Shown here: one piece after another, positions 1 to 64,000 of the stretch
Layout of the letters: each line of letters opens with the position of its first letter
Position numbering within the stretch: position 1 is the stretch's first letter
Assembly (NCBI GenBank): GCA_009729775.1
Contig: GCA_009729775.1_4081.1
Direction: 5' to 3' (one strand)
Length of the DNA stretch: 64,000 nucleotides
Origin: Escherichia coli
Lineage (GTDB): Bacteria > Pseudomonadota > Gammaproteobacteria > Enterobacterales > Enterobacteriaceae
Notes under the pieces: generated by a model
Told to the model about the DNA's origin: nothing
What the model saw: only the letters and a program-made list of their open reading frames with translations
Database searches by the model: none
Position numbers and translations under genes: made by a program

Positions 1-74
1 TGTTGAACTGTATTGAACAGTGCGTCCTGGATAAAATAATTTGCAGTATCGATGTTTCCTAAAATATCTAACAT
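1..74 (-). CDS. hypothetical protein, 5' part only (continues beyond window start)
   Basis: ATG at 72-74 on minus strand, open to coordinate 1; overlaps stop of upstream gene (ATGTTAG coupling). Confidence 0.3.
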   Translation of the reverse strand, partial: MLDILGNIDTANYFIQDALFNTVQ

Positions 75-604
75 AACTTCTCCTTTATAGCTGTCATATT
101 TAGAAGAAATTCAGTAAGCAATTCCTCCGTAACATGCTCTGTATACCAGAATATCACAATATCTTTTGAAAGTCTAGTATTCATAAAAATATCTACTAAC
201 TCTTTGTAGTACTCTAGCGTTTCGAGATTTGTGAGAATTAACGAGTACTGAAAGAGTAATTCTTCAGTTAGATTAAATTCTGGATAAAGTAAATCATTGA
301 ACTCATGTGATGCAGTTTGAACTTGAATTCGGTCAAAGTTATTGGTTATACAACCGGAATAACTATTTCTGTACAACGCTCTGTACAACGCAGCATAATC
401 TATGAATTTTGCTTTAGGGTTAAAATCAAGAACACTTTCACCTTTATATGACAATCGGTGGAACGCCGAGAACATAGTCACTTCCCACGGTTGCTTAATA
501 TCTAGCTCAGTGATATCAATATTATTGGACAGAAGAACCGTAAAAATCTCACCAATCTTTAATAGTAATTTTGTACGTGCCAGTGCTACCATCGGATCAG
601 ACAT
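68..604 (-). CDS. family A paralog (hypothetical)
   Basis: 178 aa ORF; core motif EELLFQYSLI. Confidence 0.7.
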   Translation of the reverse strand: MSDPMVALARTKLLLKIGEIFTVLLSNNIDITELDIKQPWEVTMFSAFHRLSYKGESVLDFNPKAKFIDYAALYRALYRNSYSGCITNNFDRIQVQTASHEFNDLLYPEFNLTEELLFQYSLILTNLETLEYYKELVDIFMNTRLSKDIVIFWYTEHVTEELLTEFLLNMTAIKEKLC

Positions 605-1017
605 TATACACCTTCATATTCATCAAGAAAATCTTCGATAATCATTTCAGCTTCATCCATATGCATAGCATCAACTTCAATGATGCGAACTTTAGATGCA
701 TCCCAAATCATATAACTAGGAACATTATCAGGCTCGTAGTCATTTTTGTACTGAACAGCATCATAACCTTGAGCAGTGCAATTCTCAATAAGTGAACGCC
801 ACTCATCATCACTGCCTAAATCTTCACACAGAAGCACGTTATCAACATCAACTTCTAAGGTATGCAAGTATACTGTACATGCGTCTACTACGTTCAGTGG
901 GCTTCTCAGCTTGCGTAATGCAGCTTCCAAAGCACTGTGTTTACCTCCCATATGAAGACCACCATACGGGATATAAAAGTTATCAATTTTTACAGTACTC
1001 GCATGATACAGTTTCAT
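604..1017 (-). CDS. hypothetical protein
   Basis: 137 aa ORF in operon context, no family motif. Confidence 0.55.
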   Translation of the reverse strand: MKLYHASTVKIDNFYIPYGGLHMGGKHSALEAALRKLRSPLNVVDACTVYLHTLEVDVDNVLLCEDLGSDDEWRSLIENCTAQGYDAVQYKNDYEPDNVPSYMIWDASKVRIIEVDAMHMDEAEMIIEDFLDEYEGV

Positions 1018-1026
1018 ATTTCATTC

Positions 1027-1611
1027 CTATTTCAGTACTTTAGTCAATGCTTTCACAGCGGTTTCGAGTTGAGCATAGTCGTTAATTGTAAGGTAATGAA
1101 TACCATGTGCCTTCATTTCAGCATCTATTTTACTATATAAATCAAACATGTCAAGGATATGATTGTATGCATATGAAGTATTTGAAACACACAATTCTTG
1201 GAACAAACGTTCTTCCAAGTCATTCACAACTTCTCCATGAATATCAAGTACTACACCATCTTTGTAAGTGTAGTACTCTTCACTCCACTCTTCAGAAAGT
1301 CGGAACAGTAACGGATTCCCGCCGAACACTTCCATGTCATAGGAATTTATCTCACTAAGTAGTGTTTCACCTGGTTCTGGTGTGAAGTCAAAATATGCGA
1401 GTGTTGTACCATCATAGTCCTTGAGTGATATACCAGTATGATTTAAGGTTACTTCACCATAATTATTATTCTTGAACTTGATTTTGATATTAATCTCAAT
1501 GTATTTTATTGTCTCATCATCACTGAAATTGTAATCAACTTTATACTTTTTCCAAAGAAGTTTGATATCTTTGAAGTACTTTAATTTACTTTCAATTTCT
1601 TTAAAGTCCAT
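1027..1611 (-). CDS. hypothetical protein (possible divergent family A)
   Basis: 194 aa ORF, acidic, contiguous with array. Confidence 0.55.
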   Translation of the reverse strand: MDFKEIESKLKYFKDIKLLWKKYKVDYNFSDDETIKYIEINIKIKFKNNNYGEVTLNHTGISLKDYDGTTLAYFDFTPEPGETLLSEINSYDMEVFGGNPLLFRLSEEWSEEYYTYKDGVVLDIHGEVVNDLEERLFQELCVSNTSYAYNHILDMFDLYSKIDAEMKAHGIHYLTINDYAQLETAVKALTKVLK

Positions 1612-2203
1612 CTGGAACCACCATTTCTTGAATGTGCTTACATTTTATATTTGCCATATTGGTATGTAATATAATGCTGTGTTTACGCAATGATTTTACT
1701 TTGTAGCACTCATTGAGTACTGAAATAATTCCCCATAACTCTTCTACACTAATAGTGATAGGTTCACTTGTACTCAGTTGCATCAGTGCTGCTTGAACAT
1801 CATCTTTGTTATTAATAGTGAACTGGATTCCTCTTTTGAGAATTTTAGTTTTTGGATTGTACTCAGCTAATACATCACCTTCTGGATAACCCTCATGAAG
1901 TAATAATGTTGTTTCAAAATCACCGCAGTTGAAGTTAATTTCATCATAATCAGGTACACAAATGTTCCCTTCCCCGTACTCATTAGGTTCAGATTCTAGT
2001 GTTAAAATACGCTGAGTCTCATTGCTCAGGATGATAGAATCATTCCAGTACTGGGTAGTGAATGCTCTACGTTTCTTTTGAAAGCACATACTCGACATTG
2101 AACCATACTTCTTGTATATGGACTTCTTGAACTCAATAGCAGCAGGAGCCACCTTGATAACTTCACGAATTAAGTCAATAGCTTCTTGATAACTTTTTCT
2201 CAT
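1601..2203 (-). CDS. hypothetical protein
   Basis: 200 aa ORF, overlaps neighbours by few nt. Confidence 0.55.
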   Translation of the reverse strand: MRKSYQEAIDLIREVIKVAPAAIEFKKSIYKKYGSMSSMCFQKKRRAFTTQYWNDSIILSNETQRILTLESEPNEYGEGNICVPDYDEINFNCGDFETTLLLHEGYPEGDVLAEYNPKTKILKRGIQFTINNKDDVQAALMQLSTSEPITISVEELWGIISVLNECYKVKSLRKHSIILHTNMANIKCKHIQEMVVPDGL

Positions 2204-2751
2204 TTATCGTATCCATATAAAATATGATCTAGTGTACTTTGTACTTCTTCATGAAAGAATGAAGGGTAAACTTGTATCAATTTATCTTTAAGTTCAAGGG
2301 AATGGCATAGTTCTAATGTTTTGTAACAATCCTCGTACTGTGCCAGATCATGTAATGTACTTAACTGAAAATGTTGTTCTTCGGAGTACAATAAATCATA
2401 AACCATATTATCGGATAAAAGATTAGATTTGATTGAAGGATCAAGTACTGTCTGGTGGTGACCAACCCAAAAGATAGCTTTTGAGTTAATGTTATTACAA
2501 CCCCATCCTTTCCCCATCTTTTGGTGAATAGCAAATACACAGGAATCATACAAATTAATGCTCAGACGTTCTTCGTCTGCATGGATAGTTACACCATCAA
2601 TAGATAGTGTATATTTGAAATCCATAGCCCCCTCACTTCGTGCACGAGAACTAAAGACCAGATATCGATGAATTATGGTATTGATTTTATCTGTCCATCC
2701 ATCAACACATTTGGATGCACATAATGTAAAAAGATCATGATTGTAGTTCAT
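2200..2751 (-). CDS. family A paralog
   Basis: core EEQHFQLSTL. Confidence 0.7.
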   Translation of the reverse strand: MNYNHDLFTLCASKCVDGWTDKINTIIHRYLVFSSRARSEGAMDFKYTLSIDGVTIHADEERLSINLYDSCVFAIHQKMGKGWGCNNINSKAIFWVGHHQTVLDPSIKSNLLSDNMVYDLLYSEEQHFQLSTLHDLAQYEDCYKTLELCHSLELKDKLIQVYPSFFHEEVQSTLDHILYGYDK

Positions 2752-2812
2752 AAAATTCTCCTTTAGGACAATGTATCATACAAAAATACCAGAGTCAACC
2801 CCTGGTACGAAT
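2752..2812 (-). promoter_or_regulatory. putative sigma70-like promoter (TTGACT-17-TACATT) and GGAG RBS
   Basis: read on reverse complement of intergenic gap upstream of 2200..2751. Confidence 0.3.
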
Positions 2813-3394
2813 TTAATCCATCATAAGTGGGATAATTGCCCATATCTTTTTCATAATCATATCTTCAGTAAAAACAAATGTTTTAGGAGCAGTATATGAT
2901 ATTGACACACCAAATGGAAGTTTGATTGCATCATCAATTATATTATGAATATCAAACCATGTTTTAACATAATCATACGGTGGAAGTTCATGAATTGTAC
3001 TTAACTGAAAGTAATTCTCTTCACCAAAATCACTATATTCAATTTCACAAATTTTAGTGAATTGATGATTCCATTTAGATATAATACTATTTTTATTATT
3101 GTACATAGTAGTTCTATGCATAAAACCATTTTTGCTAGTATGATTTGATATTACGTTTTCTTCAATGTCAGTATCTATTTTAAAATTCATATCAAAGTTG
3201 TAGTACGGACTTGACGATTCTTTGAATTTTAAATGTAAATTGCGATTGTTATTAATTTCAATTTCAATACAAAACACATCTGAATCAAAACGATTAAACT
3301 TGTAATCGTTATCTTCCGGTAGATTCTGTATTTTTTTCATAATACTAAGCATAGGGTGTACTACACTTTTAATAAAATCATTTGTTATTTTCAT
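2813..3394 (-). CDS. family A paralog
   Basis: core EENYFQLSTI. Confidence 0.7.
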   Translation of the reverse strand: MKITNDFIKSVVHPMLSIMKKIQNLPEDNDYKFNRFDSDVFCIEIEINNNRNLHLKFKESSSPYYNFDMNFKIDTDIEENVISNHTSKNGFMHRTTMYNNKNSIISKWNHQFTKICEIEYSDFGEENYFQLSTIHELPPYDYVKTWFDIHNIIDDAIKLPFGVSISYTAPKTFVFTEDMIMKKIWAIIPLMMD

Positions 3395-3887
3395 AGTATT
3401 CCTTTAGAACTTTATATGATTCAACAATACTATCTTGTGTATAATTTGAACTATATACAACAGCACTTGTTTTAGTTGACCATAGATATGACATAAAGGT
3501 TATAACACTACTACATGGACTTAATGTATTGTTTTGAAATTCAATTTCTTCAATGTTATCAGTACTGGTATAGATGAATTGGAAAGTATCCATTGATTTA
3601 TTGGACAGCGATACTATAGTAGAATCCGTACCAGGACTATACATGAATGTCTCATTGCTAATAGTACTATCATTAGTATATGATGGTTTAGGAATATAAA
3701 TCAAACGCATGATATCACGCTCCAGACCTGACTTATTACTTTCCACCAAAGAAATCATATCTATATTTGTTATATGTTCAACACTGACATGGAACTTTTT
3801 GTTTAGAATTACATCTTTTGGTGAATTTTTATATGAAGACAAAATCTCATACAGCTCAACCAATTCTCGTGCATTTAATAAACTCAT
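3378..3887 (-). CDS. family A paralog (divergent)
   Basis: core EEIEFQNNTL. Confidence 0.6.
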   Translation of the reverse strand: MSLLNARELVELYEILSSYKNSPKDVILNKKFHVSVEHITNIDMISLVESNKSGLERDIMRLIYIPKPSYTNDSTISNETFMYSPGTDSTIVSLSNKSMDTFQFIYTSTDNIEEIEFQNNTLSPCSSVITFMSYLWSTKTSAVVYSSNYTQDSIVESYKVLKEYYENNK

Positions 3888-4312
3888 GTTTTGTCTCTTA
3901 ATGAAAGAATATCCTTAGTATAAACTGAAACAGAAATATGATTATATTTCATCATTAATTTATACACATAAGAAGCTAGTACTAAATCGTAAATTAATTT
4001 AGTATTATACAGTACTTGGTATTGTAACGCAAGTGAATCAATATCATCTTTACTTTCAATATCCAGAAATGTACCAAAAATTGTAGTACCGTGTAGATGA
4101 AAAGTGGAATTAATGCAATCAATGCATTCATTGTCCAATAGAGTAGATGATGATGCCCTCGGTGAATCCCAAATAGTCACTGCGTGTATGCCCTCAACGA
4201 ACAAATCTATCCATATTTTGTGTCGTTGTCTTTTTTTTGTTTTATAATTTTCTGGATTTGAAAGTGTAGTTTCAATTATATCCCATATGTACAAACAATC
4301 ATCTCTTGTCAT
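3884..4312 (-). CDS. hypothetical protein (possible divergent family A)
   Basis: 142 aa ORF, ATGA overlap with neighbours. Confidence 0.55.
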   Translation of the reverse strand: MTRDDCLYIWDIIETTLSNPENYKTKKRQRHKIWIDLFVEGIHAVTIWDSPRASSSTLLDNECIDCINSTFHLHGTTIFGTFLDIESKDDIDSLALQYQVLYNTKLIYDLVLASYVYKLMMKYNHISVSVYTKDILSLRDKT

Positions 4313-4890
4313 TATAGAACCTTATCCATTGCTGCATTTAATGCTTTTAAACGATCTACATTCAAATTATTGAAGATGTATGTTCCTAACATGTGGAAAT
4401 CGAACTGGTACTTTTTGTATTCATGATAAATTAAACTACAAAAAATAACAGTACTAAGAACCTCTTCAGGTATAACAGTGCTCATCTGGAACAGGTCTTC
4501 TTCAACTGTACTTGATTCTGGATCGATAGCTTTTAACTCATACTCTTCATCACCGAATAGTACTTTAATATTATATAAAACACCAACAGTACTAATATGG
4601 AATGGGTGGTGTGAAAAACTTCCATCATCCTTAATTTGTATATCGGTTCTAATCTCACACTCTTGATTACTTTTATTTTTATTTTTTACAATACAAATAT
4701 TTCTAGCCCCAGAAATAGTAAGAATGCCGTGATCGTAATATTCATTGGACCAACATTTAGATGAAATTGCTACATCACGGATGAGGTATTGTTTTTCAAT
4801 TTCTTTTGAACTACTAACAATTGATAACATTTTTGTACTGATATCATATAATAACTGATGGCGTTCTGTCATATAACTATAAGCGTTCAT
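4312..4890 (-). CDS. family A paralog
   Basis: core EEDLFQMSTV. Confidence 0.7.
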   Translation of the reverse strand: MNAYSYMTERHQLLYDISTKMLSIVSSSKEIEKQYLIRDVAISSKCWSNEYYDHGILTISGARNICIVKNKNKSNQECEIRTDIQIKDDGSFSHHPFHISTVGVLYNIKVLFGDEEYELKAIDPESSTVEEDLFQMSTVIPEEVLSTVIFCSLIYHEYKKYQFDFHMLGTYIFNNLNVDRLKALNAAMDKVL

Positions 4891-5461
4891 ATTTTTCCTT
4901 AACCAATTCTATATTTTGAAGTAGTGTATTCAGAACATCAGTCTTGTAATTGATAAAATCATTGTACATAACTAGTTCACCACAATCAAGAACTTTTGCA
5001 GTATCGTAACAAAGCATTAAGTACTCGAATTCTTTGTAATTGTCCAACAATGATTTCTGGAAAATGAATGCATCTCGAATATCTTCACTTTGGTCTAATT
5101 CTGGTGGAACATCCAACCCAATAAAACCATCATCTTCACTGAAATCAGATTCTACAATTTTATTAATTTTTTCATGTAATGCATTCGCAAATACCATATT
5201 AGAAGAAATAGAACCAATACGTTCACGATTTCTGGATGTGCGAATGTACATAGTAATCGTATCCCATGAACTTTTAATTTTTTTAGAAAATTCATAAGTT
5301 TTATATACATCCAACTGAACTGATCCAAAACGATGTTTGGATTTGTTTTCAATTTTCAATCGATAATCATCAAATTCAACAATTTCTGTAATGTCATGAA
5401 TCTCTGAAAGTTCTGCAATGTCATGCATGAGTCTCAAAATTTTAGTTCTGATATGGTTCAT
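4877..5461 (-). CDS. family A paralog
   Basis: core DAFIFQKSLL. Confidence 0.65.
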   Translation of the reverse strand: MNHIRTKILRLMHDIAELSEIHDITEIVEFDDYRLKIENKSKHRFGSVQLDVYKTYEFSKKIKSSWDTITMYIRTSRNRERIGSISSNMVFANALHEKINKIVESDFSEDDGFIGLDVPPELDQSEDIRDAFIFQKSLLDNYKEFEYLMLCYDTAKVLDCGELVMYNDFINYKTDVLNTLLQNIELVKEKYERL

Positions 5462-6036
5462 TGTGCATCCTCGAATTTAACAGGTACATGTTCATTAATG
5501 AAATTCTTAAGAGCCTGTACTAAATCCTCTAATTCTTTTGTACTGTATTTTAAAATAGTTTTAAAGTGAATCAAATCTTTTCTTTCCATGATCTTTGGAA
5601 TTTTATATGCTAACTCTAAACAGCGTACAGTACTGGCATCATACAAAAGGTTTGCGTTGAACATTAGAACATTGTATTCATCAGATGAAATTTTATAATT
5701 ATATGTATCAATCACTTCATGTGTGTATAAATTCTTATACACAATTTTATTCTCACTGAAGTTTGAGCAAACGCACAGATAATCGTTGTAAAATGAAGAA
5801 CGATAATCTTGTTTACGTTGTACATCTGCTATGATTTGTAATACTGTATATTTTTCTTCAGAATCCAACTCAATGTTAGCATAACTGCTCGCAGTTTCAG
5901 ATACAAGGATATTGATGTTATATTTCTCATTAACTTTAATGTACTGGCGTGAGCCAGTATCAGGAATGAACTTAAAACAATGCTTCAGAAGTAATGTGAC
6001 TTCTTTAATTAATTCAGTACTCATAGATTCCTCCAA
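5458..6036 (-). CDS. hypothetical protein (possible divergent family A)
   Basis: 192 aa ORF; RBS GGAGG upstream. Confidence 0.55.
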   Translation of the reverse strand: MEESMSTELIKEVTLLLKHCFKFIPDTGSRQYIKVNEKYNINILVSETASSYANIELDSEEKYTVLQIIADVQRKQDYRSSFYNDYLCVCSNFSENKIVYKNLYTHEVIDTYNYKISSDEYNVLMFNANLLYDASTVRCLELAYKIPKIMERKDLIHFKTILKYSTKELEDLVQALKNFINEHVPVKFEDAQ

Positions 6037-6041
6037 CTCTA

Positions 6042-6080
6042 GTTAAAATCAAGTATAACACACCTGAATGCTCTTGTAAA
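6042..6080 (-). promoter_or_regulatory. putative sigma70-like promoter (TTTACA-17-TATACT)
   Basis: reverse complement of gap upstream of 5458..6036. Confidence 0.35.
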
Positions 6081-6081
6081 G

Positions 6082-6111
6082 CCATAAACACAAAAAGACC
6101 CATACGGGTCT
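6082..6111 (-). terminator. rho-independent terminator
   Basis: hairpin AGACCC-atac-GGGTCT directly after stop of 6112..6678, followed by U-tract on minus strand. Confidence 0.55.
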
Positions 6112-6678
6112 TTATTTTGGTAAAACACTGTCAATGTACGCTAGAACCTCATCTCGAAGGTACGTTCCATCTATAGTTAGGTAATAGTTCATGGGAATAT
6201 CACTCCCAACCTTCTCATAAATTTTCATACATGATATCACATCTTCATCACAAATGGTACTCAATTGAAAAAGAACTTCATCGGTTAACGGTACGATATC
6301 ATGTTTAGATAGGGGATTTGTATTTTCATTCAACACAATATTAATCAAGTTAGGAGTATTCTTTGACGAAATATAACGATGCTTACTACGAATTACCATT
6401 CTCGATAGTGAAATACTGGAACTCCATCTTGGATCAACATCTTCATATGATAACGATATTAACATCTCGTGAAAATCTTGAAATTTCATTGACGCATAAT
6501 ATGTTTTATCCTCACCGTACATACCAAATGATTTAAATTCAATATCCCCCACTTTGTATGTATCGACATCATTATTTGAGAACTTTATTAAACTATTAAT
6601 TAGTCTAATTAGAATATCATCTTTATCCATTCTTAAATAACTCCAAGTGCATGTCGTATAAATCTCTGAAGTCTTCAT
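6112..6678 (-). CDS. family A paralog
   Basis: core DEVLFQLSTI. Confidence 0.7.
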   Translation of the reverse strand: MKTSEIYTTCTWSYLRMDKDDILIRLINSLIKFSNNDVDTYKVGDIEFKSFGMYGEDKTYYASMKFQDFHEMLISLSYEDVDPRWSSSISLSRMVIRSKHRYISSKNTPNLINIVLNENTNPLSKHDIVPLTDEVLFQLSTICDEDVISCMKIYEKVGSDIPMNYYLTIDGTYLRDEVLAYIDSVLPK

Positions 6679-7186
6679 AGAAATCTTTTTCTTCGAGAAT
6701 ATTCTTTAAACTGGGAATCTCTTCCATAATTTCATCTATATCTGATTCTATGAAAAATCCTGATGGATTATCGTAGTTTTGTAACAGATAACTGAAAGTA
6801 ATAATGTAAAGAAGTTCATTAGGATTGTGAATTAAACTTAGCTGGAACATAGCTGATTCTAAATCTGATTCAGTACTAAGATCAACCCAACGTGAATTTC
6901 TATAATCAACTCGTACTTGACTTGTATTTGGATTCCATGTGAAGCAATGTGTACCAATATGACCTATACAACCAACCCTTGTACTGTCTCCGGTATCAAC
7001 ACTGATATCAACAAATAGTTCAATACCGATATCGGTTGATGTTACACGACCTTTTTTCAGAAATAAATCATTATCCTTACGAAATTGTTTGGATGAAAGA
7101 GTGTCAATGATGCACATCAATGTTTTTGCAAATGCAACACAATGACGAAATTCAAGCCTATGAAATTGGTAATCATTGATATTCAT
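6623..7186 (-). CDS. family A paralog
   Basis: core ESAMFQLSLI; start approximate. Confidence 0.65.
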   Translation of the reverse strand: MNINDYQFHRLEFRHCVAFAKTLMCIIDTLSSKQFRKDNDLFLKKGRVTSTDIGIELFVDISVDTGDSTRVGCIGHIGTHCFTWNPNTSQVRVDYRNSRWVDLSTESDLESAMFQLSLIHNPNELLYIITFSYLLQNYDNPSGFFIESDIDEIMEEIPSLKNILEEKDFYEDFRDLYDMHLELFKNG

Positions 7187-7725
7187 AATTCAACCCTCAA
7201 TATTTTATCAGCAATTGATATAACCTTATCATTGAATACATTACCAATCTCAATCCTTATATACATAGCAGGTGGAATCTTTCCTTGTAGTGAATAATAT
7301 GTTTGTATACCTAAGTACTCATTATCTGATAATGAAAATTTGATTCTCTCCATATCAATGTCTGTTACTGGTAAATCTATCATTTCATAATGGTAGTCAA
7401 CGTTTTCAGTGTATATTTTATCGAAGTAATTTGAATAATCACTACTAATATAGATGCTATCATCACGAATAATCACTTTATAATCAGAAGGTTCAAATTT
7501 ATCTTTAGAAGAAAAGAATGCATCATCTATCTTCTCTTCTCTTATACCGAATAACATTTTACCATCATATTTTACATCAAGAATACTACCTAGTATATTA
7601 ATGGTACAATGCTCATCAATATTATGACGTAAAGAACGAGTCTTGTATTTTGGGTTAATGAAAATTTTCATTAATTTTATACAAATTTCAGTAATGCATT
7701 TTACATTCTCATTTTCTATGTACAT
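7183..7725 (-). CDS. hypothetical protein
   Basis: 180 aa ORF. Confidence 0.55.
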   Translation of the reverse strand: MYIENENVKCITEICIKLMKIFINPKYKTRSLRHNIDEHCTINILGSILDVKYDGKMLFGIREEKIDDAFFSSKDKFEPSDYKVIIRDDSIYISSDYSNYFDKIYTENVDYHYEMIDLPVTDIDMERIKFSLSDNEYLGIQTYYSLQGKIPPAMYIRIEIGNVFNDKVISIADKILRVEL

Positions 7726-8212
7726 TAAAAGCCCTCTTTAATTCTTTTACATTTTTAATGAATACTTTCATTGCAGAAATCTCAAAAGATAATGTATTAA
7801 ATTTGCAGTACTTTTTAAAGTACGACATAATATATAACATTTTGAGTTCTTTTTCTGTATAAATTAAACTGTTTTGAAAGTAACTTTCTTCGGAAATGTC
7901 CGTAAGAAAAGAATAAAATGTATTTTGCTTGTGCACAATTTTAATACTATCAGACCAAGATTTGTAAGAAACGTAATCAGTACGTGCAAAATCATATAGT
8001 GAATTAGATGTATCTGTGTATGTTTCCGAGAACACAATCTTATATATCTTATCTTGAATTCGAGAACATATGTACCTATGGTCATCTGTCTCACTGATTG
8101 CAATGTATCTATGGAGTAAATCTTTATGAGCATTGATGAACTCAAACACTTCTAAACACTCCCTAGCGAACTTCATAGTTTCTCTGTACTTTCGGTTCAT
8201 TAGTCTCTCCAA
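7709..8212 (-). CDS. family A paralog
   Basis: core EESYFQNSLI. Confidence 0.7.
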   Translation of the reverse strand: MERLMNRKYRETMKFARECLEVFEFINAHKDLLHRYIAISETDDHRYICSRIQDKIYKIVFSETYTDTSNSLYDFARTDYVSYKSWSDSIKIVHKQNTFYSFLTDISEESYFQNSLIYTEKELKMLYIMSYFKKYCKFNTLSFEISAMKVFIKNVKELKRAFNVHRK

Positions 8213-8613
8213 ACTTTACCAGGGAAGTGTTTCTCGTAGTACTCATCATCACTTAACATATAATCAGGAGTTTCTACTTCTATGGTTTTGAAGATTGTTT
8301 CTGGAATGTGTGTGACTTTATTGGGTTGTACTTTATGTTCGCGTAAAACCTTCTGTATCGCTCCTAGACGTTGTAAATCGATACATGTAGGAAAGACTAA
8401 GCTGTACTGAAATAACTCATCAGGGGTCATTATAGACACATCTTTAGCTTGTTTGATTTGATAATTAGTACTAATGAATATATCAAATCCTTGTACAGCA
8501 TTATAGCTTACATAGGTTGTTTTATTTTTGTCAATAGGAGCACTTAAACGATATCCATATATCCCGTGTTGGTCAACAACACATCGTTGCATAATTTTAA
8601 TCATTTCGAACAT
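8200..8613 (-). CDS. family A paralog
   Basis: core PDELFQYSLV. Confidence 0.7.
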   Translation of the reverse strand: MFEMIKIMQRCVVDQHGIYGYRLSAPIDKNKTTYVSYNAVQGFDIFISTNYQIKQAKDVSIMTPDELFQYSLVFPTCIDLQRLGAIQKVLREHKVQPNKVTHIPETIFKTIEVETPDYMLSDDEYYEKHFPGKVWRD

Positions 8614-8959
8614 AATTTACCTCGTGTGTGATATAACTCCACGCAGTAAGAATATCTATTTGTATATCCTGTACTTCATGAAAATATTTAAGTACCTTCT
8701 GGTATTCCATTATTTTGTACACATCTTCAGTACTGATAGTGCTCTGCTGAAACAATTCCTCTTCTGATAAAGTACTATAATCAGGGATTTTTATTTCTGA
8801 ATATATATCATTTATCTTTCCATTGTCTTGATAAATCTGGATATAAAATTGATTGTATTCTGGAATATAGGTTACATAATGATTGTGTCTGATTACATAT
8901 CTTGAAACAAAGTATTCAGTACCATCAGTCATGTACTGAATTGTTGTCGTATTTTGCAT
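8597..8959 (-). CDS. family A paralog
   Basis: core EEELFQQSTI. Confidence 0.7.
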   Translation of the reverse strand: MQNTTTIQYMTDGTEYFVSRYVIRHNHYVTYIPEYNQFYIQIYQDNGKINDIYSEIKIPDYSTLSEEELFQQSTISTEDVYKIMEYQKVLKYFHEVQDIQIDILTAWSYITHEVNYVRND

Positions 8960-9419
8960 TCAAATAATCCACGCATTTATAGTATACTACTAAATCTAAA
9001 AAGAATCGTTGTTTGTATTTGTAATGATGAAGTAGTGCACCATAAAATAACATAGCATTAAGTACTTTTACATCATGAATACAAGAACCCTGAAAGTACA
9101 TTTCCTCTGACATGAACACTAAATCATCATACTTAACAAATACTGCTTCTCTATAATTGTCAATATTAATCTTCAAATCAGACCCAGGGCAATATGAAAT
9201 GTATCCGGCTTTGTAATGAAAGTCATTGTCATCAAAGTACTCGGTATAGATTTGATTACCTCTTTCATTAGTAAATGCAAGTCTTCCGTTGGATGAACTA
9301 AACTCATCGTATTCGAACATACCACCAAATGGGTCAGGACTTCTGAACTCCTTTGCAATGCGATAGATATTTTCTGCAAATTCTAAAACACCATCGTAAT
9401 CATATTCTGTAGTAATCAT
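8925..9419 (-). CDS. family A paralog
   Basis: core EEMYFQGSCI; start approximate. Confidence 0.65.
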   Translation of the reverse strand: MITTEYDYDGVLEFAENIYRIAKEFRSPDPFGGMFEYDEFSSSNGRLAFTNERGNQIYTEYFDDNDFHYKAGYISYCPGSDLKINIDNYREAVFVKYDDLVFMSEEMYFQGSCIHDVKVLNAMLFYGALLHHYKYKQRFFLDLVVYYKCVDYLNAKYDNNSVHD

Positions 9420-9892
9420 AAACCATTTTTCTCCAGGTACTCAATAATACAATCGAGATTGTTCAGGTCCAAGTAGAAATGATCACTATCTGAATTTAGT
9501 TCATTTTTAAGGGCAGTGTAAATCACTGAACTGAAAACAATCCTCTCTGGATACACAGTACTGTACTGGAAGAACTCTTCTTCAGTGTTAATTTCAGCCG
9601 TATCAAATCCTTCATTTATAAGATGATGATTGTAGTATTTGAAATTATCTGAACTTGGGAAATGGTATGAAATAAAATCACCACTTGGTACTTCATCAAG
9701 CACTCTAATACTACAAGTTGATTCATCTGAACTATAGAGTAACACATCCATAAAGGAAAGGTATCCATTTCGTTTTTTGACTGTATGTTTGCCTACGGAA
9801 AAATCTTCAGTAACATTTGTAAGGAATTTATAAACCCTGATAATGTCTTTTGCTATTTTTTGTGCATTGCTAAATGATAGGTCTTTGGACAT
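9416..9892 (-). CDS. family A paralog
   Basis: core EEEFFQYSTV. Confidence 0.7.
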   Translation of the reverse strand: MSKDLSFSNAQKIAKDIIRVYKFLTNVTEDFSVGKHTVKKRNGYLSFMDVLLYSSDESTCSIRVLDEVPSGDFISYHFPSSDNFKYYNHHLINEGFDTAEINTEEEFFQYSTVYPERIVFSSVIYTALKNELNSDSDHFYLDLNNLDCIIEYLEKNGL

Positions 9893-9951
9893 TGTGATAT
9901 AACCCTTTACAATTAATATAAAGAGATTATATCACAAAGAATCGGAGGGTG

Positions 9952-10536
9952 TCAAGATGGGTTGCGAAGTTCTACCATTTCTTTCCAAACTAATTGGTAA
10001 TCTTCTAAGTCCAGATAGAAGTCTTCATTCCAGTGCTCATGAAAGTACTTATACATGAATAGAACTCCTAAATCGTATGCAGGAAACAATAATGATAGTT
10101 GAAAGTAGTATTCCTGATTTAAAACTATATCAATAAACTCTAATGTACGTATGCCACCTTTCGATGAACGTATCTCAATGTGTGAGGTATCCTTCATACA
10201 GTAACACATGAAACCACCTCTAAATTCTGGATCATATTCACATTCGAACTGCTCACTGTTGTTATAGAAATCTCTCCCACTTTCTTGATCTTTCGGTCTA
10301 CGTACTGATACATGAATATTTTTATCACGGTACATTGAACGATTTAGTATTTTCAAACATTTGAACTTATCTTCTTTAATGAACTTGATAATATCAATTA
10401 TATCTTGTGCTGTACTGATAGCTGATTCGAATGTATCCAACTTAAGATGATTATATTGGGTTCCAGAGTTCATTTTTTTATCTAACATATAAACCTCATA
10501 ATTCATACATTTTTGATTTGAACTGCATATGACCAC
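9952..10536 (-). CDS. family A paralog
   Basis: core QEYYFQLSLL. Confidence 0.7.
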   Translation of the reverse strand: MVICSSNQKCMNYEVYMLDKKMNSGTQYNHLKLDTFESAISTAQDIIDIIKFIKEDKFKCLKILNRSMYRDKNIHVSVRRPKDQESGRDFYNNSEQFECEYDPEFRGGFMCYCMKDTSHIEIRSSKGGIRTLEFIDIVLNQEYYFQLSLLFPAYDLGVLFMYKYFHEHWNEDFYLDLEDYQLVWKEMVELRNPS

Positions 10537-10837
10537 CTATTTCACATGGATAACAATTCATAATTTTGTTCAATAGAATCTGGTATTTTTTAATAACTTC
10601 TATATCAATTTTTATATTACTATTAAAAACTAATGATTCTTGAAATAATTCCCCCTCGTCAAGTGAAGTAAAATCATTTATCTTCAAGGGTATATTGTTG
10701 CATCGCAAGGAGAATGTATTTTCATCACGAATTAAAGTATAGAAATCATTATGTTTTTTATTATAATCAAATTTAACAAGTAGTAGTTTAATATGAGTAG
10801 CGTACATTACTTTAACTAATTCAGATTCACGTCGCAT
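10496..10837 (-). CDS. family A paralog
   Basis: core EGELFQESLV; start approximate. Confidence 0.65.
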   Translation of the reverse strand: MRRESELVKVMYATHIKLLLVKFDYNKKHNDFYTLIRDENTFSLRCNNIPLKINDFTSLDEGELFQESLVFNSNIKIDIEVIKKYQILLNKIMNCYPCEIGGHMQFKSKMYEL

Positions 10838-11259
10838 ACCATACCTCTCTTATGATGCAAACATTCTTGCATAATGTGTTGTATTTTTCGTAACAGAAAC
10901 ACATCCAGTTCATTAAAAACAGTACTGTACTGGAACATCTCTTCTTCCCCGTACTCAGTTAAATCATCAATTTCATCTCTAGAAACAGCTACAATATTAA
11001 AACCACGTGTACTACAATAACCCTTAGTAAGATAATATATGTACTTGTACTCTCCGTTGATATCTAAGAGATCTTGTGTGATACAGAAGCTTTTGGGTGA
11101 CAGTTTATCATCAGGAACCATATGCCTTGCTTGTACATAGCAACGGATACCATCACCTATACTATATGTAATAACTTCAAATTCAATCTTCATAGGTGAA
11201 TATAATCCTTTTATATTGCTCAGGTGCAGTACTGAAACGTTTGATTGGATAATTATCAA
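10816..11259 (-). CDS. family A paralog
   Basis: core EEEMFQYSTV. Confidence 0.65.
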   Translation of the reverse strand: MIIIQSNVSVLHLSNIKGLYSPMKIEFEVITYSIGDGIRCYVQARHMVPDDKLSPKSFCITQDLLDINGEYKYIYYLTKGYCSTRGFNIVAVSRDEIDDLTEYGEEEMFQYSTVFNELDVFLLRKIQHIMQECLHHKRGMVCDVNLN

Positions 11260-11545
11260 AGATTCTTTTCATTTCTTTCTGGATTAAACATAAGAAATCA
11301 AAGTTACAATCGTACTTATTATCCCATACTAAACTTTCTTGGAATAACTCATCCTCTTGCATTAGTGTAGTGTCAATTACATCTTCACGGACATAGCTAT
11401 ATACTTCATAGCTCTTGAAGCCATCTTCTGATAATTCTAATTCATATGCAGCCATATCAAACATATCATCATGGTTTGTCTTCAAAGATATTAAACAAGT
11501 AACTAATTTTTTAGTTGTATAGTATGTAATACTTAATGTGTTCAT
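11183..11545 (-). CDS. family A paralog
   Basis: core EDELFQESLV. Confidence 0.7.
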   Translation of the reverse strand: MNTLSITYYTTKKLVTCLISLKTNHDDMFDMAAYELELSEDGFKSYEVYSYVREDVIDTTLMQEDELFQESLVWDNKYDCNFDFLCLIQKEMKRIFDNYPIKRFSTAPEQYKRIIFTYED

Positions 11546-11550
11546 TTGTT

Positions 11551-12153
11551 TTATACCTCAGTATATAGCTTACAATAGCTTTCATCGAAATTACAAACAC
11601 TTCTCAAGTACTGACACAGGTCATTGAAAATATTTACATTTGATATATATACATTATCAAATTCTGTTCGTTGAAAGAATGTATGCATAGAATTTGTAAT
11701 ATATCGCATTGCATCTTCACGTCCCATAGTTATATCATTTGTGAACATTGCATCTTCATCAGTACTGATGTGTTCTATTTTAAATGATTTCATAAATGGA
11801 ATACTCTTTCCTAGGGCATAACCATCACCATATGATGCTTCTACTGCACCTTTAGAATAAAGGAATTGATATAAGTCCGAATCACGATTATAAAAAGTAC
11901 GACATACGGAGGAACATAATTTATTATCTATATGAAATAAAAATCTTTTAGCATTTTTGTCTAATACTATTCGCAATGCATCACTCTCTAGAAATATATC
12001 ACCATCAAGCATAAATGAGAACTGTACTAATGCTTTTTCTAAATCCGCTCGTTTGTGATAAATCATTTCCTGCATATATATAATATCATTTGCTAATTTC
12101 TTAAAAAACAAATGCACATCTGCACTACAACATTTATTTGCATTTATTGACAT
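11551..12153 (-). CDS. hypothetical protein
   Basis: 200 aa ORF. Confidence 0.55.
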   Translation of the reverse strand: MSINANKCCSADVHLFFKKLANDIIYMQEMIYHKRADLEKALVQFSFMLDGDIFLESDALRIVLDKNAKRFLFHIDNKLCSSVCRTFYNRDSDLYQFLYSKGAVEASYGDGYALGKSIPFMKSFKIEHISTDEDAMFTNDITMGREDAMRYITNSMHTFFQRTEFDNVYISNVNIFNDLCQYLRSVCNFDESYCKLYTEV

Positions 12154-12704
12154 AATAGTTCCTTATACATATGATGTACTTTACAAATCTCATTATAGTA
12201 TTTCATATCAATGTCATTTGTATTAAAAACGGAAACAGACAATACTGCTAACTTATCAATTAAGTAATTATTATCGGCGTACTCTTTTAACTTATTGAAC
12301 ATATAGATGCATTTTATGCTTAATTCATCATGCAACACACTGTTCTGAAAAATATTCTCTTCAGTATTAGGAGATAAGTAATCTTCAATTATATACGATA
12401 AACTACTATCGCAATCTTTATAGATTGAAATTGATGGATGTAATGTGTCATACATTACACTAAACAGAACACCGTCATATGTGGATATTAAACTATTATT
12501 GGAAACAGTAGGATGATAATATTTCAGTACTGAAAACTTTGAACAATCAGTGCAGTAAAAATGATCCATCCCTCGACGACTTTCGTATGAGAATAGTTTA
12601 CTTGTATATTCAATCCCTTTGGTGCGACGGATTGTTTCATGCATTTCTGCACATTGCATTAAAATTACCATACGTTCAAACGCAATATCTAAATCATCGT
12701 ACAT
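12144..12704 (-). CDS. family A paralog
   Basis: core EENIFQNSVL. Confidence 0.7.
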   Translation of the reverse strand: MYDDLDIAFERMVILMQCAEMHETIRRTKGIEYTSKLFSYESRRGMDHFYCTDCSKFSVLKYYHPTVSNNSLISTYDGVLFSVMYDTLHPSISIYKDCDSSLSYIIEDYLSPNTEENIFQNSVLHDELSIKCIYMFNKLKEYADNNYLIDKLAVLSVSVFNTNDIDMKYYNEICKVHHMYKELLCQ

Positions 12705-12885
12705 AACGGATATCCTTCTTCAGCGAATTAATATATTCCAAAATAACTTGTTCCTGATATTGGGTTCCCAAGTACATCAGGACTTTCAACTCTTTGAATT
12801 CAGTACTATATGAGTCTGTTTGCATCATTCTAGTAGAATATATATTGAATAGTTTAGCAATGTCATTTTGGTCTATTATTTTCAT
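12694..12885 (-). CDS. family B paralog (small protein)
   Basis: 63 aa; motif YLGTQYQEQV; isolated inside family A array. Confidence 0.65.
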   Translation of the reverse strand: MKIIDQNDIAKLFNIYSTRMMQTDSYSTEFKELKVLMYLGTQYQEQVILEYINSLKKDIRYVR

Positions 12886-13084
12886 ATATTCTCTTCTGGA
12901 TTAGTTCCTGTAAGTGCTGAATATAACCCTTCATTGCAACATCCTGTTTGTTAGAGCCAACGAAGAACAAGAGCTTAAAGTCATGGTAATCCATTTTTGG
13001 TTTAGTAGTGAACCATATGTCCCACACTGCACTCACAGTTCTCATGTATTCAATTCGATTAAATGTTTTTGAATACTTCATCAA
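12863..13084 (-). CDS. family B-like small protein (divergent)
   Basis: 73 aa; FVGSNKQDVAMKGYIQHL. Confidence 0.5.
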   Translation of the reverse strand: MMKYSKTFNRIEYMRTVSAVWDIWFTTKPKMDYHDFKLLFFVGSNKQDVAMKGYIQHLQELIQKRIYENNRPK

Positions 13085-13595
13085 TGTTAATCGCCAATAA
13101 GTTAATATACAAATTACTGTTAAATGCTATCTGCAATTCCATATAGAACTGAATGATAGCATAGTCAGGGTCAGTACACGATAGTTGAAAACACTGTTCG
13201 TCAAATGCATTGTAATTGTACTTAGGGATGTGAATTTCACGCTTCAAATCAGGTTGACCCCACTTCATCGCATACACACCAATGTTATTGTTCTTTTTCC
13301 TTTTCTTAAATGTTAATTGTTGAATATTTCCAGCGTTGTCTAGGAAAATAGTATTATTCGACACAGGTGCACCAATAGAAAACAATGATGTATCAATTAC
13401 GTGTGTCTCACGCACCTCACACTTCTGGAATGCCCCAGTACCCTGTAATACATAATGAAAATTGTACTTCTCATTAACAACAGTACTAGGATCGATTAAA
13501 CCAGTACTGCATTTTTTGAGTACTGGTACAATGGTGCGAATCTTTTTTGATAAATCTTGTAATGCATCAAAGTCATTGATGTTAACTTTCATCAC
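13059..13595 (-). CDS. family A paralog
   Basis: core DEQCFQLSCT. Confidence 0.65.
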   Translation of the reverse strand: MMKVNINDFDALQDLSKKIRTIVPVLKKCSTGLIDPSTVVNEKYNFHYVLQGTGAFQKCEVRETHVIDTSLFSIGAPVSNNTIFLDNAGNIQQLTFKKRKKNNNIGVYAMKWGQPDLKREIHIPKYNYNAFDEQCFQLSCTDPDYAIIQFYMELQIAFNSNLYINLLAINIDEVFKNI

Positions 13596-14041
13596 TCGAA
13601 TGTAGCCTCTTCAGTAGTAACAAAATTGGTTAGTGTATCCAGTTCAGCAGTGTCAAGATAAAATACATCTAGTACAGATTTCTGATATATTACACTGAAT
13701 GTGCATAGATTGTCAAGTGTCCCTTGTTCATAAACAGTACTACCCTGGAAGTACCCTTCTTCAGTACTCAGGGATAAAATATCTGAAATTTTAAAAGATT
13801 CTTCAGTTGCATGTCTTTCTATATTAACTATATTGCCGTTTCGGTTCAATGAAATATAATCGTATGCTAACTCAATTAGACTATAATTATCCGCATTAGT
13901 GTCAAATAAAGCGACAATTTTTCGTCTCAATCTCTCATCGTGATCATGGTTTTCATCAGCTAAGTATTCAGGATTTTCTTTGAAGAATTTAACGACGCGT
14001 AGAATATCATTTGCTTTCTTGATTGCACTTTCGTAACTCAT
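13592..14041 (-). CDS. family A paralog
   Basis: core EEGYFQGSTV. Confidence 0.7.
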   Translation of the reverse strand: MSYESAIKKANDILRVVKFFKENPEYLADENHDHDERLRRKIVALFDTNADNYSLIELAYDYISLNRNGNIVNIERHATEESFKISDILSLSTEEGYFQGSTVYEQGTLDNLCTFSVIYQKSVLDVFYLDTAELDTLTNFVTTEEATFE

Positions 14042-14346
14042 AATAATTCAACCACTCCATCTCTAAAGTACATATAACTACCACCATTGGATACTGTGAA
14101 TTCTATTGTCCCCAATAATATATTATATTTTTTTATTTCACATGTAGTACTTGTAGTGTAAGGCTCACCATCTCCTAAGTACATTGACATATGACATAGA
14201 ACTTTTCTACCAGCATATTTCTCTTCAAACGATTGTTCAAAACTATGCATAATTTGATTTAAAGCTGAAATGTAATTAATAAAGTCAGGTATTTCTGTTA
14301 ATGAATTATAAACCGTACAAAGTGAATCAAATTCATTTTTAGTCAT
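14038..14346 (-). CDS. hypothetical protein
   Basis: 102 aa ORF. Confidence 0.55.
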   Translation of the reverse strand: MTKNEFDSLCTVYNSLTEIPDFINYISALNQIMHSFEQSFEEKYAGRKVLCHMSMYLGDGEPYTTSTTCEIKKYNILLGTIEFTVSNGGSYMYFRDGVVELL

Positions 14347-14660
14347 TATATTTCTATCTCAATGTAATCCTGTGTGATTAAGTAATTCCAATGATACTTC
14401 ACCTGCTTTTGTAATTCAATTAACGTAAAGAAGTTGATCGATTTATCCCACACGAGCGATTCCTGGAAAATAAATGATTCATGTTCATCGTAATAATCAC
14501 ACTCTAAAAAATCAGGTATATATTCACTATCGTGAATGTATTCAACAAATGAACTAGCTTGGCATTTCTTTACTACTAGTAATAATGAATTATCATGATC
14601 AAACAGATACAATAAACTAATTTCACCAGGGACGTACTGAACACTGAATAAGTTTTTCAT
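14346..14660 (-). CDS. family A paralog
   Basis: core ESFIFQESLV. Confidence 0.7.
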   Translation of the reverse strand: MKNLFSVQYVPGEISLLYLFDHDNSLLLVVKKCQASSFVEYIHDSEYIPDFLECDYYDEHESFIFQESLVWDKSINFFTLIELQKQVKYHWNYLITQDYIEIEI

Positions 14661-15109
14661 TCTATACCTTCTGGATCTTTACGAAGTTCTTCGAAATCCA
14701 AATAAAATCGAGGACAGTTAACACTCTTTAAGTACCACATAATAACTAATGCTTCAAGTACTTCATCATCGTAAACAGTACTGTTTTGGAAGTAATACTC
14801 TTCACTATCCCACGGACCTTCCAGTACTTCATAATTCAAAATTAATGGTTTTTTGCGATTAATAAAACGAATGCTACCATTTTCAACATAACTAATAAAT
14901 TCTGCATCTCTATTGTATTCAGAAAACGATATAGGACTATTGGAATTCAACCCAAGAATAACCCTTACACCAACGGAGTTATTATACATTTCATCCTTGT
15001 AGTAGTTGCCGTTCTCGGCTTTGTACACTTCTTTGAACTTTCCTGCCTTTATATCGTCAAAGTATCCATGTAGTTCTTTTGCTTTTTCAAGAGCACTTTG
15101 TAATGACAT
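14657..15109 (-). CDS. family A paralog, MSLQSAL subfamily
   Basis: N-term MSLQSALEKAK; core EEYYFQNSTV; VIMWYLK. Confidence 0.75.
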   Translation of the reverse strand: MSLQSALEKAKELHGYFDDIKAGKFKEVYKAENGNYYKDEMYNNSVGVRVILGLNSNSPISFSEYNRDAEFISYVENGSIRFINRKKPLILNYEVLEGPWDSEEYYFQNSTVYDDEVLEALVIMWYLKSVNCPRFYLDFEELRKDPEGIE

Positions 15110-15575
15110 TACCTTCTCCTACAGTATTCTCTACATATTCATAATCAAAATAGAAACTACTGGAGTCAATACTTTTGAAATACCACATAATTACAATAAC
15201 ATCTAATTCTTCTTCATTGTACAACGTACTATTCTGGAAGTAATATTCTTCACTATCCCACGGTCCTTCCAGTACTGAATAAGGAATGATAGTGTCATCA
15301 GCATCACTATCTGTGTTGTAGATGGTAATATCTTCATTACGACAATAACTAATGTACTGATTGTACATATGATATTCACAGTTATCACTGTCACCAGTAT
15401 CAGTGTGCAGTACTAATGTTTCTGCACATATCTCGGACTCGTCATAATCGTCACGGTCTTTTACAAAAAATTCAGTATCAGATGTTTTATATACACCTGG
15501 TACTGAACCTTCCTGTACCATAATCATGTACTCATGAATCTTCTTTGCTTCTTTCAATGCACTTTGTAATGACAT
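15087..15575 (-). CDS. family A paralog, MSLQSAL subfamily
   Basis: N-term MSLQSALKEAK; core EEYYFQNSTL. Confidence 0.75.
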   Translation of the reverse strand: MSLQSALKEAKKIHEYMIMVQEGSVPGVYKTSDTEFFVKDRDDYDESEICAETLVLHTDTGDSDNCEYHMYNQYISYCRNEDITIYNTDSDADDTIIPYSVLEGPWDSEEYYFQNSTLYNEEELDVIVIMWYFKSIDSSSFYFDYEYVENTVGEGNVITKCS

Positions 15576-16018
15576 TACAAATCCCCTGTACTTAAATATT
15601 CACATGCTCCCCAGTCAAGAAAGAATGGTTCAAAATTCAATTCCTTAAAGTACCACAACACAACCAAGGAATCAAGAATTTCTTGGTTAAAAATGAGACT
15701 CTGTTGGAAGTAATACTCTTCAGTACCCCACGGGCCATCAAGTACCCCGAAGTCAACAGGTGTATTTGTTGTGTCAAAAGTAATCTTAGTACCTGGAATA
15801 TATACAAAAAAATTAGTATATTGACTACATGAAGAGTACTGTATAGTATTGTCTTTATCCTGTCCCATAAGTAAAATATCATCAGAGTATGTCTTTATAC
15901 CTGATAGATAATACTCATCACCAAATGCACTTACTTTATCACCATAGAAACCACTTTTTATGTTATCGTGGAAGTGATGTATTCTGTGTGCTAGTTCAAG
16001 TGCACTTGCTAAACTCAT
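15575..16018 (-). CDS. family A paralog, MSLQSAL subfamily
   Basis: N-term MSLASALELAH; core EEYYFQQSLI. Confidence 0.75.
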   Translation of the reverse strand: MSLASALELAHRIHHFHDNIKSGFYGDKVSAFGDEYYLSGIKTYSDDILLMGQDKDNTIQYSSCSQYTNFFVYIPGTKITFDTTNTPVDFGVLDGPWGTEEYYFQQSLIFNQEILDSLVVLWYFKELNFEPFFLDWGACEYLSTGDL

Positions 16019-16485
16019 ATATCCTCTTTAATAACTCGTAGTAGATCCAAGTCCAAATAGAAGCTAGGACAATCTGTATTATTAAAGTACCACAGAATGA
16101 CAAGCTTGTCAAGTACATCTTCCTCGTAGATAGTATTCTGCTGGAAGTAGTACTCTTCACTTCCCCAGTCATTATCCAGTACTGAATACGGAAGATGTTT
16201 CTCTGCTGCACCAGATATAATGTCAGAATCTTGTATTAAAATATCAGCATCACGACAGAAGTACATGTAATTATCTTCCAAATTAACATCACACCCATTG
16301 AGTGTTGTTTCAGAAGAATCTAAGTTTTCTTCATACATGTGAATGTACTCACTACTGTCATCGTATCTCATTCGACAATATGATTTACCTTCCTTGAATA
16401 GATATCCATTAAGACAATTTGCTACAATTTCTTTGCTGCATAAATCAATTAACTTCGCAATCTCTAATGCTCTTTCTAAACTCAT
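16015..16485 (-). CDS. family A paralog, MSLQSAL subfamily
   Basis: N-term MSLERALEIAK; core EEYYFQQNTI. Confidence 0.75.
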   Translation of the reverse strand: MSLERALEIAKLIDLCSKEIVANCLNGYLFKEGKSYCRMRYDDSSEYIHMYEENLDSSETTLNGCDVNLEDNYMYFCRDADILIQDSDIISGAAEKHLPYSVLDNDWGSEEYYFQQNTIYEEDVLDKLVILWYFNNTDCPSFYLDLDLLRVIKEDI

Positions 16486-16486
16486 T

Positions 16487-16978
16487 TCAACCCCTGTTAA
16501 TACCGTTATCTACAGTTTTCTTTACGTATTTGTAATCGAAATAGAAGTTCCCAGAACCAATACTTTTAAAGTACCACATAATTATAATAACATCAAGTAC
16601 TTCATTATCATATACAGTACTTTGTTGGAAGTAATACTCTTCACTATCCCACGGACCTTCCAGTACTTCACTCGGAATTATAATGTCATTGGAATCGCTG
16701 TCAGTACTGTTGATGGTATCTGTATCATTAATATAGACCATGTACTCATTATGCATATTAATGAAGCATTCATAATCATTAGGGTCGGTATCTAGTATGC
16801 ACGTTTCTGTATCCAGTACGCACGTTTCTGTATCTGAGCAGTCATTATAAAGGAGGTTATCCGGTACATAATATTGAGTACTTGTGTCTTTGAAAACACC
16901 GTAAACTGAACCTTCTTTTGCCATATTCATGTACTCATGAATCTTCTTTGCTTTTTCCAATGAACTCTGTAATGTCAT
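16487..16978 (-). CDS. family A paralog, MSLQSAL subfamily
   Basis: N-term MTLQSSLEKAK; core EEYYFQQSTV. Confidence 0.75.
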   Translation of the reverse strand: MTLQSSLEKAKKIHEYMNMAKEGSVYGVFKDTSTQYYVPDNLLYNDCSDTETCVLDTETCILDTDPNDYECFINMHNEYMVYINDTDTINSTDSDSNDIIIPSEVLEGPWDSEEYYFQQSTVYDNEVLDVIIIMWYFKSIGSGNFYFDYKYVKKTVDNGINRG

Positions 16979-16987
16979 TTTATAATC

Positions 16988-17347
16988 TCATATATTGAAA
17001 TAATAATTATTCGTTCTTGATGGGGATGGATTAAATACGTTTTCTTTTTCAAATCTCTTCATTTCATTTTGCAAAGAAACCATTTCTTCAAATGTACAGG
17101 AGTACTTATTCTTATCAAACACTAATGCAGCCTGAAATAGTTCACCATCGTCCAGTACTGTATAATCTATAAGACTCTCAGATTCATAGTCATAGTCGTC
17201 ATGTGATACATGAATAAATTTAAAACAAGAATCTTTGTAATGCATATATAAACTCAACTCATGTTCCGAGTCGCCCTTAATAAGATTACAGCACAAGTCC
17301 CATCCTTTAGGTAACTTATAATAGTACATAGAATAATCATATGTCAT
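16988..17347 (-). CDS. family A paralog
   Basis: core DGELFQAALVFDKNKY. Confidence 0.7.
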   Translation of the reverse strand: MTYDYSMYYYKLPKGWDLCCNLIKGDSEHELSLYMHYKDSCFKFIHVSHDDYDYESESLIDYTVLDDGELFQAALVFDKNKYSCTFEEMVSLQNEMKRFEKENVFNPSPSRTNNYYFNI

Positions 17348-17700
17348 TCTTGAATTCCTAAATTGAATTTGTATTCTTGATTAATACTTGCATTGGGTTT
17401 ATGCAAAGCAGCATACTCTTTCATTTCATTTTGTATTGCAATAACTTCTTCAAATGTACACAAGTACTTCTTATCAAATACTAATGATTCTTGGAATAGT
17501 TCTGCGGTATCCATTAATGTATAGTCCGGCATATCTTGGTGTGGATACTGTAATGAACTGTAATCAATGAATGTAAATTTACCCTGAGTGTAATGAATAT
17601 ACTCATTTGCACTGTGCATTAAATCACCTTTGTTTAAATTACAAAAGTACTGATAACTGTGCTTGAAAGTATGTACTGATATTAAAAAATCAAATTCCAT
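17344..17700 (-). CDS. family A paralog
   Basis: core TAELFQESLVFDKKY. Confidence 0.7.
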   Translation of the reverse strand: MEFDFLISVHTFKHSYQYFCNLNKGDLMHSANEYIHYTQGKFTFIDYSSLQYPHQDMPDYTLMDTAELFQESLVFDKKYLCTFEEVIAIQNEMKEYAALHKPNASINQEYKFNLGIQE

Positions 17701-18071
17701 CAGTACTCAACCTCTACATAAATAGATTCAGGAAACTTAGTCATATAATCTTCTGGATAGTTCTGCATTACTTTGATCATTTCTGCCTGTGTAGCACGGA
17801 CGTATTCAATTGGTGCTCCTGGTAAATTCCAGACAGTACTTTCCTGAAAGAATTCCTCTTCTGACAGTACTGTCAGATTTACAAAATCATTACGGTAATT
17901 TTTTGAATCATCATATGTGAAGATTTTAAAAGACCCATTTTCATATAGTACAAGAACAAAATGGGAGAATTTTTGTAATGCACCACCAAGGCTTTCCACG
18001 ACCGCATGATTCAGTGTACAGATGACCTCTTTTTTCCTCATACCGAATTGAATTCTAATTTCTTTTTTCAT
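17700..18071 (-). CDS. family A paralog
   Basis: core EEEFFQESTV. Confidence 0.7.
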   Translation of the reverse strand: MKKEIRIQFGMRKKEVICTLNHAVVESLGGALQKFSHFVLVLYENGSFKIFTYDDSKNYRNDFVNLTVLSEEEFFQESTVWNLPGAPIEYVRATQAEMIKVMQNYPEDYMTKFPESIYVEVEY

Positions 18072-18129
18072 AAAATCTCCTTCAGATTAGTACTGAATTT
18101 GTACAGAATATTAGAACTGTATACAGCCT

Positions 18130-18228
18130 CTGTATCTGTATCCATAATCAAATCACCTTTGTTTAAATTACAAAAGTACTGATAACTGTGCTTAAAAGAA
18201 TGTACTGATATTAAAAAATCAAATTCCA
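18130..18228 (-). pseudogene. truncated duplicate of the 5' end of gene 17344..17700
   Basis: about 85 bp near-identical to 17620-17700 (N-terminal codons MEFDFLISVH...) followed by unrelated sequence and early stop. Confidence 0.5.
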
Positions 18229-18606
18229 TCACTCTTCCCCTAGATTGAAATGATTACAAAAATCATCTTCACCAGTACTGCACCAGATGTCTATACATTC
18301 TCTGTGAATACATTTAATTCTACGCTGTAATTCAATCATCTCTTCTAATGTACAGATGTACTTCTTATCAAATACTAATGCCGCCTGAAACAGTGCAGCA
18401 TCATCAAGTACTGTATAGTCCAACATCTCGGTTGCTTTACCCCTAAACCCAGTACTAAAATCCATCAAATAAAAGTCAGCATTCCAGTACTTTAAAATCT
18501 TGTCCCTAGCGTAGTTTAAATCACCCTTGTATAAGTTAGAGTGCGTAACTAACTCACCAGTGTACATCCATGTCCTTGCACAAAATTCATTATATTTTAT
18601 TTCCAT
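18229..18606 (-). CDS. family A paralog
   Basis: core DAALFQAALVFDKKY; start moved to internal Met (MEIKYNEF); track N-terminal extension runs through an intergenic region. Confidence 0.6.
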   Translation of the reverse strand: MEIKYNEFCARTWMYTGELVTHSNLYKGDLNYARDKILKYWNADFYLMDFSTGFRGKATEMLDYTVLDDAALFQAALVFDKKYICTLEEMIELQRRIKCIHRECIDIWCSTGEDDFCNHFNLGEE

Positions 18607-18801
18607 CTTAATCTCTACTATAATTAATAAGGTAAACTCCAATATAAGGAGAACGTTCGGCGGCGGGGTATTTTTTGTTTCAAGAAACATGAACTGTACT
18701 CTGAAAAACACAATATAAAACTTTATATTAAACATATACCTTAGCATGTTTTTCAGCGGAAATTTTTTTGACCCCCTGCGGCCTGTCAAAATGAAACGTC
18801 T

Positions 18802-19026
18802 CTATTTATTCAGCATAGAAAGCTTGATTTCTTCAATCCTTTTCATTGCACAAAGCCTTCGACTCGTCCTCTCGTATATATTCAATACTCGCTGTAATGC
18901 ATTATCTGTATTATCTGGAACTGCAATCTGAACCAAATATGTATCCTTCAAAATAGAATCCATCATGAATTCAAAACCTTTCACACTAAAGCAATATGCC
19001 ACTTCCGGCTCTTCAAACGTAATCAT
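18802..19026 (-). CDS. hypothetical protein
   Basis: 74 aa ORF. Confidence 0.45.
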   Translation of the reverse strand: MITFEEPEVAYCFSVKGFEFMMDSILKDTYLVQIAVPDNTDNALQRVLNIYERTSRRLCAMKRIEEIKLSMLNK

Positions 19027-19243
19027 AATTCCAATCCCCTATTCCCTCTAACCTTCTAAGATATCTTGCGTAAATTATTTCGAAATATCTGTGCAACGAA
19101 ATTACGGATTGCTCATAATCATCATTCCTGTACATTGTGCATGTCAGAAAATCATTTAACCCAAAATCTAAACTGCACTTGAACTTCTCCTTTGCAATAT
19201 CACTATTACTTGCACTTTTCATAATAAACCCTTTGTACCGCAT
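19013..19243 (-). CDS. hypothetical protein
   Basis: 76 aa ORF. Confidence 0.45.
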   Translation of the reverse strand: MRYKGFIMKSASNSDIAKEKFKCSLDFGLNDFLTCTMYRNDDYEQSVISLHRYFEIIYARYLRRLEGIGDWNYDYV

Positions 19244-19397
19244 TGGTGTACTGTGAACTCAGCACCACTAATAGGTAATCTATATTGTAAGCACGATTTC
19301 CTCGTTGACTAGCACGGCTGGAATAAAGAATATTATCCACATATGTATTGAACTGATCTTCAAATAACTCTTTCATCAGCATTATCCCATCACATAA

Positions 19398-19940
19398 TCA
19401 TACATTAACAACTTTATCGATGTAATCTTCTAACATATCAATATATCTGGTATTGGTTCTAACTAAAAGGTATGCAAATCCAGAAAACTCCTGTGTATAA
19501 TGCTTTACAGCGTACATACAACGAAGCTTATCATTGTCATACATTGTACTGTACTGAAACAAACTCTCGTCTGATAGCTCTAATAACGCTTGGGCTTCAC
19601 TTCTCGTGAACTTCATAGGGTCATGTACTGCATCACAAAAACAAACCTGTGTCTCGCTATTGAAACCCTGTGATAGATATATACCTTCACACTCTGAACG
19701 CACCGATACTGCATTATAACTATGTGTTGCCCCCATCATATCTGAACTCAAAACTAAAATCAACCCATTTTTATTTTTAATCAACAAATCTGACTTAAGG
19801 GATTTGATCTCCGTATGGGAAATATCACCAAATCTTCCTGGAACTTCAAACTTATCAACGTTGTATACAATCTTTTGTACTTGCTCTTTTAAACGCTTAA
19901 TTGCACTTCTGTCTTTTTCTAATGTATCTAATAAACTCAT
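19398..19940 (-). CDS. family A paralog
   Basis: core DESLFQYSTM; start set at MSLLDTLEK by analogy with MSLQSAL subfamily. Confidence 0.6.
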   Translation of the reverse strand: MSLLDTLEKDRSAIKRLKEQVQKIVYNVDKFEVPGRFGDISHTEIKSLKSDLLIKNKNGLILVLSSDMMGATHSYNAVSVRSECEGIYLSQGFNSETQVCFCDAVHDPMKFTRSEAQALLELSDESLFQYSTMYDNDKLRCMYAVKHYTQEFSGFAYLLVRTNTRYIDMLEDYIDKVVNV

Positions 19941-19950
19941 TGTACTTTCC

Positions 19951-20295
19951 TTACATATTTGTACCGAACAAAACGGAACTTTGAATGCCATTAATCGACA
20001 CTTCATGTACATATATATTTTGTCTGAATACCTGAAGCAATTGAACTAAACTTTGTTGCATAATAATATGCATATGTACATTATCAAAGGCCGTTTCGTA
20101 TTGGAATCGTGCAGCTTCATCTTCTATGAAATTCGGAACTTGGACTGGATTTTCAAAATTTGTCCTTGTACTGAACTGTACATCATTGTCCTGTACCTTA
20201 ATACCATATGAATTATCATTGTTATCAACTACATCAAATTCAATTAAACTACCATCTTTACTGACGTTTACTATATAAACCGAAAATCGACTCAT
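19951..20295 (-). CDS. family A paralog (divergent)
   Basis: core EAARFQYETA. Confidence 0.55.
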   Translation of the reverse strand: MSRFSVYIVNVSKDGSLIEFDVVDNNDNSYGIKVQDNDVQFSTRTNFENPVQVPNFIEDEAARFQYETAFDNVHMHIIMQQSLVQLLQVFRQNIYVHEVSINGIQSSVLFGTNM

Positions 20296-20807
20296 AAACC
20301 TATTTCCTCTAAATCTTTGACAAATGTATCATAATCCGATAATGACAAAAATATGTCTGTACTGATGTTTTGACGTAATGTATTAAACAAATTATGTACC
20401 TGTAATAAATCAGGTGCATAAATCAGGGATTGCTGGAAATACGATTCTTCTGTATCTAATATATCCCTGCACTCTATTTCACGAACTCGTTGGTATATTG
20501 AATTTAATAATACATTTTCATCTTTGAGCATTGGAAGGTATCGGATGTACATGTGCTCCATCATCTCATCCTGGATTGAACCCCTGAACTGCAACACGTA
20601 TTCAAAACACATCACTACATCTTGTAGGTAATTGGCACTGTAATTATTGCTGTAAACAATCTTATGACTTCTGAACTCATCATCATTTCTGAACCAATTG
20701 TCACCTACTTTGGTGTACTTATGACTAAGCTTCCCATCCTCCAACGCTCGAATGAACTTCATAATGTTAATTGCAAAATCATATGAATGATGCTTGTGTT
20801 GATGCAT
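20292..20807 (-). CDS. family A paralog
   Basis: core EESYFQQSLI. Confidence 0.7.
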   Translation of the reverse strand: MHQHKHHSYDFAINIMKFIRALEDGKLSHKYTKVGDNWFRNDDEFRSHKIVYSNNYSANYLQDVVMCFEYVLQFRGSIQDEMMEHMYIRYLPMLKDENVLLNSIYQRVREIECRDILDTEESYFQQSLIYAPDLLQVHNLFNTLRQNISTDIFLSLSDYDTFVKDLEEIGL

Positions 20808-20815
20808 TTTTTACC

Positions 20816-21010
20816 TCAATTCTGTCCGAAAAAATAACCAAAATGTTTAAAGCAAGAAAGCATTACTATGTTCATCACTCTATCATCAAATTCATCTTGT
20901 GTTTCTGCACATAATGTTTCACAGATATTCAAATGTAATAATTCAAGCTGGAAACTGTCGGTGAACCAATCAAACTTACGGTATTTTTGTTTAACATCAA
21001 CTGTAAGCAT
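20816..21010 (-). CDS. hypothetical small protein
   Basis: 64 aa ORF. Confidence 0.4.
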   Translation of the reverse strand: MLTVDVKQKYRKFDWFTDSFQLELLHLNICETLCAETQDEFDDRVMNIVMLSCFKHFGYFFGQN

Positions 21011-21011
21011 A

Positions 21012-21635
21012 CTATATATCCAACCCTTTTACAACATCTACGAAATGTTCAAACACTTCTTTTGAAAAATAACCACCTTCACAAAAAAGCATACTAAACG
21101 GTGGCAGCATGTCCGATAACTCTTTAGCTAAATTGATTTCTGCTCTTAACTCTTGAACATCAATGATATCATGTACTAAAGATAATTGAAACATGAATGC
21201 ATCTACATCTTCATTCATTTCTGAATTGTAATATAACTCTTCAGGGAATTTGTCGGTTTCGTAATAATAAAAAACTTTATTGTTGAACACACCACTAATA
21301 GGAACATCATTTTCATCTTTCTTTGAAATGTTTGTTTCCCATGACTCTATATTATTAGGAACAAAAAAATCATAGGCTGACTTTGAACCCTGTACTGAAT
21401 CCAACTTTATTCCATAATATTCCGTATCCATGTATTTCTGCTGTAATGTAATACCACGTGTACTGACATTCACTTGGAATATATCATCTTTATCTGGAAC
21501 ACTAAATGGAATACATAACACTGAATTCTCAGGGTATTTGGCAATGAATGCATCCAGCACTTTATTAAGCACCGGAATGGCAATTTTACTGTACTGCATC
21601 AAATCATACATTTTAATTCTGGTCATATCATTCAC
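21012..21635 (-). CDS. family A paralog
   Basis: core DAFMFQLSLV. Confidence 0.7.
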   Translation of the reverse strand: MNDMTRIKMYDLMQYSKIAIPVLNKVLDAFIAKYPENSVLCIPFSVPDKDDIFQVNVSTRGITLQQKYMDTEYYGIKLDSVQGSKSAYDFFVPNNIESWETNISKKDENDVPISGVFNNKVFYYYETDKFPEELYYNSEMNEDVDAFMFQLSLVHDIIDVQELRAEINLAKELSDMLPPFSMLFCEGGYFSKEVFEHFVDVVKGLDI

Positions 21636-22167
21636 CTGTGTATGTTTTCACCCTTAGCGATTCAAAATCCCATACATCACTGATTGTACCATTGTGCCTG
21701 TAATCATAATATTCTACTAATACATTATACAATAACTTCAACGATACAAATTCATGATTCCACGGAGCTTTATTCTCATGAACACATTTGGTGATATAAG
21801 GTATAATATATAAACTAAACAACACTAATGGTGAATGTATACATTGCATTTGAAAATATTCTTCTTCTTGCATACAATGTTCAGGAATAATTAGATCATA
21901 ATGTGTCTCAAATAAATGTAAACCTATTGTGGTTTTTTTCGTATCACATGCGTACCATATTGTACTATCCGAAATAAATGGAATGATACCATTATTGTTT
22001 GCAATGTACATCATATGGTAAGAGCGATTTGTCTTGTTAAATATCTCGATACTTTCGATATTACTACAAATCATGTATTCAAGGCAATCAATGATCTTAT
22101 CTTTAAATGTACCAATTTCATTGAATGACATTGCTTTCTGTACTTTTGATACTGTTGTACTGCTCAT
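21628..22167 (-). CDS. family A paralog
   Basis: core EEEYFQMQCI. Confidence 0.65.
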   Translation of the reverse strand: MSSTTVSKVQKAMSFNEIGTFKDKIIDCLEYMICSNIESIEIFNKTNRSYHMMYIANNNGIIPFISDSTIWYACDTKKTTIGLHLFETHYDLIIPEHCMQEEEYFQMQCIHSPLVLFSLYIIPYITKCVHENKAPWNHEFVSLKLLYNVLVEYYDYRHNGTISDVWDFESLRVKTYTGE

Positions 22168-22838
22168 ATGTTATCCTTAAAAAAATCCAAATACTCTTCA
22201 TTGAAAGCATATGTATCATCTTTTTTGTTATGCACCACATAATCATAAAGAGCTATGAATGCAGGGATTATGATCTTACATGATTTATTATTGTATTTGT
22301 GGTACTCCAAATCAACGGTGTTCAATTTAGCAATAAGCATAGCAACAAAGATATCTTCATGGCGATGTACTGTACTGTACTGAAAATACTCATCCTCTCC
22401 AATATCTGGATGATATAACGGTATAACCAAATTATTACGAATTGACATCTTATATTTTTGTAATGCAGCTAAATGTATGAACCACAATCTATCTTCATTG
22501 AAATATGGAAAAATAATTTTGTCTGTGCTAATAAAAATTTCTTCATTTCGATTATTTGTCACAAGAGGTGCATACATTTTAATTTTTGCAGATCTAATAA
22601 TTAAATTAAAAATATAATGAATCTTATGAACTGCACTTGATGCATCTTCGTATGTACTTGGGATTATGAAACTCACTATATGTTCTCCTTTAAAATGATT
22701 ACACATGATAACAGCTTTGCACTTCTTTGTCAATACCAAAACGAAAAAAGCCCATATCTTACGATACAGGCGTGCTGGGAATGTTGATTTGGATTTCATT
22801 GTACAAATCATCAATATATAGACATGAAAAAAACACAC
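22164..22838 (-). CDS. family A paralog
   Basis: core EDEYFQYSTV; start probably at an internal Met (track start overlaps upstream gene by about 80 nt). Confidence 0.6.
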   Translation of the reverse strand: MCFFHVYILMICTMKSKSTFPARLYRKIWAFFVLVLTKKCKAVIMCNHFKGEHIVSFIIPSTYEDASSAVHKIHYIFNLIIRSAKIKMYAPLVTNNRNEEIFISTDKIIFPYFNEDRLWFIHLAALQKYKMSIRNNLVIPLYHPDIGEDEYFQYSTVHRHEDIFVAMLIAKLNTVDLEYHKYNNKSCKIIIPAFIALYDYVVHNKKDDTYAFNEEYLDFFKDNI

Positions 22839-23265
22839 TATCTTTTAATATATTGTTGTGATAAAGCATTTTAAATACTACATAAAAAAATAAATCAATA
22901 TCATCGTGGACTAAATTCTGCTGGAACCACCACTCGTCTGTTAAATCTTGTGCATTAAAATCATCAGGAACTTCAATGAACGACATATCACAATCTTCTT
23001 TGTACTCAAACCACATGTCGTCATTCGGATAACGTTCATGCTTCTCTGGGTAACAATTGCTGGGATTAAATGTTAAAATATTAAACCCCGTAGAGCAACG
23101 TTCTTTATTTAAAAATGTATTATTCCATACCTGATATTTTTCACCAACATCAAGCTCTTCTGTTACTGATTTTATTGCACATAATGTACTGTATATTGTT
23201 TCTATCTTGTGAACATATTTAAATGCAGCATCTAAGCTGAACTCTAAATCATACATGTACTGCAT
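22759..23265 (-). CDS. family A paralog
   Basis: core DEWWFQQNLV. Confidence 0.65.
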   Translation of the reverse strand: MQYMYDLEFSLDAAFKYVHKIETIYSTLCAIKSVTEELDVGEKYQVWNNTFLNKERCSTGFNILTFNPSNCYPEKHERYPNDDMWFEYKEDCDMSFIEVPDDFNAQDLTDEWWFQQNLVHDDIDLFFYVVFKMLYHNNILKDSVFFSCLYIDDLYNEIQINIPSTPVS

Positions 23266-23585
23266 AAAATTACCTCAACTAAAGCAAGGACTGTATTGAA
23301 TTCCACTATACTTGTAATTCCTTGAAGGTACATGTACTTTGCTACTACATATTTCTGTACTAAATTATAATTTTTAAATTCCTCAAAATTGTAATTCAAA
23401 ATGAAATTTGTACTCAAAAATAACTTATGCATCTCTAATGCACTCTGATAATATTGGTACAACTCTCTGATATCAATACTTTGTAAATCACTTTGTTCAT
23501 ATGTATGATAAGGAATGGCTTCAATTTCAATACGATGAAACCATTCTCTTAACTTATTAATATCAAATGTATTATTCAGCTTCAT
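23244..23585 (-). CDS. hypothetical protein
   Basis: 113 aa ORF. Confidence 0.5.
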   Translation of the reverse strand: MKLNNTFDINKLREWFHRIEIEAIPYHTYEQSDLQSIDIRELYQYYQSALEMHKLFLSTNFILNYNFEEFKNYNLVQKYVVAKYMYLQGITSIVEFNTVLALVEVILCSTCMI

Positions 23586-24138
23586 AACTCAATATCTCCA
23601 TTAAACACTCATAAACACCATCAATCGCATAAGCACAAAAATTGAAATTAATTTTATGATTCTTGTGTAATGGACTATTGTGTACTGTACTAATAAGGAC
23701 ATTATAAAACAACAAACGCACTGGCACAAGCAATGAACCTTGGAAAAATTCTTCCTCTGATTTATATGTATTGTACTCTATTGTTTTGTTCGTTTCTGTA
23801 TCATATTTTACCATTACTAATGGGGAATTTTTATTATACCATGCGTACTCTAAATCATTCTTTCCAATAACAGCACCAGGTGCGAAATCCAAAAGACCAA
23901 TAACACTATGGGCATTTGGTGTATCAGGTGTATTGAATCGTTTATCAAAATGACTCGTGCACGCAATATATGTATTGTACTTCGATGGAATGATACCAAT
24001 ACATTTGTGGATGTGACGCTTGTAATCTTTCTGGGCATTATATAAGGCTGCAACAATACAAGCTAACTTTTGTCCCATAAGGATTGCATTAGCGTAGGTG
24101 TACTGAATTTCATTGCTGGTACGGTACTTCGAGGTCAT
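23572..24138 (-). CDS. family A paralog
   Basis: core EEEFFQGSLL. Confidence 0.7.
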   Translation of the reverse strand: MTSKYRTSNEIQYTYANAILMGQKLACIVAALYNAQKDYKRHIHKCIGIIPSKYNTYIACTSHFDKRFNTPDTPNAHSVIGLLDFAPGAVIGKNDLEYAWYNKNSPLVMVKYDTETNKTIEYNTYKSEEEFFQGSLLVPVRLLFYNVLISTVHNSPLHKNHKINFNFCAYAIDGVYECLMEILSYEAE

Positions 24139-24421
24139 AATATTTCCTTTGCCATATCATGGGCTTAAAATCAATAACAGCTTTCTGTATCTTTTTTAAT
24201 AATAAGACATCATAACCACCCGTATCAATCACTAATTGCTGTTGGAACAATTCTTCATCGGATAATGTATTGAAATCTACAAAATAATCTGTGACTATCG
24301 AATCATTTAAATGTGCCATGTACCAACCTGAACTTCTTGAATAAATCAAATTCCACCCATCGTCATTGTCTTCTAATTCAACATAAATCATATCTGGGGT
24401 ATACATCATTTTATACTTCAT
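24110..24421 (-). CDS. family A paralog
   Basis: core DEELFQQQLV. Confidence 0.65.
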   Translation of the reverse strand: MKYKMMYTPDMIYVELEDNDDGWNLIYSRSSGWYMAHLNDSIVTDYFVDFNTLSDEELFQQQLVIDTGGYDVLLLKKIQKAVIDFKPMIWQRKYYDLEVPYQQ

Positions 24422-24965
24422 AACTATATCCTTGCATTAATAAATCATAAACTACATGGACTAAATTTAATTGAATATAAAATTTTAAACCTTTAATTAA
24501 TGGATTCAAATGCATTGTACTGAATAACATTAGATACATCATCTCATGCGGTTTTGTGATTAATGATTTTTGAAATACTTCAGCTTCATCATAAGGGTCT
24601 ATGAACTGAAATTTGTCTTCATCATAATTTGTATTGGAATGCTGATATATAAAATAATCATCATTGGTATTGTACCACAAATACCCTTCGAATCCTGTAC
24701 TAACACCTTTGGTCAATGGGGATGCTGATACTGGATTTGAACTGATTAATGCACCTACATCAACAATCCCCGTTGTATCATATTCGATTTCAACATCAAT
24801 GTCAATATCAATGTATTTCCTTGCGATATCTGCGTTTATGGACAAATACAAACTACCACCTGTCCTCTGACTCAGGATTCCATCTATCTGCGATATAGGA
24901 TGGTTGTTATTGAGGATAAGCATTATTGTACTTATCTTGTGTGCTAATAACTCTATCTCATTCAT
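24411..24965 (-). CDS. family A paralog
   Basis: core EAEVFQKSLI. Confidence 0.65.
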   Translation of the reverse strand: MNEIELLAHKISTIMLILNNNHPISQIDGILSQRTGGSLYLSINADIARKYIDIDIDVEIEYDTTGIVDVGALISSNPVSASPLTKGVSTGFEGYLWYNTNDDYFIYQHSNTNYDEDKFQFIDPYDEAEVFQKSLITKPHEMMYLMLFSTMHLNPLIKGLKFYIQLNLVHVVYDLLMQGYSYEV

Positions 24966-25298
24966 AATTTACCTTATGGATTCGGGTGCAATAAATGATC
25001 TTGATAACTTAAATGCTCTTGTGATATTGCACTTAAATAATAACTAAAATTTTCAATACCACCCTTTAAATGTATATTGTAATACAACTTAATACTTACT
25101 AATAAAGAATCATTTAAATCATTTATTGCTTTTGTATTAACCACTTTCATTAATGTTCTTCTCTTAAAAATCGTTTGATAGCATAATCTAAATAAAATTC
25201 ATAACACATGCTATCTCTGTTCTTTATCCATATTTTGTAATCGGATTTTATATTACTTAACAAATAATTTGTATTAATTGTGTAATAATCTAATCGCC

Positions 25299-25688
25299 CT
25301 AATCGTGCCATTTAATAGGATACTCCTTTCCTTGTACTACATAAGATATAATCCATCCGTAATGAATAGGACTATTCTTTTCTCCTTTAGGAATAAAATA
25401 TAAAGATGTACTAGGATTATAACTGAATAAATCATTATTGTCAAATGTAAAATGAGATAACGTTATCTTCCTTGTACTTGGACTAATAACATTCTTAACA
25501 CCAAACACGGTATCTTGATATTTCTCTGAAAATTCAAACAATGCATCTGTAATTAAATCATTGAATTCTATACATAATGGTTTAAAAGAACCATCATTAT
25601 CTTTGAATTCCTTATATAAAGAGCTTCTTGTATTCAAAAGAAATATTACTTTTTTAAGATCCTGAACTATTTCTGGATTCATATTCAT
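25299..25688 (-). CDS. hypothetical protein
   Basis: 129 aa ORF. Confidence 0.5.
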   Translation of the reverse strand: MNMNPEIVQDLKKVIFLLNTRSSLYKEFKDNDGSFKPLCIEFNDLITDALFEFSEKYQDTVFGVKNVISPSTRKITLSHFTFDNNDLFSYNPSTSLYFIPKGEKNSPIHYGWIISYVVQGKEYPIKWHD

Positions 25689-25920
25689 TTATCTCATTCT
25701 GTATCTTAAGCATCAAAATTTGCATATTAATTTTTTGTACAAGGTGCTTGATAAATTTCTGTGCCATTTCTTCTTGTTCTTTTGTACCAAGATAAAATAA
25801 CAGATTAAATTCTGATAATCGCAAAGAAAAATCTTCATCACCACCCTTTAAACAAAAATCCCTGTACTTTGTAGCGTACAAATATTGGTTTACCTTTTTA
25901 TAATACCCTGTGTTTTGCAT
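25654..25920 (-). CDS. family B paralog
   Basis: motif FYLGTKEQEEMA. Confidence 0.6.
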   Translation of the reverse strand: MQNTGYYKKVNQYLYATKYRDFCLKGGDEDFSLRLSEFNLLFYLGTKEQEEMAQKFIKHLVQKINMQILMLKIQNEINEYESRNSSGS

Positions 25921-26108
25921 ACTATCTCCGTTCGCAACGAATTTATATAATAATGAACAAATTGTTCTTGTGAACGTGTTCCAAGAAAAATAAACATATC
26001 AAACTCTGTTGTTTTTAAATTCAATGCATCTTTTGTAAAATTCCTGTTGAATTCCCTGTACTTTTGGGTCTTCCATTCTTGATTAATTGTCTTGTATATC
26101 GATTTCAA
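25890..26108 (-). CDS. family B paralog
   Basis: motif IFLGTRSQEQFV. Confidence 0.6.
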   Translation of the reverse strand: MKSIYKTINQEWKTQKYREFNRNFTKDALNLKTTEFDMFIFLGTRSQEQFVHYYINSLRTEIVCKTQGIIKR

Positions 26109-26409
26109 TGATTCTCCCTGACATACCTTGTATTAGCTTATCATACATATCGAGCATCACTTTTTGAATATTAATTAGTACTGGCATCGTGCAAATATCA
26201 ATGTCGTATACTAAGCTGTACTGGAATAATTCATCTTCCTGCATTTGTACTAAATTAGGTAAAGGATAATTGTCTGCCTCTTCATCCTGATACTTGAAAT
26301 GCATAACACCATCCTTTTTGTACAAAAGAATGTCAATATCACCTAACTCTTCTGCATAACCAAAAATACATATACTCGATGTTTTTGCTATATTAAATTT
26401 CATATACAT
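26083..26409 (-). CDS. family A paralog
   Basis: core EDELFQYSLV. Confidence 0.7.
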   Translation of the reverse strand: MYMKFNIAKTSSICIFGYAEELGDIDILLYKKDGVMHFKYQDEEADNYPLPNLVQMQEDELFQYSLVYDIDICTMPVLINIQKVMLDMYDKLIQGMSGRIIEIDIQDN

Positions 26410-26411
26410 CC

Positions 26412-26753
26412 TTATACATAAATTTGATAGACATTTTGAACAAAATACTTTGGAAGACTACTATATGATATCATCTGCCTTTGTACTTCCTTCATCTCTT
26501 CCAATGTCAATCCCAAAGAATCATCGTGTACTATCATGTACTGAAACTCGTCTTCTTCAGAGATATCAAATAAATTCGGTACTGCAATTATATCAATACC
26601 TACCATCCAAAAAAAAGAATTATTACTTTTTCTGTACTCAAAAAAATTCAAAGAAGAACCACTCTGTAAATCAGATACCATAATGGAACATTCATCGTTA
26701 CGTACAATACAATTGAATTTACGCATTATCTCCACCTCTCTCCGTCTGTACAA
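26412..26753 (-). CDS. family A paralog
   Basis: core EEDEFQYMIV. Confidence 0.65.
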   Translation of the reverse strand: MYRRREVEIMRKFNCIVRNDECSIMVSDLQSGSSLNFFEYRKSNNSFFWMVGIDIIAVPNLFDISEEDEFQYMIVHDDSLGLTLEEMKEVQRQMISYSSLPKYFVQNVYQIYV

Positions 26754-26971
26754 GAGTACTGGTACGTTGTCGTTAGGGTAGGGACCATGTTTGTAATGGG
26801 CATGTTGTTAACAATAACCGTAACAGGCATAAGAATCGTCTCTTCTCTACTCTGTCCTGTCCTTGTGCAATTCATCTTTTGCATTTCATCTGAATCCATG
26901 AAATACAATACAAATGGTGCAATCCCAAGAACAATACACAAGACGATAAGGAAATTTAAAAAATTTAACAT
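26726..26971 (-). CDS. hypothetical small protein, possible membrane protein
   Basis: 81 aa; hydrophobic N-terminus MLNFLNFLIVLCIVLGIAPFVLYF. Confidence 0.4.
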   Translation of the reverse strand: MLNFLNFLIVLCIVLGIAPFVLYFMDSDEMQKMNCTRTGQSREETILMPVTVIVNNMPITNMVPTLTTTYQYSCTDGERWR

Positions 26972-27030
26972 AATTTTTACCCTATGATTAACGTTAGTGT
27001 ACTATATCAGTAATGAAAAGTACTATCAAG

Positions 27031-27417
27031 CTAGTATTGCACTGTTCTAATGAAAGTGCCTGAACTCATGGATTTAAGCTTATGAACCTCTTCCTGTATA
27101 CCCTTGATTAACCCTAAAGGTATAGGTACATCATGTACTAAGCTGTACTGAAAGTATTCTTCTTCAGATAAAGTACTAACATCTGGAACTCCAATTTTAG
27201 TTAGATAATCTTGATGTGTTGACCAATAAATTATATCTTCAGTAGAATTGTACTCCCCATATACTGAACAATATTGATGAATATCTTTCCTGTACCCTTG
27301 AGCAATAAAGAACTTATCTACTGCATTACCAGCATTAATAGAATTCACTTCGATTGTCACAGTACTTGAGCTTGTATAACTCTTAATACTCAACTGTGTG
27401 TTCTTCATAATCACCAT
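27031..27417 (-). CDS. family A paralog
   Basis: core EEEYFQYSLV. Confidence 0.7.
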   Translation of the reverse strand: MVIMKNTQLSIKSYTSSSTVTIEVNSINAGNAVDKFFIAQGYRKDIHQYCSVYGEYNSTEDIIYWSTHQDYLTKIGVPDVSTLSEEEYFQYSLVHDVPIPLGLIKGIQEEVHKLKSMSSGTFIRTVQY

Positions 27418-27727
27418 TAGGCTCCTGTTTAGATTCTTTCATTAGTACTATCATCTTATGTACTAATGGCATAGGGAACTCTAAATCCCATACTAATGAT
27501 TCCTGGAAGTATTCCTCTGGTGATAAAGTACTTAAATCTTTAATATCAACGTGCTTGTATATTTTATTTTCGTAATTAACAAATGATATATATAAATCAC
27601 TAACATAAGAATCATAGGTAATTGTGAATGGCTTACCCTTGTAATCCATTACATCTCTACATAGACTACTTTTGATATATGTATGTTCAAATGATTTATA
27701 TACCTTGAGTTGTATATTAGTTTTCAT
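27383..27727 (-). CDS. family A paralog
   Basis: core PEEYFQESLV. Confidence 0.7.
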   Translation of the reverse strand: MKTNIQLKVYKSFEHTYIKSSLCRDVMDYKGKPFTITYDSYVSDLYISFVNYENKIYKHVDIKDLSTLSPEEYFQESLVWDLEFPMPLVHKMIVLMKESKQEPNGDYEEHTVEY

Positions 27728-27992
27728 ATTTCTCTTTATTAGCTTGTTTGGTTTTATAGTGAATTAAATCTATTAATGTAATCAAGTACAACTTCAAAAA
27801 GTACTCTTGATGGTTCGTACCTAATGATACAAAGAATTTATGCTCATAAATTAAAACCTGTTTCACTTCAAAAGGACACTTAATCCTCTGTATAGGTTTA
27901 AGTAAATGGTAGTACTTGTATAATCTATTATGCATTTCTAATTCAGATAGTACTTTCATATTAAACACATACTCCATTAGCTGTAGCATCAC
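27717..27992 (-). CDS. family B paralog
   Basis: motif FVSLGTNHQEYF. Confidence 0.65.
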   Translation of the reverse strand: MMLQLMEYVFNMKVLSELEMHNRLYKYYHLLKPIQRIKCPFEVKQVLIYEHKFFVSLGTNHQEYFLKLYLITLIDLIHYKTKQANKEKYEN

Positions 27993-28182
27993 GTAAAGCT
28001 GTCAAATACTTCTGTACTGCTTGCTCTTGCTTATTTGTACCTAAAAGTATATACATCCATAATTCACTGTAATGTACATCTTGTGTATAAGGGTTGTTGT
28101 AACTTTTTGATAATATAGCATCAAATTCAGATGCATGAACCCTTGTGAACTTAAGCATATCTTGTTGTGTTATGATTCTCAT
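27961..28182 (-). CDS. family B paralog
   Basis: motif ILLGTNKQEQAV. Confidence 0.7.
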   Translation of the reverse strand: MRIITQQDMLKFTRVHASEFDAILSKSYNNPYTQDVHYSELWMYILLGTNKQEQAVQKYLTALRDATANGVCV

Positions 28183-28394
28183 ATCTTTTCCTGTATAAGC
28201 TTCTTAAGAATCTCAATATATGAATTAACAGTTCTCTCTTGATGCTGTGTTCCTAAGAGTGTCAGTACTATCATATCTGAACGCAAAAGATTTTTTTCAA
28301 GTTCACTTATATCAGTTCTTGAATCAAGTGCCATATATTTGTGATTATTCTTCCTGAATAGTGCCAAGTACTCTTGATTTGATATTTCCTTCAT
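28179..28394 (-). CDS. family B paralog
   Basis: motif LTLLGTQHQERTV. Confidence 0.7.
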   Translation of the reverse strand: MKEISNQEYLALFRKNNHKYMALDSRTDISELEKNLLRSDMIVLTLLGTQHQERTVNSYIEILKKLIQEKI

Positions 28395-28618
28395 AGTCTA
28401 TCCTTGATGCCATTTAAAAGTGCTCTAATATGCTCATTGACAAAACGCTCTTGGGAATCTGTGTTTAGAGTGAGAAGCATTCTTAAATCTGAACTTTTTA
28501 TATGATATTCTAAATCATTCTTTGATTCTCGCATAAGTTTCTGAAAGGATGAGAAGTGTAATCCCATGAGTTCAATGTATTCTGCTGTTCCTAGGGGTTT
28601 GTGTATATGTTTGTGCAT
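28391..28618 (-). CDS. family B paralog
   Basis: motif LTLNTDSQERFV. Confidence 0.65.
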   Translation of the reverse strand: MHKHIHKPLGTAEYIELMGLHFSSFQKLMRESKNDLEYHIKSSDLRMLLTLNTDSQERFVNEHIRALLNGIKDRL

Positions 28619-28830
28619 TTTAATTGTATTACCCTTTTGAGTGTATTAATGTAATTATACACATTGGCTTCTTGATAGTTAGTTCCTAGAGTAGCTTGAA
28701 CGTAGATTTCATTTAACTTAATGATTTTATCAGTATCTGGTAGTTTTGATGTGTTAATGGCAAATAACTTCAAAAACAGTCCATTTATGATTGTTAGGTA
28801 TTCTTCTTCTGTAATGATTTTCATTTGCAT
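28591..28830 (-). CDS. family B paralog
   Basis: motif ATLGTNYQEANV. Confidence 0.7.
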   Translation of the reverse strand: MQMKIITEEEYLTIINGLFLKLFAINTSKLPDTDKIIKLNEIYVQATLGTNYQEANVYNYINTLKRVIQLKCTNIYTNP

Positions 28831-29036
28831 TTTCTCAGTACTGATTCTTTAAGTTCATTGATGTAGTCCTCAATGTATTGCTCTTGTAAGTTAGTTCCAA
28901 CATATAAAAGAACTCTTAAATCGGCTCTAAGTACTTCTTTGTCATCATCATCTATATCAGACAGTGTTATGTTTAAGAATTTACTTGCATTCTCTATAAG
29001 TAATATTACTGAATCACCTTCGCTTAAAATTTTCAT
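28821..29036 (-). CDS. family B paralog
   Basis: motif LYVGTNLQEQYI. Confidence 0.7.
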   Translation of the reverse strand: MKILSEGDSVILLIENASKFLNITLSDIDDDDKEVLRADLRVLLYVGTNLQEQYIEDYINELKESVLRKCK

Positions 29037-29244
29037 AATCTCTTTTTGCTTTCCTCGCCAAAAGGTACATATACGATTCTTCGTATTGTGCTTGATAGTT
29101 TGTGTTTAAGAGTCGAAACAACTTCTGTTCTGCTAGAACGAGTTGCTTATCTTCATAACAACGATAGCGTATCAACTTTTTGTATTCGATGTTGATTACA
29201 TCCATTACTATAAGCCCATGTTCATCATCTGTCAAGTGTTTCAT
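29014..29244 (-). CDS. family B paralog
   Basis: motif RLLNTNYQAQY. Confidence 0.65.
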   Translation of the reverse strand: MKHLTDDEHGLIVMDVINIEYKKLIRYRCYEDKQLVLAEQKLFRLLNTNYQAQYEESYMYLLARKAKRDYENFKRR

Positions 29245-29470
29245 GTATCTTTTCCTTAATAGTGATTTTAAGAGATTTAATTATACGTTCAACGTGATAC
29301 TCCTGTCTATCAGTTCCAAGAAGGTATGGTAGTGCTTGGAATAGAGCTTCCGCATTCTTTTCCTCTGGGGTTTGGTTTGGATCATTAGGAAGTTGATTGG
29401 CATATCTCTTGGCACTAACTAATCTCTCGACGTATTCATTATATGTTAAGTATATCATTTCATTTTGCAT
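29225..29470 (-). CDS. family B paralog
   Basis: motif YLLGTDRQEYHV; near-identical to next gene. Confidence 0.7.
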   Translation of the reverse strand: MQNEMIYLTYNEYVERLVSAKRYANQLPNDPNQTPEEKNAEALFQALPYLLGTDRQEYHVERIIKSLKITIKEKIHETLDR

Positions 29471-29696
29471 TTACTTTTTCCTTAATAGTAATTTTAAGAT
29501 ATTTAATTATACGTTCAATGTGATACTCTTGCCTATCAGTTCCAAGAAGGTATGGTAATCTTTGGAATAAAACTTCTGCACTCCTTTCTGCTGGGGTTTG
29601 GTTTGTGTTGTGAGGAAGTTTATTTGTAAGTCTTTTGGATTTATCTAGTCTTTCTGTTAACTCATCATGTGTTAAGTATATCATTTCCTTTTGCAT
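29460..29696 (-). CDS. family B paralog
   Basis: motif YLLGTDRQEYHI; near-identical to previous gene. Confidence 0.7.
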   Translation of the reverse strand: MQKEMIYLTHDELTERLDKSKRLTNKLPHNTNQTPAERSAEVLFQRLPYLLGTDRQEYHIERIIKYLKITIKEKVNAK

Positions 29697-29923
29697 TTAA
29701 TGTTCCTTACGTAAATTGTCTGGATTAAACAATCAATCCACGTTTGAATATATTGGTTTTGATACTGTGTGCCTAAAAGACTCTGCATTTTAAACTCTGC
29801 TTCAAGTTCATATCTCTTTTCTATAGAAAAGCTTAAATGACCATATTCCCTATCGTATCTTCTATGAGCTTCGCCAAGTCTATCAAATCTTTCTGATAAT
29901 CTGATGTTATTAATTTTATTCAT
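29681..29923 (-). CDS. family B paralog
   Basis: motif SLLGTQYQNQYI. Confidence 0.7.
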   Translation of the reverse strand: MNKINNIRLSERFDRLGEAHRRYDREYGHLSFSIEKRYELEAEFKMQSLLGTQYQNQYIQTWIDCLIQTIYVRNIKCKRK

Positions 29924-30210
29924 CGCTCAGTACACCTTAGTGGACGGGTCATTTGATAAAAGTACAGCTTACCTCTGATTTCCATTAGTAATTCATTTAA
30001 TACGCGTTCTACCTCTTGTTCTTGATAGTTCGTGCCTAACAATGCACCCATCTTTAACTCACGCATCATAATCATCTTCTTACTGTGTTGAATTTCTGGG
30101 TTGTGATAGATTGTATTACGTTTAAGAGTAATTTTTGCCATACGCTCGGTATATTCATCTTTACTTAAATTAATCATTTTCATGTTAATTACCCTTACAT
30201 TTATTTTCAA
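29920..30210 (-). CDS. family B paralog
   Basis: motif ALLGTNYQEQEV; start may be internal Met. Confidence 0.65.
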   Translation of the reverse strand: MKINVRVINMKMINLSKDEYTERMAKITLKRNTIYHNPEIQHSKKMIMMRELKMGALLGTNYQEQEVERVLNELLMEIRGKLYFYQMTRPLRCTER

Positions 30211-30415
30211 TACTATTCATGAGTTCTATAAGATAGTTTTCTACCTTACCTTCCTGATAGTTAGTCCCTAGGAAGTTGCACAACACGGCTTCTATAATTT
30301 TGATTTTCCTGATATCCGACTTCAATCTTTTGTTATTGAATATTTGAATCCTTATATCTCTGGATGCATTTAAACGTTTTTGATAGTCATGGTAAGTTAA
30401 ATGAATCATTTTCAT
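30185..30415 (-). CDS. family B paralog
   Basis: motif NFLGTNYQEGKV. Confidence 0.7.
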   Translation of the reverse strand: MKMIHLTYHDYQKRLNASRDIRIQIFNNKRLKSDIRKIKIIEAVLCNFLGTNYQEGKVENYLIELMNSIENKCKGN

Positions 30416-30630
30416 TTACGTTTAACCTCTCGCTGGAGGGCATCAATTAACATTAGTACAGCATTCTCTTGATAGTTTGTTCCTAAGACTGAAAGCATCT
30501 TTATCTCATTTACTAAAATCAACTTCTTTGAGGGTTCAATAATGTGACTATCATAAACGGCCTTACGTGCTGGATAAGTTTTCGCCAGTATAACATAAAA
30601 TTCGTCTTTACTTAAATTAATCATTTGCAT
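30412..30630 (-). CDS. family B paralog
   Basis: motif SVLGTNYQENAV. Confidence 0.7.
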   Translation of the reverse strand: MQMINLSKDEFYVILAKTYPARKAVYDSHIIEPSKKLILVNEIKMLSVLGTNYQENAVLMLIDALQREVKRK

Positions 30631-30839
30631 TTACTTTTAACCTCTTTCTGTAGAGCGTCAATCCATAGATCTACATACATTTGTTGATAGTTTGTGTCTA
30701 TTAGTGCACCTACATAGAGTTCAGCTACCATTGCGTGCTTTATGTCAATAGGGATGCTCTTATCAGATTGAATCTTTCTCCTTCTGCTTCCACATGTTTT
30801 CAGGAGCCTGATGTATTCAAAACCTTGTAAATTTCTCAT
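30621..30839 (-). CDS. family B paralog
   Basis: motif ALIDTNYQQMYV. Confidence 0.65.
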   Translation of the reverse strand: MRNLQGFEYIRLLKTCGSRRRKIQSDKSIPIDIKHAMVAELYVGALIDTNYQQMYVDLWIDALQKEVKSKCK

Positions 30840-31051
30840 ATTTTGGATACCACCTTGTTACGTAAGGAACTTAATAATACGTCAGTGTAGATGTTTTGAT
30901 AGTTTGTTCCTACGAATGCACCCAACTTCATTTCAGCTATTATAACACATTTGTCCTCTTGTGCAATAGACTTGTCTAAAGAAATACTAACAACTTTCCC
31001 TCTTATAGTTTGTAACCTCCAATGATACTGATACTCATTAAGGATTATCAT
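30836..31051 (-). CDS. family B paralog
   Basis: motif AFVGTNYQNIYT. Confidence 0.7.
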   Translation of the reverse strand: MIILNEYQYHWRLQTIRGKVVSISLDKSIAQEDKCVIIAEMKLGAFVGTNYQNIYTDVLLSSLRNKVVSKI

Positions 31052-31298
31052 TCTCTCGTCTCCAGATTTCGGTTCTCATGTGTTGGCAGTGTGCATCAAT
31101 ATATTGCTCTATCGATCTGGCGATTGCTGTTTTATCAGTGCCTGTCATCAGTACAAGCATCTCTGCCTCACTATGAATTAAACGCATGATATCATAGGGT
31201 AATATTTCAGATACTGTATCATAGTGTTTGTGTGTCAGTGTCTGCAATAGTTTACAATACATTTTGTGATTTAGTCTTTGTCGCATTGTTTCTTCCAT
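31038..31298 (-). CDS. family B paralog (divergent)
   Basis: motif region LMTGTDKTAIA, same size and position in array. Confidence 0.5.
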   Translation of the reverse strand: MEETMRQRLNHKMYCKLLQTLTHKHYDTVSEILPYDIMRLIHSEAEMLVLMTGTDKTAIARSIEQYIDAHCQHMRTEIWRRENDNP

Positions 31299-31543
31299 TC
31301 TCTTCTGGCTTGACGGGTTTTTTCTGATATTTCGTTTCTCAATGCAGAGATATATCGTAGAGTGAACAGTTCTTGATAGTTAGTCCCTATGAATTTATTA
31401 AGATATACATCAGCGTTGACGATATCAGCTTCACGGGAATTATAAAGTTTATTGTTCGTGCGAAGGGTGTTTAGAAGAGAGAAGAGGGCAGTCTGATACT
31501 CAGTGCTTGATAAAGTTTTCATATTTTTCCACAATTCGTTCAT
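31271..31543 (-). CDS. family B paralog
   Basis: motif KFIGTNYQELFT. Confidence 0.65.
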   Translation of the reverse strand: MNELWKNMKTLSSTEYQTALFSLLNTLRTNNKLYNSREADIVNADVYLNKFIGTNYQELFTLRYISALRNEISEKTRQARREWKKQCDKD

Positions 31544-31757
31544 TTAGTTTTATCTGTATAAGATCCATTAGTTGTTCAAGATAATCGGTACAATATTTCT
31601 CTTGATATTGGGTTCCCACAAAGTACAGCAACCATAGCTCATGAACTTTAACTTTCATCTCGTTCCATGAAAGTGCATCGTCATCGTAGATTACTCTTGC
31701 TTCTGGGGTGAGCTTTCTAACTCTAATTGAATATTCATCGTCAGTTAAGTGTTTCAT
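31500..31757 (-). CDS. family B paralog
   Basis: motif YFVGTQYQEKYC. Confidence 0.65.
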   Translation of the reverse strand: MKHLTDDEYSIRVRKLTPEARVIYDDDALSWNEMKVKVHELWLLYFVGTQYQEKYCTDYLEQLMDLIQIKLNERIVEKYENFIKH

Positions 31758-31972
31758 TTACATTTATCCCTTATTAGATTTGTGAGGGCAACTATGTGTG
31801 CAACAACATACTCTTCCTGAAAGTTCGTCCCCAGTACAGCCATCATGCGTATATCGGTGGTGTTTATCCTGTGTTCCCTTACACATAAACCTTCTTTGTG
31901 AGGAAGTGTAAAATATTTGTTTATTGCAGCAATGACAATTTTATTCTTCTCGGTGATACTTAAATGTTTCAT
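31754..31972 (-). CDS. family B paralog
   Basis: motif AVLGTNFQEEYV. Confidence 0.7.
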   Translation of the reverse strand: MKHLSITEKNKIVIAAINKYFTLPHKEGLCVREHRINTTDIRMMAVLGTNFQEEYVVAHIVALTNLIRDKCK

Positions 31973-32181
31973 AGTTTACTCCTGATATAATTCTGAAGTG
32001 CAATTAAGTATTCCCCTACATAATACACCTGAAAGTCTGTATCAAGGAATGCACCCATAAGTAAATCTTTTTCTAATACCCTTGATAAGTTAAGGTCTGC
32101 ATTTGAAAGGTATATAAGTAAGATTTCACCCTGTGCGGAATTGAAACGTTTCTTATATTCTTCTGGTGTTAAAAAAATCAT
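31969..32181 (-). CDS. family B paralog
   Basis: motif AFLDTDFQVYYV; close paralog of next gene. Confidence 0.65.
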   Translation of the reverse strand: MIFLTPEEYKKRFNSAQGEILLIYLSNADLNLSRVLEKDLLMGAFLDTDFQVYYVGEYLIALQNYIRSKL

Positions 32182-32393
32182 AATTTGCTCCTGATATATT
32201 TCTCAAGAGATGACAAATACTTTTCCTCATAATACTTCTGATAGTCTGTTCCTAAGAATGCACCCAATAGTATATCATTTTCCAATACCTCGGCTAAGTT
32301 TAAATCAGAAGTCTCTTCGTATATTATGAGGATTTCAAGTTGTCTGGCAGCGATGCGTTCAGTATATTGATATGAGTTTTCTATAATAATCAT
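32178..32393 (-). CDS. family B paralog
   Basis: motif AFLGTDYQKYYE. Confidence 0.7.
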   Translation of the reverse strand: MIIIENSYQYTERIAARQLEILIIYEETSDLNLAEVLENDILLGAFLGTDYQKYYEEKYLSSLEKYIRSKL

Positions 32394-32599
32394 AATTTAC
32401 TCTTTATATCTTCTATTAAAAATCGAATCCATTCTTCAACATAATCTTCCTGATGGTTTGTGTTCAGTACAGCCAACATGCGGATCTCTGCTCTTGCAAC
32501 TTCAATTTCAGTTTTAGGAAGGTCTTTGCTGATATCCACCATTAAGTCCATGTATTTCAAGATAAGTCCGAATGATTGGGTTCGTGTTATAGTTTTCAT
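32390..32599 (-). CDS. family B paralog
   Basis: motif AVLNTNHQEDYV. Confidence 0.65.
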   Translation of the reverse strand: MKTITRTQSFGLILKYMDLMVDISKDLPKTEIEVARAEIRMLAVLNTNHQEDYVEEWIRFLIEDIKSKL

Positions 32600-32796
32600 T
32601 GTTTCCTCGTGGACAATGTTTTATTTTTCAATGTATCCACATATTTCGTTACCCATGCATCCTGATAGTTAGTTCCCAATGTAATCAAAAGGTATAACTC
32701 CATTCGTTCTACGTGTGAGTCTGTATTATAAATCTTTGTGAAGTTTTTACGTAACAGTGCTTGATATTCTTTTTCGGTTAATTTACGCATTTTCAT
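32596..32796 (-). CDS. family B paralog
   Basis: motif ITLGTNYQDAWV. Confidence 0.7.
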   Translation of the reverse strand: MKMRKLTEKEYQALLRKNFTKIYNTDSHVERMELYLLITLGTNYQDAWVTKYVDTLKNKTLSTRKQ

Positions 32797-32990
32797 AGTT
32801 TACTCGTTACATCTTCAATTAAATACCAAATCCAATCGTTGACATACCTTTCCTGAAAGTTAGTTCCAATGAATAGTGCCATAATTAATTCACGCTTATA
32901 GGCAATACCACGGTCATGGGACTTATACATTATCATAGCCATGTTATTGATAAGTCTTTCGTGGTGTTCTGCTTGAGTTAAAATACGCAT
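32793..32990 (-). CDS. family B paralog (first gene of array)
   Basis: motif LFIGTNFQERYV; start set at internal Met (MRILTQ) with AAGGGAG RBS; the track start at 33020 would lie inside the promoter. Confidence 0.6.
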   Translation of the reverse strand: MRILTQAEHHERLINNMAMIMYKSHDRGIAYKRELIMALFIGTNFQERYVNDWIWYLIEDVTSKL

Positions 32991-33020
32991 AGGGACTCCC
33001 TTAAAATTAATATCAATCAT

Positions 33021-33048
33021 ATTTTATACGATTTGTATAAAAAGTCAA
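33021..33048 (-). promoter_or_regulatory. sigma70-like promoter for the family B array (TTGACT-16-TAAAAT)
   Basis: read on reverse complement immediately upstream of first family B gene. Confidence 0.45.
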
Positions 33049-33239
33049 TAACATTTTATTCGTAATACCCCTTTATCGAAGTCGCTAAGGTTACCCGCCC
33101 TTTAGCCCCCTACGCATTTTGCCATAGTCCAATCCCTTTTATTTCAAAAAAGTCAAGGGATTACCTATGCATTTTTTTAACGCATAATTTTAAAAACGCC
33201 TTGACTTTTTTCTGAATCAGTACTAGATCCCTTTACGCA

Positions 33240-33449
33240 TTAATCCTTCGTTACGCTAACGATTATCTGTGTATCCCCGTAGTCCTGCCATACTTCCACG
33301 CCATCCGTCGCCCTGGTTAGTCGTGCTGTCATCTGCTTAACAGTCTTAGGCTTTAGTGGAACCTGTTGCAGTACTGTACGCATAGCATCACTGACGTTAT
33401 CATGTACGCCAGCAATAGTACCTAGAACGCTGTATACTGTATAGAACAT
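33240..33449 (-). CDS. hypothetical protein
   Basis: 69 aa ORF. Confidence 0.5.
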   Translation of the reverse strand: MFYTVYSVLGTIAGVHDNVSDAMRTVLQQVPLKPKTVKQMTARLTRATDGVEVWQDYGDTQIIVSVTKD

Positions 33450-33517
33450 ATGTATGCCCTCCTGATATAGTTAAGGCCGCTAGAGAGCGGCCTATGATGT
33501 TTGGTGATGTGTAATGC

Positions 33518-33919
33518 TTATAGTCCTAAGATAGTGCGTGCTTCGTTACGTTCCGTCCATAGCTGCATGATGTGAGCAAGTAAGTCCTTACTAATGTATC
33601 CGGTGTTCATAGCTTCACGGATAGATACATCATAAGCACCGAACCCCGTGCGAACGATACGCACATCATTTAGGTTAGTGTTATAGATACCGCCAAGATC
33701 AACGGCTTCGAATACTGCATCAACTGAATACTCATTGTTACCATCGTTGAAGTTTTCTAGTGCAATAGTATTGGATACCGCCCAACGTTTGCAGTTTCCA
33801 ATGATGCGGCATTGTTCCGGTTGGAGAGTGCCATTACTTACAGCGTACTCCAGTGCATCTTTACCAAAAGTCCGAGCCAGTACTAAAACGTCAGCGAAGG
33901 AAGTGATTGAGAAGGTCAT
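33518..33919 (-). CDS. hypothetical protein
   Basis: start at MTFSITSF with GGAG RBS; track MVLP extension is translation of 5' hairpin. Confidence 0.6.
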   Translation of the reverse strand: MTFSITSFADVLVLARTFGKDALEYAVSNGTLQPEQCRIIGNCKRWAVSNTIALENFNDGNNEYSVDAVFEAVDLGGIYNTNLNDVRIVRTGFGAYDVSIREAMNTGYISKDLLAHIMQLWTERNEARTILGL

Positions 33920-33939
33920 GATAAAACTCCTTAATTTAG

Positions 33940-34010
33940 GAGGGAGAACCATTTCCCCCTCTCTATGTAAAACATTATACTTGATTCTAAGTACTATGCA
34001 AGTACTTTTT
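33940..34010 (-). promoter_or_regulatory. early promoter cassette: TTGCAT-16-TATAAT followed by GC-rich 5' hairpin
   Basis: reverse complement reads TTGCAT..TATAAT then GGGGGAAATGGTTCTCCC stem-loop then RBS. Confidence 0.55.
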
Positions 34011-34335
34011 ACATTTTAATACCTGGATTCAGGTAGCGGTGAGATCCGTATTCTGGATCTGTTTCGGTCCAGTACTGTAAATCTATAGTACCCTTTGCGT
34101 TAATCTTGTCTACTAGCTTATTCATCTTAGTGTAGACTACTTCGCTAGGGATGTAGTGTAATCCTTTATTATAGAAGTAGTGGTTAGCTTCACTATCGTT
34201 TAAGATATAGCGTGCACCGTTTGCGGTTTGTGCAACAATGAAAGAGTATTCTACTTCCCGATCATTACCATCAACAGTAATGCGGTCGAAATTGGTACGG
34301 ATGAAAGCTTTAACGATAGCGATTGAAGTACTCAT
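34009..34335 (-). CDS. hypothetical protein
   Basis: 108 aa ORF. Confidence 0.55.
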   Translation of the reverse strand: MSTSIAIVKAFIRTNFDRITVDGNDREVEYSFIVAQTANGARYILNDSEANHYFYNKGLHYIPSEVVYTKMNKLVDKINAKGTIDLQYWTETDPEYGSHRYLNPGIKM

Positions 34336-34469
34336 GGTGAATCTCCTAACTTTGTGGGCCGTCGCACCATTGCCGCCCTACGAGATACATTATTGCAGTA
34401 CTGATATACTTTGTCAATACTTTTTTTGAAATAGTTTTGAGTACTGGAATTACATCCACCAGCAGATAG

Positions 34470-34590
34470 TTACTCACCGTTATGAACTATCTTACAGATA
34501 CTTCTCTGCACCCTGTGGGCTAGTTTTTGTCTATGCGTATATAATAGCAAAGGGACTGACCGGAGTCAATCCCTTTTTTTATTCTTTTTT
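34470..34590. repeat. repeated intergenic composite element (GCACCCTGTGGGCTAG core and AAGGGACTGACCGGAGTCAATCCCTTTTTT hairpin)
   Basis: near-identical copies at about 36390-36510, 39760-39870, 43790-43920. Confidence 0.6.
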
Positions 34591-34591
34591 G

Positions 34592-34792
34592 TTAGATGAT
34601 TCTCCAATCTTCTACCAGGATTTTAATATACCGTACCAGTGATTCGAGTGATTCCACTTCCCGATAATCGGTAGCCGTTTGCACGGAACAAGTACAGCCG
34701 ATCAAGCCATTGCCAAGCTCTTTGATCTGTACATCGATGCAGTTGGCTTTTGCTTCATTCAGTACTGCAACCAATTCGTTAGCGATTGACAT
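34592..34792 (-). CDS. hypothetical protein
   Basis: 66 aa ORF with upstream promoter cassette. Confidence 0.5.
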   Translation of the reverse strand: MSIANELVAVLNEAKANCIDVQIKELGNGLIGCTCSVQTATDYREVESLESLVRYIKILVEDWRII

Positions 34793-34810
34793 AATGTTTT
34801 ACTCCTAAAG

Positions 34811-34875
34811 GTGCGGGAGAACTATTCCCCCGCTCTATGTAAAACATTATACATTATCTTGTAGTACTGTCAAAT
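34811..34875 (-). promoter_or_regulatory. early promoter cassette (TTGACA-16-TATAAT) and 5' hairpin
   Basis: reverse complement of intergenic region. Confidence 0.55.
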
Positions 34876-34880
34876 AGTTT

Positions 34881-35138
34881 TTATGAGATATCTTCGATAT
34901 AGTCGGCCCATGTCATTTGTTCAGTACTATCGAGTGCACCAGGATTATTTGGATCAAACCATTCGCCATCCCCTAAGTACATTGCAGCGGATACCGCTTT
35001 ATAGCCATTATAGGCGTTATTCCACTGCATAGCACGATAGATATGGCCTTTAATTGGTGTTAGTACTGGTAACGTTTTATGGTCTTCTACGTAGGCTGTA
35101 GCGATTGGATTTACCCGATACGTTTTGAACTGTTCCAT
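34881..35138 (-). CDS. hypothetical protein
   Basis: 85 aa ORF. Confidence 0.5.
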   Translation of the reverse strand: MEQFKTYRVNPIATAYVEDHKTLPVLTPIKGHIYRAMQWNNAYNGYKAVSAAMYLGDGEWFDPNNPGALDSTEQMTWADYIEDIS

Positions 35139-35212
35139 GATGTTTCCCCTTTAGTTAGTAAAGTTAATACAACAGTACTATCACGCATTGTCAATAGTAC
35201 TGAAATAAAACT

Positions 35213-35437
35213 TTAGATTAGATTATTGATGCCGTTGATGGTAGACTCGCTTTCTTCTTTCTCCCATTGGCGGTAATACTTCCATGCTTCATGATAGGTG
35301 GCGATCAGTTCATCTTTTTGATCCTGAGTACATGCCAGTACTGAATCACTGTAAGCGGTGTTATAGATAGAATCAAATGATTTCTTCTCTTCTGCCAGGG
35401 TAGCTACTTCCCGCATCAGTTCATCAAAGTTAGCCAT
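35213..35437 (-). CDS. hypothetical protein
   Basis: start at MANFDELM; track extension covers 5' hairpin. Confidence 0.55.
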   Translation of the reverse strand: MANFDELMREVATLAEEKKSFDSIYNTAYSDSVLACTQDQKDELIATYHEAWKYYRQWEKEESESTINGINNLI

Positions 35438-35454
35438 TTTAGTACTCCTTATTA

Positions 35455-35520
35455 GTGGGGGAGGATATCTCCCCCTATGCAAAACATTATACTTTGTTTT
35501 ACTTACAATGCAAGTACTTT
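35455..35520 (-). promoter_or_regulatory. early promoter cassette (TTGCAT-16-TATAAT) and hairpin GGGGGAG-atat-CCTCCCCC
   Basis: reverse complement of intergenic region. Confidence 0.55.
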
Positions 35521-35712
35521 TTAAATTTTATTTCCGATATAGTCCGGCCTGTTCTTTTCGGTCATACGCTTAAGCATTTTTTGCATATGGCTTATTGCTT
35601 GTAGTGTATCCTCTTCCAGCGATGAATCAAGATAATCAGGATCATTCTTCACCTTACAATGATTATGATAGCGTAGTACTGCCAGTACTTTTTTAACTTC
35701 TTCAACTGTCAT
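35521..35712 (-). CDS. hypothetical protein
   Basis: 63 aa ORF. Confidence 0.45.
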   Translation of the reverse strand: MTVEEVKKVLAVLRYHNHCKVKNDPDYLDSSLEEDTLQAISHMQKMLKRMTEKNRPDYIGNKI

Positions 35713-35981
35713 AATAAGTATTCCACTTCGTTTGCTTTCAGGTTAGTATCAATCATCAGTGGCTTTTTGTAGTCCACAAAACGATTAGTTTTTTCGATAG
35801 CGAAGCCCATATAATCCAGCTTGCTTACCGTGCATTCATTCTTAAAAACTTCTTTCGCTGCATTGATGGCTGATTGCAATGTTAACCGACCATCTAAGTT
35901 AATGTTTCCAAATGATCCACCAGCAGAAGTAGGATTACCGTTCATATCTTTAATGATCATAGTTGCGGAGTAGCTAGACAT
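35709..35981 (-). CDS. hypothetical protein
   Basis: 90 aa ORF. Confidence 0.55.
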   Translation of the reverse strand: MSSYSATMIIKDMNGNPTSAGGSFGNINLDGRLTLQSAINAAKEVFKNECTVSKLDYMGFAIEKTNRFVDYKKPLMIDTNLKANEVEYLL

Positions 35982-36002
35982 AATTTTGTTTCCTTTTAGT
36001 AT

Positions 36003-36062
36003 CGGGGAGAACTATTCTCCCCTTGATGTAAACTATTATACAGTACTGATATACTTTGTCAA
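36003..36062 (-). promoter_or_regulatory. early promoter cassette (TTGACA-16-TATAAT) and hairpin GGGGAGAA-tagt-TCTCCCC
   Basis: reverse complement of intergenic region. Confidence 0.55.
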
Positions 36063-36065
36063 TAC

Positions 36066-36287
36066 TTAATTACGTTTAAAATGATATGTACCTTTATCAT
36101 CCTGTACGCCCCATACTGATTTACCATCAACGCCAGTGAAGCCGGATTGCAATTCAATATGGAAACCATTATTATCAACTACAAAAACTTTTTTATTTTC
36201 ATCCCGATAACATTGATATTCTGAATCAACATTAAAGGCCGCATCATTCAGAAGATTGGAAGCGTAAATGCAAGTCATTGTAGTCAT
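36066..36287 (-). CDS. hypothetical protein
   Basis: start at MTTMTCIY; track MVLP extension is hairpin. Confidence 0.55.
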   Translation of the reverse strand: MTTMTCIYASNLLNDAAFNVDSEYQCYRDENKKVFVVDNNGFHIELQSGFTGVDGKSVWGVQDDKGTYHFKRN

Positions 36288-36389
36288 GATTTTATTCCTT
36301 ATTCTTTGAGGGAGAACCATTTCCCCCTCTCGATATAAAACATTATACTTGATTCTAAGTACAATGCAAGTACTTTTTTAAAAATAGTT

Positions 36390-36510
36390 TTCAGTACTGA
36401 ATACTTATATAATAGATACACTTCCGCACCCTATGGGTCAGTGAGTTATCTCTCAATGAATATATAATAGCAAAGGGACTGACTGGAGTCAATCCCTTTT
36501 TTAATCTTTT
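36390..36510. repeat. repeated intergenic composite element, copy 2
   Basis: as above. Confidence 0.6.
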
Positions 36511-37095
36511 TTATCGTGTTATAGTTATCGCGTTAACATCACGTTTTTTATAGTACTGATTCCAGATATTGCGGGTTAAACCGTAATCAAGTACTTTAAT
36601 CAAGCCGTTGCGATCCTGGCCGATATTCTGTTTTCTGATATCTCTTATCGTTAGTGTGGATAATGTATCATCAACGTGATTGAGAGCATCAGCGAAATGG
36701 TGATGGCGTTCAATAGTGTTACGTTTAATATTGTACTTTAACTCATTACATGCGGTTACGTGCTTTACACTGCCTTTGCTTGCAGTACTCAAACGATCCA
36801 TAACAATAAACAGATTATCAGGATCGCATAAATGCATATGCACCTTGGCAAAGAACTGTTTAAGGTGCGGACGGTCATAATCTAAAAAATTCCATACCTT
36901 ACATTCAGTTTCATTTTGTTCTACACCCGCATCACAATTCGCGACCTTAATCACTAACCGATCATTTAAAGCGAATACAATACGGGAAGAACCCGCACCG
37001 ACGATCTCCAGTCCAGCTAACCGACAAGCTGAAAGGATCTCTTTGTTGGTTTCCATTGCATGAAGTGAACGGATGAATTTAGTATAGTTACGCAT
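36511..37095 (-). CDS. putative protein kinase-like protein
   Basis: Gly-rich loop GAGSSRIV, VIKV lysine, IRDIRKQN (HRD-like), DYG (DFG-like); start at MRNYTKF with GGAG RBS. Confidence 0.45.
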   Translation of the reverse strand: MRNYTKFIRSLHAMETNKEILSACRLAGLEIVGAGSSRIVFALNDRLVIKVANCDAGVEQNETECKVWNFLDYDRPHLKQFFAKVHMHLCDPDNLFIVMDRLSTASKGSVKHVTACNELKYNIKRNTIERHHHFADALNHVDDTLSTLTIRDIRKQNIGQDRNGLIKVLDYGLTRNIWNQYYKKRDVNAITITR

Positions 37096-37126
37096 TGTGT
37101 TGACTCCTTGAGTTAATGAAACTATA

Positions 37127-37369
37127 TTACAGTACTTTACTATCAATGGCAACTACTTTTTTTACTTGAACTGCGTGGAATACTTCACGCGTATTTTTAG
37201 TACTGAATACTTTTGCCGTACCTTGTTCGACCGCAATACGATAGCGACCGTTAACGTCCACCATGTTGATAAAGTCCGGTGTACTGAATGGAGTTACCCG
37301 GCATTTAAGAACGGTTAACAGTTCCACCAGCGTGGTAGTCTCTTTGATACGTTTTTCTAAAGTAATCAT
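37127..37369 (-). CDS. hypothetical protein
   Basis: start at MITLEKRIKE downstream of TTGACA-17-TACTAT. Confidence 0.5.
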   Translation of the reverse strand: MITLEKRIKETTTLVELLTVLKCRVTPFSTPDFINMVDVNGRYRIAVEQGTAKVFSTKNTREVFHAVQVKKVVAIDSKVL

Positions 37370-37426
37370 TTTGTTTTCCCCGTGTTGGTATGCATTCATA
37401 GTACTAAAACATTTGAGTACTGTCAA

Positions 37427-37645
37427 TTAGATAATAGAATATTTCTTTAGTGATAATGCGTCTTCTGTCGGTTGATATTCTACACCGTTCCCGTTATCAA
37501 CCTTAGTGAGTAAACCTTTATCAATGAGTTTTTTGATGGTACGGTTTCCCTGTTGAAAACTAGTGAAGTGTGAATCATTACGAAAGGTATAACCGTGCTT
37601 CACTGCTTCATCAATAGTTTTCTTTTCGATTTTAGATAATTTCAT
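37427..37645 (-). CDS. hypothetical protein
   Basis: 72 aa ORF. Confidence 0.5.
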   Translation of the reverse strand: MKLSKIEKKTIDEAVKHGYTFRNDSHFTSFQQGNRTIKKLIDKGLLTKVDNGNGVEYQPTEDALSLKKYSII

Positions 37646-37703
37646 TTTGTTTCTCTCTCTCTGTGTTGGTATAGATACATAATACTAAAACATTTGAGTA
37701 CTG

Positions 37704-37958
37704 TCAACGTGATATTAGTTTTATTTTTTTATTGTATTGTTGGTGTTCATATAGATTAATTTTTCCAGTACTCTCGATCACTATTCTATTGTTAGTGTCT
37801 ACATCGATAACACGTAGTTTCCCGTTGCTTAACTTCCTAGGCAATAGACTACCATTAATAAACTCATTAGCAAGCTGTACGGCCTTTGTGATGATTCTCT
37901 GTGGTGCTTTATAGTGTACCCGCAAGATATTATCTTTAGATAGTTGTACCTTCATCAT
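37704..37958 (-). CDS. hypothetical protein
   Basis: 84 aa basic ORF. Confidence 0.5.
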   Translation of the reverse strand: MMKVQLSKDNILRVHYKAPQRIITKAVQLANEFINGSLLPRKLSNGKLRVIDVDTNNRIVIESTGKINLYEHQQYNKKIKLISR

Positions 37959-37973
37959 TTTAGTTTATCCTAT

Positions 37974-37998
37974 AAAAAAGGCGGGAACTGAACCCGCC
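37974..37998 (-). terminator. rho-independent terminator
   Basis: GGCGGG-aactgaa-CCCGCC hairpin followed by U-tract on minus strand, after stop of 38022..38426. Confidence 0.55.
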
Positions 37999-38021
37999 GT
38001 GTTGTTAGTACTGCAAAGTTA

Positions 38022-38417
38022 TTAGATAACCTGGCGGCGTTTACTGTATACTGTTACACGGTTTCCTTTACGGTCATGACGGATCTCTTTCTGGTTACGA
38101 ATCAGTTCACTTGGACGCTTAAGGTTTGCCAGGTGATCCGCGTGAGTCCATGCATTACTATTCACTTGTACTTGAATATCAGAACCTTCCAAGAAGTCAT
38201 CTTGAGCGTTCAGTACTTCAGCCAGTTCTTGAGCTTTCTTCAGTTCTGCTTCAGTAAGTACTGGTTCAGGTGAATTCACAATATCAGAGATCTCTTTGAA
38301 CTGTACCGCCCAGCGTTGTCCTTTCGGTGCATCTTTGCCCATGTCTTTAAATGTTTCACCTTCTTCACGGGCAACGATGCGAGCTTGTTCACGGGTAGCG
38401 AAGAATTTAGTAATCAT
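38022..38417 (-). CDS. hypothetical protein, paralog of 50213..50479
   Basis: shared FATREQARIVAREEGETFKDMG and HDRKGNRVTVYS segments. Confidence 0.6.
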   Translation of the reverse strand: MITKFFATREQARIVAREEGETFKDMGKDAPKGQRWAVQFKEISDIVNSPEPVLTEAELKKAQELAEVLNAQDDFLEGSDIQVQVNSNAWTHADHLANLKRPSELIRNQKEIRHDRKGNRVTVYSKRRQVI

Positions 38418-38516
38418 GGTGTACATCCTATTAGTTAAGTTAATTAGTACTACAAGTTAGAGTCTATTATAAAGTACTATCTGGGTAATGTCAAATAGTA
38501 CTTTAAATGGATTCTA

Positions 38517-38840
38517 TTACATGTCTTTCTTACGTTTTACATCGTAGTAACGAACTGTAATTTCTTTGTTGATCTCTTCCTCAATTCTGTGTAGTACTTT
38601 CTCTTTCGGGTTGAAACCTATTACAGTTTCTTTAATGATCTCCAAGCCCGTGTATTCGCCTTGTGTACCGTAACCGTAAGTAAAGGTTTCATGTCCCAGG
38701 TCTTCCCAGCGGTCACCAATCAATGCAGACACGTAGCATGAGTGGTAAGTATTGCCGTGGCTATCAGTCCACCGATTAACTTTAATGTCAAAGGAAGTTA
38801 CAATTTTCATTTCTACTTTCTGGGTAAGGATCATAGCCAT
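38517..38840 (-). CDS. hypothetical protein, paralog of 45141..45485
   Basis: shared GNTY, YGYG and C-terminal VKRKKD motifs. Confidence 0.6.
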   Translation of the reverse strand: MAMILTQKVEMKIVTSFDIKVNRWTDSHGNTYHSCYVSALIGDRWEDLGHETFTYGYGTQGEYTGLEIIKETVIGFNPKEKVLHRIEEEINKEITVRYYDVKRKKDM

Positions 38841-38861
38841 TTTAATTTCTCTCTTTTAGTT

Positions 38862-38927
38862 AGGAGGGGAACCATTCCCCTGCCTTGATGTAAACTATTA
38901 TACAGTACTAAGATACTTTGTCAATAC
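38862..38927 (-). promoter_or_regulatory. early promoter cassette (TTGACA..TATAAT) and 5' hairpin
   Basis: reverse complement of intergenic region. Confidence 0.5.
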
Positions 38928-39129
38928 TTATTTGTTTTCTTTTCGTAATTTCTTTTCAGCTTCAACTACATTCTTATTTGTGCAAACTACTTCATCGGAT
39001 AAATCTAACTTCCATCCAGACAGGGGTTTGGTTTGTTTCTTTGCTGCTTTGTTCGCTTTCATGATGTTTCCTTTTTAATTAAGATGTAAACTATTATACA
39101 GTACTAAGATACTTTGTCAATCTATTTTA

Positions 39130-39330
39130 TTAGATAGTTTCCCATTTCATGTTACCCGCTTTACGCTGTGAAACAGGAATAAACATGTTATTAATGTTAC
39201 TAATATAACCGACCTGTAAGTCACGCTGTGAACCATATGCCCGACTTGCTGCATTTTTAGCACCGCGTTCTGATTTATAAACGCCGCTGGATACTGTAAA
39301 GCCTACTACACCGAAAGTAAAATGTTTCAT
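39130..39330 (-). CDS. hypothetical protein
   Basis: 66 aa ORF; two tandem promoters upstream. Confidence 0.5.
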   Translation of the reverse strand: MKHFTFGVVGFTVSSGVYKSERGAKNAASRAYGSQRDLQVGYISNINNMFIPVSQRKAGNMKWETI

Positions 39331-39524
39331 TTTGTATTCCTCTTTGTGGTTGATGTAAGTATTATACTCGTTTACTTTCTATTGTCAATCTTTTTTATCA
39401 GGGGAGTTTTTCGTATGTCTTACTCCTGGACTACTTAACGGGGTTACTTGTTTCGTTCCCCGTCCTGATGTAAAACATTATACTTGATTCTAAGTACAAT
39501 GCAAGTACTTTTTAAAAATAGTTT

Positions 39525-39689
39525 TCACTTACTCATATTAACAGGCTTAAACGGTGGCAATGTAAGATCATGCGGGGTTAAACTGTCATGCTTTGCCCAC
39601 ATACCAGAATCCCTACGGAATAATACCTTATTGTTTTTTATACGATAAAAGTTACCATTATCAGTGTTTTTATACCATACCATTTTCAT
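39525..39689 (-). CDS. hypothetical small protein (not in ORF track, below 60 aa)
   Basis: 54 aa ORF MKMVWYKNTDNG... with TTGCAA-16-TATAAT and GGAG RBS upstream. Confidence 0.4.
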   Translation of the reverse strand: MKMVWYKNTDNGNFYRIKNNKVLFRRDSGMWAKHDSLTPHDLTLPPFKPVNMSK

Positions 39690-39759
39690 TTACTCCTGGT
39701 TATGTCGTTATTAAACATTATACGGGGTTATAGATAGTTTGCAATTAGTTTTTCAGTAC

Positions 39760-39870
39760 TAGCCACCAGCATATAATAGATACATTTATGCACCCTGTGG
39801 GCTGATTTGTTTCTATGCGTATATAATAGCAAAGGGACTGACCGGAGTCAATCCCTTTTTTAATTCTTTT
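39760..39870. repeat. repeated intergenic composite element, copy 3
   Basis: as above. Confidence 0.6.
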
Positions 39871-40019
39871 TAAACTTGTTTTGGGTTGCGATATGTGATA
39901 GCGTTCGGGTACATTTGTTTAATGTTATTCCATGCCTGGTTAACATTGTAACCACTTGAGCGAATCAGTTGGTTACTACCGACACCTTGAAACACTACTT
40001 CGAATAAGAATTCTTTCAT
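39870..40019 (-). CDS. hypothetical small protein (below track cutoff)
   Basis: about 49 aa ORF MKEFLFEVVFQG...; ATGA overlap with upstream ORF. Confidence 0.3.
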   Translation of the reverse strand: MKEFLFEVVFQGVGSNQLIRSSGYNVNQAWNNIKQMYPNAITYRNPKQV

Positions 40020-40189
40020 GCTTTCACCTCGCGATCTGCTTTACCTTTACGCCACGCTGTTGCTAATTGTTCGCGTTGCCATAAGTCGAGTGATACGTAA
40101 AGTTTTGCATTATCACCCTTCGGATACTCGCCAGTAGTACCAATCCGATAAAACAGATCTTTCAGTACTGATAATTCCACCTGGATCAT
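40016..40189 (-). CDS. hypothetical small protein (below track cutoff)
   Basis: about 57 aa ORF MIQVELSVLKDL... Confidence 0.3.
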   Translation of the reverse strand: MIQVELSVLKDLFYRIGTTGEYPKGDNAKLYVSLDLWQREQLATAWRKGKADREVKA

Positions 40190-40297
40190 TGTATTACTCC
40201 TGATTGTGTTAGTACTTCTACGATGGCATGAATGATCATAAGTACAGCTAACACAACAATCATCGGATTCATTTGCATAAGCTGTACTCCTTATATA

Positions 40298-40510
40298 TTA
40301 ATCTTTCAGCCAATGATCTTGAATGAATTTTTCACAGAATCCCTGTTTCATAGATTCTAACAGGCGTTCACGGTGAGCGGCGGCATATTGCTCAGTACTA
40401 TGCGTTACGCCAGGTTGATAACGTGAAACACCGTCTGGTCCGATATATTGAACATCCCACGGTTTTTCGTTAGTATCAGACCATTTACGAACGATTAGTT
40501 GACCTTGCAT
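40298..40510 (-). CDS. hypothetical protein
   Basis: 70 aa ORF with promoter cassette and AGAGGA RBS. Confidence 0.55.
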   Translation of the reverse strand: MQGQLIVRKWSDTNEKPWDVQYIGPDGVSRYQPGVTHSTEQYAAAHRERLLESMKQGFCEKFIQDHWLKD

Positions 40511-40527
40511 GTTTCTTTCCTCTTAGT

Positions 40528-40587
40528 GGGGAGAATCATTTCTCCCCTTCATGTAACTTATTATACAGTACTAGATTACATTGTCAA
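40528..40587 (-). promoter_or_regulatory. early promoter cassette (TTGACA-16-TATAAT) and hairpin GGGGAGAA-tcat-TTCTCCCC
   Basis: -35 at 40582-40587, -10 at 40560-40565, hairpin 40528-40547 (coordinates on plus strand). Confidence 0.6.
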
Positions 40588-40593
40588 TAGTTT

Positions 40594-40917
40594 TTATTCA
40601 CCTTGTTTGAATATAGTTTTCTCCATTGATTCCATGATTGCAACCAATACAGCATGGATCTCACTTAACGCGGCATCACTAAAAGCATTAATGAATAGGC
40701 AATCATTCTCGCGAATATTTTTAATGTACTTATCAGCAGTGGTTGCGAATTCATTCAACGGCAGATCAAATGCTTTATCCCATAATGGATGGCGTAACTG
40801 TAACAGTACTGGATTATCACGGTCACCAGGTGAGAAAGTGCCTGTAATGAAACATACACCAGGGATACTTTCGAATTGACAACGAACTTCTTTTGTGATA
40901 GTAGTATGAATATACAT
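40594..40917 (-). CDS. hypothetical protein
   Basis: 107 aa ORF. Confidence 0.55.
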   Translation of the reverse strand: MYIHTTITKEVRCQFESIPGVCFITGTFSPGDRDNPVLLQLRHPLWDKAFDLPLNEFATTADKYIKNIRENDCLFINAFSDAALSEIHAVLVAIMESMEKTIFKQGE

Positions 40918-40944
40918 TTATTTTTATCCTCTATTAAATTAATA

Positions 40945-41133
40945 TTACAGTTTATGAATCAATTCTTTATCCAAGCGATAGCGAACATTATTGATTGTAA
41001 CTGCATTGTTTTTAATGCTACGCTGTACAGGTCCACCAGCAATAACAAACGTTGCCTTATTGCCCCGAACGATGATAGCACTTCCAGGATTACCGAAATC
41101 ATCTTGTACTAAAATGCTTGATAAGTTTTGCAT
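40945..41133 (-). CDS. hypothetical protein
   Basis: 62 aa ORF. Confidence 0.45.
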   Translation of the reverse strand: MQNLSSILVQDDFGNPGSAIIVRGNKATFVIAGGPVQRSIKNNAVTINNVRYRLDKELIHKL

Positions 41134-41149
41134 TTGTCTTTCCTTGTAG

Positions 41150-41208
41150 TGGGGAGAACTATTCTCCCCTTCATGTAAACAATTATACAGTACTGAAAAC
41201 TAATTGCA
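41150..41208 (-). promoter_or_regulatory. early promoter cassette (TTGCAA..TATAAT) and hairpin
   Basis: reverse complement of intergenic region. Confidence 0.5.
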
Positions 41209-41212
41209 AGTA

Positions 41213-41569
41213 CTATGATAAAATCATTATAGGATATTCACTATCAATCAGTACTTCAAAACCAAAACTTTCATACCATTCTTTAAGATTAAATGAGTTA
41301 TCTTCTCCCGTATCGCATTCTAAGATGATACAATCTGAATCATCGGCCGCATCAATAAAGGCATTCATTAATTCAGTACCTTCACCGTTACCGCGATTAT
41401 CGGGATCAACATAAAGAGAATCAATAAACGCTACACGATCATAATCAAGATCTGGTGCAACAATGCCACGTTTAACAAACCAGTACTGCAATTGTGCTAC
41501 TTTGCCTTGTACTTGATAGCCAGTGATCTCACCATTGTCTGTAGTACGCGTGATATGTTGTATACCCAT
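41213..41569 (-). CDS. possible GNAT-like acetyltransferase (weak)
   Basis: segment VAFIDSLYVDPDNRGNGEGTELMNAFIDAA resembles GNAT acetyl-CoA binding motif. Confidence 0.35.
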   Translation of the reverse strand: MGIQHITRTTDNGEITGYQVQGKVAQLQYWFVKRGIVAPDLDYDRVAFIDSLYVDPDNRGNGEGTELMNAFIDAADDSDCIILECDTGEDNSFNLKEWYESFGFEVLIDSEYPIMILS

Positions 41570-41632
41570 GATTTCAATCCTCAGTTAAGATATAAAATAT
41601 TATACACTAACTAACAGTACTGTCAATACTTT

Positions 41633-41890
41633 TTATCTCATAGATCTATGCCAACAATTACGCGGTTGACGTTTAAAAATACTATCATGATCCTCCTGGC
41701 AAGTTATGCAGTACTTACATCCCTTAACGGCCTGGCGACGTTTCTCAGGGATTATATCACCGCAGTCGAGGCAATGTATCAGTGATTCTATTTGTGCGTT
41801 AATTTGCGTTCTAGCGTGGTTAACAGCGGCCTGAATCACTGCGTTAATCTCGTCTTGCTCGGCCCCATCTTTCGTGAATCCTACAGCCAT
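41633..41890 (-). CDS. TraR/DksA-family C4 zinc-finger protein
   Basis: CLDC-x17-CITCQ (C-x2-C-x17-C-x2-C) signature in 85 aa protein. Confidence 0.6.
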   Translation of the reverse strand: MAVGFTKDGAEQDEINAVIQAAVNHARTQINAQIESLIHCLDCGDIIPEKRRQAVKGCKYCITCQEDHDSIFKRQPRNCWHRSMR

Positions 41891-42119
41891 TATTTTAACC
41901 TCATTATAAAAATACTATAGTACTGTAATGCGACAATAATATTACTTGTTCTTACTTTTTCCAATCCACATGATACAACATATTCATCCCCATATGTTCG
42001 AAACGAAACACCATGAAAATTTTTATACACTTGCACTTCTAATCATAACCTTTTGTCTAACCAACTGCGTAGAATTATACTACTTTACGCAAATTGATCA
42101 AGTATTGATCAGATCATTT

Positions 42120-42200
42120 TTTGATCAATATTATACAGTTACATTTGTGCACCCTATGGGTTAGTGCCTTGTGTCCGGCTTATGTACTTATTATACAGTA
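42120..42200. repeat. variant element with GCACCCTATGGG core and CCGGCTT hairpin
   Basis: similar to 50110-50200. Confidence 0.4.
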
Positions 42201-42221
42201 CTTGATGATATTGTCAATAGT

Positions 42222-42419
42222 TTATTTTAATTTTTTTCTGTCATTGATTAATGCTTTCAGTACTATACTAATAACTTGCAATGATTCATCAATGACTATA
42301 AAATTATTTTCTTTCATTAGATGATAGTTACCATTGATTGTATATTCTAATGAGTACTGTTTACGTTTAATTTTTGATAATGTATCAATTTGTTTTTGTA
42401 CTGATTTCATGCTAATCAT
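42222..42419 (-). CDS. hypothetical protein
   Basis: 65 aa ORF. Confidence 0.45.
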   Translation of the reverse strand: MISMKSVQKQIDTLSKIKRKQYSLEYTINGNYHLMKENNFIVIDESLQVISIVLKALINDRKKLK

Positions 42420-42526
42420 TGTTAAACGTCCTGTAATGCATTCTAACGAGATAAACGGTTTAGTACTGGCATTGTATAGGGTAAATGATTAAAGCCCACC
42501 AGCGTTAACCAGTGGGCTATAATCTT

Positions 42527-42670
42527 ACATCTTGCGGATAATCTTAACAGTATCTTTCACCGATTTACCGTCTTGCTGACATTGTTCGATCATCGCGTAT
42601 TGTTCTGCGGTCAGATCCTCGCCAGTTTTTGCCAGTACTGCGTCGATGAATGAATCCAGTGCGATCATTT
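42527..42670 (-). CDS. hypothetical small protein (below track cutoff)
   Basis: 47 aa ORF MIALDSFIDAVLAK... Confidence 0.3.
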
Positions 42671-42767
42671 TATTTCTCTCTTAGGTTAAGTTAACTACTG
42701 TTGATAAAAGTTATTATACAGTACTATCAAACATTGTCAATAGATTTAATAGTACTGGTAATATATT

Positions 42768-42947
42768 TTAGCGGTAATCGTCGTATGCTTTATTAACCTG
42801 GCGAATGTAACTTTCAAAGGCTTCGTCTACCGTTTCATACTCCCGAACATAATCACCATAGGAAACTACATACATCCCTTTTTGATCTTCAAACGTCATG
42901 ATGATAGAATCCAGTCCGATGATTTCAGTTTTTGCGATAATAGCCAT
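42768..42947 (-). CDS. hypothetical protein
   Basis: start at MAIIAKTEI; repeated promoter cassette upstream. Confidence 0.5.
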   Translation of the reverse strand: MAIIAKTEIIGLDSIIMTFEDQKGMYVVSYGDYVREYETVDEAFESYIRQVNKAYDDYR

Positions 42948-43038
42948 TTTAGTATTCCTTAAATTAATATGCGTTGTCTTGATAAAAGTTATTATGCCAG
43001 TACTATCAAACGTTGTCAATAGTACTGTGATAATATTT

Positions 43039-43251
43039 TTAGTTAATGATAGTCAGTGTAAAATTGTAATCCCCTGCCTGGTATAGTACTTTATCGCCGA
43101 ACGTGCCAACACGTTTCATATTGCAATAGATACCCATAACATTTTTTACATCTTTGATATTCCGAACGCCAGTGATATCCTTGTTGAAATTTTCATGATC
43201 AGAAAATAAAACTTGTTTTGCATTTTTCAGTACAGTGCAGATATTAGCCAT
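43039..43251 (-). CDS. hypothetical protein
   Basis: 70 aa ORF. Confidence 0.5.
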   Translation of the reverse strand: MANICTVLKNAKQVLFSDHENFNKDITGVRNIKDVKNVMGIYCNMKRVGTFGDKVLYQAGDYNFTLTIIN

Positions 43252-43270
43252 TTCGATTTCTCTCTGTTAG

Positions 43271-43338
43271 TAGGGAAGTACTGTTACTTCCCGTGCCTTG
43301 ATGTAAACTATTATACAGTACTATAATCTATTGTCAAA
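43271..43338 (-). promoter_or_regulatory. early promoter cassette (TTGACA-16-TATAAT) and hairpin GGGAAGTA-acag-TACTTCCC
   Basis: reverse complement of intergenic region. Confidence 0.5.
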
Positions 43339-43351
43339 CTATTTTTTAATA

Positions 43352-43693
43352 TTATTCAAAATCTTCTGGACCGGACTGATAATCATCCTCACCGTATGCA
43401 CTTTCTAACTTCTCGCCAGTGTAATCATCAGTTAGTGAGTCATCCTCATAGTTCACGTCTACGCCCGTGATGTAAAACTGGCTATCGTCTGGATCATTGA
43501 AATTAATTTTCTGAATGTTTACAATAACTGTATTGATACCCAGGACACAGCCATCAGCCGTTACAAAGTACTGATATTTTTCACATCCACCACTATTGAA
43601 ACCGTAATTGATTTCGGCCCGACCATCATTTAAACGCAGTGCCTGAGCGATGATTTCGTTTTCAAAGTTAGATTGAGCAATTGCAATAGTCAT
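43352..43693 (-). CDS. hypothetical acidic protein
   Basis: 113 aa ORF. Confidence 0.55.
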   Translation of the reverse strand: MTIAIAQSNFENEIIAQALRLNDGRAEINYGFNSGGCEKYQYFVTADGCVLGINTVIVNIQKINFNDPDDSQFYITGVDVNYEDDSLTDDYTGEKLESAYGEDDYQSGPEDFE

Positions 43694-43789
43694 GATTCGT
43701 TTCCTTATTACCAGGGGAAACCGTTTCCCCTTGCGATGTAAAACATTATACGCCTATTGATATAGTTTGCAAGTACTTTTTATCAAATA

Positions 43790-43920
43790 CTTTAAAATAG
43801 TTTTCAGTACTCAATCATTATACAATAGATACACTTATGCACCCTGTGGGCTAGTGAGCTATCTCTCAATGAATACATAATAGCAAAATGGCTGACCGAA
43901 GTCAACCACTTTTTTTCATT
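43790..43920. repeat. repeated intergenic composite element, copy 4 (more diverged hairpin)
   Basis: as above. Confidence 0.5.
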
Positions 43921-44054
43921 TATTTTTAGCTTTTAGAATCGCCGCCTTTCGCGTCATGCCTTGCTTGATGTACTCCTTTACTTTCGCTTTACGTGCTTTC
44001 GCTTTATCTGCTTTCGTTTTAGGAGTACTGTAAATTAAACCGTTAGGATTCATT
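43917..44054 (-). CDS. hypothetical small basic protein (below track cutoff)
   Basis: 45 aa Lys-rich ORF MNPNGLIYSTPKTKADKAKARKAK... Confidence 0.3.
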
Positions 44055-44139
44055 TAAATCACCATAAAGAATAGATAGGTTACTAACAATGCCGCCAGTA
44101 CTGCACCGACCAGGGCCGAACTATAGTAAGCTAATGATT

Positions 44140-44292
44140 TCATTTTTTAGCCTGAAAGTAATGTTTAATTTGTGCGGCGGTCAGTGCACAATTACGCAGG
44201 AAGTTTTCTGTATAACTTTTACGAGTACTGAAAGAGTACTGACCTTTCCCGTTACCGATAGTAACATCAAACCGAGCGTTATATTGTTTCAT
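44140..44292 (-). CDS. hypothetical small protein
   Basis: start at MKQYNARFD; track MVLP extension is hairpin. Confidence 0.45.
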   Translation of the reverse strand: MKQYNARFDVTIGNGKGQYSFSTRKSYTENFLRNCALTAAQIKHYFQAKK

Positions 44293-44309
44293 TTTGTTTC
44301 TCCTAGTAT

Positions 44310-44382
44310 CGGGGAGAACCATTCCCCCCCTCTATGTAAACAATTATACAGTACTGAAAACTAATTGCAAGTACTTTCTAAG
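44310..44382 (-). promoter_or_regulatory. early promoter cassette (TTGCAA..TATAAT) and 5' hairpin
   Basis: reverse complement of intergenic region. Confidence 0.5.
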
Positions 44383-44567
44383 TAATGTTTATAAGCTGAA
44401 TCAACCACTCTTTCGATAACATACGCTAACGGCACGTATCCAACTACATGACTACAATAAAAAGGACTACGATTAGAATCATCGTATGCAAATACTTTTT
44501 CAGGATCTGCATCAATCACATACATATTAACCTTTAAGATGTCTATCTTATCCTGTACAGTAAGCAT
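44361..44567 (-). CDS. hypothetical protein
   Basis: start at MLTVQDK; upstream part of track ORF overlaps another small ORF in a different frame. Confidence 0.45.
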   Translation of the reverse strand: MLTVQDKIDILKVNMYVIDADPEKVFAYDDSNRSPFYCSHVVGYVPLAYVIERVVDSAYKHYLESTCN

Positions 44568-44571
44568 ATTA

Positions 44572-44742
44572 CGCCGCCTTATCAGTACTGGCAACCGGAC
44601 GGATACGGGCCATTTCATGGGCTTGTTCCACACTGTAACGCTCATAAAGGCGGCATTCTTCCGGTGTAGGAACAGCATCAATACGTTTCATTGGTTTAAT
44701 GATGCTTTCAACTTCATTCAGTACTTGATTAACGTTCATGGT
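44572..44742 (-). CDS. hypothetical small protein (below track cutoff)
   Basis: 56 aa ORF MNVNQVLNEVES..., stop 2 nt before next ATG. Confidence 0.35.
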
Positions 44743-44790
44743 ATAATCCCCAATATAAGCGGCCTAAATCGACCGCTAACGATGTTTTGA

Positions 44791-45060
44791 TTAATAGGTG
44801 TATGGTTGACGCTCAAACAATGATTGCACGTTGTACGCCCCGCTAATGGGCTTTGCTGGCAAATCAATTTTATATTGTTCACGCTTAAAAATAATAAAAC
44901 GGCAATTGTTTTTAACATCAAAATTGATTGAACGTTCCAATAGCTTTCCTTCGTGTACAAATACAAGATAACCGCTTGCTACTTGTTTTGTAGTACTGGT
45001 TGCAACCATTGACCGACGAACATGAGTACCTGCATCGATTAAAGTACTGATATTTTTCAT
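44791..45060 (-). CDS. hypothetical protein
   Basis: 89 aa ORF. Confidence 0.5.
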   Translation of the reverse strand: MKNISTLIDAGTHVRRSMVATSTTKQVASGYLVFVHEGKLLERSINFDVKNNCRFIIFKREQYKIDLPAKPISGAYNVQSLFERQPYTY

Positions 45061-45140
45061 TTTACTATCCTCTTAATTTGATTTAATTTCTTTCCCCTAT
45101 GCAGACACTATATCAAAGTATCTGCATAAAGTAAAGCTAA

Positions 45141-45485
45141 TTAAAGATCTTTTTTGCGTTTAACATCAGTTACCGAACTGTAAACAGTGATATTATTGTC
45201 ACGGCAAAAACGGGAAAGATAAGAACCGCGTAAAAACTCTTTATCTTCCATATTAATAACCTTGCTAAATTCTTCCATTGCTACAGTGTCAAAGTGATCC
45301 CCGTATCCATATTGGAACGGCACGTTTACTACTTCAATAAAATTACCATCAATTTCTACGTCTACACTTAAAGAGAAATAAGTGTTACCATATGAAGCCT
45401 GGAACCAACGCCGAGCGGCAATATGTACAACTTCAACAGAAGACAGGTTGATATTTTGTGCTGAGATAGTGTTGATGTTAGCCAT
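45141..45485 (-). CDS. hypothetical protein, paralog of 38517..38840
   Basis: shared motifs, C-terminal VKRKKDL. Confidence 0.6.
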   Translation of the reverse strand: MANINTISAQNINLSSVEVVHIAARRWFQASYGNTYFSLSVDVEIDGNFIEVVNVPFQYGYGDHFDTVAMEEFSKVINMEDKEFLRGSYLSRFCRDNNITVYSSVTDVKRKKDL

Positions 45486-45566
45486 TTTAATTTCCTCTTA
45501 GTTGTCTTGATAAAATCTATTATGCCAGTACTATCAAACTATGTCAATAGTACTGTGATAATAATT

Positions 45567-45779
45567 TTACTTACTTTGCTTTGATGCTTTATGTTGTGCA
45601 ACTGCCATCACTACATCAGCACGAACAAAGTTAGCAACCGTATCAGTATAATATTTGATTGCATCGTCAATATCTGCGAACATCCGATACATTCCGCACC
45701 ATGATACTTTATAACCCGCTTTCACTTGTTCCAGTTTAACCAGTGAATTGTTTACTTTGATTTTTGTAATGATAGCCAT
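45567..45779 (-). CDS. hypothetical protein
   Basis: 70 aa ORF, N-terminus MAIITK similar to 42768..42947. Confidence 0.5.
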   Translation of the reverse strand: MAIITKIKVNNSLVKLEQVKAGYKVSWCGMYRMFADIDDAIKYYTDTVANFVRADVVMAVAQHKASKQSK

Positions 45780-45862
45780 TTTTGTTTCCTCTTAGTTGTC
45801 TTGATAAAATCTATTATGCCAGTACTATCAATCTATGTCAATAGTACTGTGATAATAATTTT

Positions 45863-46006
45863 ACTTACTTTTTGCTTTCTTTATTGCTTCCACCTGGTCG
45901 GCCCACTCTTTACCCCATACTTGAGCGTTATAGTGATACTGACAAAGAGCAACGCCCCGTTTCAAACCAGTGATAGATTTTTTACCACATTGACAAGTTT
46001 TCATTT
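45863..46006 (-). CDS. hypothetical small Cys-containing protein (below track cutoff)
   Basis: 47 aa ORF MKTCQCGKKS...CQYH with its own promoter-hairpin cassette and RBS. Confidence 0.4.
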
Positions 46007-46020
46007 TTAGTTTCCTCTTA

Positions 46021-46086
46021 GTGGGGAGAATCATTTCTCCCCTTGATGTAATGTATTATACTTTATCCGATTTACTTTGCAAGTAC
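46021..46086 (-). promoter_or_regulatory. early promoter cassette (TTGCAA..TATAAT) and hairpin GGGGAGAA-tcat-TTCTCCCC
   Basis: reverse complement of intergenic region. Confidence 0.5.
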
Positions 46087-46089
46087 TTT

Positions 46090-46317
46090 TTAGTTTAATT
46101 CATCCAGGCATAAGATACGATCTACGCCGAGATCCGTTAAGCTAATGGTTGGCACTTGATAGGTTTCAATGTATTCTACACTAGCCCACTGACCGAACTC
46201 ATTCACCGCCCAGGTATTCATTGCAAAATGTAATTCCGCACCTTTCTTATTAGTAATTACAGCAACAGTAGAAGAATTGCCAGTAGTACCAGATACGCGA
46301 GTGATTACGATAGCCAT
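46090..46317 (-). CDS. hypothetical protein
   Basis: 75 aa ORF. Confidence 0.5.
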   Translation of the reverse strand: MAIVITRVSGTTGNSSTVAVITNKKGAELHFAMNTWAVNEFGQWASVEYIETYQVPTISLTDLGVDRILCLDELN

Positions 46318-46750
46318 TGTTTTGATTCCTATTCAGTAGTTGATGTATGTATTATGTCAGTACTTAAAACTATTGTCAAACTATTTTTTAAAGACTATCT
46401 ACGATAGCTGCCGTTTCAATAATAGACTTACCTTTTTTTGAACATGCAATAACTGCTTTAAATTCCTTTGATGACCATTCTTTTTTACTGCATACTAACA
46501 TTACTTGCATAGTGAAACAATCCAGTTCATAAGTATTCATCTTTAAATCCTCAGTTAGTTAAGGTGTCTTGCCTTGATGTAACTAATTATACGCCTTTCT
46601 CTTAATCGTGCAAGTACTTTTTATTACTTTTTGCAAAATACTTTAAACGCTCTCAATCGCATTCTAACGGCCTTAACTCCACCAGCTAGGGCGATGCATC
46701 AGATAATCAGTTTAATGCGTTAGAATCGATTCTATGAGGTGCTGACGGTC

Positions 46751-46786
46751 TGGAATGCAATAAAAACAAAAAAGCCCACTGCTTAT
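46751..46786 (-). terminator. rho-independent terminator
   Basis: AGCCCAC-N8-GTGGGCT hairpin with long U-tract on minus strand after stop of 46816..47313. Confidence 0.6.
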
Positions 46787-46815
46787 AGTGGGCTAGTGAT
46801 TCAGTACTTTAAATG

Positions 46816-47298
46816 TTATGCTTCAATTTTGCGGTGAGATTCGATCCATTCCTCGCGAGTCATACCGCTTTCTTTGATAGCATCCAGTACTACCGCAATG
46901 CAGTTACCGCGTACAGGAATCAAATGTTCTTCCCCGTTATCAAGGACAACCGTAACACGTTCTTGAATCCATTTTTTAGGCTTAGATTCCGGCTTATCTT
47001 CACCGTACTTAACCGCCAGGGCTTTATGTGCCATTTCAATAACCACTTCCAGATCTAAACCAGACACCGCCGCCTGAATACTTTCTATTGTTGCTTGCAG
47101 TTCTGCTTCACGGGCTTTTTTCTGTTCTTCCAGTTCTGCTACCTTTTTGGCTTGTAGTTCTTTCGCTTCACTGTAAGCAATGTTAAAATTGTTGCGTACT
47201 GCTTTCATGGTATCATTATCCAGGTCAGCCAGCAATTCAGCAGCAATCACAGTATCGTTAGAAATCAGTGCTTTCAGAAATGATTTTACATTAGCCAT
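46816..47298 (-). CDS. hypothetical protein, predicted coiled-coil
   Basis: start at MANVKSFLK; Ala/Glu/Lys-rich heptad-like segment. Confidence 0.55.
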   Translation of the reverse strand: MANVKSFLKALISNDTVIAAELLADLDNDTMKAVRNNFNIAYSEAKELQAKKVAELEEQKKAREAELQATIESIQAAVSGLDLEVVIEMAHKALAVKYGEDKPESKPKKWIQERVTVVLDNGEEHLIPVRGNCIAVVLDAIKESGMTREEWIESHRKIEA

Positions 47299-47482
47299 TT
47301 TATAAATCCTCAATTAAAGTTTAAGTTAGTTTATCAAAGTTTGTTTGACGTGTCCAGTTTTTCATTCGACTTACTGGCGGTCTACTTAATGTTCCCCGTC
47401 TTGATGTAATACATTCTACGCTTTTCCCTGGTAATGTCAACTACTTTTTTAAAACTATTTTCAAAGTATACCAGTACTACGA

Positions 47483-47520
47483 TAATACAAAAACAAAAAA
47501 GCCCACTGTTTAAGGTGGGC
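47483..47520 (-). terminator. rho-independent terminator
   Basis: GCCCAC-N8-GTGGGC hairpin with U-tract on minus strand after stop of 47539..47838. Confidence 0.6.
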
Positions 47521-47538
47521 TAGTGATTCAGTACTAGA

Positions 47539-47838
47539 TTATAAACAGTTAATTACTCCGGTGTGCGTTACTTTCTCAGTATCCATCACAGTGACCGAAC
47601 CGCGTTTAGTACTGGCATCATAATAAATTGTTGTGCTACCGTTTTTGTCTTCTTCATGGAACGGGCCGTTTTTAAATGCTTCCGGCTGGATCTCTAAATC
47701 CTTTAATACAATCTCGCCAGTTCTTTCATCGGTCATTGCAACAGTGCACTGAATGAATTTTTCACTACTTACATCTAATGACGCATTAACAGCGAAAGAG
47801 GAAACAGATAAAGCCAGGGCGATGATTGCAATTTTCAT
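47539..47838 (-). CDS. secreted protein with N-terminal signal peptide
   Basis: MKIAIIALALSVSSFAVNA signal-like N-terminus. Confidence 0.55.
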   Translation of the reverse strand: MKIAIIALALSVSSFAVNASLDVSSEKFIQCTVAMTDERTGEIVLKDLEIQPEAFKNGPFHEEDKNGSTTIYYDASTKRGSVTVMDTEKVTHTGVINCL

Positions 47839-47922
47839 TTGATTATCCTTAGTTACCAGGGGGAACCGCTCCCCCTTGCTATGTAAAATATTATACAGTA
47901 CTAAAAACTAATTGCAAGTACT

Positions 47923-48159
47923 TTATGATTTTTTATAAAACATTTCGGCAGTGATATTTTTACCCGTTGGCTGTACTTTATCCAGAATTTTTTGATGCCC
48001 TGGCCGTCCAAATGAATATGATCCGTAAACCGTAAACCAGTAGTTACCCTCAGTGTTTACATGTACAGCACAATAGGGAACGCCCCGCGATTCATCACTA
48101 GTAAAGTGTGCTACCGTTCCCGTTACATTCGAAGTCGTTGATTTGATTTGTTCAAGCAT
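47923..48159 (-). CDS. hypothetical protein
   Basis: 78 aa ORF. Confidence 0.5.
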   Translation of the reverse strand: MLEQIKSTTSNVTGTVAHFTSDESRGVPYCAVHVNTEGNYWFTVYGSYSFGRPGHQKILDKVQPTGKNITAEMFYKKS

Positions 48160-48266
48160 TTTCTTATTCCTTAGTTACCAGGGGAACCGCTCCCCTATGC
48201 AAAACATTATACGCGTTTAAAAACTATTGTCTAGTATTTTAATAAAAAGTATTTGAAAAATAGTTG

Positions 48267-48396
48267 TTGACAAGTGCATCCAGTACTGGCATAATACTTA
48301 CATAAAGACGAGATAGTCACTAACCCACAGGGTGCATAGATCCGTCTATTAAATGATTCAGTACTGCAAAATAAAGGGGATCAATTGATCCCCTCT
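48267..48396 (+). ncRNA. candidate small RNA unit: plus-strand promoter (TTGACA-17-CATAAT), conserved CCCACAGGGTGCAT core, hairpin
   Basis: promoter at 48267-48295, no ORF, ends at palindromic hairpin; core shared with other copies. Confidence 0.25.
48365..48396. terminator. palindromic hairpin, possible bidirectional terminator
   Basis: GGGGATC-aatt-GATCCCC with T-rich flanks on both sides. Confidence 0.4.
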
Positions 48397-48399
48397 GTA

Positions 48400-48621
48400 T
48401 TACTTAGTAAGGTATAAACAGAAGTCACCTTTATTTGCTACGCCGCCAGTGTAACGCGATGAATAGTTAGAAACGTCCTGGACTTCTGCTATTACCAGTG
48501 TATCATCATTCAATTCGTCGCAGAAGCAAACGGCTGGATCTTTTACGCCGATATTGTCGGCATGTTCCCGCATAGATTTAACCAGTGCTTCAAGTTGGGA
48601 AAGAGTAGTGATATTAGCCAT
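48400..48621 (-). CDS. hypothetical protein
   Basis: start at MANITTLSQ; track MVLP extension is hairpin. Confidence 0.5.
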   Translation of the reverse strand: MANITTLSQLEALVKSMREHADNIGVKDPAVCFCDELNDDTLVIAEVQDVSNYSSRYTGGVANKGDFCLYLTK

Positions 48622-48708
48622 TTTATTTTCCTCATTACCAGGGAGAACCATTTTCTCCCCTCTATGTAAACCATTATACAGTACTAAAAACTAATTGCAA
48701 GTACTTTT

Positions 48709-48912
48709 TTAATTTAATTGCTTTAAAACATACTCAAAGACACCACGCACATCATTGATCATCGCCTGGCGGTTAGCAGGTAACGCATCAGGATCGCCAC
48801 TATCCCAGGCATTGATAAAACTCCCCAAATCATGATAGATTTTATTCTGTAAGCCGATCAACTGCAATTCTTTTTCTTCAAGCTCTTTGATACGTTCAAT
48901 TAAATCACTCAT
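48709..48912 (-). CDS. hypothetical protein
   Basis: start probably at MSDLIERIKE. Confidence 0.5.
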   Translation of the reverse strand: MSDLIERIKELEEKELQLIGLQNKIYHDLGSFINAWDSGDPDALPANRQAMINDVRGVFEYVLKQLN

Positions 48913-48929
48913 TATATAATCCTTAGTAC

Positions 48930-49211
48930 TTAATTGTAAGATCCGCAACGGTCGCAGTAGTGCCCCTCGTCATCGTCAACGAATTGACCAACGAAATTAT
49001 CTACTTTCGCTTTCAGGTTATTATAATCGTTTTCTACTTCCTTTAAACGCTTCTGGTAGTATTCCAGTGCTTTAAGATATGCCGCATCAGTAGTTTTCTC
49101 CTGCATAGCTAAATTCATGCCACGCGTTTCATCATAAAGCCAATAACCATCAGTACATTGGCTAATAGACAATGACTTGCTTAACACTGTATAGTTAATT
49201 ACTTTGCTCAT
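48930..49211 (-). CDS. hypothetical protein
   Basis: start probably at MSKVINYTV; C-terminal CDRC pair. Confidence 0.5.
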   Translation of the reverse strand: MSKVINYTVLSKSLSISQCTDGYWLYDETRGMNLAMQEKTTDAAYLKALEYYQKRLKEVENDYNNLKAKVDNFVGQFVDDDEGHYCDRCGSYN

Positions 49212-49301
49212 TAGATAACCCTCAGTAAAGGCGGGAACCACTCCCCGCCTCGATATAAAGTATTATACGCTTTTAAACTTAGTATGCAAGTACTTTTTAA
49301 A

Positions 49302-49913
49302 TTAATATGCGATAGATTCTACTACATCGTCGATAACGTTAAATTGATATTCGTTACCCTCAATCAGTCCTACAATGTTTTCAGTAGTAAACTGGTCTTC
49401 ATAAGCATTTTCTAAATCACGGTACAGCTTACAAGATAATTCTCGGATAGTATCAGTCAGTAAGTTTTCCAGATCCTCAGCTAATGCAGCCTGTTTTACA
49501 GTTAAATCAGTGTAGCGAGTATCAACGCAACCGCCTACCGTGTTTTCGTGAGCGTAGCGTGATTGGGAACGTTCTACACTCATTTCCAAATCATCTTCGT
49601 TCAACAGGTGACGGATGGAACGATATTTCGTTAACGCCTTAACCTTGCGTAAAAACTTCTCAGCGTCAACGTGGTCAGTACTGATTGATGCACCGTCACC
49701 TTGCGACCAAAAACCACTGTATTGCAATTCAGCTTCATCTATGCCGTATTCTGGCAGTACTGTTTCTTTATAGTATTCCAGTACTGATTCAGCAAAGAAA
49801 TTATCCTCACTTGCACGTTCCCGATCCCGAACCAGTTCGATAGCCGCCGCTTGTTGTTCTGCGTTCAGTTCAGAAAAATCCATAACGAAAGTAGTAGTAG
49901 TGATAGTTTTCAT
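49302..49913 (-). CDS. hypothetical acidic protein
   Basis: 203 aa ORF; promoter TTGACA-16-TATAAT upstream. Confidence 0.6.
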   Translation of the reverse strand: MKTITTTTFVMDFSELNAEQQAAAIELVRDRERASEDNFFAESVLEYYKETVLPEYGIDEAELQYSGFWSQGDGASISTDHVDAEKFLRKVKALTKYRSIRHLLNEDDLEMSVERSQSRYAHENTVGGCVDTRYTDLTVKQAALAEDLENLLTDTIRELSCKLYRDLENAYEDQFTTENIVGLIEGNEYQFNVIDDVVESIAY

Positions 49914-50109
49914 TTTGTAACCCTCATTCAGTAGTTGATGTAAGTATTATACGCTTTTAAAAACAATTGTCAAACTATTTTATCAGGGGAGTTTTTCGTG
50001 TGCCTTACTCCTGGGCTACTTAACGGGAAGTTACTTATTTCGTTCCCCGTCCTGATGTAAAACATTATACGCCTTTAAACATAGTTTGCAAGTACTTTTT
50101 GAAAATAGT

Positions 50110-50200
50110 TTTTATCTCTTTCATATAGATACATTCCCGCACCCTATGGGCTATCGCCTTGTGTCCGGCTTGTAAGTATTATCTCACTAAGCCGGATAAC
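50110..50200. repeat. variant element with GCACCCTATGGGCTA core and CCGGCTT...AAGCCGG hairpin
   Basis: similar to 42120-42200. Confidence 0.4.
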
Positions 50201-50212
50201 GGTCAAGTACTT

Positions 50213-50479
50213 TTATTCAAGTACTGCAATCTTTTTAGTACTGTATACAGTAACGCGGTTGCCCTTTCGGTCGTGCTTTATTTCTACCACTCGACGCGAT
50301 ACACTATCAGGACTTTTTAAAACCGATCTCCAGTACTGAATTGATCGGGCTGTACTTTGCTTTACTACGGCCCAACGTTTACCACGTTCAGAATGTACGC
50401 CCATATCTTTAAACGTCGCCCCGTCCTGGCGTGCGGCAATCCGAGCAAGTTCACGCGTTGCAAAGTATATAATATTCAT
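50213..50479 (-). CDS. hypothetical protein, paralog of 38022..38417
   Basis: start at MNIIYFATREL; shared FATRE..FKDMG..HDRKGNRVTVYS. Confidence 0.6.
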   Translation of the reverse strand: MNIIYFATRELARIAARQDGATFKDMGVHSERGKRWAVVKQSTARSIQYWRSVLKSPDSVSRRVVEIKHDRKGNRVTVYSTKKIAVLE

Positions 50480-50561
50480 GCTGTTACCCCTATCGTTGTT
50501 GTATAAAAGAAATCTATTATAAAGTACTATCACCGTGCAATAGTACTTTTAATCTATTCTC

Positions 50562-50801
50562 TTACATTCCAACCATCGCCGCACGGATCGCAGTAGTGCT
50601 ATACTTAAAGCCGTCCGGTGTTTTATCTTGTCCAGTCTGTTCTAAAAATAGCATCATATGACGGGCCGCATCATTACGATTAGTGTTAGCGGCAATAAAG
50701 TCCTGGGCCAACCGGTATAATGATTCGTCGTTATTAATCCAAAGGCTTACATTCCATTGAGTTTTGTTTTTGTGACCTAAGAACATTTTTGATTTAGCCA
50801 T
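50562..50801 (-). CDS. hypothetical protein
   Basis: start at MAKSKMFLG; track extension covers hairpin. Confidence 0.5.
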   Translation of the reverse strand: MAKSKMFLGHKNKTQWNVSLWINNDESLYRLAQDFIAANTNRNDAARHMMLFLEQTGQDKTPDGFKYSTTAIRAAMVGM

Positions 50802-50814
50802 TTTTTTAATCCTC

Positions 50815-50885
50815 TTATATAGTGGGGAACTATTCCCCACCTGATGTAAAACATTATACGCTTTTAAACTTAGTTTGCAAGTACT
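50815..50885 (-). promoter_or_regulatory. early promoter cassette (TTGCAA-16-TATAAT) and hairpin GGGGAA-tagt-TCCCC
   Basis: reverse complement of intergenic region. Confidence 0.55.
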
Positions 50886-50894
50886 TTATTAAAC

Positions 50895-51257
50895 TTATTC
50901 GTAAATCTTTCCACTATCAGCCCATACCAGGAAACGAGGCATATTATCCCATGCATCTTGTTTTAAATTTAAACCGTGTAATACTTCTGTACTTTCCATT
51001 CCTGGTACTGGTTTACTATACACCGCGAACATTTCGCCCATGTACTGATAAGCCATCGTTAAATCACTGGCGATCATCTTATGAATCATCGCATCAAGCA
51101 TCACGGTAGCGGCGTATTGTTCACGCTTAAGCGGTAACATTGCAATAAGTTCCCGATAAGCTGAAATGTGAATTTTTACCGTTTCAGCCGGAAGATCTTT
51201 CATCTCTTCACGGAAGTTAACCAGGTTAGCAATAATTTTAGTGATTTGAGTAGCCAT
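50895..51257 (-). CDS. hypothetical protein
   Basis: start at MATQITKII. Confidence 0.55.
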   Translation of the reverse strand: MATQITKIIANLVNFREEMKDLPAETVKIHISAYRELIAMLPLKREQYAATVMLDAMIHKMIASDLTMAYQYMGEMFAVYSKPVPGMESTEVLHGLNLKQDAWDNMPRFLVWADSGKIYE

Positions 51258-51280
51258 CGTTTTAATCTCTCTTAAAGTGT

Positions 51281-51345
51281 AGCGGGAAGTGTTCCCGCTC
51301 TCGATGTAAAACATTATACGCCTATCGGGATAGTATGCAAGTACT
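51281..51345 (-). promoter_or_regulatory. early promoter cassette and hairpin GCGGGAA-gtg-TTCCCGC
   Basis: reverse complement of intergenic region. Confidence 0.5.
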
Positions 51346-51563
51346 TTCTACTAATACTTTTAAAATAGTTTTCTTTCTATATAGGAGTACTATCATTCAG
51401 TACTGAATCAACCAAATCACTACTATACCCCATAAAACGGCCTCAGCCGCTTTCTAACGCATTAATACACCTAAGCTATACATTTGCACCGCCACCAGCT
51501 AACCAGGGCTTTATAGGCCGTTTAAGGGCGTTAAATTATTTTCAATTATTTTGTTTTTAGCTA

Positions 51564-51700
51564 TTGACTCAGTACAAAAAAAGCGTATAATTACTACATA
51601 GACGCGAGAAAGCGGATACCCCAGGGGGTGGGAAGATCCGTCCAAAATTCATATAATTTAAAAAGGATACACTCCCGCACCTTAGCAGGTCATAGCACTT
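51564..51700 (+). ncRNA. candidate small RNA unit driven by TTGACT-16-TATAAT
   Basis: promoter 51564-51591 in non-coding region; downstream GACGCGAGAAAGCGG...GATCCGTC element related to 48300 copy. Confidence 0.2.
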
Positions 51701-51778
51701 TCTCAGTACTGAATCATAGTACCATAGTACGCCCCTGGATGGCAAGCAAATTAATTAAAACTTTTTACATCCAGGGTA

Positions 51779-51870
51779 TTGCTTTATTTTTCCAGTACTG
51801 TATAATAGTTTCATCAAGTCGAGAAAGACTCAAGCCCACCGGGTGCATAGTTGTATCTAAAATTCAGTAC
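51779..51870 (+). ncRNA. candidate small RNA unit driven by TTGCTT-16-TATAAT
   Basis: promoter 51779-51806; downstream GTCGAGAAAGACTCAAGCCCACCGGGTGCATAG element. Confidence 0.2.
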
Positions 51871-52029
51871 TGAATTATTTTTTAAAAATATCCATCCAGG
51901 CGGTTGACATATCCATCAAAAAGATAGATAATGATTCCAGATTCAGAAAAATCTAACTCCAGATACTGCGGGGAAACCATCCCCACGCGGTAGGGGAACT
52001 ATTGGAAAAAACAAAATAAAAATTTTGAT

Positions 52030-52150
52030 TTAGCCGTCTGTACTTCCAGACGTGTAACCATCTAGCCGTTTAGCCGTCCAAACGTCTAGCCATCCAGCCG
52101 CCTAGAGGGATAGCCATCTTTACTTCCAGACTTCTGGAGGGCTAGACATA
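52030..52150. repeat. iteron-like short direct repeats (AGCCGTC / AGCCATC / ACTTCCAGAC)
   Basis: at least 7 copies of AGCC[GA]T[CT] within 120 bp, non-coding. Confidence 0.5.
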
Positions 52151-52742
52151 TCTACGTCCAAAATCCACCCAGGGTAACTACGCCCAAAATCCGTCAGTAC
52201 TATACTATAGATCTATCTTTTGAAAGGGAGTATTCAGTACTGCCACAATAGCCCTCACTGTTACTGTAGGAGGATGAAGACTATCATGTAGTACTGAATA
52301 CTGTTAGAGGGAATCCACCAGCTTGTGCTGGTGGCATAATGCATTAGATTAAAATCAGTACTGACACCATTCTGTTAATATCAGTACTGTTTATATTACG
52401 AAAAAAGAGGTTATAAAAAGATGTACCACCCATAGGAGGAACTATCCTTTCAGTACTGTCTCACGACAGGAGGTAGAGTGAATGAATTGTTTGCGGCAAC
52501 TCATCTCTCTATGTAGAACATTATACAGTACTGAATCATAATGTCAATAGCTTTCTTTCATTATTCAGTACTGAAATCGTATAATCTGTATCGCTACAAA
52601 ACTCATTATATCCCACAAATCCTATATGTCCCAACGTAAATTTCAACTTTCGAAGATCCAACTTTTATTTCATAGGTACTCCAAATTTTTTACGATCCAG
52701 ATTTAGGATGGAGTACTAACCAACTTTTTGCTGGAGCCTCAA

Positions 52743-52790
52743 GGGGTAATTGAATTTTACCCCGAATGGTAAAGGGGTAATTGAAATTAA
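52743..52790. repeat. GGGGTAATTGAA direct repeat x2, first copy part of a palindrome
   Basis: GGGGTAAttgaattTTACCCC then aaaGGGGTAATTGAAA. Confidence 0.45.
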
Positions 52791-52820
52791 GGTGAAAGTA
52801 ATAATTCAGTACTAATCATT

Positions 52821-53052
52821 GCGTGATTACTTTTGATTACATTTGATGTAATTTGCAAAATGGAAAAGGAGCTTGGAAACTACAAAGTACGGCAGACTTC
52901 CTCTGCCTACTTAGTGGCATATCAGTACTGCTACGTTCTTGATTAAACGTGAACATTCCTGTACTCTAGTACTCACTACTGATCACTACAGTGATTATAA
53001 ATGATTACTTAAATGTTTATATATGATTACTTATGACTACCTATGATTACGG
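52821..53052. repeat. TGATTAC phased direct repeats (two clusters)
   Basis: TGATTAC x2 plus inverted GTAATC at 52821-52850; 5 copies of TGATTA[CT]/TGACTAC at roughly 10-bp spacing in 52990-53052. Confidence 0.5.
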
Positions 53053-53164
53053 GGTTTAGCCTGGGGAGAATCCTAGTGATCGCATTTGTCCAGGCTGAAT
53101 TTTAACAATTCGCCTGTACATAAAGGTTGTTCACTAGGAGCTTCCCCTGTCTACTTGTGTTTAA

Positions 53165-53356
53165 TTACTTCCTATATATAAGCATTAAGATATAGTAGTA
53201 CTGATTATACTGTACATTCTCTTTAATATTATAAGGGTCTATCGCAATCTCGGTACATCTGTTAAATGCATATCTATTAAATGCCAGTGGAATTATAGAT
53301 CTAATCCATACTTGTTCATTTTCTTTTAGTTTACTTATATAGAAGTTTTTATACAT
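53165..53356 (-). CDS. family D small protein
   Basis: 63 aa; C-terminal YYYILMLIYRK. Confidence 0.55.
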   Translation of the reverse strand: MYKNFYISKLKENEQVWIRSIIPLAFNRYAFNRCTEIAIDPYNIKENVQYNQYYYILMLIYRK

Positions 53357-53371
53357 AGTATTCTCTATTAA

Positions 53372-53599
53372 TTAATATGATAGTACTAGTGTTAGTACTG
53401 AGCACAATTGTTCTTTATAGTTCTTAGGGTATATAGAATCTTTTATGCACTCATTGAAGTGCCATAGGTATAATCTTGGGTCGCATTCTTTATATATTCT
53501 TACGGGGACGAATGTTAGTTTTCGTATATAGAATTCTTTATGTTCTTTATTCATATTAGTACCTGAATATAAGTAGGATAGTGTTATATAGCTGGTCAT
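53372..53599 (-). CDS. family D small protein
   Basis: likely start at MNKEHKEFY; C-terminal LCSVLTLVLSY. Confidence 0.55.
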   Translation of the reverse strand: MTSYITLSYLYSGTNMNKEHKEFYIRKLTFVPVRIYKECDPRLYLWHFNECIKDSIYPKNYKEQLCSVLTLVLSY

Positions 53600-53744
53600 A
53601 TGTACTACTATTTTCTATACTTCGTTCTATGCAGTTATTGAATCCCAGTACTGCCAAATCGTTATCCAGGGGGACTTTGTATCTGGCGTAGTGTTCAAAA
53701 ATGCTGGGGAGAAATTGTTTGTAGTATTCTTTGTGGTTATTCAT
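53556..53744 (-). CDS. family D small protein
   Basis: MNNHKEYY...NNCIERSI...LYNTILLIFRY. Confidence 0.6.
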   Translation of the reverse strand: MNNHKEYYKQFLPSIFEHYARYKVPLDNDLAVLGFNNCIERSIENSSTYDQLYNTILLIFRY

Positions 53745-53745
53745 A

Positions 53746-53991
53746 TTAGTACCTGAATGTTAGCATTACTACGTAGTACAGCATATATGGATTATCATCG
53801 TATATGAGCGTGTACTTAGTACATTGTTGGAACATTATCTTTGCGTGATCTTTTATTCCTATTGGTTCTGTTGGTATATGGTGCTGGAGATGCATAGGGA
53901 TTTTATCCCTGTAGTATTCTTTATGCATAGTTTGTAATATACGTAATGAGGTGATGCATTTTCTTATTAGTACTGATAAGTTCCTGTACAT
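53746..53991 (-). CDS. family D small protein
   Basis: likely start at MHKEYYRDK; C-terminal YVVMLTFRY. Confidence 0.55.
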   Translation of the reverse strand: MYRNLSVLIRKCITSLRILQTMHKEYYRDKIPMHLQHHIPTEPIGIKDHAKIMFQQCTKYTLIYDDNPYMLYYVVMLTFRY

Positions 53992-54580
53992 GTTTTGTTA
54001 GTTTGTACGCGTTTTTATAGAGTCCTGGATTATCGATTACAGTACTGTACATGAATTCTTCTTCTGGTGTTAATTCTTTGTTTTGTAGTTCTTTTAGGAA
54101 TTGCAGTACTGTATCAGTTTCGTTAGTACGTTGCTTTTGGAAGAAGTGCATGTTATCGTGTATTTTTTCTGAACCCATGCAGTACATATCGCCGATTTGG
54201 AATTGTGCAGTACTGATATCATGGGTGCTATTACAATTCCCGAAGAAGTATACATTCCCGAAAGATAGAATTATAGTGCACGGGATATTATCCATGTGTA
54301 TATAGATAGATGCATTCTTTAGTGCTTTTGTGCTGGTATTAGTACTCAATACTTTTAAATCAGTATTATAGATATTAATAAAAGCAAGAGCTATATTATT
54401 TTTCTTCAAGTACGATTTGAGGTTCTTAGATACGAGAACATTTCTGGATTTTTTCTTTTTATTTCGTTTCTTTAGTACATTTGGGTGATACATATATGCA
54501 GATGTAATAGATTCTGCTTGAATACTGTTGAGGTACTTAAAGTGCTTAAGGTATTGTTTGCTGTGTGCATTAAGTTTCAT
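53921..54580 (-). CDS. hypothetical protein with family A-like core
   Basis: 219 aa; EEEFMYSTVI resembles family A core with M in place of Q. Confidence 0.55.
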   Translation of the reverse strand: MKLNAHSKQYLKHFKYLNSIQAESITSAYMYHPNVLKKRNKKKKSRNVLVSKNLKSYLKKNNIALAFINIYNTDLKVLSTNTSTKALKNASIYIHMDNIPCTIILSFGNVYFFGNCNSTHDISTAQFQIGDMYCMGSEKIHDNMHFFQKQRTNETDTVLQFLKELQNKELTPEEEFMYSTVIDNPGLYKNAYKLTKHVQELISTNKKMHHLITYITNYA

Positions 54581-54593
54581 TTGGTTTCCTTTA

Positions 54594-54773
54594 TACAGAT
54601 GCCAGGGCGAGGATTTCCCTGTAGGGATTATCTTGTGTTAGTACAGCATAAATGCAGCTATTGAGATTAATATTTTTAGTACTTTTTGTTCCTAGGTTGT
54701 AGTACTTCACGAAGGTGTCGTACATGAAACGGTCGTTAATGCTTATTCTTTCTATATAGTATTCTTGCATAGT
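54594..54773 (-). CDS. family D-like small protein (below track cutoff)
   Basis: 59 aa ORF MQEYYIERIS...NSCIYAVL. Confidence 0.35.
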
Positions 54774-54778
54774 GTACC

Positions 54779-54961
54779 TTAAATAGCGATTAGTTTCATT
54801 ACTTCTCTGTATGTATACTTTTCGTTTTGTGCATCTCTTGTGACGACATATAGGAAGGTGTGTTTATCTTTTTTGTTCCCGCAATTGTAGAAAATATTGA
54901 ACTTATTGAAGTTGAATCTTTCGGCGTGTTGTAGTTTAGTTAAATAGAATTCTATGTTCAT
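54779..54961 (-). CDS. family D small protein
   Basis: MNIEFYLTKL...YREVMKLIAI. Confidence 0.55.
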   Translation of the reverse strand: MNIEFYLTKLQHAERFNFNKFNIFYNCGNKKDKHTFLYVVTRDAQNEKYTYREVMKLIAI

Positions 54962-54969
54962 TTTATTCC

Positions 54970-55155
54970 TTACATTTCAATAAGTTTCAGTACTGCTCGG
55001 TACGTGTACTTAGTTGTCAGTGCTTCTTTAATAGAAATACAGAAGTAATGTTGTTTGTCTCTTATACTGCCGCGTTTGTAGTACCACACATGGGAGTTGT
55101 GACTGTACTTGTCTCTGTCGGATAGTTGTTGGTAGTAGTAGCTTATATGATTCAT
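54970..55155 (-). CDS. family D small protein
   Basis: MNHISYYYQQL...YRAVLKLIEM. Confidence 0.55.
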   Translation of the reverse strand: MNHISYYYQQLSDRDKYSHNSHVWYYKRGSIRDKQHYFCISIKEALTTKYTYRAVLKLIEM

Positions 55156-55207
55156 TGTAATGCAATTATCCTTACTATATTAAAGTACTCGATCCTTGGT
55201 GTACTTT

Positions 55208-55402
55208 TTAGAACTTAAAGATGAGGTTCAGGATAGAGCGGTACTTAGTTGCAGGGAACGTATGTTCTATTGCATCACGTGTCTCCATCCTGAAATCGTA
55301 ATTGTAATATAGATTATTCTTTCTCATAGGTCGTGCTAAAGAGAATGATAGCTGTTCTTGCTTGTGTAGTTTACTACAATAGAAATCTTTATGATTATTC
55401 AT
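55208..55402 (-). CDS. family D small protein
   Basis: MNNHKDFYCSKL...YRSILNLIFKF. Confidence 0.6.
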   Translation of the reverse strand: MNNHKDFYCSKLHKQEQLSFSLARPMRKNNLYYNYDFRMETRDAIEHTFPATKYRSILNLIFKF

Positions 55403-55604
55403 AGAAGTAGATTAGTCCTATTAAACCTGAGTACATAATATTTTTGTTATTGCATTCGATTGCTTCTAGAGTACTACGTATACAATTATTAAAGCAATCT
55501 CTACCGAAGTGAGTATTGGTACTTACAGGTGATACACTCCTTAGAAACAATTGTTCTTCGTTGCTAAGGTATTTGGTGTAGAATTCTTTATGTTCAGTAT
55601 TCAT
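55395..55604 (-). CDS. family D small protein
   Basis: MNTEHKEFYTKYL...NNCIRSTL...LIGLIYFYE. Confidence 0.6.
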   Translation of the reverse strand: MNTEHKEFYTKYLSNEEQLFLRSVSPVSTNTHFGRDCFNNCIRSTLEAIECNNKNIMYSGLIGLIYFYE

Positions 55605-55605
55605 A

Positions 55606-55809
55606 TTAGTGCTCGATTAATAGGGTCAGGATATAATAGTATTGCATACTTTCTGCCCCTTGTAAAGCATTTCTTATTTTATTATTCCTGTACGAGTTCA
55701 GGAGTTTAGGACAACGTTTGTAGTCTATAAAAGTATTTTGTGTATACAGTAGGCTTTCTCGTAGACCTTTTGTTGGTAGTGCATCGATGTAGTACTGTTC
55801 AATGTTCAT
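55606..55809 (-). CDS. family D small protein
   Basis: MNIEQYYIDAL...YYYILTLLIEH. Confidence 0.55.
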   Translation of the reverse strand: MNIEQYYIDALPTKGLRESLLYTQNTFIDYKRCPKLLNSYRNNKIRNALQGAESMQYYYILTLLIEH

Positions 55810-56033
55810 ATAGATAGCAGTACTAAGATTTTTGATAATTGTTTATTGCTATCCCCGCAGATGTTGCTGTGTAAAATACTCACAATGAGGGTATCAATTG
55901 CATTGTTCATCATAAGGGTGCATCCTGGACTATTATAATTTTTTAGCTCAATTAGCCACGAACTATCCGCGAGAAATTCCCCGTACTCTAGTTCATTTAG
56001 AGTATTGAGGTAGTACTTAAGAGTATTTGTCAT
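55806..56033 (-). CDS. family D small protein (first gene of operon)
   Basis: MTNTLKYYLNTL...; promoter TTGACA-17-TACTAT and GGAG RBS upstream. Confidence 0.55.
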   Translation of the reverse strand: MTNTLKYYLNTLNELEYGEFLADSSWLIELKNYNSPGCTLMMNNAIDTLIVSILHSNICGDSNKQLSKILVLLSI

Positions 56034-56135
56034 GTGTAGTTCTCCTTATATTCCTTCTATAGTACACCAGTACTGAAAGGATGTCAAGGGTTTTCTTTAT
56101 GGGGTAAATATGATATAATGAATAAGGAGGGATTT
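56034..56135. promoter_or_regulatory. divergent promoter region
   Basis: minus-strand TTGACA-17-TACTAT for family D operon; plus-strand TATAAT and AAGGAGG RBS for first RCC1-like gene. Confidence 0.45.

Positions 56136-64000: not shown

Follow-up and report, generated by a model that had tools for sequence, protein, structure and literature searches.

The window analysed here, a 64,000-nt stretch of DNA, derives from an Asteriusvirus jumbo coliphage of the RaK2-like type (98.7% identical to phage G17) and carries a real and ancient tandem array of 41–44 genes belonging to one protein family, designated family A. The array occupies nt 68–27727 on the minus strand and adjoins the early-gene region. 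Family A may represent early cytoplasmic host-interaction proteins, a set of binders or inhibitors sharing one scaffold, a reading to which we give about an even chance.

An iterated hidden Markov model (HMM) search of the window genes converged at 42 genes, of which 41 passed the membership test (leave-one-out HMM, E<1e-3). The very large tandem expansion of one protein family proposed by the sequence-only reading is therefore real, and its coordinates and strand were correct, with the first member at 68–604 and the last at 27383–27727. A further two or three divergent genes probably belong to the family on sequence grounds. One of these (4877–5461) aligned in register with family A by profile–profile comparison (hhalign, 39%, P=3e-4), and its profile recruits orthologs of 5458–6036, so that the two are related. 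Five other interleaved genes give weak motif matches, also in register. The proposed figure of about 44 array copies is fair because 41 genes pass and 4877–5461, 19951–20295 and the five weakly matching genes stand besides them. The interval also contains about 22 non-member genes, four of which belong to a second family of 70-aa proteins. As had been described, the genes are packed head to tail with overlapping stops and starts (there are overlaps at 45 of the 62 junctions, including 12 ATGA overlaps), and family A occupies about 19 kb, or approximately 5% of the genome. Members and candidates are listed below; E is the leave-one-out HMM value unless stated otherwise.

68..604, minus, long type, 178 aa, last in transcription order, motif EELLFQYSLI, E=1.7e-9
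2200..2751, minus, long type, 183 aa, E=3.2e-7
2813..3394, minus, long type, 193 aa, E=8.6e-10
4312..4890, minus, long type, 192 aa, E=1.3e-10
4877..5461, minus, probable divergent member, 194 aa, motif AFIFQKSLLDN, failed at E=4.8
5458..6036, minus, probable divergent member, 192 aa, degenerated motif NVLMFNANLLYD, hhalign 84%, P=7e-6, 59 columns in register
6112..6678, minus, long type, 188 aa, E=1.2e-13
6623..7186, minus, long type, 187 aa, E=1.2e-15
7709..8212, minus, long type, 167 aa, basic (pI 9.1), E=1.5e-20
8200..8613, minus, short type, 137 aa, E=1.8e-10
8597..8959, minus, short type, 120 aa, E=6.7e-16
8925..9419, minus, long type, 164 aa, E=6.6e-23
9416..9892, minus, long type, 158 aa, first gene past an internal promoter, E=1.2e-22
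9952..10536, minus, long type, 194 aa from GTG, E=2.4e-24
10496..10837, minus, short type, 113 aa, E=3.3e-9
10816..11259, minus, family A, 147 aa from TTG, E=6.2e-13
11183..11545, minus, short type, 120 aa, E=5.9e-10
12144..12704, minus, long type, 186 aa, E=1.6e-11
13059..13595, minus, long type, 178 aa, E=1.6e-6
13592..14041, minus, long type, 149 aa, E=1.7e-21
14346..14660, minus, short type, 104 aa, E=2e-6
14657..15109, minus, long type, 150 aa, E=3.4e-26
15087..15575, minus, long type, 162 aa, pI 4.05, charge -26, modelled, E=8.7e-27
15575..16018, minus, long type, 147 aa, E=1.5e-21
16015..16485, minus, long type, 156 aa, motif YYFQQNTI, E=3.9e-21
16487..16978, minus, long type, 163 aa, E=1.9e-23
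16988..17347, minus, short type, 119 aa, motif ELFQAALV, E=1.8e-10
17344..17700, minus, short type, 118 aa, second protein modelled, E=6.2e-13
17700..18071, minus, short type, 123 aa, E=4.9e-12
18229..18789, minus, short type, ORF of 186 aa from TTG, E=8.5e-7
19398..20012, minus, long type, 204 aa, E=1.8e-10
19951..20295, minus, borderline member, 114 aa, motif AARFQYETAFDN, HMM E=4.5e-3, 6.2e-3 and 1.3e-3
20292..20807, minus, long type, 171 aa, E=2.8e-17
21012..21635, minus, long type, 207 aa, E=1.4e-5
21628..22167, minus, long type, 179 aa, motif EYFQMQCI, E=9.7e-16
22164..22838, minus, family A, ORF of 224 aa from GTG, E=9.2e-12
22759..23265, minus, long type, 168 aa, motif WWFQQNLV, E=2.5e-14
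23572..24138, minus, long type, 188 aa, E=2.9e-14
24110..24421, minus, short type, 103 aa, motif ELFQQQLV, E=7.7e-9
24411..24965, minus, long type, 184 aa, E=1.5e-17
26083..26409, minus, short type, 108 aa, E=3.9e-13
26412..26753, minus, short type, 113 aa, motif DEFQYMIV, E=5.7e-7
27031..27417, minus, short type, 128 aa, E=3.8e-13
27383..27727, minus, short type, 114 aa, first in transcription order, E=1.7e-11
53921..54580, minus, outlier, 219 aa, basic, motif-only resemblance PEEEFMYSTVID, HMM E=2.3, hhalign 87% over 22 columns

The ORF at 18229–18789 probably begins too far upstream (about 125 aa in the G17 annotation), as does 22164–22838, whose true start is likely near residue 45, where its PHROG match begins. 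The true start of 10816–11259 probably also lies further in, and G17 is annotated with a shorter gene. Inclusion of 53921–54580 in the family, as had been suggested, is unsupported by the HMM; the match is confined to the motif columns, where the otherwise invariant Gln is replaced by Met.

The family motif is [ST]-E-E-x-[YLF]-F-Q-x-S-[LT]-[VIL]-[YH]-[DN], and [LMI]-[ST]-E precedes its E-E-x-[YLF]-F-Q-x-S part. Nearly all positions of this 13-residue segment are conserved, and its Phe and Gln are invariant in all 183 family A sequences. Different residues occur after the Gln (Y, L, Q, N, E, G), and the near-invariant Ser is replaced by Q, N, A or M in some retained members. The shorter pattern FQxS is found in 34 of 63 genes in the first 28 kb, as against one of 84 in the rest of the window, which is about 30-fold above expectation from residue shuffling (500 shuffles; mean 1.2, maximum 5). 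The stricter motif given previously occurs 17 times and never in shuffles. Homology covers the entire domain of 110–150 aa, with conserved aromatic and hydrophobic positions throughout. Outside the motif the proteins had been called highly divergent, and pairwise identity between paralogs is indeed typically 8–25%, but they remain related along their whole length. The motif lies further from the C-terminus than the 30–40 residues first estimated (FQ at 39–75 residues, median about 51), and the hydrophobic stretch said to follow it is present but corresponds to an amphipathic helix rather than a membrane segment.

The proteins are small (100–210 aa) and mostly acidic (median pI 4.9, median charge -9), most strongly so in the cluster 15087–16978 (pI 4.05–4.25, charge -14 to -26), while several paralogs are neutral or basic. 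No transmembrane segments were predicted within the annotated coding regions. Independent AlphaFold models of a long-type protein (15087–15575; pLDDT 87.8, pTM 0.82) and a short-type protein (17344–17700; pLDDT 85.6, pTM 0.82) have the same core topology. The predicted common α/β domain comprises an antiparallel sheet of 5–7 strands, a short helix bearing the F-Q pair, a long amphipathic helix and a final strand; additional helices, one N-terminal and one C-terminal, distinguish the long type. In both models the motif segment forms a confident helix-turn (pLDDT above 90). Foldseek matches with E below 0.01 were to uncharacterised proteins alone, among them named proteins of 121Q, RaK2 and a Yersinia phage, and proteins of GAP32, Serratia BF and SP27 followed at E 0.02–0.05. 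Sequence and fold searches returned no homolog with known function and no characterised related fold, and no member was found fused to a known domain. In the PDB, no fold similarity was seen to SUKH or other immunity folds, nor to Ocr or ArdA. Window proteins match PHROG families 9317, 12674, 13866, 15629 and 22 others (E down to 1e-144), so that family A is split by PHROGs into 26 groups, all labelled 'unknown function'.

Arrays of 24–41 copies recur at the same genomic position, upstream of the Dam methylase, in Klebsiella RaK2-like phages and uncultivated relatives as well as in the coliphages (G17, 41 copies; ph0011, 39; RaK2, 28; L002 and L009, 24–25). For 21 of the 41 members, the best match is to RaK2 or a metagenome phage rather than to another copy in the same genome. 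For example, 13059–13595 is closest to L002_6255 of metagenome contig L002 (95 bits, versus 18.5 within the genome), and 6623–7186 is nearer to the RaK2 and L002 copies (BLAST, 77.8 and 58.5 bits, versus 30). About half of the paralogs thereby appear to predate the split from the Klebsiella RaK2-like phages. A recent duplication is seen in the five-gene cluster that includes 14657–15109 (35–56% identity to its neighbours). Between Asteriusvirus lineages the orthologs are one-to-one and in the same order, with dN/dS values of 0.26 against ph0011 (35 pairs) and 0.25 against J (30 pairs); the value of about 0.26 equals that of neighbouring genes, and the ortholog comparisons gave no signal of gene-wide positive selection. 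The array had been termed diversifying, and if this means that rapid evolution continues, it is a poor fit because of the ordered one-to-one orthologs, the unremarkable dN/dS and the age of the paralogs. Tandem duplication followed by divergence, in a birth-and-death process, would best explain how the array was built. That each copy has long been retained under purifying selection implies that they are not redundant.

The array follows, on the same strand, a promoter-dense terminal-repeat region, and near-consensus sigma-70 promoters are found in most gaps of the window between 33 and 52 kb. In phage vB_Ec-M-J the genes of the 21.5-kb terminal repeat, the 70-aa family and family A all run inward from the left end, with family A just inside the repeat and not within it. 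In the related phage PA5oct, terminal-repeat genes were shown by RNA-seq to be early genes (PMC7318152). The array has its own signals, as follows.

9926..9955, minus, sigma-70-type promoter, TTGACA, 18 nt, TATAAT, extended -10 TG, consensus match 12/12, conserved in G17 and ph0011
6094..6113, minus, intrinsic terminator inside the array, conserved in ph0011 and annotated as a terminator in G17
6080..6052, minus, promoter TTTACA-17-TATACT (TG) following that terminator, the module 6113–6052 being conserved in ph0011
2786..2808, minus, intrinsic terminator inside the array, annotated in G17

Promoter-like sequences overall are not in excess in the first 20 kb (122, versus 119 in shuffles). Early timing of the array is inferred from the promoters and its position. 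The phAPEC6 virion proteome includes nothing between gp347 and gp549, where family A falls (e.g., gp442c). An early, intracellular, host-directed role fits this context and proteins that are acidic, lack transmembrane segments and are absent from the phAPEC6 virion.

Under the host-interaction reading, host RNA polymerase would continue into the array from the early region, which begins in the terminal repeat, and the proteins would work within the infected cell as modules that bind or inhibit. The scaffold would be held in shape by the conserved [ST]EExxFQxS[LT][VIL][YH][DN] segment and the conserved aromatics, and many of the conserved polar residues fit helix-capping positions. Indel-rich loops, termini and very different surface charges could give each paralog its own target among host factors or defence proteins. 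The anti-defence or host-takeover activity first suggested is hypothetical. One-to-one orthologs without positive selection are, however, not usually the picture of an active arms-race locus.

Alternatively, the invariant Gln, together with the near-invariant pair of Glu residues and Ser, could belong to a catalytic site or to one for a shared ligand. In such an enzyme family, Q, E-E, S, D and conserved tyrosines would form an active site or small-ligand pocket, and the substrates modified or bound, such as nucleotide signals or host proteins, would differ between paralogs. Invariant polar residues in a family only 8–25% identical, and conservation of the 13-residue segment beyond what packing alone needs, are in its favour. 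We consider it unlikely given the very small domain (about 100 aa for short-type proteins), the searches, which matched no catalytic fold or family, and the retention of members with a replaced Ser; in the models, the polar positions also appear suited to capping helices at their N- and C-terminal ends. The same segment resembles protease sites: E-E-x-[YLF]-F-Q-x-S recalls the TEV (ENLYFQ|S) and HRV-3C (LEVLFQ|GP) sites, and the preceding [LMI]-[ST]-E those of the T4 prohead protease. Cleavage of the proteins, or their packaging and injection in the manner of T4 internal proteins, is nevertheless very improbable, as the segment lies in a confident helix-turn in both models, the residue following the Gln varies and the family is absent from the phAPEC6 virion; these phages are also not known to encode a Gln-specific protease.

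A tandem array of small, divergent, mostly acidic paralogs also recalls polymorphic toxin immunity arrays, and the paralogs might each counteract a toxin or exclusion factor of their own, whether from host toxin-antitoxin or abortive-infection systems or from competing phages. The persistence of Asteriusvirus phages in E. coli isolates (bioRxiv 10.1101/2024.12.31.630880) would bring them into contact with many resident elements. Toxin genes are, however, neither interleaved with nor adjacent to the array, and the immunity folds noted above are not matched, which makes this rather unlikely; it is in any case a version of the host-interaction explanation in which the range of targets is narrower. 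At approximately 5% of the genome, the family might alternatively be filler, produced by tandem duplication under the ratchet idea of genome expansion into an enlarged capsid (Hua et al. 2017, PMC5646251), with copies of little individual function. This is disfavoured and quite improbable: reading frames are intact, dN/dS is low, single paralogs have been kept across genera, and the translational-coupling overlaps and internal promoters are conserved.

Early host-takeover modules are known from terminal repeats, as in SPO1 (gp37-60), T5 (pre-early genes) and Kayvirus (Tre genes). Like family A, these modules and the PA5oct repeat genes (PMC7318152) consist of small genes of unassigned function at or beside the repeat with strong host-type promoters. 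The takeover modules comprise many unrelated genes, whereas family A is one expanded family just inside the repeat. The anti-restriction and DNA-mimic proteins Ocr and ArdA are likewise small, very acidic, early and cytoplasmic. Family A shares the small size and acidity, above all in the cluster 15087–16978, and presumably the early cytoplasmic setting, but showed no fold similarity to them and includes several neutral or basic paralogs.

The array was rightly called unusual in size for a phage: the expansion of about 35 zinc-ribbon copies in Bacillus phage G, with a proposed DNA-binding role, was termed 'unprecedented' in a review (Iyer et al. 2021, PMC7824862). Tandem gene arrays in phage G and 121Q had been noted in one sentence (Hua et al. 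2017, PMC5646251), and that of 121Q, mentioned without genes, motif, fold, distribution or function, is probably the family A array or the neighbouring 70-aa family. These arrays and family A are alike as lineage-specific tandem expansions of at least 30 small genes in jumbo phages. The phage G proteins are zinc ribbons, whereas family A lacks a metal-binding motif and has an α/β fold unrelated to theirs. Among eukaryotic viruses, the MGF360/505 families of ASFV and the terminal host-range families of poxviruses are tandem divergent paralogs near a genome end, with a presumed action on the host and birth-and-death evolution. Family A resembles them in arrangement, lineage-variable copy number, presumed host action and mode of evolution, with no relation in sequence or fold; within the genus its copies persist as stable orthologs, whereas those of the eukaryotic viruses are gained and lost between strains.

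Megablast comparison placed the window in the genus Asteriusvirus, the E. coli jumbo myoviruses with genomes of ~350 kb. Nucleotides 1-24981 share 98.7% identity with phage vB_EcoM_G17, and 96-99% with 121Q, phAPEC6, SHEFM2K and others. All genes underlying the family A finding (the tandem minus-strand paralogs at 68-27727) carry the label 'hypothetical protein' in every record examined. The record of the related phage Sharanji has a boundary inside the family A array, but this was rejected as a genome end: the record runs collinear with the window, no repeat is annotated in it, and the boundary is therefore an arbitrary record start.

The motif is heavily concentrated in the array. By a plain regular expression, FQxS is present in 34 of the 63 genes within 1-28 kb and in 1 of the 84 genes in the remaining window, compared with a mean of 1.2 (maximum 5) under residue shuffling, while the stricter motif of the sequence-only reading occurs 17 times versus none in shuffles. 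An iterated HMM seeded with the motif-bearing ORFs converged at 42 minus-strand genes. When each tested gene was taken out of a 183-sequence alignment before the profile was built (leave-one-out), 41 of the 42 were recovered at E<1e-3, mostly 1e-9 to 1e-27, over a span of 27.7 kb on one strand. The exception, gene 4877-5461, aligns in register with family A by profile-profile comparison and has a relative in the adjacent gene 5458-6036, whose own score against family A by the same approach is 84%. Gene 19951-20295 is a borderline match, and five further interleaved genes match weakly, at the motif position only. These results give a firm count of 41 with two to three probable extras, in agreement with the 'about 44' members originally proposed. 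The proposed head-to-tail packing was also borne out, with 45 of 62 gene junctions overlapping (12 as ATGA) and ~98% of the interval coding. Membership of a distant outlier, gene 53921-54580 (minus strand), could not be established: its HMM match has E=2.3, similarity is confined to 22 columns, and its PEEEFMYSTVID agrees with the consensus at 8 of 11 residues but has M in place of the invariant Q.

The window carries several other groups of paralogs:

27717-33020, minus strand: main block of family B (27 paralogs of ~70 aa in all, with a conserved LGTNYQE motif), directly upstream of family A
12694-12885, 12863-13084, 25654-25920 and 25890-26108, minus strand: family B copies inside the family A array (4 of the 27)
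54591-54770, 54779-54961 and 54970-55155, minus strand: three adjacent ~60-aa paralogs
56118-63443, plus strand: the third tandem family of the window, with six paralogs of 358-449 aa

Kinship between families A and B was rejected (hhalign, 0.3%). Relatives of the genes at 56118-63443 are annotated as 'regulator of chromosome condensation' or 'DNA condensation protein', and the phAPEC6 homologs are virion proteins. Small paralog pairs (53165/55395 and 53556/53746) lie near 54591-55155.

Among 183 sequences, drawn from the window copies and from database representatives, F and Q never vary within the consensus [LMI]-[TS]-E-E-x-[YLF]-F-Q-x-S-[LT]-[VIL]-[YHF]-[DN]. The sequence-only reading had allowed that this motif might be a coincidence, but similarity extends well beyond it. 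Conserved positions include the strand aromatics and hydrophobics Y37, Y68, Y74-I-x-Y77, I83 and I85 (numbering of 15087-15575), the hydrophobic repeat of the helix that follows the motif and, close to the C-terminus, F-Y-[LFI]-D-[LIV]. From the paralog alignment, AlphaFold2 predicted with confidence the structure of a long-type member, i.e. one with terminal helices (15087-15575, 162 aa; pLDDT 87.8, pTM 0.82). Its N-terminal helix leads into seven strands, followed by a short helix with F113-Q114, a long helix, one further strand and a helix at the C-terminus. A separate run on a short-type member (17344-17700, 118 aa; pLDDT 85.6, pTM 0.82) returned this core again, minus the terminal helices. 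Indels are frequent from the third strand up to the next conserved one, with column occupancies of 5-30%. In these models T/S108, E109-E110, S116 and D/N120 would occupy helix-cap positions and F113 would pack in the core, which suggests that a large part of the motif serves as a structural keystone. The 'hydrophobic stretch' noted earlier was rejected as a transmembrane segment, as the maximum 19-residue hydropathy is below 1.6 in all but two ORFs, and the 5' ends of those two are probably over-extended.

Searches for known relatives returned little. In Pfam none of the 42 members exceeded the threshold (best match DUF3741, E 0.006, under the cut-off), NCBIfam gave no meaningful match, and the family A profile had no matches among PDB sequences at E up to 10. 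PHROGs divides the family over 26 groups (9317, 12674, 13866, 15629 and others; E<1e-5), all of unknown function. Among predicted viral structures, all Foldseek matches were uncharacterised proteins, and these came from RaK2-like jumbo phages (121Q, RaK2, GAP32, Serratia BF, Yersinia fHe-Yen9-03/04 and SP27). The label 'ADP-ribosyl transferase' on the ph0011 ortholog of 604-1017 (minus strand) found no support in Pfam, NCBIfam, PHROGs or PDB sequences. Most members are acidic (median pI 4.9, median charge -9; extremes pI 4.05 and charge -26). A strongly acidic surface marks the anti-restriction DNA mimics Ocr and ArdA; of the 42 members, 34 have a pI <5.5 but five exceed pI 7 (most basic, 9.1), and no fold or sequence relation to Ocr or ArdA was found.

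When 1.84 billion cluster representatives were scanned exhaustively with HMMER, 149 clusters matched (E up to 1e-3). Every one measures 65-215 aa and is free of extra domains, and the motif is present in 134 of the 141 newly recovered clusters. The named sources are Escherichia Asteriusvirus and the Klebsiella Alcyoneusvirus phages RaK2, K64-1, Muenster, KP13-7, RCIP0023 and phiKp_21; the remaining clusters come from sequencing-run and metagenome assemblies, some with contigs of ~350 kb. Matches labelled 'E. coli' also sit on ~350-kb contigs, and virulent jumbo phages, including Asteriusvirus, are known to occur in bacterial assemblies (bioRxiv 10.1101/2024.12.31.630880). Such assemblies have by now yielded roughly 100 Asterius-like genomes. 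Within IMG/VR, only 121Q and RaK2 matched a strict back-translated DNA pattern, a result that says little about distribution, since the pattern fits just one of 41 window copies. HMM counts over the fetched loci gave 41 copies in G17, 39 in ph0011, 28 in RaK2 and at least 36 in vB_Ec-M-J, where the locus is truncated. Two unrelated, low-GC metagenome contigs hold 24 copies (over 20 kb) and 25 copies (over 15 kb), and a third at least six. Two hallmarks of viral multigene families are thus seen: many adjacent, co-oriented homologous paralogs (the 41 leave-one-out passes) and a copy number that varies among related viruses. A Dam methylase gene follows the array in G17, RaK2, ph0011 and one metagenome contig, and in the three isolates a cytidylyltransferase gene lies beside it; these shared neighbours indicate that the position of the array is conserved.

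Many of the duplications are older than the genera, as 21 of 41 window members match RaK2 or a metagenome phage better by BLAST than they match any paralog encoded alongside them. Gene 13059-13595, for instance, reaches 95 bits against metagenome contig L002 and 18.5 bits within its own genome. The clusters 14657-16978 and 16988-18789 are more recent, local duplications. Inside Asteriusvirus the copies are mostly one-to-one orthologs. Collinear ortholog pairs gave a median dN/dS of 0.26 against ph0011 (n=35) and 0.25 against vB_Ec-M-J (n=30), close to the 0.29 and 0.24 of neighbouring non-family genes, while dN and dS are each higher in family A. The ph0011 orthologs at 19398-24965 share 43-69% identity with saturated dS, compared with 75-98% in the flanking parts of the array, and this interval resembles a mosaic zone made up of old alleles. 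Sequence comparison points to old alleles swapped by recombination, and not to fast adaptive change, as the probable source of the ph0011 divergence at 19.4-25 kb. High-identity matches to PBECO4, UB and Salmonella SD phages end at 17702.

The surroundings of the array bear on its expression. The left end of the vB_Ec-M-J record is annotated as a direct terminal repeat of 21.5 kb (20.7 kb is reported for Sharanji), and all genes point inward from that end, running from separated small repeat genes through the 70-aa block to family A. The window has the opposite orientation, and by extrapolation of the alignment the repeat corresponds to about 33-53 kb. At ~33000-52000 (minus strand) most intergenic gaps carry a near-consensus sigma-70-type promoter ahead of small genes, and this stretch is likely an early region. 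In the related Pseudomonas phage PA5oct, which uses the host RNA polymerase, terminal-repeat genes are early by RNA-seq (PMC7318152), and the authors describing CBB proposed that the equivalent region is early. The array itself contains the following signals:

9955-9926, minus strand: internal sigma-70-type promoter, perfect TTGACA-18-TATAAT with TG extension; conserved in ph0011
6113-6052, minus strand: terminator then promoter; conserved in ph0011
2808-2786, minus strand: terminator

The first two are kept in ph0011 despite divergence of the surrounding coding sequence; in bulk, promoter-like sites are not more numerous than in shuffles. Published mass spectrometry of phAPEC6 virions (62 proteins) includes no product from gp347-gp549, a range that holds family A members. 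From promoters, position, relatives and the virion proteome, expression is predicted to be early or early-middle, and the products are likely cytoplasmic.

The explanation we favour, at about an even chance, is that family A makes up a panel of host-interaction proteins, early and intracellular, built on one scaffold. The paralogs would differ in loops, termini and charge, and each copy would be retained because it has a target of its own. A bolder and unlikely reading is an adaptor library, in which the invariant EExxFQxS face would dock one common partner, either a host hub (such as a protease or RNA polymerase) or a phage effector, and the variable faces of the 40-plus paralogs would each recruit a different host defence or stress protein. 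If true, one phage would hold dozens of specificities on a previously unseen fold, the largest single-scaffold counter-defence arsenal known for a bacterial virus, and this might help to explain the persistence of a nucleus-less jumbo phage in many E. coli strains.

Among the alternatives, a narrower role in immunity or phage competition is unlikely though worth considering; neither a fold relation to SUKH/Imm immunity arrays nor linkage to toxin genes was found. An enzyme or ligand-binding family that makes use of the invariant polar residues is slightly less probable still, and the modelled helix-cap positions would give several of these residues a structural role. That the array is neutral genome filler is improbable, given purifying selection and retention across genera. 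The motif E-E-x-Y-F-Q-x-S (e.g. residues 108-120 of 15087-15575) resembles the TEV (ENLYFQ/S) and HRV-3C (LEVLFQ/GP) protease sites, a likeness that is probably coincidental and calls for practical caution when affinity tags are cut off family A proteins. TEV/3C substrates require E-x-x-Y-x-Q followed by G/S in an accessible, extended segment, whereas in family A the Q is usually followed by Y, L, Q, N or E, its conserved S lies two positions past Q, and the segment is predicted to be helical in both models (pLDDT >90). Packaged proteins of the T4 IP type are found in virions, but family A is not among the phAPEC6 virion proteins. The structural models and the virion proteome therefore make a protease-site or packaged-protein reading very improbable.

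That paralogs exist here is already on record. A tandem array in 121Q, probably family A or the neighbouring 70-aa family, was noted by Hua et al. 2017 (PMC5646251) and restated in the phAPEC6 paper, and the RaK2 paper reported that paralogues make up ~10% of RaK2 proteins. These three papers do not identify the genes, motif, fold, distribution or function of family A. The main comparative review of jumbo phages (PMC7824862) does not include it, and calls a ~35-copy expansion in phage G unprecedented. Family A is thus a new family within a known phenomenon, the tandem multigene expansions of large viruses, and it stands out for its size, age, apparently new fold and early-region position. It takes up ~5% of a 350-kb genome in the RaK2-like phages (Asteriusvirus, Alcyoneusvirus and uncultivated relatives), yet it is absent from Pfam and without a name, and its fold is neither solved nor recognisable. 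Should the copies prove to be host-directed binders, they would offer 40-plus ready-made natural variants of one scaffold, suited to the discovery of anti-defence and host-control functions and to studies of genome growth by duplication. A negative outcome would still be informative, because family A is the clearest test case for the proposed growth of jumbo genomes via tandem duplication. Several such phages, with >80% of their genes unknown, are also under characterisation for therapeutic use.

Further features were seen outside the array. Two unusually long non-coding stretches (51874-52535 and 52662-53164) adjoin the strand switch, and the physical left end of vB_Ec-M-J maps, by extrapolated alignment, near 53.6 kb. 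A hairpin-bearing, promoter-like element, GGGATTGACTCCGGTCAGTCCCTTTGCTATTATA, is intergenic at 34540-34573, 36463-36496 and 39822-39855, and is trailed at ~20-30 nt by CCCAYAGGGTGC, seven copies of which occur (34508, 36426, 39790, 42149, 43839, 48324 on the plus strand, and 50139) where none are expected. The repeated element has no match in Rfam, and may represent a small RNA or serve as a regulatory site.

What the first reader, a model, noticed from the sequence alone, without database searches (positions are those of the whole stretch)
12694..26108. Family B genes interleaved inside the family A array
Two pairs of family B genes lie embedded among family A genes, far from the main B array. 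This implies recombination between the two arrays or a shared regulatory context, and suggests the locus is a hotspot for gene gain and shuffling.
Basis: seen in the sequence. Interest (0 to 1): 0.45.

Follow-up and report, generated by a model that had tools for sequence, protein, structure and literature searches.

The report
Old mixed gene-family array in jumbo phage
Four small genes of one uncharacterised phage gene family really do sit inside a long array of a second family, but this mixed layout is old and conserved among related jumbo phages, so it is not a recent shuffle; what either family does is unknown.

Summary
The window comes from an Asteriusvirus (121Q/PBECO4-like) E. coli jumbo phage. 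ORFs 12694-12885, 12863-13084, 25654-25920 and 25890-26108 (all minus strand) match a family B model built only from the main array (E 7e-13 to 3e-6; next best 0.69). They also match phrog_4148, and they lie among 41 family A genes.

The four genes are 33-36% identical to their nearest paralog and have no flanking repeats. They occupy the same slots in about 30-35 related phage records. In Klebsiella phage RaK2, a different genus, B genes also occur in clusters of 1-3 among A genes, next to a homologous neighbour gene. Mixing is therefore ancestral, and the 24-gene B block beside the terminal repeat looks like the lineage-specific expansion.

A shared regulatory context is supported: the genes share one strand, their ORFs overlap, and promoters are few. 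Rapid turnover of the arrays as a whole is also supported.

Neither family has a Pfam hit or a significant match to any solved structure, and neither was detected in phAPEC6 virions. My best guess, which is inferred and not shown, is that they are early, non-structural host-interaction proteins. The finding is real but modest.

The parts
12694..12885 (-). Family B gene, pair 1, downstream member (63 aa)
   Evidence: B HMM E 7.3e-13. phrog_4148 E 1.2e-16. Predicted three-helix bundle, pLDDT 85.5. dN/dS 0.11-0.15 against ph0011 and fEgEco12. Orthologue at 81% identity or more in 33 of 35 records.
12863..13084 (-). Family B gene, pair 1, upstream member (73 aa)
   Evidence: B HMM E 5.2e-7. phrog_4148 E 8.2e-4. 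95% identity or more in 32 of 34 records.
25654..25920 (-). Family B gene, pair 2, downstream member (88 aa)
   Evidence: B HMM E 3.2e-6. phrog_4148 E 2.4e-3. Reciprocal best cross-genus match to RaK2 B gene L005:10040-10264. Found in 31 records at 60-100% identity.
25890..26108 (-). Family B gene, pair 2, upstream member (72 aa); hypervariable slot
   Evidence: B HMM E 1e-11. phrog_4148 E 7.2e-9. The best paralog is its neighbour, at 33% identity. 19 of 30 records carry a version below 60% identity; the listed matches lie in or beside the same slot.
27717..33020 (-). Main family B array: 24 tandem, overlapping genes of 66-96 aa
   Evidence: All 23 junctions overlap. The array begins about 70-100 nt inside the inner boundary of the terminal repeat.
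68..27727 (-). Family A array: 41 model-supported genes of about 100-220 aa, interspersed with the four B genes and about 20 other ORFs
   Evidence: jackhmmer from four seeds. Invariant F-Q. Median pI 4.8. Alpha/beta model with pLDDT 83.6 and pTM 0.79.
13059..13595 (-). 178-aa gene immediately upstream of pair 1; synteny anchor to RaK2
   Evidence: 31% identity over 172 aa to RaK2 L005:12971-13504 (E 5e-16). That RaK2 gene is immediately followed by three B genes.
33021..33048 (-). Promoter-like site (TTGACT-16-TAAAAT) just upstream of the first B gene
   Evidence: Consensus match only; function not shown.
27001..27029 (-). Promoter-like site in one of the rare intergenic gaps, upstream of the block that contains pair 2
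   Evidence: 10 of 12 matches, with TG.
25416..25444 (-). Perfect TTGACA-17-TATAAT inside ORF 25299-25688, just downstream of pair 2
   Evidence: It is the only 12-of-12 site in 12-31 kb.
9926..9955 (-). Perfect sigma-70-like promoter in an intergenic gap of the A array
18068..18232 (-). Truncated 5' copy of A gene 17344-17700
   Evidence: 85-nt direct repeat, 17618-17702 and 18147-18231, 96% identical.
33090..52911 (-). Equivalent of the roughly 20-kb direct terminal repeat: loosely spaced small genes, most with their own promoter
   Evidence: Homology to the fEgEco12 termini (DTR of 20,993 bp confirmed in PMC13070987). 13 perfect promoters on the gene strand. Median intergenic gap +68 nt.

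Best explanation
The window covers the early-type left arm of an Asteriusvirus jumbo phage. By homology to fEgEco12, the roughly 20-kb direct terminal repeat corresponds to window ~33.1-52.9 kb. From there all genes run in one direction: first a block of 24 family B genes, then a long array of family A genes.

The four interleaved B genes are not recent arrivals from the main B block. They are old residents of an ancestrally mixed array. In the common ancestor of Asteriusvirus and Alcyoneusvirus (RaK2), small clusters of B genes already lay among A genes, each cluster grown by local tandem duplication. Asteriusvirus later expanded one B cluster next to the terminal-repeat boundary into the large block. 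Relatives further out have A only: fENko-Kae01 has a pure A array that starts right after its repeat, and GAP32 has two or three A-like genes.

A and B genes are packed with overlapping stop and start codons, and promoter-like sites occur only every few kb. They are therefore most likely co-transcribed in long units.

Inferred function: both families encode non-structural proteins made early or in mid-infection that act on host components (takeover or counter-defence). Their evolution is dominated by duplication, divergence around a small conserved core, allele replacement and recombination between co-circulating phages.
For: Shown:
- Family membership.
- Deep divergence of all B paralogs. The interleaved ones are 33-36% identical to their nearest paralog, and only two young duplicate pairs exist in the main block, at 70% and 56%.
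- Positional orthologues across the genus.
- RaK2 map BAA....,,B,,..,A...AAAAA.BB......,A.BBB.....BBB.AABAAAA..., with the same motifs and no large B block after its repeat-like region.
- Synteny anchor 13059-13595 = RaK2 12971-13504, followed there by BBB.
- Reciprocal best matches W12694 <-> RaK2 13510 and W25654 <-> RaK2 10040. Main-block B genes score higher against each other (38-111 bits for all but four of the 24) than against any RaK2 B (18-34 bits).
- fENko-Kae01 has A only, starting at its DTR boundary. GAP32 has 2-3 A-like genes and no B.
- Purifying selection on 12694-12885.
- Gene packing and promoter distribution.
- Position relative to the DTR (PMC13070987).
- No gp348-gp548 in the phAPEC6 virion proteome. 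That range holds the A gene gp442c and the B gene gp481c (PMC7247149 Table 1).
- Hypervariability: JNE01 cannot be aligned over the arrays but is 94% identical in the adjacent repeat region.
- The equivalent region of the related phage CBB was proposed by its authors to hold early host-takeover genes (PMC5259590).
Against: - Cross-genus B orthology rests on low scores (33-36 bits) and one flanking gene. Gene order within the cluster is not perfectly colinear.
- 70-aa proteins at about 30% identity give no resolved tree, so independent insertion in the two genera is not strictly excluded.
- No expression data exist for these genes, and the promoter sites are consensus matches only.
Confidence: 0.6

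Rival explanations
1. One reading: B genes were moved or copied from the main B array into the A array by recombination between the arrays, fairly recently.
For: - The arrays do recombine. The identity profile between close relatives is mosaic.
- There is a sharp change in divergence inside pair 1.
- There is an 85-nt partial duplication at 96% identity.
- The A/B junction differs between genomes: 'BBAA,AAB', 'BBA,AB', 'BBAA,BAB', 'BAA,ABAAB'.
Against: - The nearest main-array paralog is only 34-36% identical to the pair 1 genes. The pair 2 genes are each other's best match at 33%.
- There are no flanking repeats.
- The slots are conserved in about 30-35 records.
- RaK2 shows the same interleaving and a homologous flanking gene.
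Confidence: 0.08
2. B genes were inserted independently among A genes in Asteriusvirus and in RaK2-like phages, and the similar layout is convergent, for example because any small gene is tolerated between array genes.
For: - Cross-genus B scores are low.
- RaK2 has clusters of 1-3 genes, not pairs.
- Other small non-A, non-B ORFs are also interspersed.
Against: - The homologous 178-aa and 177-aa gene directly precedes the B cluster in both genera.
- Two reciprocal best matches fall in syntenic clusters.
- The A genes are broadly colinear between the genera.
Confidence: 0.12
3. A functional rival: family B proteins are small helix-turn-helix-like DNA-binding regulators, and family A proteins are acidic partner or decoy proteins. 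The interleaving would then reflect functional A-B pairing.
For: - B is a three-helix bundle with a conserved Gly-Thr turn before a long third helix.
- B has a median pI of 8.6, against 4.8 for A.
- The top, non-significant Foldseek hits for B are homeodomains.
Against: - Those fold matches have E above 1 and TM 0.26-0.34.
- There is no HTH Pfam hit.
- Six of the 28 B proteins are acidic.
- The numbers (41 A, 28 B) and the block layout do not suggest one-to-one pairs.
- fENko-Kae01 has A without B.
Confidence: 0.12
4. The four small ORFs are chance ORFs with a chance motif, not real B genes.
For: Two of the four have only modest scores: 20-23 bits against the window HMM, and PHROG E of about 1e-3.
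Against: - Two independent models hit all four, with a clear gap to background.
- The ORFs are conserved across about 30-35 genomes.
- dN/dS is 0.11-0.15 for 12694-12885.
- They fit the tight head-to-tail tiling of the strand.
Confidence: 0.02

Closest known systems
PHROG family phrog_4148 (unknown function)
   Same: All four interleaved ORFs and the main-array genes match this model over nearly its full length or over its C-terminal half. It is the same protein family.
   Different: The PHROG entry carries no function and no information on genomic arrangement. The A/B interleaving and its conservation in RaK2 are not recorded there.
Unnamed paralog sets of Rak2-like jumbo phages (RaK2: 'nearly 10% of gene products are paralogues', PMC3622015; CBB: 22 paralogous ORFs, PMC5259590)
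   Same: Same phage group and the same phenomenon: lineage-restricted paralogs with no database homologues. RaK2 ORFs 384-431 include the A and B members mapped here.
   Different: Those papers do not define the families, their motifs, their position next to the terminal repeat, or their intermixing.
Host-takeover gene clusters in or next to long terminal repeats of large lytic phages (T5 pre-early region, SPO1 terminal redundancy); recalled from general knowledge
   Same: Position at the genome end. One transcription direction. Many small genes of unknown function. Strong host-type promoters in the repeat.
   Different: There is no sequence or fold relationship. The timing of expression is unknown here. 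The scale of paralog expansion (at least 69 genes) is not typical of T5 or SPO1.
Terminal multigene families of large eukaryotic DNA viruses (ASFV MGF110/360/505, poxvirus ankyrin/host-range families); recalled from general knowledge
   Same: Tandem arrays of divergent paralogs near the genome termini. Copy-number variation between strains. Members of different families lie side by side.
   Different: A different virus realm and different hosts, with no homology. A role in host range or immune evasion is established there and only conjectured here.
Lineage-specific expansion of about 35 zinc-ribbon genes in Bacillus phage G (PMC7824862)
   Same: A large expansion of a small protein family in a jumbo phage.
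   Different: Unrelated domain. That family has a recognisable fold; A and B matched no Pfam family or solved structure here.

Membership tests
Family B (= phrog_4148) | Significant match to a profile built from the main array only | tested here: met
   E 7.3e-13, 1e-11, 5.2e-7 and 3.2e-6, against 0.69 for the best outsider.
Family B (= phrog_4148) | Match to the independent PHROG model | tested here: met
   All four ORFs hit phrog_4148, E 1.2e-16 to 2.4e-3.
Family B (= phrog_4148) | Motif [LIV]-G-[TS]-x-x-Q followed by Y/F-I-x-x-L, in a protein of about 63-96 aa | tested here: met
   Alignment A1: T41, Q44 and L55 are at least 90% conserved. One interleaved ORF (12863-13084) has S in place of T.
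Family B (= phrog_4148) | Three-helix fold | tested here: met
   Model of 12694-12885: helices 6-20, 27-37 and 44-62, pLDDT 85.5. The other three ORFs were not modelled.
Family A | Invariant F-Q within an acidic (S/T)EE-x-[YF]FQ-x-S motif, plus a profile match | tested here: met
   41 ORFs. The flanking ORF 13059-13595 shares only the motif, so its membership is inconclusive.
   No bracketing repeats. The nearest paralog is 33-36% identical.
Helix-turn-helix DNA-binding proteins (considered for B) | Match to a known HTH profile or fold | tested here: not met
   No Pfam HTH hit. The best Foldseek PDB hit has E 1.9 and TM about 0.3.
Early host-takeover region next to a long terminal repeat | Location adjacent to the DTR, one transcription direction, host-type promoters upstream | tested here: met
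   The DTR boundary maps to about window 33,090 (PMC13070987). There are 13 perfect promoters on the gene strand in 33-52.9 kb.
Early host-takeover region next to a long terminal repeat | Early transcription and an effect on the host | not testable with these tools
   The literature searches run here turned up no transcriptome or genetic data for these genes.
Virion (structural or injected) proteins | Detection in purified particles | tested here: not met
   The phAPEC6 virion MS table lists nothing between gp347 and gp549. The A gene gp442c and the B gene gp481c lie in that range.

The most novel reading that the evidence does not exclude
Families A and B, at least 69 genes and about 33 kb or roughly 9% of the genome, placed immediately after the terminal repeat, form a fast-evolving, co-expressed arsenal of host-range or counter-defence proteins. 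This would be a bacteriophage counterpart of the terminal multigene families of ASFV and poxviruses. The conserved interleaved B genes would be the old core members, and the big B block a recent adaptive expansion. Both folds may also be new, since no solved structure matches either.
Probability: 0.25. Interest if true: 0.6.

Novelty: new member of a known kind. Interest (0 to 1): 0.3.

Why it matters
The finding as stated is a modest point of genome architecture. Its value lies in what the follow-up shows.

Rak2-like jumbo phages devote a large, well-delimited block next to their terminal repeat to two uncharacterised protein families. The families have tiny conserved cores (FQ; GT-x-x-Q). 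The block grows by local duplication, and its sequence changes much faster than that of the neighbouring DNA.

A defined set of about 70 candidates in phages that are being considered for therapy gives a concrete target for deletion and expression screens for host takeover or anti-defence functions. The conserved interleaved B genes, especially 12863-13084 (95% identity or more in 32 of 34 records), are the obvious first ones to test.

Tried and rejected
- Pfam on ten A and B representatives and on ten neighbours: nothing above threshold. The only weak hit was kinase-like, for 36511-37152.
- Foldseek against the PDB for the B model: no hit with E below 1.
- The AFDB50 library was not available.
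- BFVD returned only paralogs from Rak2-like phages.
- The word-indexed homologue searches returned only Asteriusvirus or E. coli-labelled proteins and missed the RaK2 members. Their apparent 'genus-restricted' result for B was wrong and was corrected by scanning RaK2 directly.
- The exhaustive profile search of the A core found 132 representatives. None are fused to other domains, and one is a spurious repetitive protein.
- The search for repeats flanking the B pairs was negative.
- I considered that the EE-x-Y-F-Q-[GS] motif of family A might be a TEV-like protease site. I rejected this as unlikely because the motif lies in a confidently modelled helical core (pLDDT above 90), not in a linker. 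It was not tested further.
- The PBECO4 annotation is patchy across the B array, so I used my own ORF calls.
- Three literature searches were too broad and gave nothing useful.
- No paper that these searches found describes these families.
Full report
**Source and layout.** The window is 96-98% identical over 12-27 kb to Escherichia phages EC22.5-2, CRJP21, G17, phAPEC6 and 121Q, and matches 36 Asteriusvirus-type records in all. From 68 to 56033 essentially all genes are on the minus strand. Phage fEgEco12 has termini and a 20,993-bp direct terminal repeat (DTR) that were confirmed experimentally (PMC13070987). By homology to it, the physical left end corresponds to window ~52,911 and the inner DTR boundary to ~33,090. 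In the direction of transcription the order is:
- the DTR equivalent (33.1-52.9 kb);
- 24 family B genes (33020 down to 27717);
- the family A array (27727 down to 68).

**Observation.** The best unrelated ORF scores 0.69. The independent model phrog_4148 matches all four as well as main-array members. The alignment shows the shared [LIV]-G-T-x-x-Q ... Y-I-x-x-L signature.

Family A comprises 41 ORFs with an invariant F-Q inside (S/T)EE-x-[YF]FQ-x-S. The two families are unrelated. The finding's coordinates match ORF ends exactly.

Three caveats apply. Pair 2 is only five genes (1.6 kb) from the main B array. The A array contains about 20 ORFs that the A and B models do not recognise. The gene next to pair 1 (13059-13595) shares only the FQ motif with A.

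**Age of the interleaving.**
- All B paralogs are deeply diverged. The interleaved ones are 33-36% identical to their nearest paralog. Only two young duplicate pairs exist, both inside the main block, at 70% and 56%.
- No repeats bracket either pair.
- Family maps of 121Q, PBECO4, ph0011 and fEgEco12 show the same '...A BB. A...' and '... BB AA, AA BBBB...' patterns. The divergent JNE01 has single B genes in comparable places.
- tblastn finds 12863-13084 at 95% identity or more in 32 of 34 records, and 12694-12885 at 81% or more in 33 of 35. It finds 25654-25920 in 31 records at 60-100% identity.
- 25890-26108 is found in 30 records. In 19 of these the best match is below 60% identical, and the listed low-identity matches lie in or beside the pair 2 slot.
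- 12694-12885 is under purifying selection (dN/dS 0.11-0.15).

**Evidence from other genera.** Klebsiella phage RaK2 (Alcyoneusvirus) carries both families with the same motifs (TEEGYFQYST-YD; LGTNYQE). Its B genes lie in clusters of one to three among A genes and other small families. It has no large B block after its DTR-like region.

The gene just upstream of pair 1 (13059-13595) is homologous to RaK2 L005:12971-13504 (31% identity over 172 aa, E 5e-16). That RaK2 gene is directly followed by three B genes.

W12694 and RaK2 13510 are reciprocal best cross-genus matches, as are W25654 and RaK2 10040. Both pairs fall in syntenic clusters. Main-block B genes mostly score higher against each other than against any RaK2 B. 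The A genes are broadly colinear between the genera.

Further out, fENko-Kae01 has a pure array of long-form A genes that starts at its annotated DTR boundary, and no B. GAP32 has two or three A-like genes and no B.

The simplest reading is that A is the older family. B arose in the RaK2/Asteriusvirus lineage and was mixed with A from early on. The big B block is an Asteriusvirus expansion at the DTR-proximal end.

**Regulatory context.** Junctions overlap in 51 of 65 cases in the A array and in 23 of 23 in the B array. The median gap is -4 nt in A and -10 nt in B, against +68 nt in the DTR equivalent.

Sigma-70-like sites are not enriched in the arrays: 100 found against 114±9 expected, and 73 against 78±11. 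In the DTR equivalent there are 106 against 70±8, including 13 perfect TTGACA-N16/17-TATAAT sites, all on the gene strand.

Within the arrays, good gene-strand sites sit in the few intergenic gaps: 33048, 27029, 9955, 6080 and 2798, some with hairpins. One perfect site lies inside ORF 25299-25688. A and B genes are therefore most likely co-transcribed in long units. This is inferred from sequence only.

**Turnover.** The identity profile against close relatives is mosaic. Against 121Q it runs from 100% down to 73-77% within a few kb. JNE01 cannot be aligned over the arrays but is 94% identical in the adjacent DTR region.
- B genes number about 20-33 per genome, and the A/B junction differs between genomes.
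- Within pair 1, 12863-13084 differs from ph0011 and fEgEco12 at 2 of 219 nt, while its neighbour has dS of about 0.5. This implies a recombination breakpoint between them.
- An 85-nt repeat at 96% identity marks a truncated A copy at 18068-18232.

The arrays are thus a variable region, although the interleaved pairs keep stable positions.

**What the proteins are.** Neither family has a Pfam hit.

B is predicted to be a 63-aa three-helix bundle (pLDDT 85.5) with no significant PDB match. B proteins are mostly mildly basic (median pI 8.6).

An exhaustive profile search of 1.84 billion representatives with the A core returns 132 proteins of 65-215 aa plus one spurious repeat. 128 of them BLAST back to Asteriusvirus or RaK2 ORFs, and none is fused to another domain.

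The phAPEC6 virion proteome has no entry between gp347 and gp549. That range contains A gene gp442c and B gene gp481c, so the proteins are probably non-structural.

From position, packing, variability and absence from virions, I infer early or middle host-interaction proteins, for takeover or counter-defence. No step of that function has been shown.

**Verdict.** The suggestions of a shared regulatory context and of a variable locus are supported by other evidence. Papers on this phage group mention paralogs only in general terms (PMC3622015, PMC5259590), and PHROGs lists the families as unknown. This is a new, better-defined example of a known kind of thing: lineage-specific multigene expansions in the early region of large phages.

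Noticed in passing
window 33000-52900 (minus strand): 13 perfect TTGACA-N16/17-TATAAT promoters, all on the gene strand. Sites are enriched (106 found against 70±8 expected), and so are terminators (21 against 12±3). The region corresponds to the roughly 20-kb direct terminal repeat of fEgEco12, and most of its small genes appear to have their own promoter.
   Followed up: partly
window 34549-34576, 36472-36499, 39831-39858, 43885-43912 (minus strand): A repeated composite element, AAAGGGATTGACTCCGGTCAGTCCCTTT GCTATTAT. It is a 12-bp-stem hairpin whose loop side contains a TTGACT -35 box, followed by a TATTAT -10 box. It looks like a terminator fused to a promoter. A similar hairpin-plus-promoter lies in the A array at 2770-2808.
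   Followed up: no
window 51745-53165, and ~52911: An ORF-free stretch of about 1.4 kb where the GC skew changes sign. Position 1 of fEgEco12, its confirmed physical left end, aligns to window 52911. The window therefore appears to run across the genome terminus of a repeat-collapsed or circularised assembly.
   Followed up: partly
window 56118-63443 (plus strand): Six tandem paralogous genes of 358-449 aa with RCC1-like beta-propeller repeats (Pfam RCC1, RCC1_2, WD40_RLD). This is a third tandem family. Similarly sized (~40-kDa) proteins at the ends of the phAPEC6 gene numbering (gp003-gp010, gp549, gp551) are annotated as DNA condensation proteins and were detected in virions. Direct homology to these six genes was not tested.
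   Followed up: partly
window 17618-17702 and 18147-18231; ORF 18068-18232: An 85-nt direct repeat at 96% identity. The second copy is the 5' end of a truncated duplicate of A gene 17344-17700. It is a recent partial duplication inside the A array.
   Followed up: yes
window 12694-13084: The two genes of pair 1 have very different divergence from ph0011 and fEgEco12. 12863-13084 differs at 2 of 219 nt, while 12694-12885 has dS of about 0.5. This implies a recombination breakpoint between them.
   Followed up: partly
window 604-1017 (minus strand): A 137-aa gene inside the A array is unusually conserved: 60% identity to RaK2, 48% to GAP32, 40-47% to Serratia, Erwinia, Yersinia and Pectobacterium jumbo phages, and 37% to some 130-kb Vibrio phages. 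One record (ph0011) annotates it as a putative ADP-ribosyl transferase, but it has no Pfam hit here. It is a useful positional marker for the array.
   Followed up: partly
window 53921-54580 (minus strand); RaK2 L006:3264-3806, 21110-21463, 26419-27021: Isolated family A-like genes lie outside the main array, on the other side of the genome terminus in the window and scattered in RaK2.
   Followed up: no
window 36511-37152 (minus strand): A 213-aa ORF in the terminal-repeat equivalent has a sub-threshold protein-kinase match (Pfam E 7e-4). Its counterparts are annotated as kinases in ph0011 and fEgEco12.
   Followed up: no
window 25416-25444 (minus strand): The only perfect sigma-70 consensus in 12-31 kb lies inside ORF 25299-25688, immediately downstream of B pair 2. 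It may be an internal promoter for the following A genes.
   Followed up: no
RaK2 L005:2149-3006, 10895-12434, 14161-15701: Runs of three to five similar-sized ORFs (about 90-112 aa) lie between the A and B clusters of RaK2. This suggests further small tandem families in the same region. Window ORF 14038-14346 matches one of them (30% identity, E 1e-8).
   Followed up: no

Follow-up and report, generated by a model that had tools for sequence, protein, structure and literature searches.

Five adjacent acidic paralogs of an Asteriusvirus-type jumbo phage appear to form an old, separately maintained sub-family with a shared predicted fold

Five adjacent genes in a 64,000-nt stretch of phage DNA (the window, meaning the whole stretch analyzed) appear to be an old sub-family, with a tandem duplication that took place well before the sampled members of the genus diverged. 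The explanation we favor, which we put at about an even chance, is that they are separately maintained members of the protein family phrog_9317 that combine a conserved scaffold with a variable binding sheet and act as early host-takeover or counter-defense effectors. In broader terms, they are most likely early, non-structural host-interaction proteins. The genes themselves were already known: dozens of deposited Asteriusvirus genomes contain them, PHROGs sorts them into families, and tandem arrays of phage 121Q are in print; new here are the age and individual constraint of the copies, their shared predicted fold, the cassette behavior of the array and the large set of small proteins that it holds.

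Gene organization

The sequence-only reading had placed five adjacent genes at 14657–16978, and five back-to-back minus-strand ORFs were confirmed there. With their two flanking genes they are:

14346..14660, minus strand: downstream neighbor, 104 aa, ESFIFQESLVWD; weak short-type family member
14657..15109, minus strand: g1, 150 aa, pI 4.67, net charge −10; phrog_9317 member (E 8e-60)
15087..15575, minus strand: g2, 162 aa, pI 4.05, net charge −26; nearest paralog g5 (58% aa identity)
15575..16018, minus strand: g3, 147 aa, pI 4.25, net charge −14
16015..16485, minus strand: g4, 156 aa, pI 4.10, net charge −21; 10-residue insertion after the N-terminal helix
16487..16978, minus strand: g5, 163 aa, pI 4.05, net charge −20; presence varies between phages
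16988..17347, minus strand: upstream neighbor, 119 aa; short-type family member, 9 nt upstream of g5

The genes are packed head to tail, with overlaps of 1–23 nt (23 nt for g1/g2) or gaps of 1–9 nt. The Shine-Dalgarno sequence of every gene lies within C-terminal codons of its predecessor, an arrangement that gives the five-gene block the look of a single, translationally coupled unit. Between the start of the downstream neighbor and the g1 stop there is a 4-nt overlap, and the neighbor's ortholog in phage fEgEco12 (g120) matches the family HMM at E 5e-6. A plus-strand ORF antisense to g4 and g5 (16343–16795, 150 aa) is best regarded as spurious; no antisense gene is annotated there in the related phage records examined.

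The motifs first quoted for the five proteins are present, with variation between copies. The N-termini read MSLQSALEKAK, MSLQSALKEAK, MSLASALELAH, MSLERALEIAK and MTLQSSLEKAK, and all five copies share a W[DG][ST]EEYYFQ[NQ] block and a C-terminal V[IV][ML]WY[FL]..(7)..F[YF][LF]D. Between these ends, the variable center spans about 70–80 residues rather than the 60 originally given. Its description as Asp/Thr-rich fits g2, g3 and g5 (D 8–13, T 8–10) but not g4, where it is D/E/S-rich (T = 2), or g1, where it is N/S/E-rich (D = 2, T = 0).

Phage of origin and genome context

The window is 99.9% identical to phage BF17 and matches 36 Asteriusvirus records; its source is an Asteriusvirus (PBECO4/121Q-type) jumbo coliphage. 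The left genome end of fEgEco12, confirmed by restriction (PMC13070987), projects onto window position ∼52,911, and every gene between that point and the cluster is co-directional. Measured from the left genome end, the cluster is 36–38 kb in, and a promoter-dense terminal repeat lies upstream of it. The left arm is filled by a tandem array of one superfamily (here F-Q), defined by iterative HMM search from the five seeds, with 36 window ORFs at E < 1e-3:

2200..27727, minus strand: wider tandem array, at least 36 ORFs of one superfamily, in which the five-gene cluster is the most coherent sub-clade

More than 30 similar genes in tandem arrays were described in 121Q, of the same phage group, and read as genome expansion (Hua et al. 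2017, mBio, PMC5646251), a statement that recurs in a 2026 review (PMC13282480). The array of that report was printed without coordinates, and the window also contains another array (27717–33020), whose ∼26 short genes carry an L-G-T-N-Y-Q-E motif and which is equally eligible; we therefore dropped its assignment to the F-Q family. The wording “very similar” also fits the F-Q family poorly, as most of its pairs are <35% identical.

Family membership

All five proteins match the phrog_9317 profile HMM over their full length (E 8.4e-60, 8.9e-66, 2.3e-55, 5.5e-59 and 6.5e-64 for g1–g5; positions 1–155/158 of the 160-position profile), with phrog_12674 as a secondary match (E 1e-6 to 1e-13). Three neighbors (13592–14041, 9416–9892 and 8925–9419) show the reverse pattern, phrog_12674 ranking before phrog_9317. 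Both sister families are labeled “unknown function”, and the five proteins are plain members, with no difference from the family.

The five are one another's best matches in the window (BLASTP 67–166 bits, vs ≤37 bits to any other window ORF), a similarity that is far beyond chance. A neighbor-joining (NJ) tree and best-hit analysis place them as a monophyletic sub-clade of the larger tandem family; together with the alignment, they bear out the earlier picture of a tandem sub-clade with conserved ends and a divergent center. Across the wider family, a [DE]E..FQ.S motif opens the C-terminal helical core; in alignments of 35 and 44 sequences its F and Q never vary, and E is ≥90% conserved.

Scans against Pfam (the five proteins with three neighbors, then all 35 aligned members), NCBIfam and PADLOC gave nothing above noise, and a sequence-profile search of the PDB gave no matches. 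Ten sampled cluster representatives from the sequence profile search all came from Asteriusvirus or metagenome contigs. The published accounts of Sharanji, phAPEC6, fEgEco12 and UE-S1, and the CBB paper, contain nothing specific on the F-Q family.

Age of the duplication

The five had been described as close paralogs from a recent tandem duplication, with later divergence of a central loop region; in its sharper form, this model has the loop diversifying rapidly under positive selection. Their adjacency, their single clade and a center far more divergent than the ends fit that model, as do the closeness of g2 and g5 (58% aa), whose 5′ ends are 88–93% identical at the nucleotide level across the first ∼60 nt and could reflect gene conversion, and a young 21-bp duplication within g5. 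Synonymous sites, however, are saturated in all ten pairs (pS 0.60–0.76, dS ≥ 1.2 or undefined), and apart from g2/g5 the proteins share only 30–40% of their residues, so that neither “recent” nor “close” describes them. The NJ tree further resolves five ortholog clades, separate across the genus, with g2 and g5 as sisters, and divergent phage A4 carries separate g2-like, g3, g4 and g5 counterparts. The model is also at odds with the selection and structure results given below; it is already largely refuted, and we consider it very unlikely.

Paralog DNA identity is 47–70% overall and 35–50% in the center (60% for g2/g5). The longest DNA repeat blocks between copies measure 145–218 nt at 65–78% identity. 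Similarity is thus nearly, though not entirely, limited to short motifs, the outcome that had been named as one that would count against a recent origin: only a ∼51-nt 5′ block and a ∼145-nt 3′ block are conserved. These blocks and the g5 repeat are:

14690..14834, minus strand: conserved 145-nt 3′ block, reference copy, encoding the W..EEYYFQ..WYFK core
15138–15282, 15608–15752, 16045–16189 and 16529–16673, minus strand: other copies of the 3′ block (five in all, 65–78% identity, spacing 437–484 nt)
15062..15112, minus strand: conserved ∼51-nt 5′ block, reference copy, with start codon and N-terminal helix
15528–15578, 15971–16021 and 16931–16981, minus strand: other copies of the 5′ block (61–76% identity)
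16463–16485, minus strand: g4 copy of the 5′ block, detected only as a 23-nt repeat
16788..16834, minus strand: 21-bp tandem repeat in g5 (TRF: 2.2 copies, 92% matches), encoding TETC[VI]LD twice

Orthologs, exchange and selection

One-to-one positional orthologs of g1–g4 were found in all 11 related genomes, at 68–100% amino acid identity, and 121Q genes 370–374 are the positional orthologs of g5–g1. For g1 there are two allele classes across the genus (92–100% and 68–69%), and no counterpart was found in phage A4. Orthologs of g2 are 85–100% identical, those of g3 80–100% (A4_356, 93%) and those of g4 84–100% (A4_355, 92%), with a 58% relative in JNE01. A duplication younger than the divergence of the isolates is not supported, given g1–g4 in 11 of 11 relatives and g5 also in A4.

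The presence of g5 varies: it occurs in seven of the 11 related genomes (truncated in one, SD-1_S14) and is missing from four of the 12 genomes compared (ph0011, WPEC5, Turkey3 and fEgEco12), where its absence coincides with other genes in the slot. In fEgEco12, a short family member of 114 aa and a 61-aa ORF take the place of g5, and the slot at 14038–14346 is likewise occupied by another family member. Copy number, as anticipated, differs among related isolates, with two to five tblastn places per record. The array behaves like a collection of interchangeable cassettes, located in the arm adjoining the terminal repeat, with whole family members presumably swapped into and out of slots between related phages.

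Region-pooled Nei–Gojobori dN/dS among orthologs (5–10 alleles per gene) was 0.37, 0.11, 0.34, 0.39 and 0.39 in the centers of g1–g5, consistently above the C-terminus (0.07–0.24), and ranged from 0.07 to 0.42 over the N-terminal, central and C-terminal regions together. Values of 0.11–0.39 in the center, all <1, indicate relaxed purifying selection rather than gross positive selection and do not support ongoing diversification of the center. Each copy is kept as a distinct gene by purifying selection, and since the copies are both ancient and individually constrained, each probably does something distinct. Purifying selection without a gross excess of dN departs from the usual arms-race pattern and counts against an effector role.

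The same data bear on whether the genes are dispensable filler, added after capsid enlargement (the “ratchet” of Hua et al. 2017) and lacking a specific function. Such a view accords with the genome-expansion reading of the 121Q arrays (PMC5646251), with the natural dispensability of g5, absent or truncated in five of 12 genomes, and with the absence of a known function for any family member. It has to accommodate, however, frames that are all intact, dN/dS well below 1 (0.07–0.42) in all regions of all five genes, g1–g4 kept in every PBECO4/121Q-type genome examined, a compact and confidently predicted fold, and residues invariant in at least 35 paralogs. We consider it improbable, with roughly a tenth of our belief.

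Predicted fold

Independent AlphaFold2 models of g1 (pLDDT 88.7, pTM 0.84) and g5 (pLDDT 88.3, pTM 0.84) have the same topology, and a single fold is predicted for all copies: a conserved N-terminal helix and a C-terminal helical core on a 6–7 stranded beta-sheet. The prediction derives from an MSA of the family itself. Nearly all sequence variation and indels map to the predicted sheet. The variable part, previously taken for a central loop, is placed in confident beta-sheet, and only residues ∼44–57 of the g5 model look like a flexible loop. The g5 21-bp repeat falls in this sole low-confidence loop (pLDDT < 50 at residues 47–52); the g5 ortholog alignment is gapped at columns 48–54, and single-copy alleles of the repeat (P0008–P0010) are present in the 35-sequence alignment.

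A Foldseek search of BFVD returned 121Q first (TM 0.87), then SP27, RaK2, GAP32 and Serratia phage BF, all as uncharacterized proteins of RaK2-like jumbo phages. The proteins of Klebsiella phage RaK2 (H6X4L9/H6X4N1), Cronobacter phage GAP32 (K4F5M7/K4FB05) and Serratia phage BF (A0A1S6UA47) are the only structural neighbors in BFVD. They match at E 1.5e-3 to 4e-2 with TM up to 0.66–0.70, at a sequence identity of just 13–16%, and sequence searches did not recover them. The fold is confidently predicted and appears to have no solved relative.

The E-x-x-[YF]-F-Q-x-S motif resembles a proteolytic site. The TEV/NIa consensus is E-X-X-Y-X-Q|G/S, and the proteins might be cut in two at a site of this kind by a phage or host protease. 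F-Q is invariant in the 35–44 aligned sequences, and two neighbors carry the exact TEV consensus (EEGYFQGS at 13592–14041 and EEMYFQGS at 8925–9419); g1–g5 read E-E-Y-Y-F-Q-[NQ], with neither G nor S at P1′. Both models, however, place the motif in a short helix inside the core (pLDDT 95–97) and not in an exposed linker, and we know of no 3C/NIa-like protease in these phages. The known prohead proteases of myoviruses cleave after Glu, and the proteins are not virion components; cleavage is highly unlikely in our judgment. On the practical side, the resemblance means that cleaving TEV-removable tags may cut some family members.

Expression context and virion status

The 13 perfect TTGACA-16/17-TATAAT promoters of the terminal-repeat equivalent all lie on the gene strand, and the count of sites there is 106 against 71 ± 8 expected. 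The cluster lies ∼16–18 kb past this repeat and is co-directional with it; sigma-70-like sites at 12–30 kb show no enrichment (97 found vs 110.8 ± 10.4 expected). Because of this distance and the lack of promoter enrichment around the cluster, early timing is an extrapolation. A sigma-70-like site in g5 (16704–16677, 11/12) was rejected as evidence, the region not being enriched and the conservation of the site being uninformative because the coding sequence around it is ∼94% or more identical; a weak hairpin inside g4 was likewise rejected as evidence of a terminator. The DTR genes of PA5oct, a related phage, show high early transcription (PMC7318152), and the CBB authors drew the same early-gene inference for their own block of short ORFs (PMC5259590). 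The literature searched yielded no transcriptome and no early-protein function for the PBECO4, 121Q, Sharanji and phAPEC6 group.

Small acidic multi-copy proteins are sometimes internal head proteins, which raises the question of whether the five are internal, ejected or scaffold proteins. The g5 ortholog in phAPEC6 is gp442c. In the portion of the phAPEC6 mass spectrometry table available to us, the 62 virion proteins pass from gp347 directly to gp549, with no gp4xx and hence no gp442c among them. By analogy, the five would be non-virion proteins. Their genes also stand well away from the structural module, in an arm whose genes are small and co-directional, and a virion or assembly role seems as improbable as cleavage.

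Candidate roles

Under the explanation we favor, the conserved helices would serve as scaffold, binding would fall to the surface of the variable sheet, each paralog would bind a different host or defense target early in infection, and the paralogs would serve as host-takeover or counter-defense effectors.

A sub-case is DNA mimicry of the Ocr/ArdA type: the acidic proteins would attach to DNA-binding enzymes of the host, such as those of restriction, BREX or other nucleic-acid-sensing defenses, and inhibit them, with paralogs tuned to different targets. Acidity within the array is highest in the five, with pI 4.05–4.67 against a family median of 5.0 and 7.7 for 64 minus-strand ORFs in the adjoining 28–52.9 kb, and with net charges of −10 to −26 over ∼150 aa. 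Their early-arm context and their absence from the virion proteome also suit this idea, to which we give a small chance, only slightly above that of filler.

The array offers many small, easily expressed proteins from outside the virion, and if they are indeed host-takeover or counter-defense effectors, new inhibitors would be abundant among them.

Comparison with known systems

T7 Ocr, T4 Arn, plasmid ArdA and the products of the T5 pre-early genes are small acidic early anti-host proteins. The five resemble them in being small, strongly acidic (pI ∼4) and non-virion, and no sequence or fold similarity to them was found. The layout is also of the T5 pre-early type, a co-directional block running from a terminally redundant end with strong host-type promoters, but unlike the T5 pre-early genes the five-gene cluster lies outside the terminal repeat.

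Host immune modulation has been demonstrated for the MGF110/360/505 families of African swine fever virus (ASFV) and for the terminal host-range families of poxviruses. Like the F-Q array, these are lineage-specific tandem paralogs near a genome end, variable in copy number and non-structural; there is no homology between them, the immune-modulation role is demonstrated for those families only, and no evidence of very recent “accordion” amplification was found in the F-Q array. A more far-reaching possibility, clearly less probable than the explanation we favor though well above any rival considered here, is that the F-Q family, of which the acidic five-gene clade would be the best-defined branch, is an unrecognized class of phage effectors whose fold lacks a solved relative and in which a conserved helical scaffold carries a hypervariable beta-sheet, dozens of paralogs act against different host or defense proteins, and cassettes are exchanged between jumbo phages, making it the counterpart of the ASFV and poxvirus terminal families.

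Five adjacent, tightly packed paralogs

The sequence-only reading had described five consecutive close paralogs, and five minus-strand ORFs were found at exactly its coordinates:

14657-15109 (-), g1, ORF of 150 aa
15087-15575 (-), g2, ORF of 162 aa
15575-16018 (-), g3, ORF of 147 aa
16015-16485 (-), g4, ORF of 156 aa
16487-16978 (-), g5, ORF of 163 aa

The motifs quoted for them are real, as the five-protein alignment contains 19 invariant columns, including M1, L3, L7, A10, W100, E103-E104-Y105-Y106-F107-Q108, W125-Y126, F135, and D138. The proteins are mutual best BLASTP matches (67–166 bits vs ≤ 37 bits to any other window ORF) and are thus clearly related, but at 30–40% identity (58% for g2/g5) they are not close. 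Each of them aligns with phrog_9317 ("unknown function") along the entire profile (E 1e-55 to 1e-66), and Pfam, NCBIfam, and PADLOC scans returned no match. The variable centre between the conserved N- and C-terminal parts is present, but spans 70–80 rather than 60 residues and is rich in Asp/Thr in g2, g3, and g5 but not in g1 and g4. An ORF antisense to g4/g5 (16343-16795, +, 150 aa) is almost certainly spurious; no plus-strand gene is annotated there in the related phage records examined.

The cluster has no intergenic space (overlaps of 4, 1, and 23 nt; gaps of 1 and 9 nt), and Shine-Dalgarno sequences (GGAG/GAGG/GGGG) sit within the last codons of the preceding gene: AGGGG in the g5 tail (..NGINRG), GAGGA in g4 (..KEDI), GGGGA in g3 (..STGDL), and GGAGAAGG in g2 (..VGEGNV..). 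This accounts for the Gly/Glu-rich C-terminal tails, part of which is constrained by the neighbour's translation initiation rather than by protein function.

Age of the duplications and slot exchange

We compared the ten paralog pairs using protein-guided codon alignments and Nei-Gojobori counts. Whole-gene pS was 0.60–0.76 in all ten, corresponding to a dS of at least 1.2 or undefined, i.e. saturation. Nucleotide identity was 47–70% over whole genes, 35–50% in the centre (60% for g2/g5), 52–88% in the first 20 codons, and 58–78% in the 48-codon C-terminal block. A repeat search detected only two DNA blocks in the cluster, one of 145 nt (five copies, 65–78% identity) and one of 51 nt around the start codons (61–76%), so that DNA similarity is nearly confined to short motifs, a pattern the sequence-only reading had itself named as speaking against recent duplication.

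A comparison with 11 related genomes dates the copies independently: positional orthologs of the window genes share 68–100% amino acid identity, vs 30–58% between paralogs. The divergent phage A4 carries counterparts of g5 (A4_354, 77%), g4 (A4_355, 92%), and g3 (A4_356, 93%) and a g2-like gene (A4_357, 61%), while no g1 counterpart was found in it; JNE01 has one g4-like gene (58%) and more divergent members. In a neighbour-joining tree, the five ortholog clades were resolved, those of g2 and g5 were sisters, and all lay inside one clade apart from the nearest other family members. The separation of these clades across genomes indicates that the genes duplicated before the sampled genus radiated. 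The amplification is thus not recent, and the model first proposed is the less likely account given saturated synonymous sites in every pair and orthologs more alike than paralogs; the only sign that may point to a later exchange is the g2/g5 5′ end (88–93% identity over ∼60 nt, pS 0.11).

Five intact copies occur in 7 of 12 genomes (window included), whereas g5 is truncated in SD-1_S14 and absent from Turkey3, WPEC5, fEgEco12, and ph0011. The copy-number differences anticipated among related isolates therefore exist, but they look like loss or replacement rather than new gain. In fEgEco12, a 114-aa short-type member (EAEIFQES) of the wider F-Q family, to which g1–g5 belong, and an unrelated 61-aa ORF occupy the g5 slot, and a 147-aa long-type member occupies that of a 102-aa non-family window ORF:

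Window 14038-14346 (-) and 16487-16978 (-), slot swap with fEgEco12 (L013) 40976-41419 and 38318-38844

At the first slot, ORFs of similar length (444–474 nt) are annotated in SP27, Ecwhy_1, ph0011, WPEC5, and Turkey3. A tblastn search with g1 hit 5, 4, or 2 places per record (36 records). The g1 alleles fall into two classes (92–100% and 68–69%) whose split does not follow the divergence of the other genes, which indicates mosaic exchange.

Selection and predicted fold

Pooled ortholog dN/dS, leaving out the very short tails outside the core, was below 1 in every region of each gene.

Ortholog dN/dS by region
g1: N-terminus 0.30, centre 0.37, C-terminus 0.16
g2: N-terminus 0.08, centre 0.11, C-terminus 0.07
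g3: N-terminus 0.42, centre 0.34, C-terminus 0.13
g4: N-terminus 0.23, centre 0.39, C-terminus 0.24
g5: N-terminus 0.18, centre 0.39, C-terminus 0.12

By these ratios, the centre is under weaker constraint than the C-terminus, without gross positive selection, and every paralog is kept as a separate gene. Together, the comparisons establish an old tandem sub-family with each copy under purifying selection, which makes functionless filler less probable as an explanation.

AlphaFold2 models of g1 (35-sequence family alignment; pLDDT 88.7, pTM 0.84) and g5 (44 sequences; pLDDT 88.3, pTM 0.84) were both of high confidence and share one topology, with a long N-terminal helix (residues 3–21), a 6–7 stranded β-sheet formed by the variable centre, a short helix, a helix carrying EEYYFQ, a long helix (VIMWYFK), and a last strand (FYLD) followed by a short helix. 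The common fold is thus predicted to be a conserved helical core bearing a variable sheet. What had been described as a central loop is mostly ordered in the models, with low confidence only at g5 residues ∼44–57, which coincide with a small repeat:

16788-16834 (-), 21-bp tandem repeat in g5, 2.2 copies, 92% matches, encoding TETC[VI]LD twice

TETC[VI]LD is single-copy in g5 orthologs of several other phages; the repeat is a truly recent intragenic duplication, of small size, in the model's sole low-confidence loop. The earlier interpretation was therefore half right: the tandem sub-clade with a divergent centre is borne out by the tree and the regional identities, while recency and the loop are not.

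Genome-end context

Over a 4-kb segment around the cluster, identity is 99.9% with Escherichia phage BF17, 98–99.7% with SHEFM2K, G17, Sharanji, phAPEC6, and PBECO4, and 93.7% with 121Q. The 36 records that match are without exception jumbo phages of Escherichia or Salmonella that belong to Asteriusvirus or fall near that genus. Window G+C is 30–39%. Near ∼18071-18229, the window lacks about 230–290 bp present in BF17, CRJP21, EC22.5-2, slurp01, and 121Q, annotated as an extra 162–225 nt ORF in BF17 and 121Q; the Sharanji GenBank record is broken at the equivalent point (end 350,079 / start 1).

Restriction digests have confirmed the physical genome ends of fEgEco12, whose direct terminal repeats measure 20,993 bp (PMC13070987). 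On the window, coordinate 1 of fEgEco12 falls at ∼52,911 and the boundary of its repeat at ∼33,090, and GC skew changes sign at 52–54 kb. From this homology and the skew, we infer a physical left genome end at about 52,911, a ∼20-kb direct terminal repeat (∼33.1–52.9 kb), and a 33-kb unique left arm. Between the left end and the cluster, which lies 36–38 kb away, all genes including g1–g5 share one strand. A sequence scan of the repeat-equivalent region found 13 perfect TTGACA-16/17-TATAAT promoters, each of them on the gene strand, and 106 sigma-70-like sites (71.1 ± 8.2 expected from shuffles), vs no enrichment at 12–30 kb (97; 110.8 ± 10.4 expected):

34,846-52,547 (-), sigma-70 promoter group, 13 perfect sites plus some ten 11/12 matches, almost all on the gene strand
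34541-34576, 36464-36499, 39823-39858 (-), 36-nt element AAAGGGATTGACTCCGGTCAGTCCCTTTGCTATTAT, three copies with ≤ 1 mismatch, 0 expected by chance

The tightly packed cluster runs in the same direction as this promoter-rich end. Terminator-like hairpins are also enriched in the terminal-repeat region (23 vs 11.2 ± 3.2 expected). The 36-nt element, with a diverged fourth copy near 43885-43912, forms a 12-bp hairpin whose stem contains a TTGACT −35-like hexamer, with a TATTAT −10-like hexamer after it, and may resemble the promoter-early stem-loops (PeSLs) of T4-type phages.

Proposed role

The phAPEC6 ortholog of g5 is gp442c, and no gp4xx protein is present among the 62 phAPEC6 virion proteins identified by MS; the g1–g5 proteins are non-virion, and a structural role is correspondingly disfavoured. 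They are also strongly acidic (pI 4.05–4.67, net charge −10 to −26; small ORFs in the neighbouring region have a median pI of 7.7), as DNA mimics would be, although we consider that sub-case less likely too. Terminal-repeat genes are strongly transcribed early in the more distant relative PA5oct (PMC7318152), and early host-takeover roles were inferred for the equivalent short-ORF block of CBB (PMC5259590). Tentatively, g1–g5 may be early or middle cytoplasmic effectors, each paralog using its variable sheet to bind a host or defence target of its own, a reading we hold as possible rather than probable.

The wider F-Q family

An iterative HMM search seeded with g1–g5 converged on 36 ORFs, all on the minus strand and within 2200-27727, of a long type (∼150–200 aa, with the N-terminal helix) and a short type (∼105–125 aa, without it). 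A second tandem array lies beside them:

27717-33020 (-), about 26 consecutive genes of 66–96 aa, L-G-T-N-Y-Q-E...Y[IL]..L motif

This array starts almost exactly at the inferred inner terminal-repeat boundary (∼33.1 kb) and has scattered relatives at 12694-13084 and possibly 18802-19243. The five-gene cluster is already present in public genomes and PHROGs, and arrays are mentioned in print; Hua et al. 2017 (PMC5646251) reported tandem arrays in 121Q, of over 30 similar genes, and may have meant either the F-Q or the second array.

Searched with the family profile, 1.84 billion representative proteins yielded only 147 clusters (E ≤ 1e-3), and the ten looked up were Asteriusvirus proteins or came from ∼350-kb contigs labelled E. 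coli or metagenome contigs, which marks the family as lineage-specific. Many members (clusters of P0025, P0026, P0035, P0041, and others) lie on contigs of ∼345–360 kb that carry the label Escherichia coli in NCBI or Logan assemblies and are whole Asteriusvirus genomes inside bacterial isolate assemblies; lytic phage genomes in such assemblies have been reported recently (e.g. PMC12768965). What remains of interest is the family itself, which is large, uncharacterised, and apparently of novel fold, and which sits in the presumed early arm of a functionally little-studied phage group.

Family alignments show an invariant F-Q preceded by a nearly invariant E, a motif resembling the TEV protease recognition site E-X-X-Y-X-Q-G/S, which two members match exactly (EEGYFQGS, 13592-14041; EEMYFQGS, 8925-9419). 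That the proteins are protease substrates through this motif is less likely than an effector role; since both models place it in a helix within their core, the likeness to the TEV site is probably coincidental, yet it is a practical hazard for TEV-cleavable expression tags.

What the first reader, a model, noticed from the sequence alone, without database searches (positions are those of the whole stretch)
18072..18228. Duplicated 5' gene fragment marks a recombination scar
About 85 bp at 18140-18228 are nearly identical to 17620-17700, the start codon region and first 25 codons of gene 17344..17700, but are followed by unrelated sequence and an early stop. This is a remnant of a paralog deletion or unequal crossover.
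Basis: seen in the sequence. Interest (0 to 1): 0.45.

Follow-up and report, generated by a model that had tools for sequence, protein, structure and literature searches.

The report
Scar of an ectopic gene insertion
The duplicated 85-base gene start is real: it marks where a jumbo coliphage acquired one extra small gene, plus the tail of that gene's former neighbour, from a related phage by recombination at very short sequence matches. It is a well-documented but ordinary example of how phage genomes are patched together.

Summary
The window is an Asteriusvirus jumbo coliphage, 99.6% identical to phage G17, with the genes on the minus strand. The repeat is confirmed: 17618-17702 and 18147-18231 are 85 nt, 82/85 identical, 529 nt apart, with 0 such matches expected by chance. 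It runs from the TGATG stop/start overlap through codon 27 of the gp368-type gene.

The "unrelated sequence" after copy B is not unrelated. It is the 3' end of a different gene, full-length (192-198 aa) in phage A4 and two metagenome contigs, where it sits directly upstream of the 123-aa gene gp367. So ORF 18068-18229 is a chimera: gp368 codons 1-27 fused to the last codons of an A4_364-type gene. It ends at that gene's own stop, which overlaps the gp367 ATG.

The two junctions lie in microhomologies: GATTT (18150-18154) and TGATGGA (17696-17702). Twenty-two relatives have the empty site (gp365 directly followed by gp368), and 11 carry the insertion. The window keeps its own diverged 364/367 pair at 11183-12153, so the cassette is a foreign allele inserted ectopically.

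In phage Turkey3 both exchange points lie inside the 85-nt repeats, so the repeats now serve as recombination arms. This is ordinary phage mosaicism that happens to be well resolved.

The parts
18147..18231 (-). Copy B of the 85-nt direct repeat: stop of the gp365-type gene, overlapping ATG, and codons 1-27 of a gp368-type gene. It forms the 5' part of the chimeric ORF.
   Evidence: allele 'b' in the table
17618..17702 (-). Copy A of the 85-nt direct repeat: stop of gp367, overlapping ATG, and codons 1-27 of the intact gp368-type gene.
   Evidence: allele 'a'
18068..18229 (-). Chimeric 53-aa ORF (MEFDFLISVHSFKHSYQYFCNLNKGDL | IMDTDTEAVYSSNILYKFSTNLKEIL). It corresponds to G17_00559 and to 121Q gp366, which is 74 aa.
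   Evidence: The N-terminal part matches phrog_15629 (E 1.2e-9). The tail is homologous to the C-terminus of A4_364.
18150..18154 (-). Junction J1: 5-nt microhomology GATTT (codons GAT TTx, Asp-Leu, same frame in both parents), where gp368 codon 27 is joined to the 3' part of the A4_364-type gene.
   Evidence: alignment: gp368 ...AAAGGTGATTT|AATGCAC; A4_364 ...CAACAGGATTT|GATTATGGAT; chimera ...AAAGGTGATTTGATTATGGAT. The BLAST match to A4 starts at 18154.
18068..18149 (-). Remnant of the 3' end of an A4_364-type gene (26 codons plus stop), co-transferred with gp367.
   Evidence: A4_364 is homologous over its full length, including this tail, to the window's own 200-aa protein.
18110..18113 (-). 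Site of a secondary 63-nt in-frame deletion (relative to 121Q, L026, L027 and A4), between the imperfect direct repeats TAATGTTCTGTGCAA and TAATATTCTGTACAA.
   Evidence: (repeat spacing 589 in 121Q against 529 here)
17700..18071 (-). gp367-type cassette gene, 123 aa, phrog_13866, function unknown. Its own Shine-Dalgarno AAGGAG lies 6-7 nt upstream of the ATG.
   Evidence: It is 93.5% aa and 94.8% nt identical to A4_365. Predicted fold has pLDDT 78 with no significant PDB match.
17696..17702 (-). Junction J2: 7-nt microhomology TGATGGA at the stop/start overlap, where the donor sequence (367 stop, then the start of the next A4 gene) is joined to the start of gp368.
   Evidence: A4 GAGTAC TGATGGA tttag; window copy A GAGTAC TGATGGA atttg; recipient type GAAGAG TGATGGA atttg
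17344..17700 (-). Intact gp368-type gene (118 aa, phrog_15629), the target of the insertion.
18229..18606 (-). gp365-type gene (125 aa, phrog_15629). In short-form relatives its stop overlaps the ATG of gp368 directly.
11183..12153 (-). The window's own, strongly diverged version of the 364-367 pair at the syntenic native site: 200-aa ORF 11551-12153 and 120-aa ORF 11183-11545.
   Evidence: synteny with A4_359-361 and A4_366-371; 24% id, E 7e-9, full length; 27% id, E 5e-12; the 120-aa protein is phrog_13866; conserved in 33 records

Best explanation
The duplicated gene start is a by-product of an ectopic insertion. The recipient was an Asteriusvirus in which gp365 was directly followed by gp368, the arrangement still seen in PBECO4, E9.1 and about 20 others. 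It acquired roughly 510 nt from a phage of the A4 lineage: the last 47 codons of the A4_364-type gene plus the whole following gene, gp367.

The left joint formed at a 5-nt microhomology (GATTT) between codon 26-27 of gp368 and the 364-type gene. The right joint formed at a 7-nt microhomology (TGATGGA) between the gp367 stop/next-gene start and the gp368 start. The right joint lies 85 nt upstream of the left joint in the recipient, so those 85 nt are present twice.

The staggered joints fit two replication template switches (copy choice) during mixed infection. That step is inferred. Break-and-join, or two successive crossovers, would give the same product.

GATTT is in the same reading frame in both genes, so the fusion is in frame. 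It yields a chimeric ORF that ends at the donor gene's own stop, overlapping the gp367 ATG. That ORF was 74 aa, as in 121Q. A later 63-nt slippage deletion between imperfect 15-nt repeats shortened it to the 53 aa seen here.

Since then the two 85-nt copies have acted as homology arms, letting the cassette be exchanged between genomes, and probably lost from them, by homologous recombination. The chimeric ORF is most likely a translated but functionless by-product. gp367 has its own ribosome-binding site.
For: Shown:
(1) The repeat is real and non-random.
(2) The tail of the chimera is homologous to the C-terminus of full-length A4_364, which directly precedes gp367 in A4, L024 and L025 with the same ATGA overlap.
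(3) Both joints sit in microhomologies that can be read in the alignments.
(4) A4 resembles the window at 93-95% only across the cassette (18154-17693). The flanks cannot be aligned at the DNA level.
(5) At the protein level A4_364-365 is syntenic with window 11183-12153, where the window has its own 24-27%-identical pair. The cassette is therefore ectopic and of foreign-allele origin.
(6) The empty site is seen in 22 genomes and the insertion in 11.
(7) The 74-aa form occurs with a distinct 'd' allele of copy B in 121Q, L026 and L027, while CRJP21 has 'd' plus the 63-nt deletion. This gives an order of events.
(8) Turkey3 carries a cassette with 0/444 differences from the window, in flanks that are 91% and 74% identical. 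Its switch points lie at positions 48-85 of copy B and 48-82 of copy A.

Logic: copy B is immediately preceded by the gp365 stop, so a gp365-gp368 adjacency must have existed before the insertion.
Against: No sequenced genome carries only one of the two joints, so one event cannot be told apart from two. The exact donor has not been found: A4, L024 and L025 differ from the chimera in the first 9 tail codons (IMDVDSAAT against IMDTDTEVV), and a metagenome scan for the exact variant gave only chance hits. For any individual short-form genome, ancestral absence cannot be told apart from secondary deletion between the repeats. Long and short forms are intermixed in both flank trees. dN/dS is uninformative about whether the chimeric ORF is under selection.
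Confidence: 0.8

Rival explanations
1. One reading: an extra full-length paralog of gene 17344..17700 once stood here, and most of it was deleted or decayed, leaving its first 25-27 codons followed by junk.
For: The locus is a tandem array of gp368-type paralogs (gp365, gp368, gp369; phrog_15629). The N-terminal part of the small ORF matches that family.
Against: The tail is not junk and not gp368-like. It aligns with the C-terminus of A4_364, a different family that has a full-length homolog at the window's native site. Identity drops from 96% to nothing at one point that coincides with a microhomology. None of about 36 relatives or the metagenome contigs has an intact paralog at this position.
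Confidence: 0.04
2. Two-step origin. First, a genome arose in which a full-length 364-type gene and gp367 lay directly upstream of gp368 (joint J2 only). Later, a single illegitimate crossover at GATTT with a gp365-gp368 genome created J1 and brought two orthologous gp368 starts into one genome.
For: It needs only one illegitimate crossover per step. The two 85-nt copies carry different alleles in every long-form genome, as expected if they came from two parents. Single-gene indels at gene starts are recurrent in this array.
Against: No genome or contig with J2 but without J1 was found in the phage collection, IMG/VR or the protein-context look-ups. The allele differences between the copies can equally be explained by later exchange with other phages, as shown for Turkey3.
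Confidence: 0.3
3. Reverse polarity. The long form is ancestral at this locus and all short forms are deletion derivatives (recombination between the 85-nt copies). A4 acquired gp367 from here.
For: Direct repeats of 85 nt are good substrates for deletion. E9.1 (short) has flanks 99.0% and 99.8% identical to the window, so gain or loss was recent. Long and short forms are intermixed in the flank trees.
Against: Copy B is a gp368 start fused to a 364 tail, so it cannot predate a gp365-gp368 adjacency. A4_364 aligns over its whole length, tail included, with the native 200-aa protein of the window, and the 364-367 order is syntenic in both, so the A4 arrangement is the source. E9.1's single copy is not a simple B/A recombinant of G17's copies, because it has an extra variant at position 41. 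Some individual short forms may still be revertants.
Confidence: 0.1
4. The chimeric 53-aa ORF is a new functional gene kept by selection, for example as a micro-protein or as a translational-coupling leader for gp367.
For: The ORF is intact in all 11 long-form genomes and in two metagenome contigs. The secondary 63-nt deletion kept the frame. Its stop overlaps the gp367 ATG, and it inherits the gp368 start context.
Against: All copies descend from one recent event with very few substitutions, so intactness says little. A multiple-of-3 deletion has a 1/3 chance expectation. dN/dS for the tail is 0.35-0.5 on 12-18 changes, which is not distinguishable from gp367 or from neutrality. The deletion removed 21 of the 47 tail codons. 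gp367 has its own AAGGAG ribosome-binding site. 27 residues of gp368 correspond to only the first two predicted strands of the family fold.
Confidence: 0.12

Closest known systems
Novel joints from illegitimate recombination in mosaic phage genomes (Hendrix-Hatfull model of phage mosaicism; own knowledge)
   Same: Abrupt switch from high similarity to none. The joints lie at a few bases of microhomology. A single gene is present between two genes that are adjacent in relatives. A remnant of a neighbouring gene was carried along.
   Different: One joint lies inside a coding sequence and survived as an in-frame chimera. An 85-nt duplication of the target was created. Both parental arrangements, the product and a derived state are all available as sequenced genomes.
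Microhomology-mediated template switching (copy-choice; FoSTeS/MMBIR-type events; own knowledge)
   Same: Two joints, each at 5-7 nt of microhomology, with the return switch upstream of the departure point, which duplicates the interval between them.
   Different: The mechanism is inferred from the product only. Nothing here distinguishes replication switching from break-and-join.
PeSL (promoter-early stem-loop) cassettes that mediate modular gene shuffling in T4-type phages (Arbiol et al. 2010; own knowledge)
   Same: Short direct repeats flanking a small gene serve as homology for gain, loss and exchange between co-infecting relatives. In Turkey3 the exchange points map inside the repeats.
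   Different: The repeats here are coding 5' ends created by the insertion itself. They are not pre-existing regulatory elements, and there is no promoter or hairpin signal at the boundaries. Promoter-plus-hairpin repeats do exist elsewhere in the window (33.9-52.5 kb) but not at this locus.
Morons of lambdoid phages (own knowledge)
   Same: One extra gene is inserted between two genes that are adjacent in related genomes.
   Different: There is no promoter or terminator of its own. It lies inside a tightly packed, co-oriented array of paralogs.
Transposable-element target-site duplication
   Same: A direct duplication of target sequence flanks the inserted DNA.
   Different: The duplication is 85 nt rather than 2-14 nt. 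There are no terminal inverted repeats. The cassette encodes no transposase, integrase or homing endonuclease.

Membership tests
Illegitimate-recombination joint (phage mosaic boundary) | Abrupt transition between sequence shared with one parent and sequence shared with another | tested here: met
   identity to gp368 ends at 18150 and identity to A4 starts at 18154
Illegitimate-recombination joint (phage mosaic boundary) | Short microhomology at the joint | tested here: met
   GATTT at J1; TGATGGA at J2
Illegitimate-recombination joint (phage mosaic boundary) | Both parental arrangements exist independently | tested here: met
   Empty site in PBECO4, E9.1 and others; donor arrangement in A4, L024, L025
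Decayed paralog (pseudogene remnant of a gp368-type gene) | Residual similarity to the parent family beyond the conserved fragment, or an intact copy at the same position in relatives | tested here: not met
   The tail aligns to the A4_364 family, not phrog_15629. No intact copy in any relative.
Tandem duplication by unequal crossover within one genome | The duplicated unit is derived from the genome's own adjacent sequence | tested here: not met
   The 444 nt between the copies are 93-95% identical to A4 and have only a 27%-identical (protein) counterpart in the window itself. Only the 85 nt are duplicated.
Transposon / IS / homing-endonuclease insertion | Element-encoded transposase, integrase or endonuclease | tested here: not met
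   gp367 and the chimera have no Pfam hit; PHROG families are of unknown function; there is no nuclease-like fold match
Transposon / IS / homing-endonuclease insertion | Terminal inverted repeats and a short target-site duplication of fixed length | tested here: not met
   No inverted repeats at the boundaries. The duplication is 85 nt.
PeSL-type regulatory cassette (T4-type phages) | Early promoter plus stem-loop at the cassette boundaries | tested here: not met
   Promoter-like and terminator-like sites are not above the shuffled expectation in 16900-19100, and none lies at the boundaries
PeSL-type regulatory cassette (T4-type phages) | Flanking repeats used as recombination substrates between related phages | tested here: met
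   In Turkey3 both switch points lie within the 85-nt copies. This is one case only.
phrog_15629 (gp365/368/369 family, unknown function) | Significant profile match | tested here: met
   gp368 E 2.9e-56. The chimera matches profile positions 1-39 only, E 1.2e-9.
phrog_13866 (gp367 family, unknown function) | Significant profile match | tested here: met
   gp367 E 2e-41; window 11183-11545 E 1.3e-49

The most novel reading that the evidence does not exclude
The 85-nt duplicated gene start is more than a passive scar. It works as a pair of portable homology arms that make the gp367 cassette freely insertable into, and excisable from, any co-infecting Asteriusvirus that has a gp368 start. Insertion at or just inside gene starts would then be the general way in which the ~37-member EExxFQxS paralog array gains and loses members. 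That would make the array a recombination-driven diversity locus, possibly a host-takeover or counter-defence arsenal.
Probability: 0.25. Interest if true: 0.45.

Novelty: new member of a known kind. Interest (0 to 1): 0.3.

Why it matters
The finding gives a complete natural history of one gene acquisition in a jumbo phage: donor arrangement, empty site, primary product, secondary deletion, and later spread through the duplicated arms. It shows at base resolution how a large array of small paralogs of unknown function turns over.

It is useful as a worked example and for annotation. G17_00559 and 121Q gp366 are fusion remnants and not members of an independent gene family, and the presence or absence of gp367 is not a lineage marker.

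It does not reveal a new mechanism or a new kind of element.

Tried and rejected
(1) Pfam on nine proteins of the locus gave nothing significant. PHROGs gave only families of unknown function.

(3) dN/dS of the chimera tail against gp367 rested on too few changes to separate constraint from neutrality.

(4) IMG/VR scan with gp367 returned only 121Q itself and one distant paralog.

(5) tblastn with A4_364 found the full-length gene only in A4 among 50,697 phage records.

(6) A metagenome scan for the chimera's exact tail variant returned two unrelated chance matches, so the true donor was not found.

(7) The promoter/terminator scan of 16900-19100 showed no enrichment and nothing at the boundaries, so moron-type and PeSL-type cassettes were rejected.

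(8) Flank phylogenies were built to polarise gain against loss, but long and short forms are intermixed, so polarity for individual genomes could not be settled.

(9) The papers on fEgEco12, Sharanji, CBB and the jumbo-phage overview do not describe this locus or the paralog array.

(10) I considered whether the divergent 'd' patch in copy B of 121Q and CRJP21 came from another paralog. It is more simply another natural allele of gp368 codons 11-16, because UE-S1 and JNE01 show further variants of the same segment.

Full report
**Identity of the window and the observation**

The region matches Asteriusvirus jumbo coliphages; the closest is vB_EcoM_G17 at 99.6% over 2 kb. All genes in this part of the window are on the minus strand. 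The repeat is real. Positions 17618-17702 and 18147-18231 are 85 nt long, 82/85 identical, and 529 nt apart. A search allowing 3 mismatches finds only these two sites, and none in 100 shuffles.

Read on the coding strand, each copy starts exactly at a TGATG stop/start overlap and covers the first 27 codons of a gp368-type gene. I use 121Q gene numbers for orientation throughout.
- Copy A begins the intact 118-aa gene 17344..17700.
- Copy B begins a 53-aa ORF (ATG at 18229). Its stop (18068-18070) overlaps the ATG of the 123-aa gene 17700..18071 (gp367) as ATGA.

**What relatives show**

Among related phage genomes there are two forms.
- Eleven genomes carry the same two-copy structure: G17, phAPEC6, SHEFM2K, Sharanji, BF17, CRJP21, ECO103 4-12-1, EC22.5-2, slurp01, Turkey3 and 121Q.
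- Twenty-two genomes have one copy of the 85 nt, with gp365 followed directly by gp368. Examples are PBECO4, E9.1, SP27, UB, the Salmonella SD phages, WPEC3, fEgEco12 and ph0011. They lack the 529 nt.

No genome has an intact extra gp368-type paralog at this position.

**Origin of the "unrelated" sequence**

Phage A4 carries a 93.5%-identical gp367 (A4_365). There it is preceded by a full-length 192-aa gene, A4_364, whose stop overlaps the gp367 ATG in the same ATGA arrangement. The last 47 residues of A4_364 are LIMDVDSAATYSSNVLCKEFQNSKILELLYIADCNILYKFCTHLKEIL. They align with the non-repeat part of 121Q gp366: IMDTDTEVVYSSNVLCKEFQNSKMLELLCIADCNILYKFSTNLKEIL.

Two Logan contigs show the same native arrangement of a 198-aa gene, gp367 and a 112-aa gene. 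One of them corresponds to a 357-kb NCBI record labelled E. coli.

The small ORF is therefore a chimera: codons 1-27 of gp368 fused to the 3' end of a 364-type gene. In the window and in most long-form genomes the tail has additionally lost 63 nt in frame. That loss lies between the imperfect repeats TAATGTTCTGTGCAA and TAATATTCTGTACAA, at site 18110-18113.

**The joints**

- J1: gp368 reads ...AAAGGTGATTT|AATGCAC, A4_364 reads ...CAACAGGATTT|GATTATGGAT, and the chimera reads ...AAAGGTGATTTGATTATGGAT. The crossover is within GATTT (18150-18154). This is GAT TTx (Asp-Leu) in the same frame in both genes, which explains why the fusion is in frame.
- J2: A4 reads GAGTAC TGATGGA tttag, the window reads GAGTAC TGATGGA atttg, and the recipient type reads GAAGAG TGATGGA atttg. 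The switch is within TGATGGA (17696-17702).

In the recipient, J2 lies 85 nt upstream of J1, and that offset is what duplicates the 85 nt.

**The cassette is ectopic and foreign**

A4 and the window align at the DNA level only over 18154-17693 (82% and 94.8%). The flanks do not align. Over the whole cassette the identity is 93.3%.

At the protein level A4 and the window are syntenic. A4_359-361 correspond to window 13592-12706, and A4_366-371 to window 10822-8203. The A4_364-365 pair falls where the window has its own 200-aa and 120-aa genes, 11551-12153 and 11183-11545. These are full-length but very diverged homologs, 24% (E 7e-9) and 27% (E 5e-12). They are conserved in 33 other records.

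Three conclusions follow.
- The native place of the 364-367 pair is about 6.5 kb further down the array.
- The tail belongs natively to the 364 family.
- The copy at 17700-18149 is a second allele of A4-lineage origin inserted ectopically. It is not an intragenomic duplicate.

Because copy B is immediately preceded by the gp365 stop, a gp365-gp368 adjacency (the short form) must have existed before the insertion.

**Order of later events**

The 85-nt segment exists in several alleles, which I call a, b, c and d.
- 121Q and the metagenome contigs L026 and L027 have the undeleted 74-aa chimera with a divergent d-type copy B.
- CRJP21 has the d allele plus the 63-nt deletion.
- The window, G17, slurp01, BF17 and SHEFM2K have the deletion with a b-type copy B. 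Turkey3 has it with a c-type copy B.

The variable patch (gp368 codons 11-16) also varies in the single-copy genes of UE-S1 and JNE01. The d patch is therefore most simply another gp368 allele.

**The repeats as recombination arms**

Turkey3's 444-nt cassette has 0 differences from the window, while its flanks are 91.2% (upstream 900 nt) and 73.7% (downstream 900 nt) identical. Turkey3 follows its EC.P1/fEgEco12-like background up to position 48 of copy B. It is identical to the window from there through the cassette to position 81 of copy A. It follows fEgEco12 again from position 82 at the latest. Both exchange points therefore lie inside the 85-nt copies.

Conversely, E9.1 lacks the cassette in flanks that are 99.0% and 99.8% identical to the window. 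Long and short forms are intermixed in both flank trees. Presence or absence is thus uncoupled from the background. For an individual short-form genome, ancestral absence and secondary loss cannot be told apart.

These phages encode their own recombinase, according to the Sharanji paper (PMC11895373).

**Function**

gp367 is frameshifted in two metagenome contigs, which suggests it is dispensable. It has its own AAGGAG ribosome-binding site.

Whether the chimeric ORF is under selection cannot be decided: dN/dS is 0.35-0.5 on 12-18 changes. I regard it as a by-product.

**Context**

The locus lies in an array of about 37 co-oriented paralogs (window 68-27727) that share an EExxFQxS core motif. 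Of 57 gene junctions there, 19 are ATGA or T(A/G)ATG overlaps.

Comparison of the whole array with E9.1, 121Q and fEgEco12 reveals two more single-gene indels, at window 26404-26727 and 10825-11179. They are bounded by 2-nt and 7-nt overlaps at gene starts. In the second, the inserted gene has taken over the first four codons of the recipient gene. The 85-nt case is therefore the most conspicuous instance of a recurrent process.

**Verdict**

It is wrong on origin: it is not a deleted paralog, and the flanking sequence is not unrelated.

This is ordinary phage mosaicism by microhomology-mediated illegitimate recombination, followed by homologous exchange. It is unusually well documented because the donor arrangement, the empty site, the product and a derived state are all sequenced. 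The papers I searched on these phages do not describe it.

Noticed in passing
window 68-27727, minus strand: About 37 tandem, co-oriented ORFs of 104-215 aa share a conserved core motif, (S/T)xx(E/D)Exx(F/Y/L)FQxS(T/L)(V/I/L), which none of the 19 plus-strand ORFs carries. It is one very large paralog array covering several PHROGs of unknown function (9317, 15629, 13866 and others). The papers I searched on these phages do not describe it.
   Followed up: partly
whole window: GTAC is the most over-represented tetranucleotide: 629 observed, 202 expected from base composition, 392 from a second-order Markov model. AGTACT occurs 253 times against about 22 expected (12-fold), while GGTACC and CGTACG occur 0 times. 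GATC is under-represented (0.54). The excess is spread evenly, at 7.6-12 GTAC per kb.
   Followed up: no
window 33900-52600: At least 17 copies of a 60-95-nt intergenic element (families D1-D3, D5, D6, D9, D12). On the coding (minus) strand it reads: a -35-like TTGCAA/TTGACA, 17 nt, a -10-like TATAAT, a G/C-rich hairpin, then AAGGAG and ATG. These are promoter-plus-5'-hairpin modules reminiscent of T4-type PeSL elements.
   Followed up: no
window 10825-11179 and 26404-26727: Two further single-gene insertions relative to E9.1 and 121Q or fEgEco12, bounded by 7-nt (CTGAATT-like) and 2-nt overlaps at gene starts. At 10825-11179 the inserted 125-aa paralog took over the first four codons of the recipient gene, and the recipient gene acquired a new start (MRRESELVKV against MKTELVKV).
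   Followed up: partly
L027 2501-2875 and L028 68-442 (ENA metagenome contigs): gp367 is frameshifted at its FFQES motif (97-aa product) in contigs from two different samples, which suggests the cassette gene is dispensable. Assembly error is not excluded.
   Followed up: partly
L022 1427-2155 (phage UE-S1): gp365 and gp368 are annotated as a single 242-aa ORF. One extra base before the TGATG overlap puts the stop out of frame and fuses the two genes. This could be real or a sequencing error.
   Followed up: no
L023 (phage JNE01) 1323-2589: In this more divergent Asteriusvirus the gp368-type gene is flanked by gp370/371-type genes, with no gp365 or gp369. The order of paralogs in the array is therefore not conserved across the genus.
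   Followed up: no
window 29239-29690: A tandem duplication of a 226-nt unit, two copies at 80% identity (family D11).
   Followed up: no
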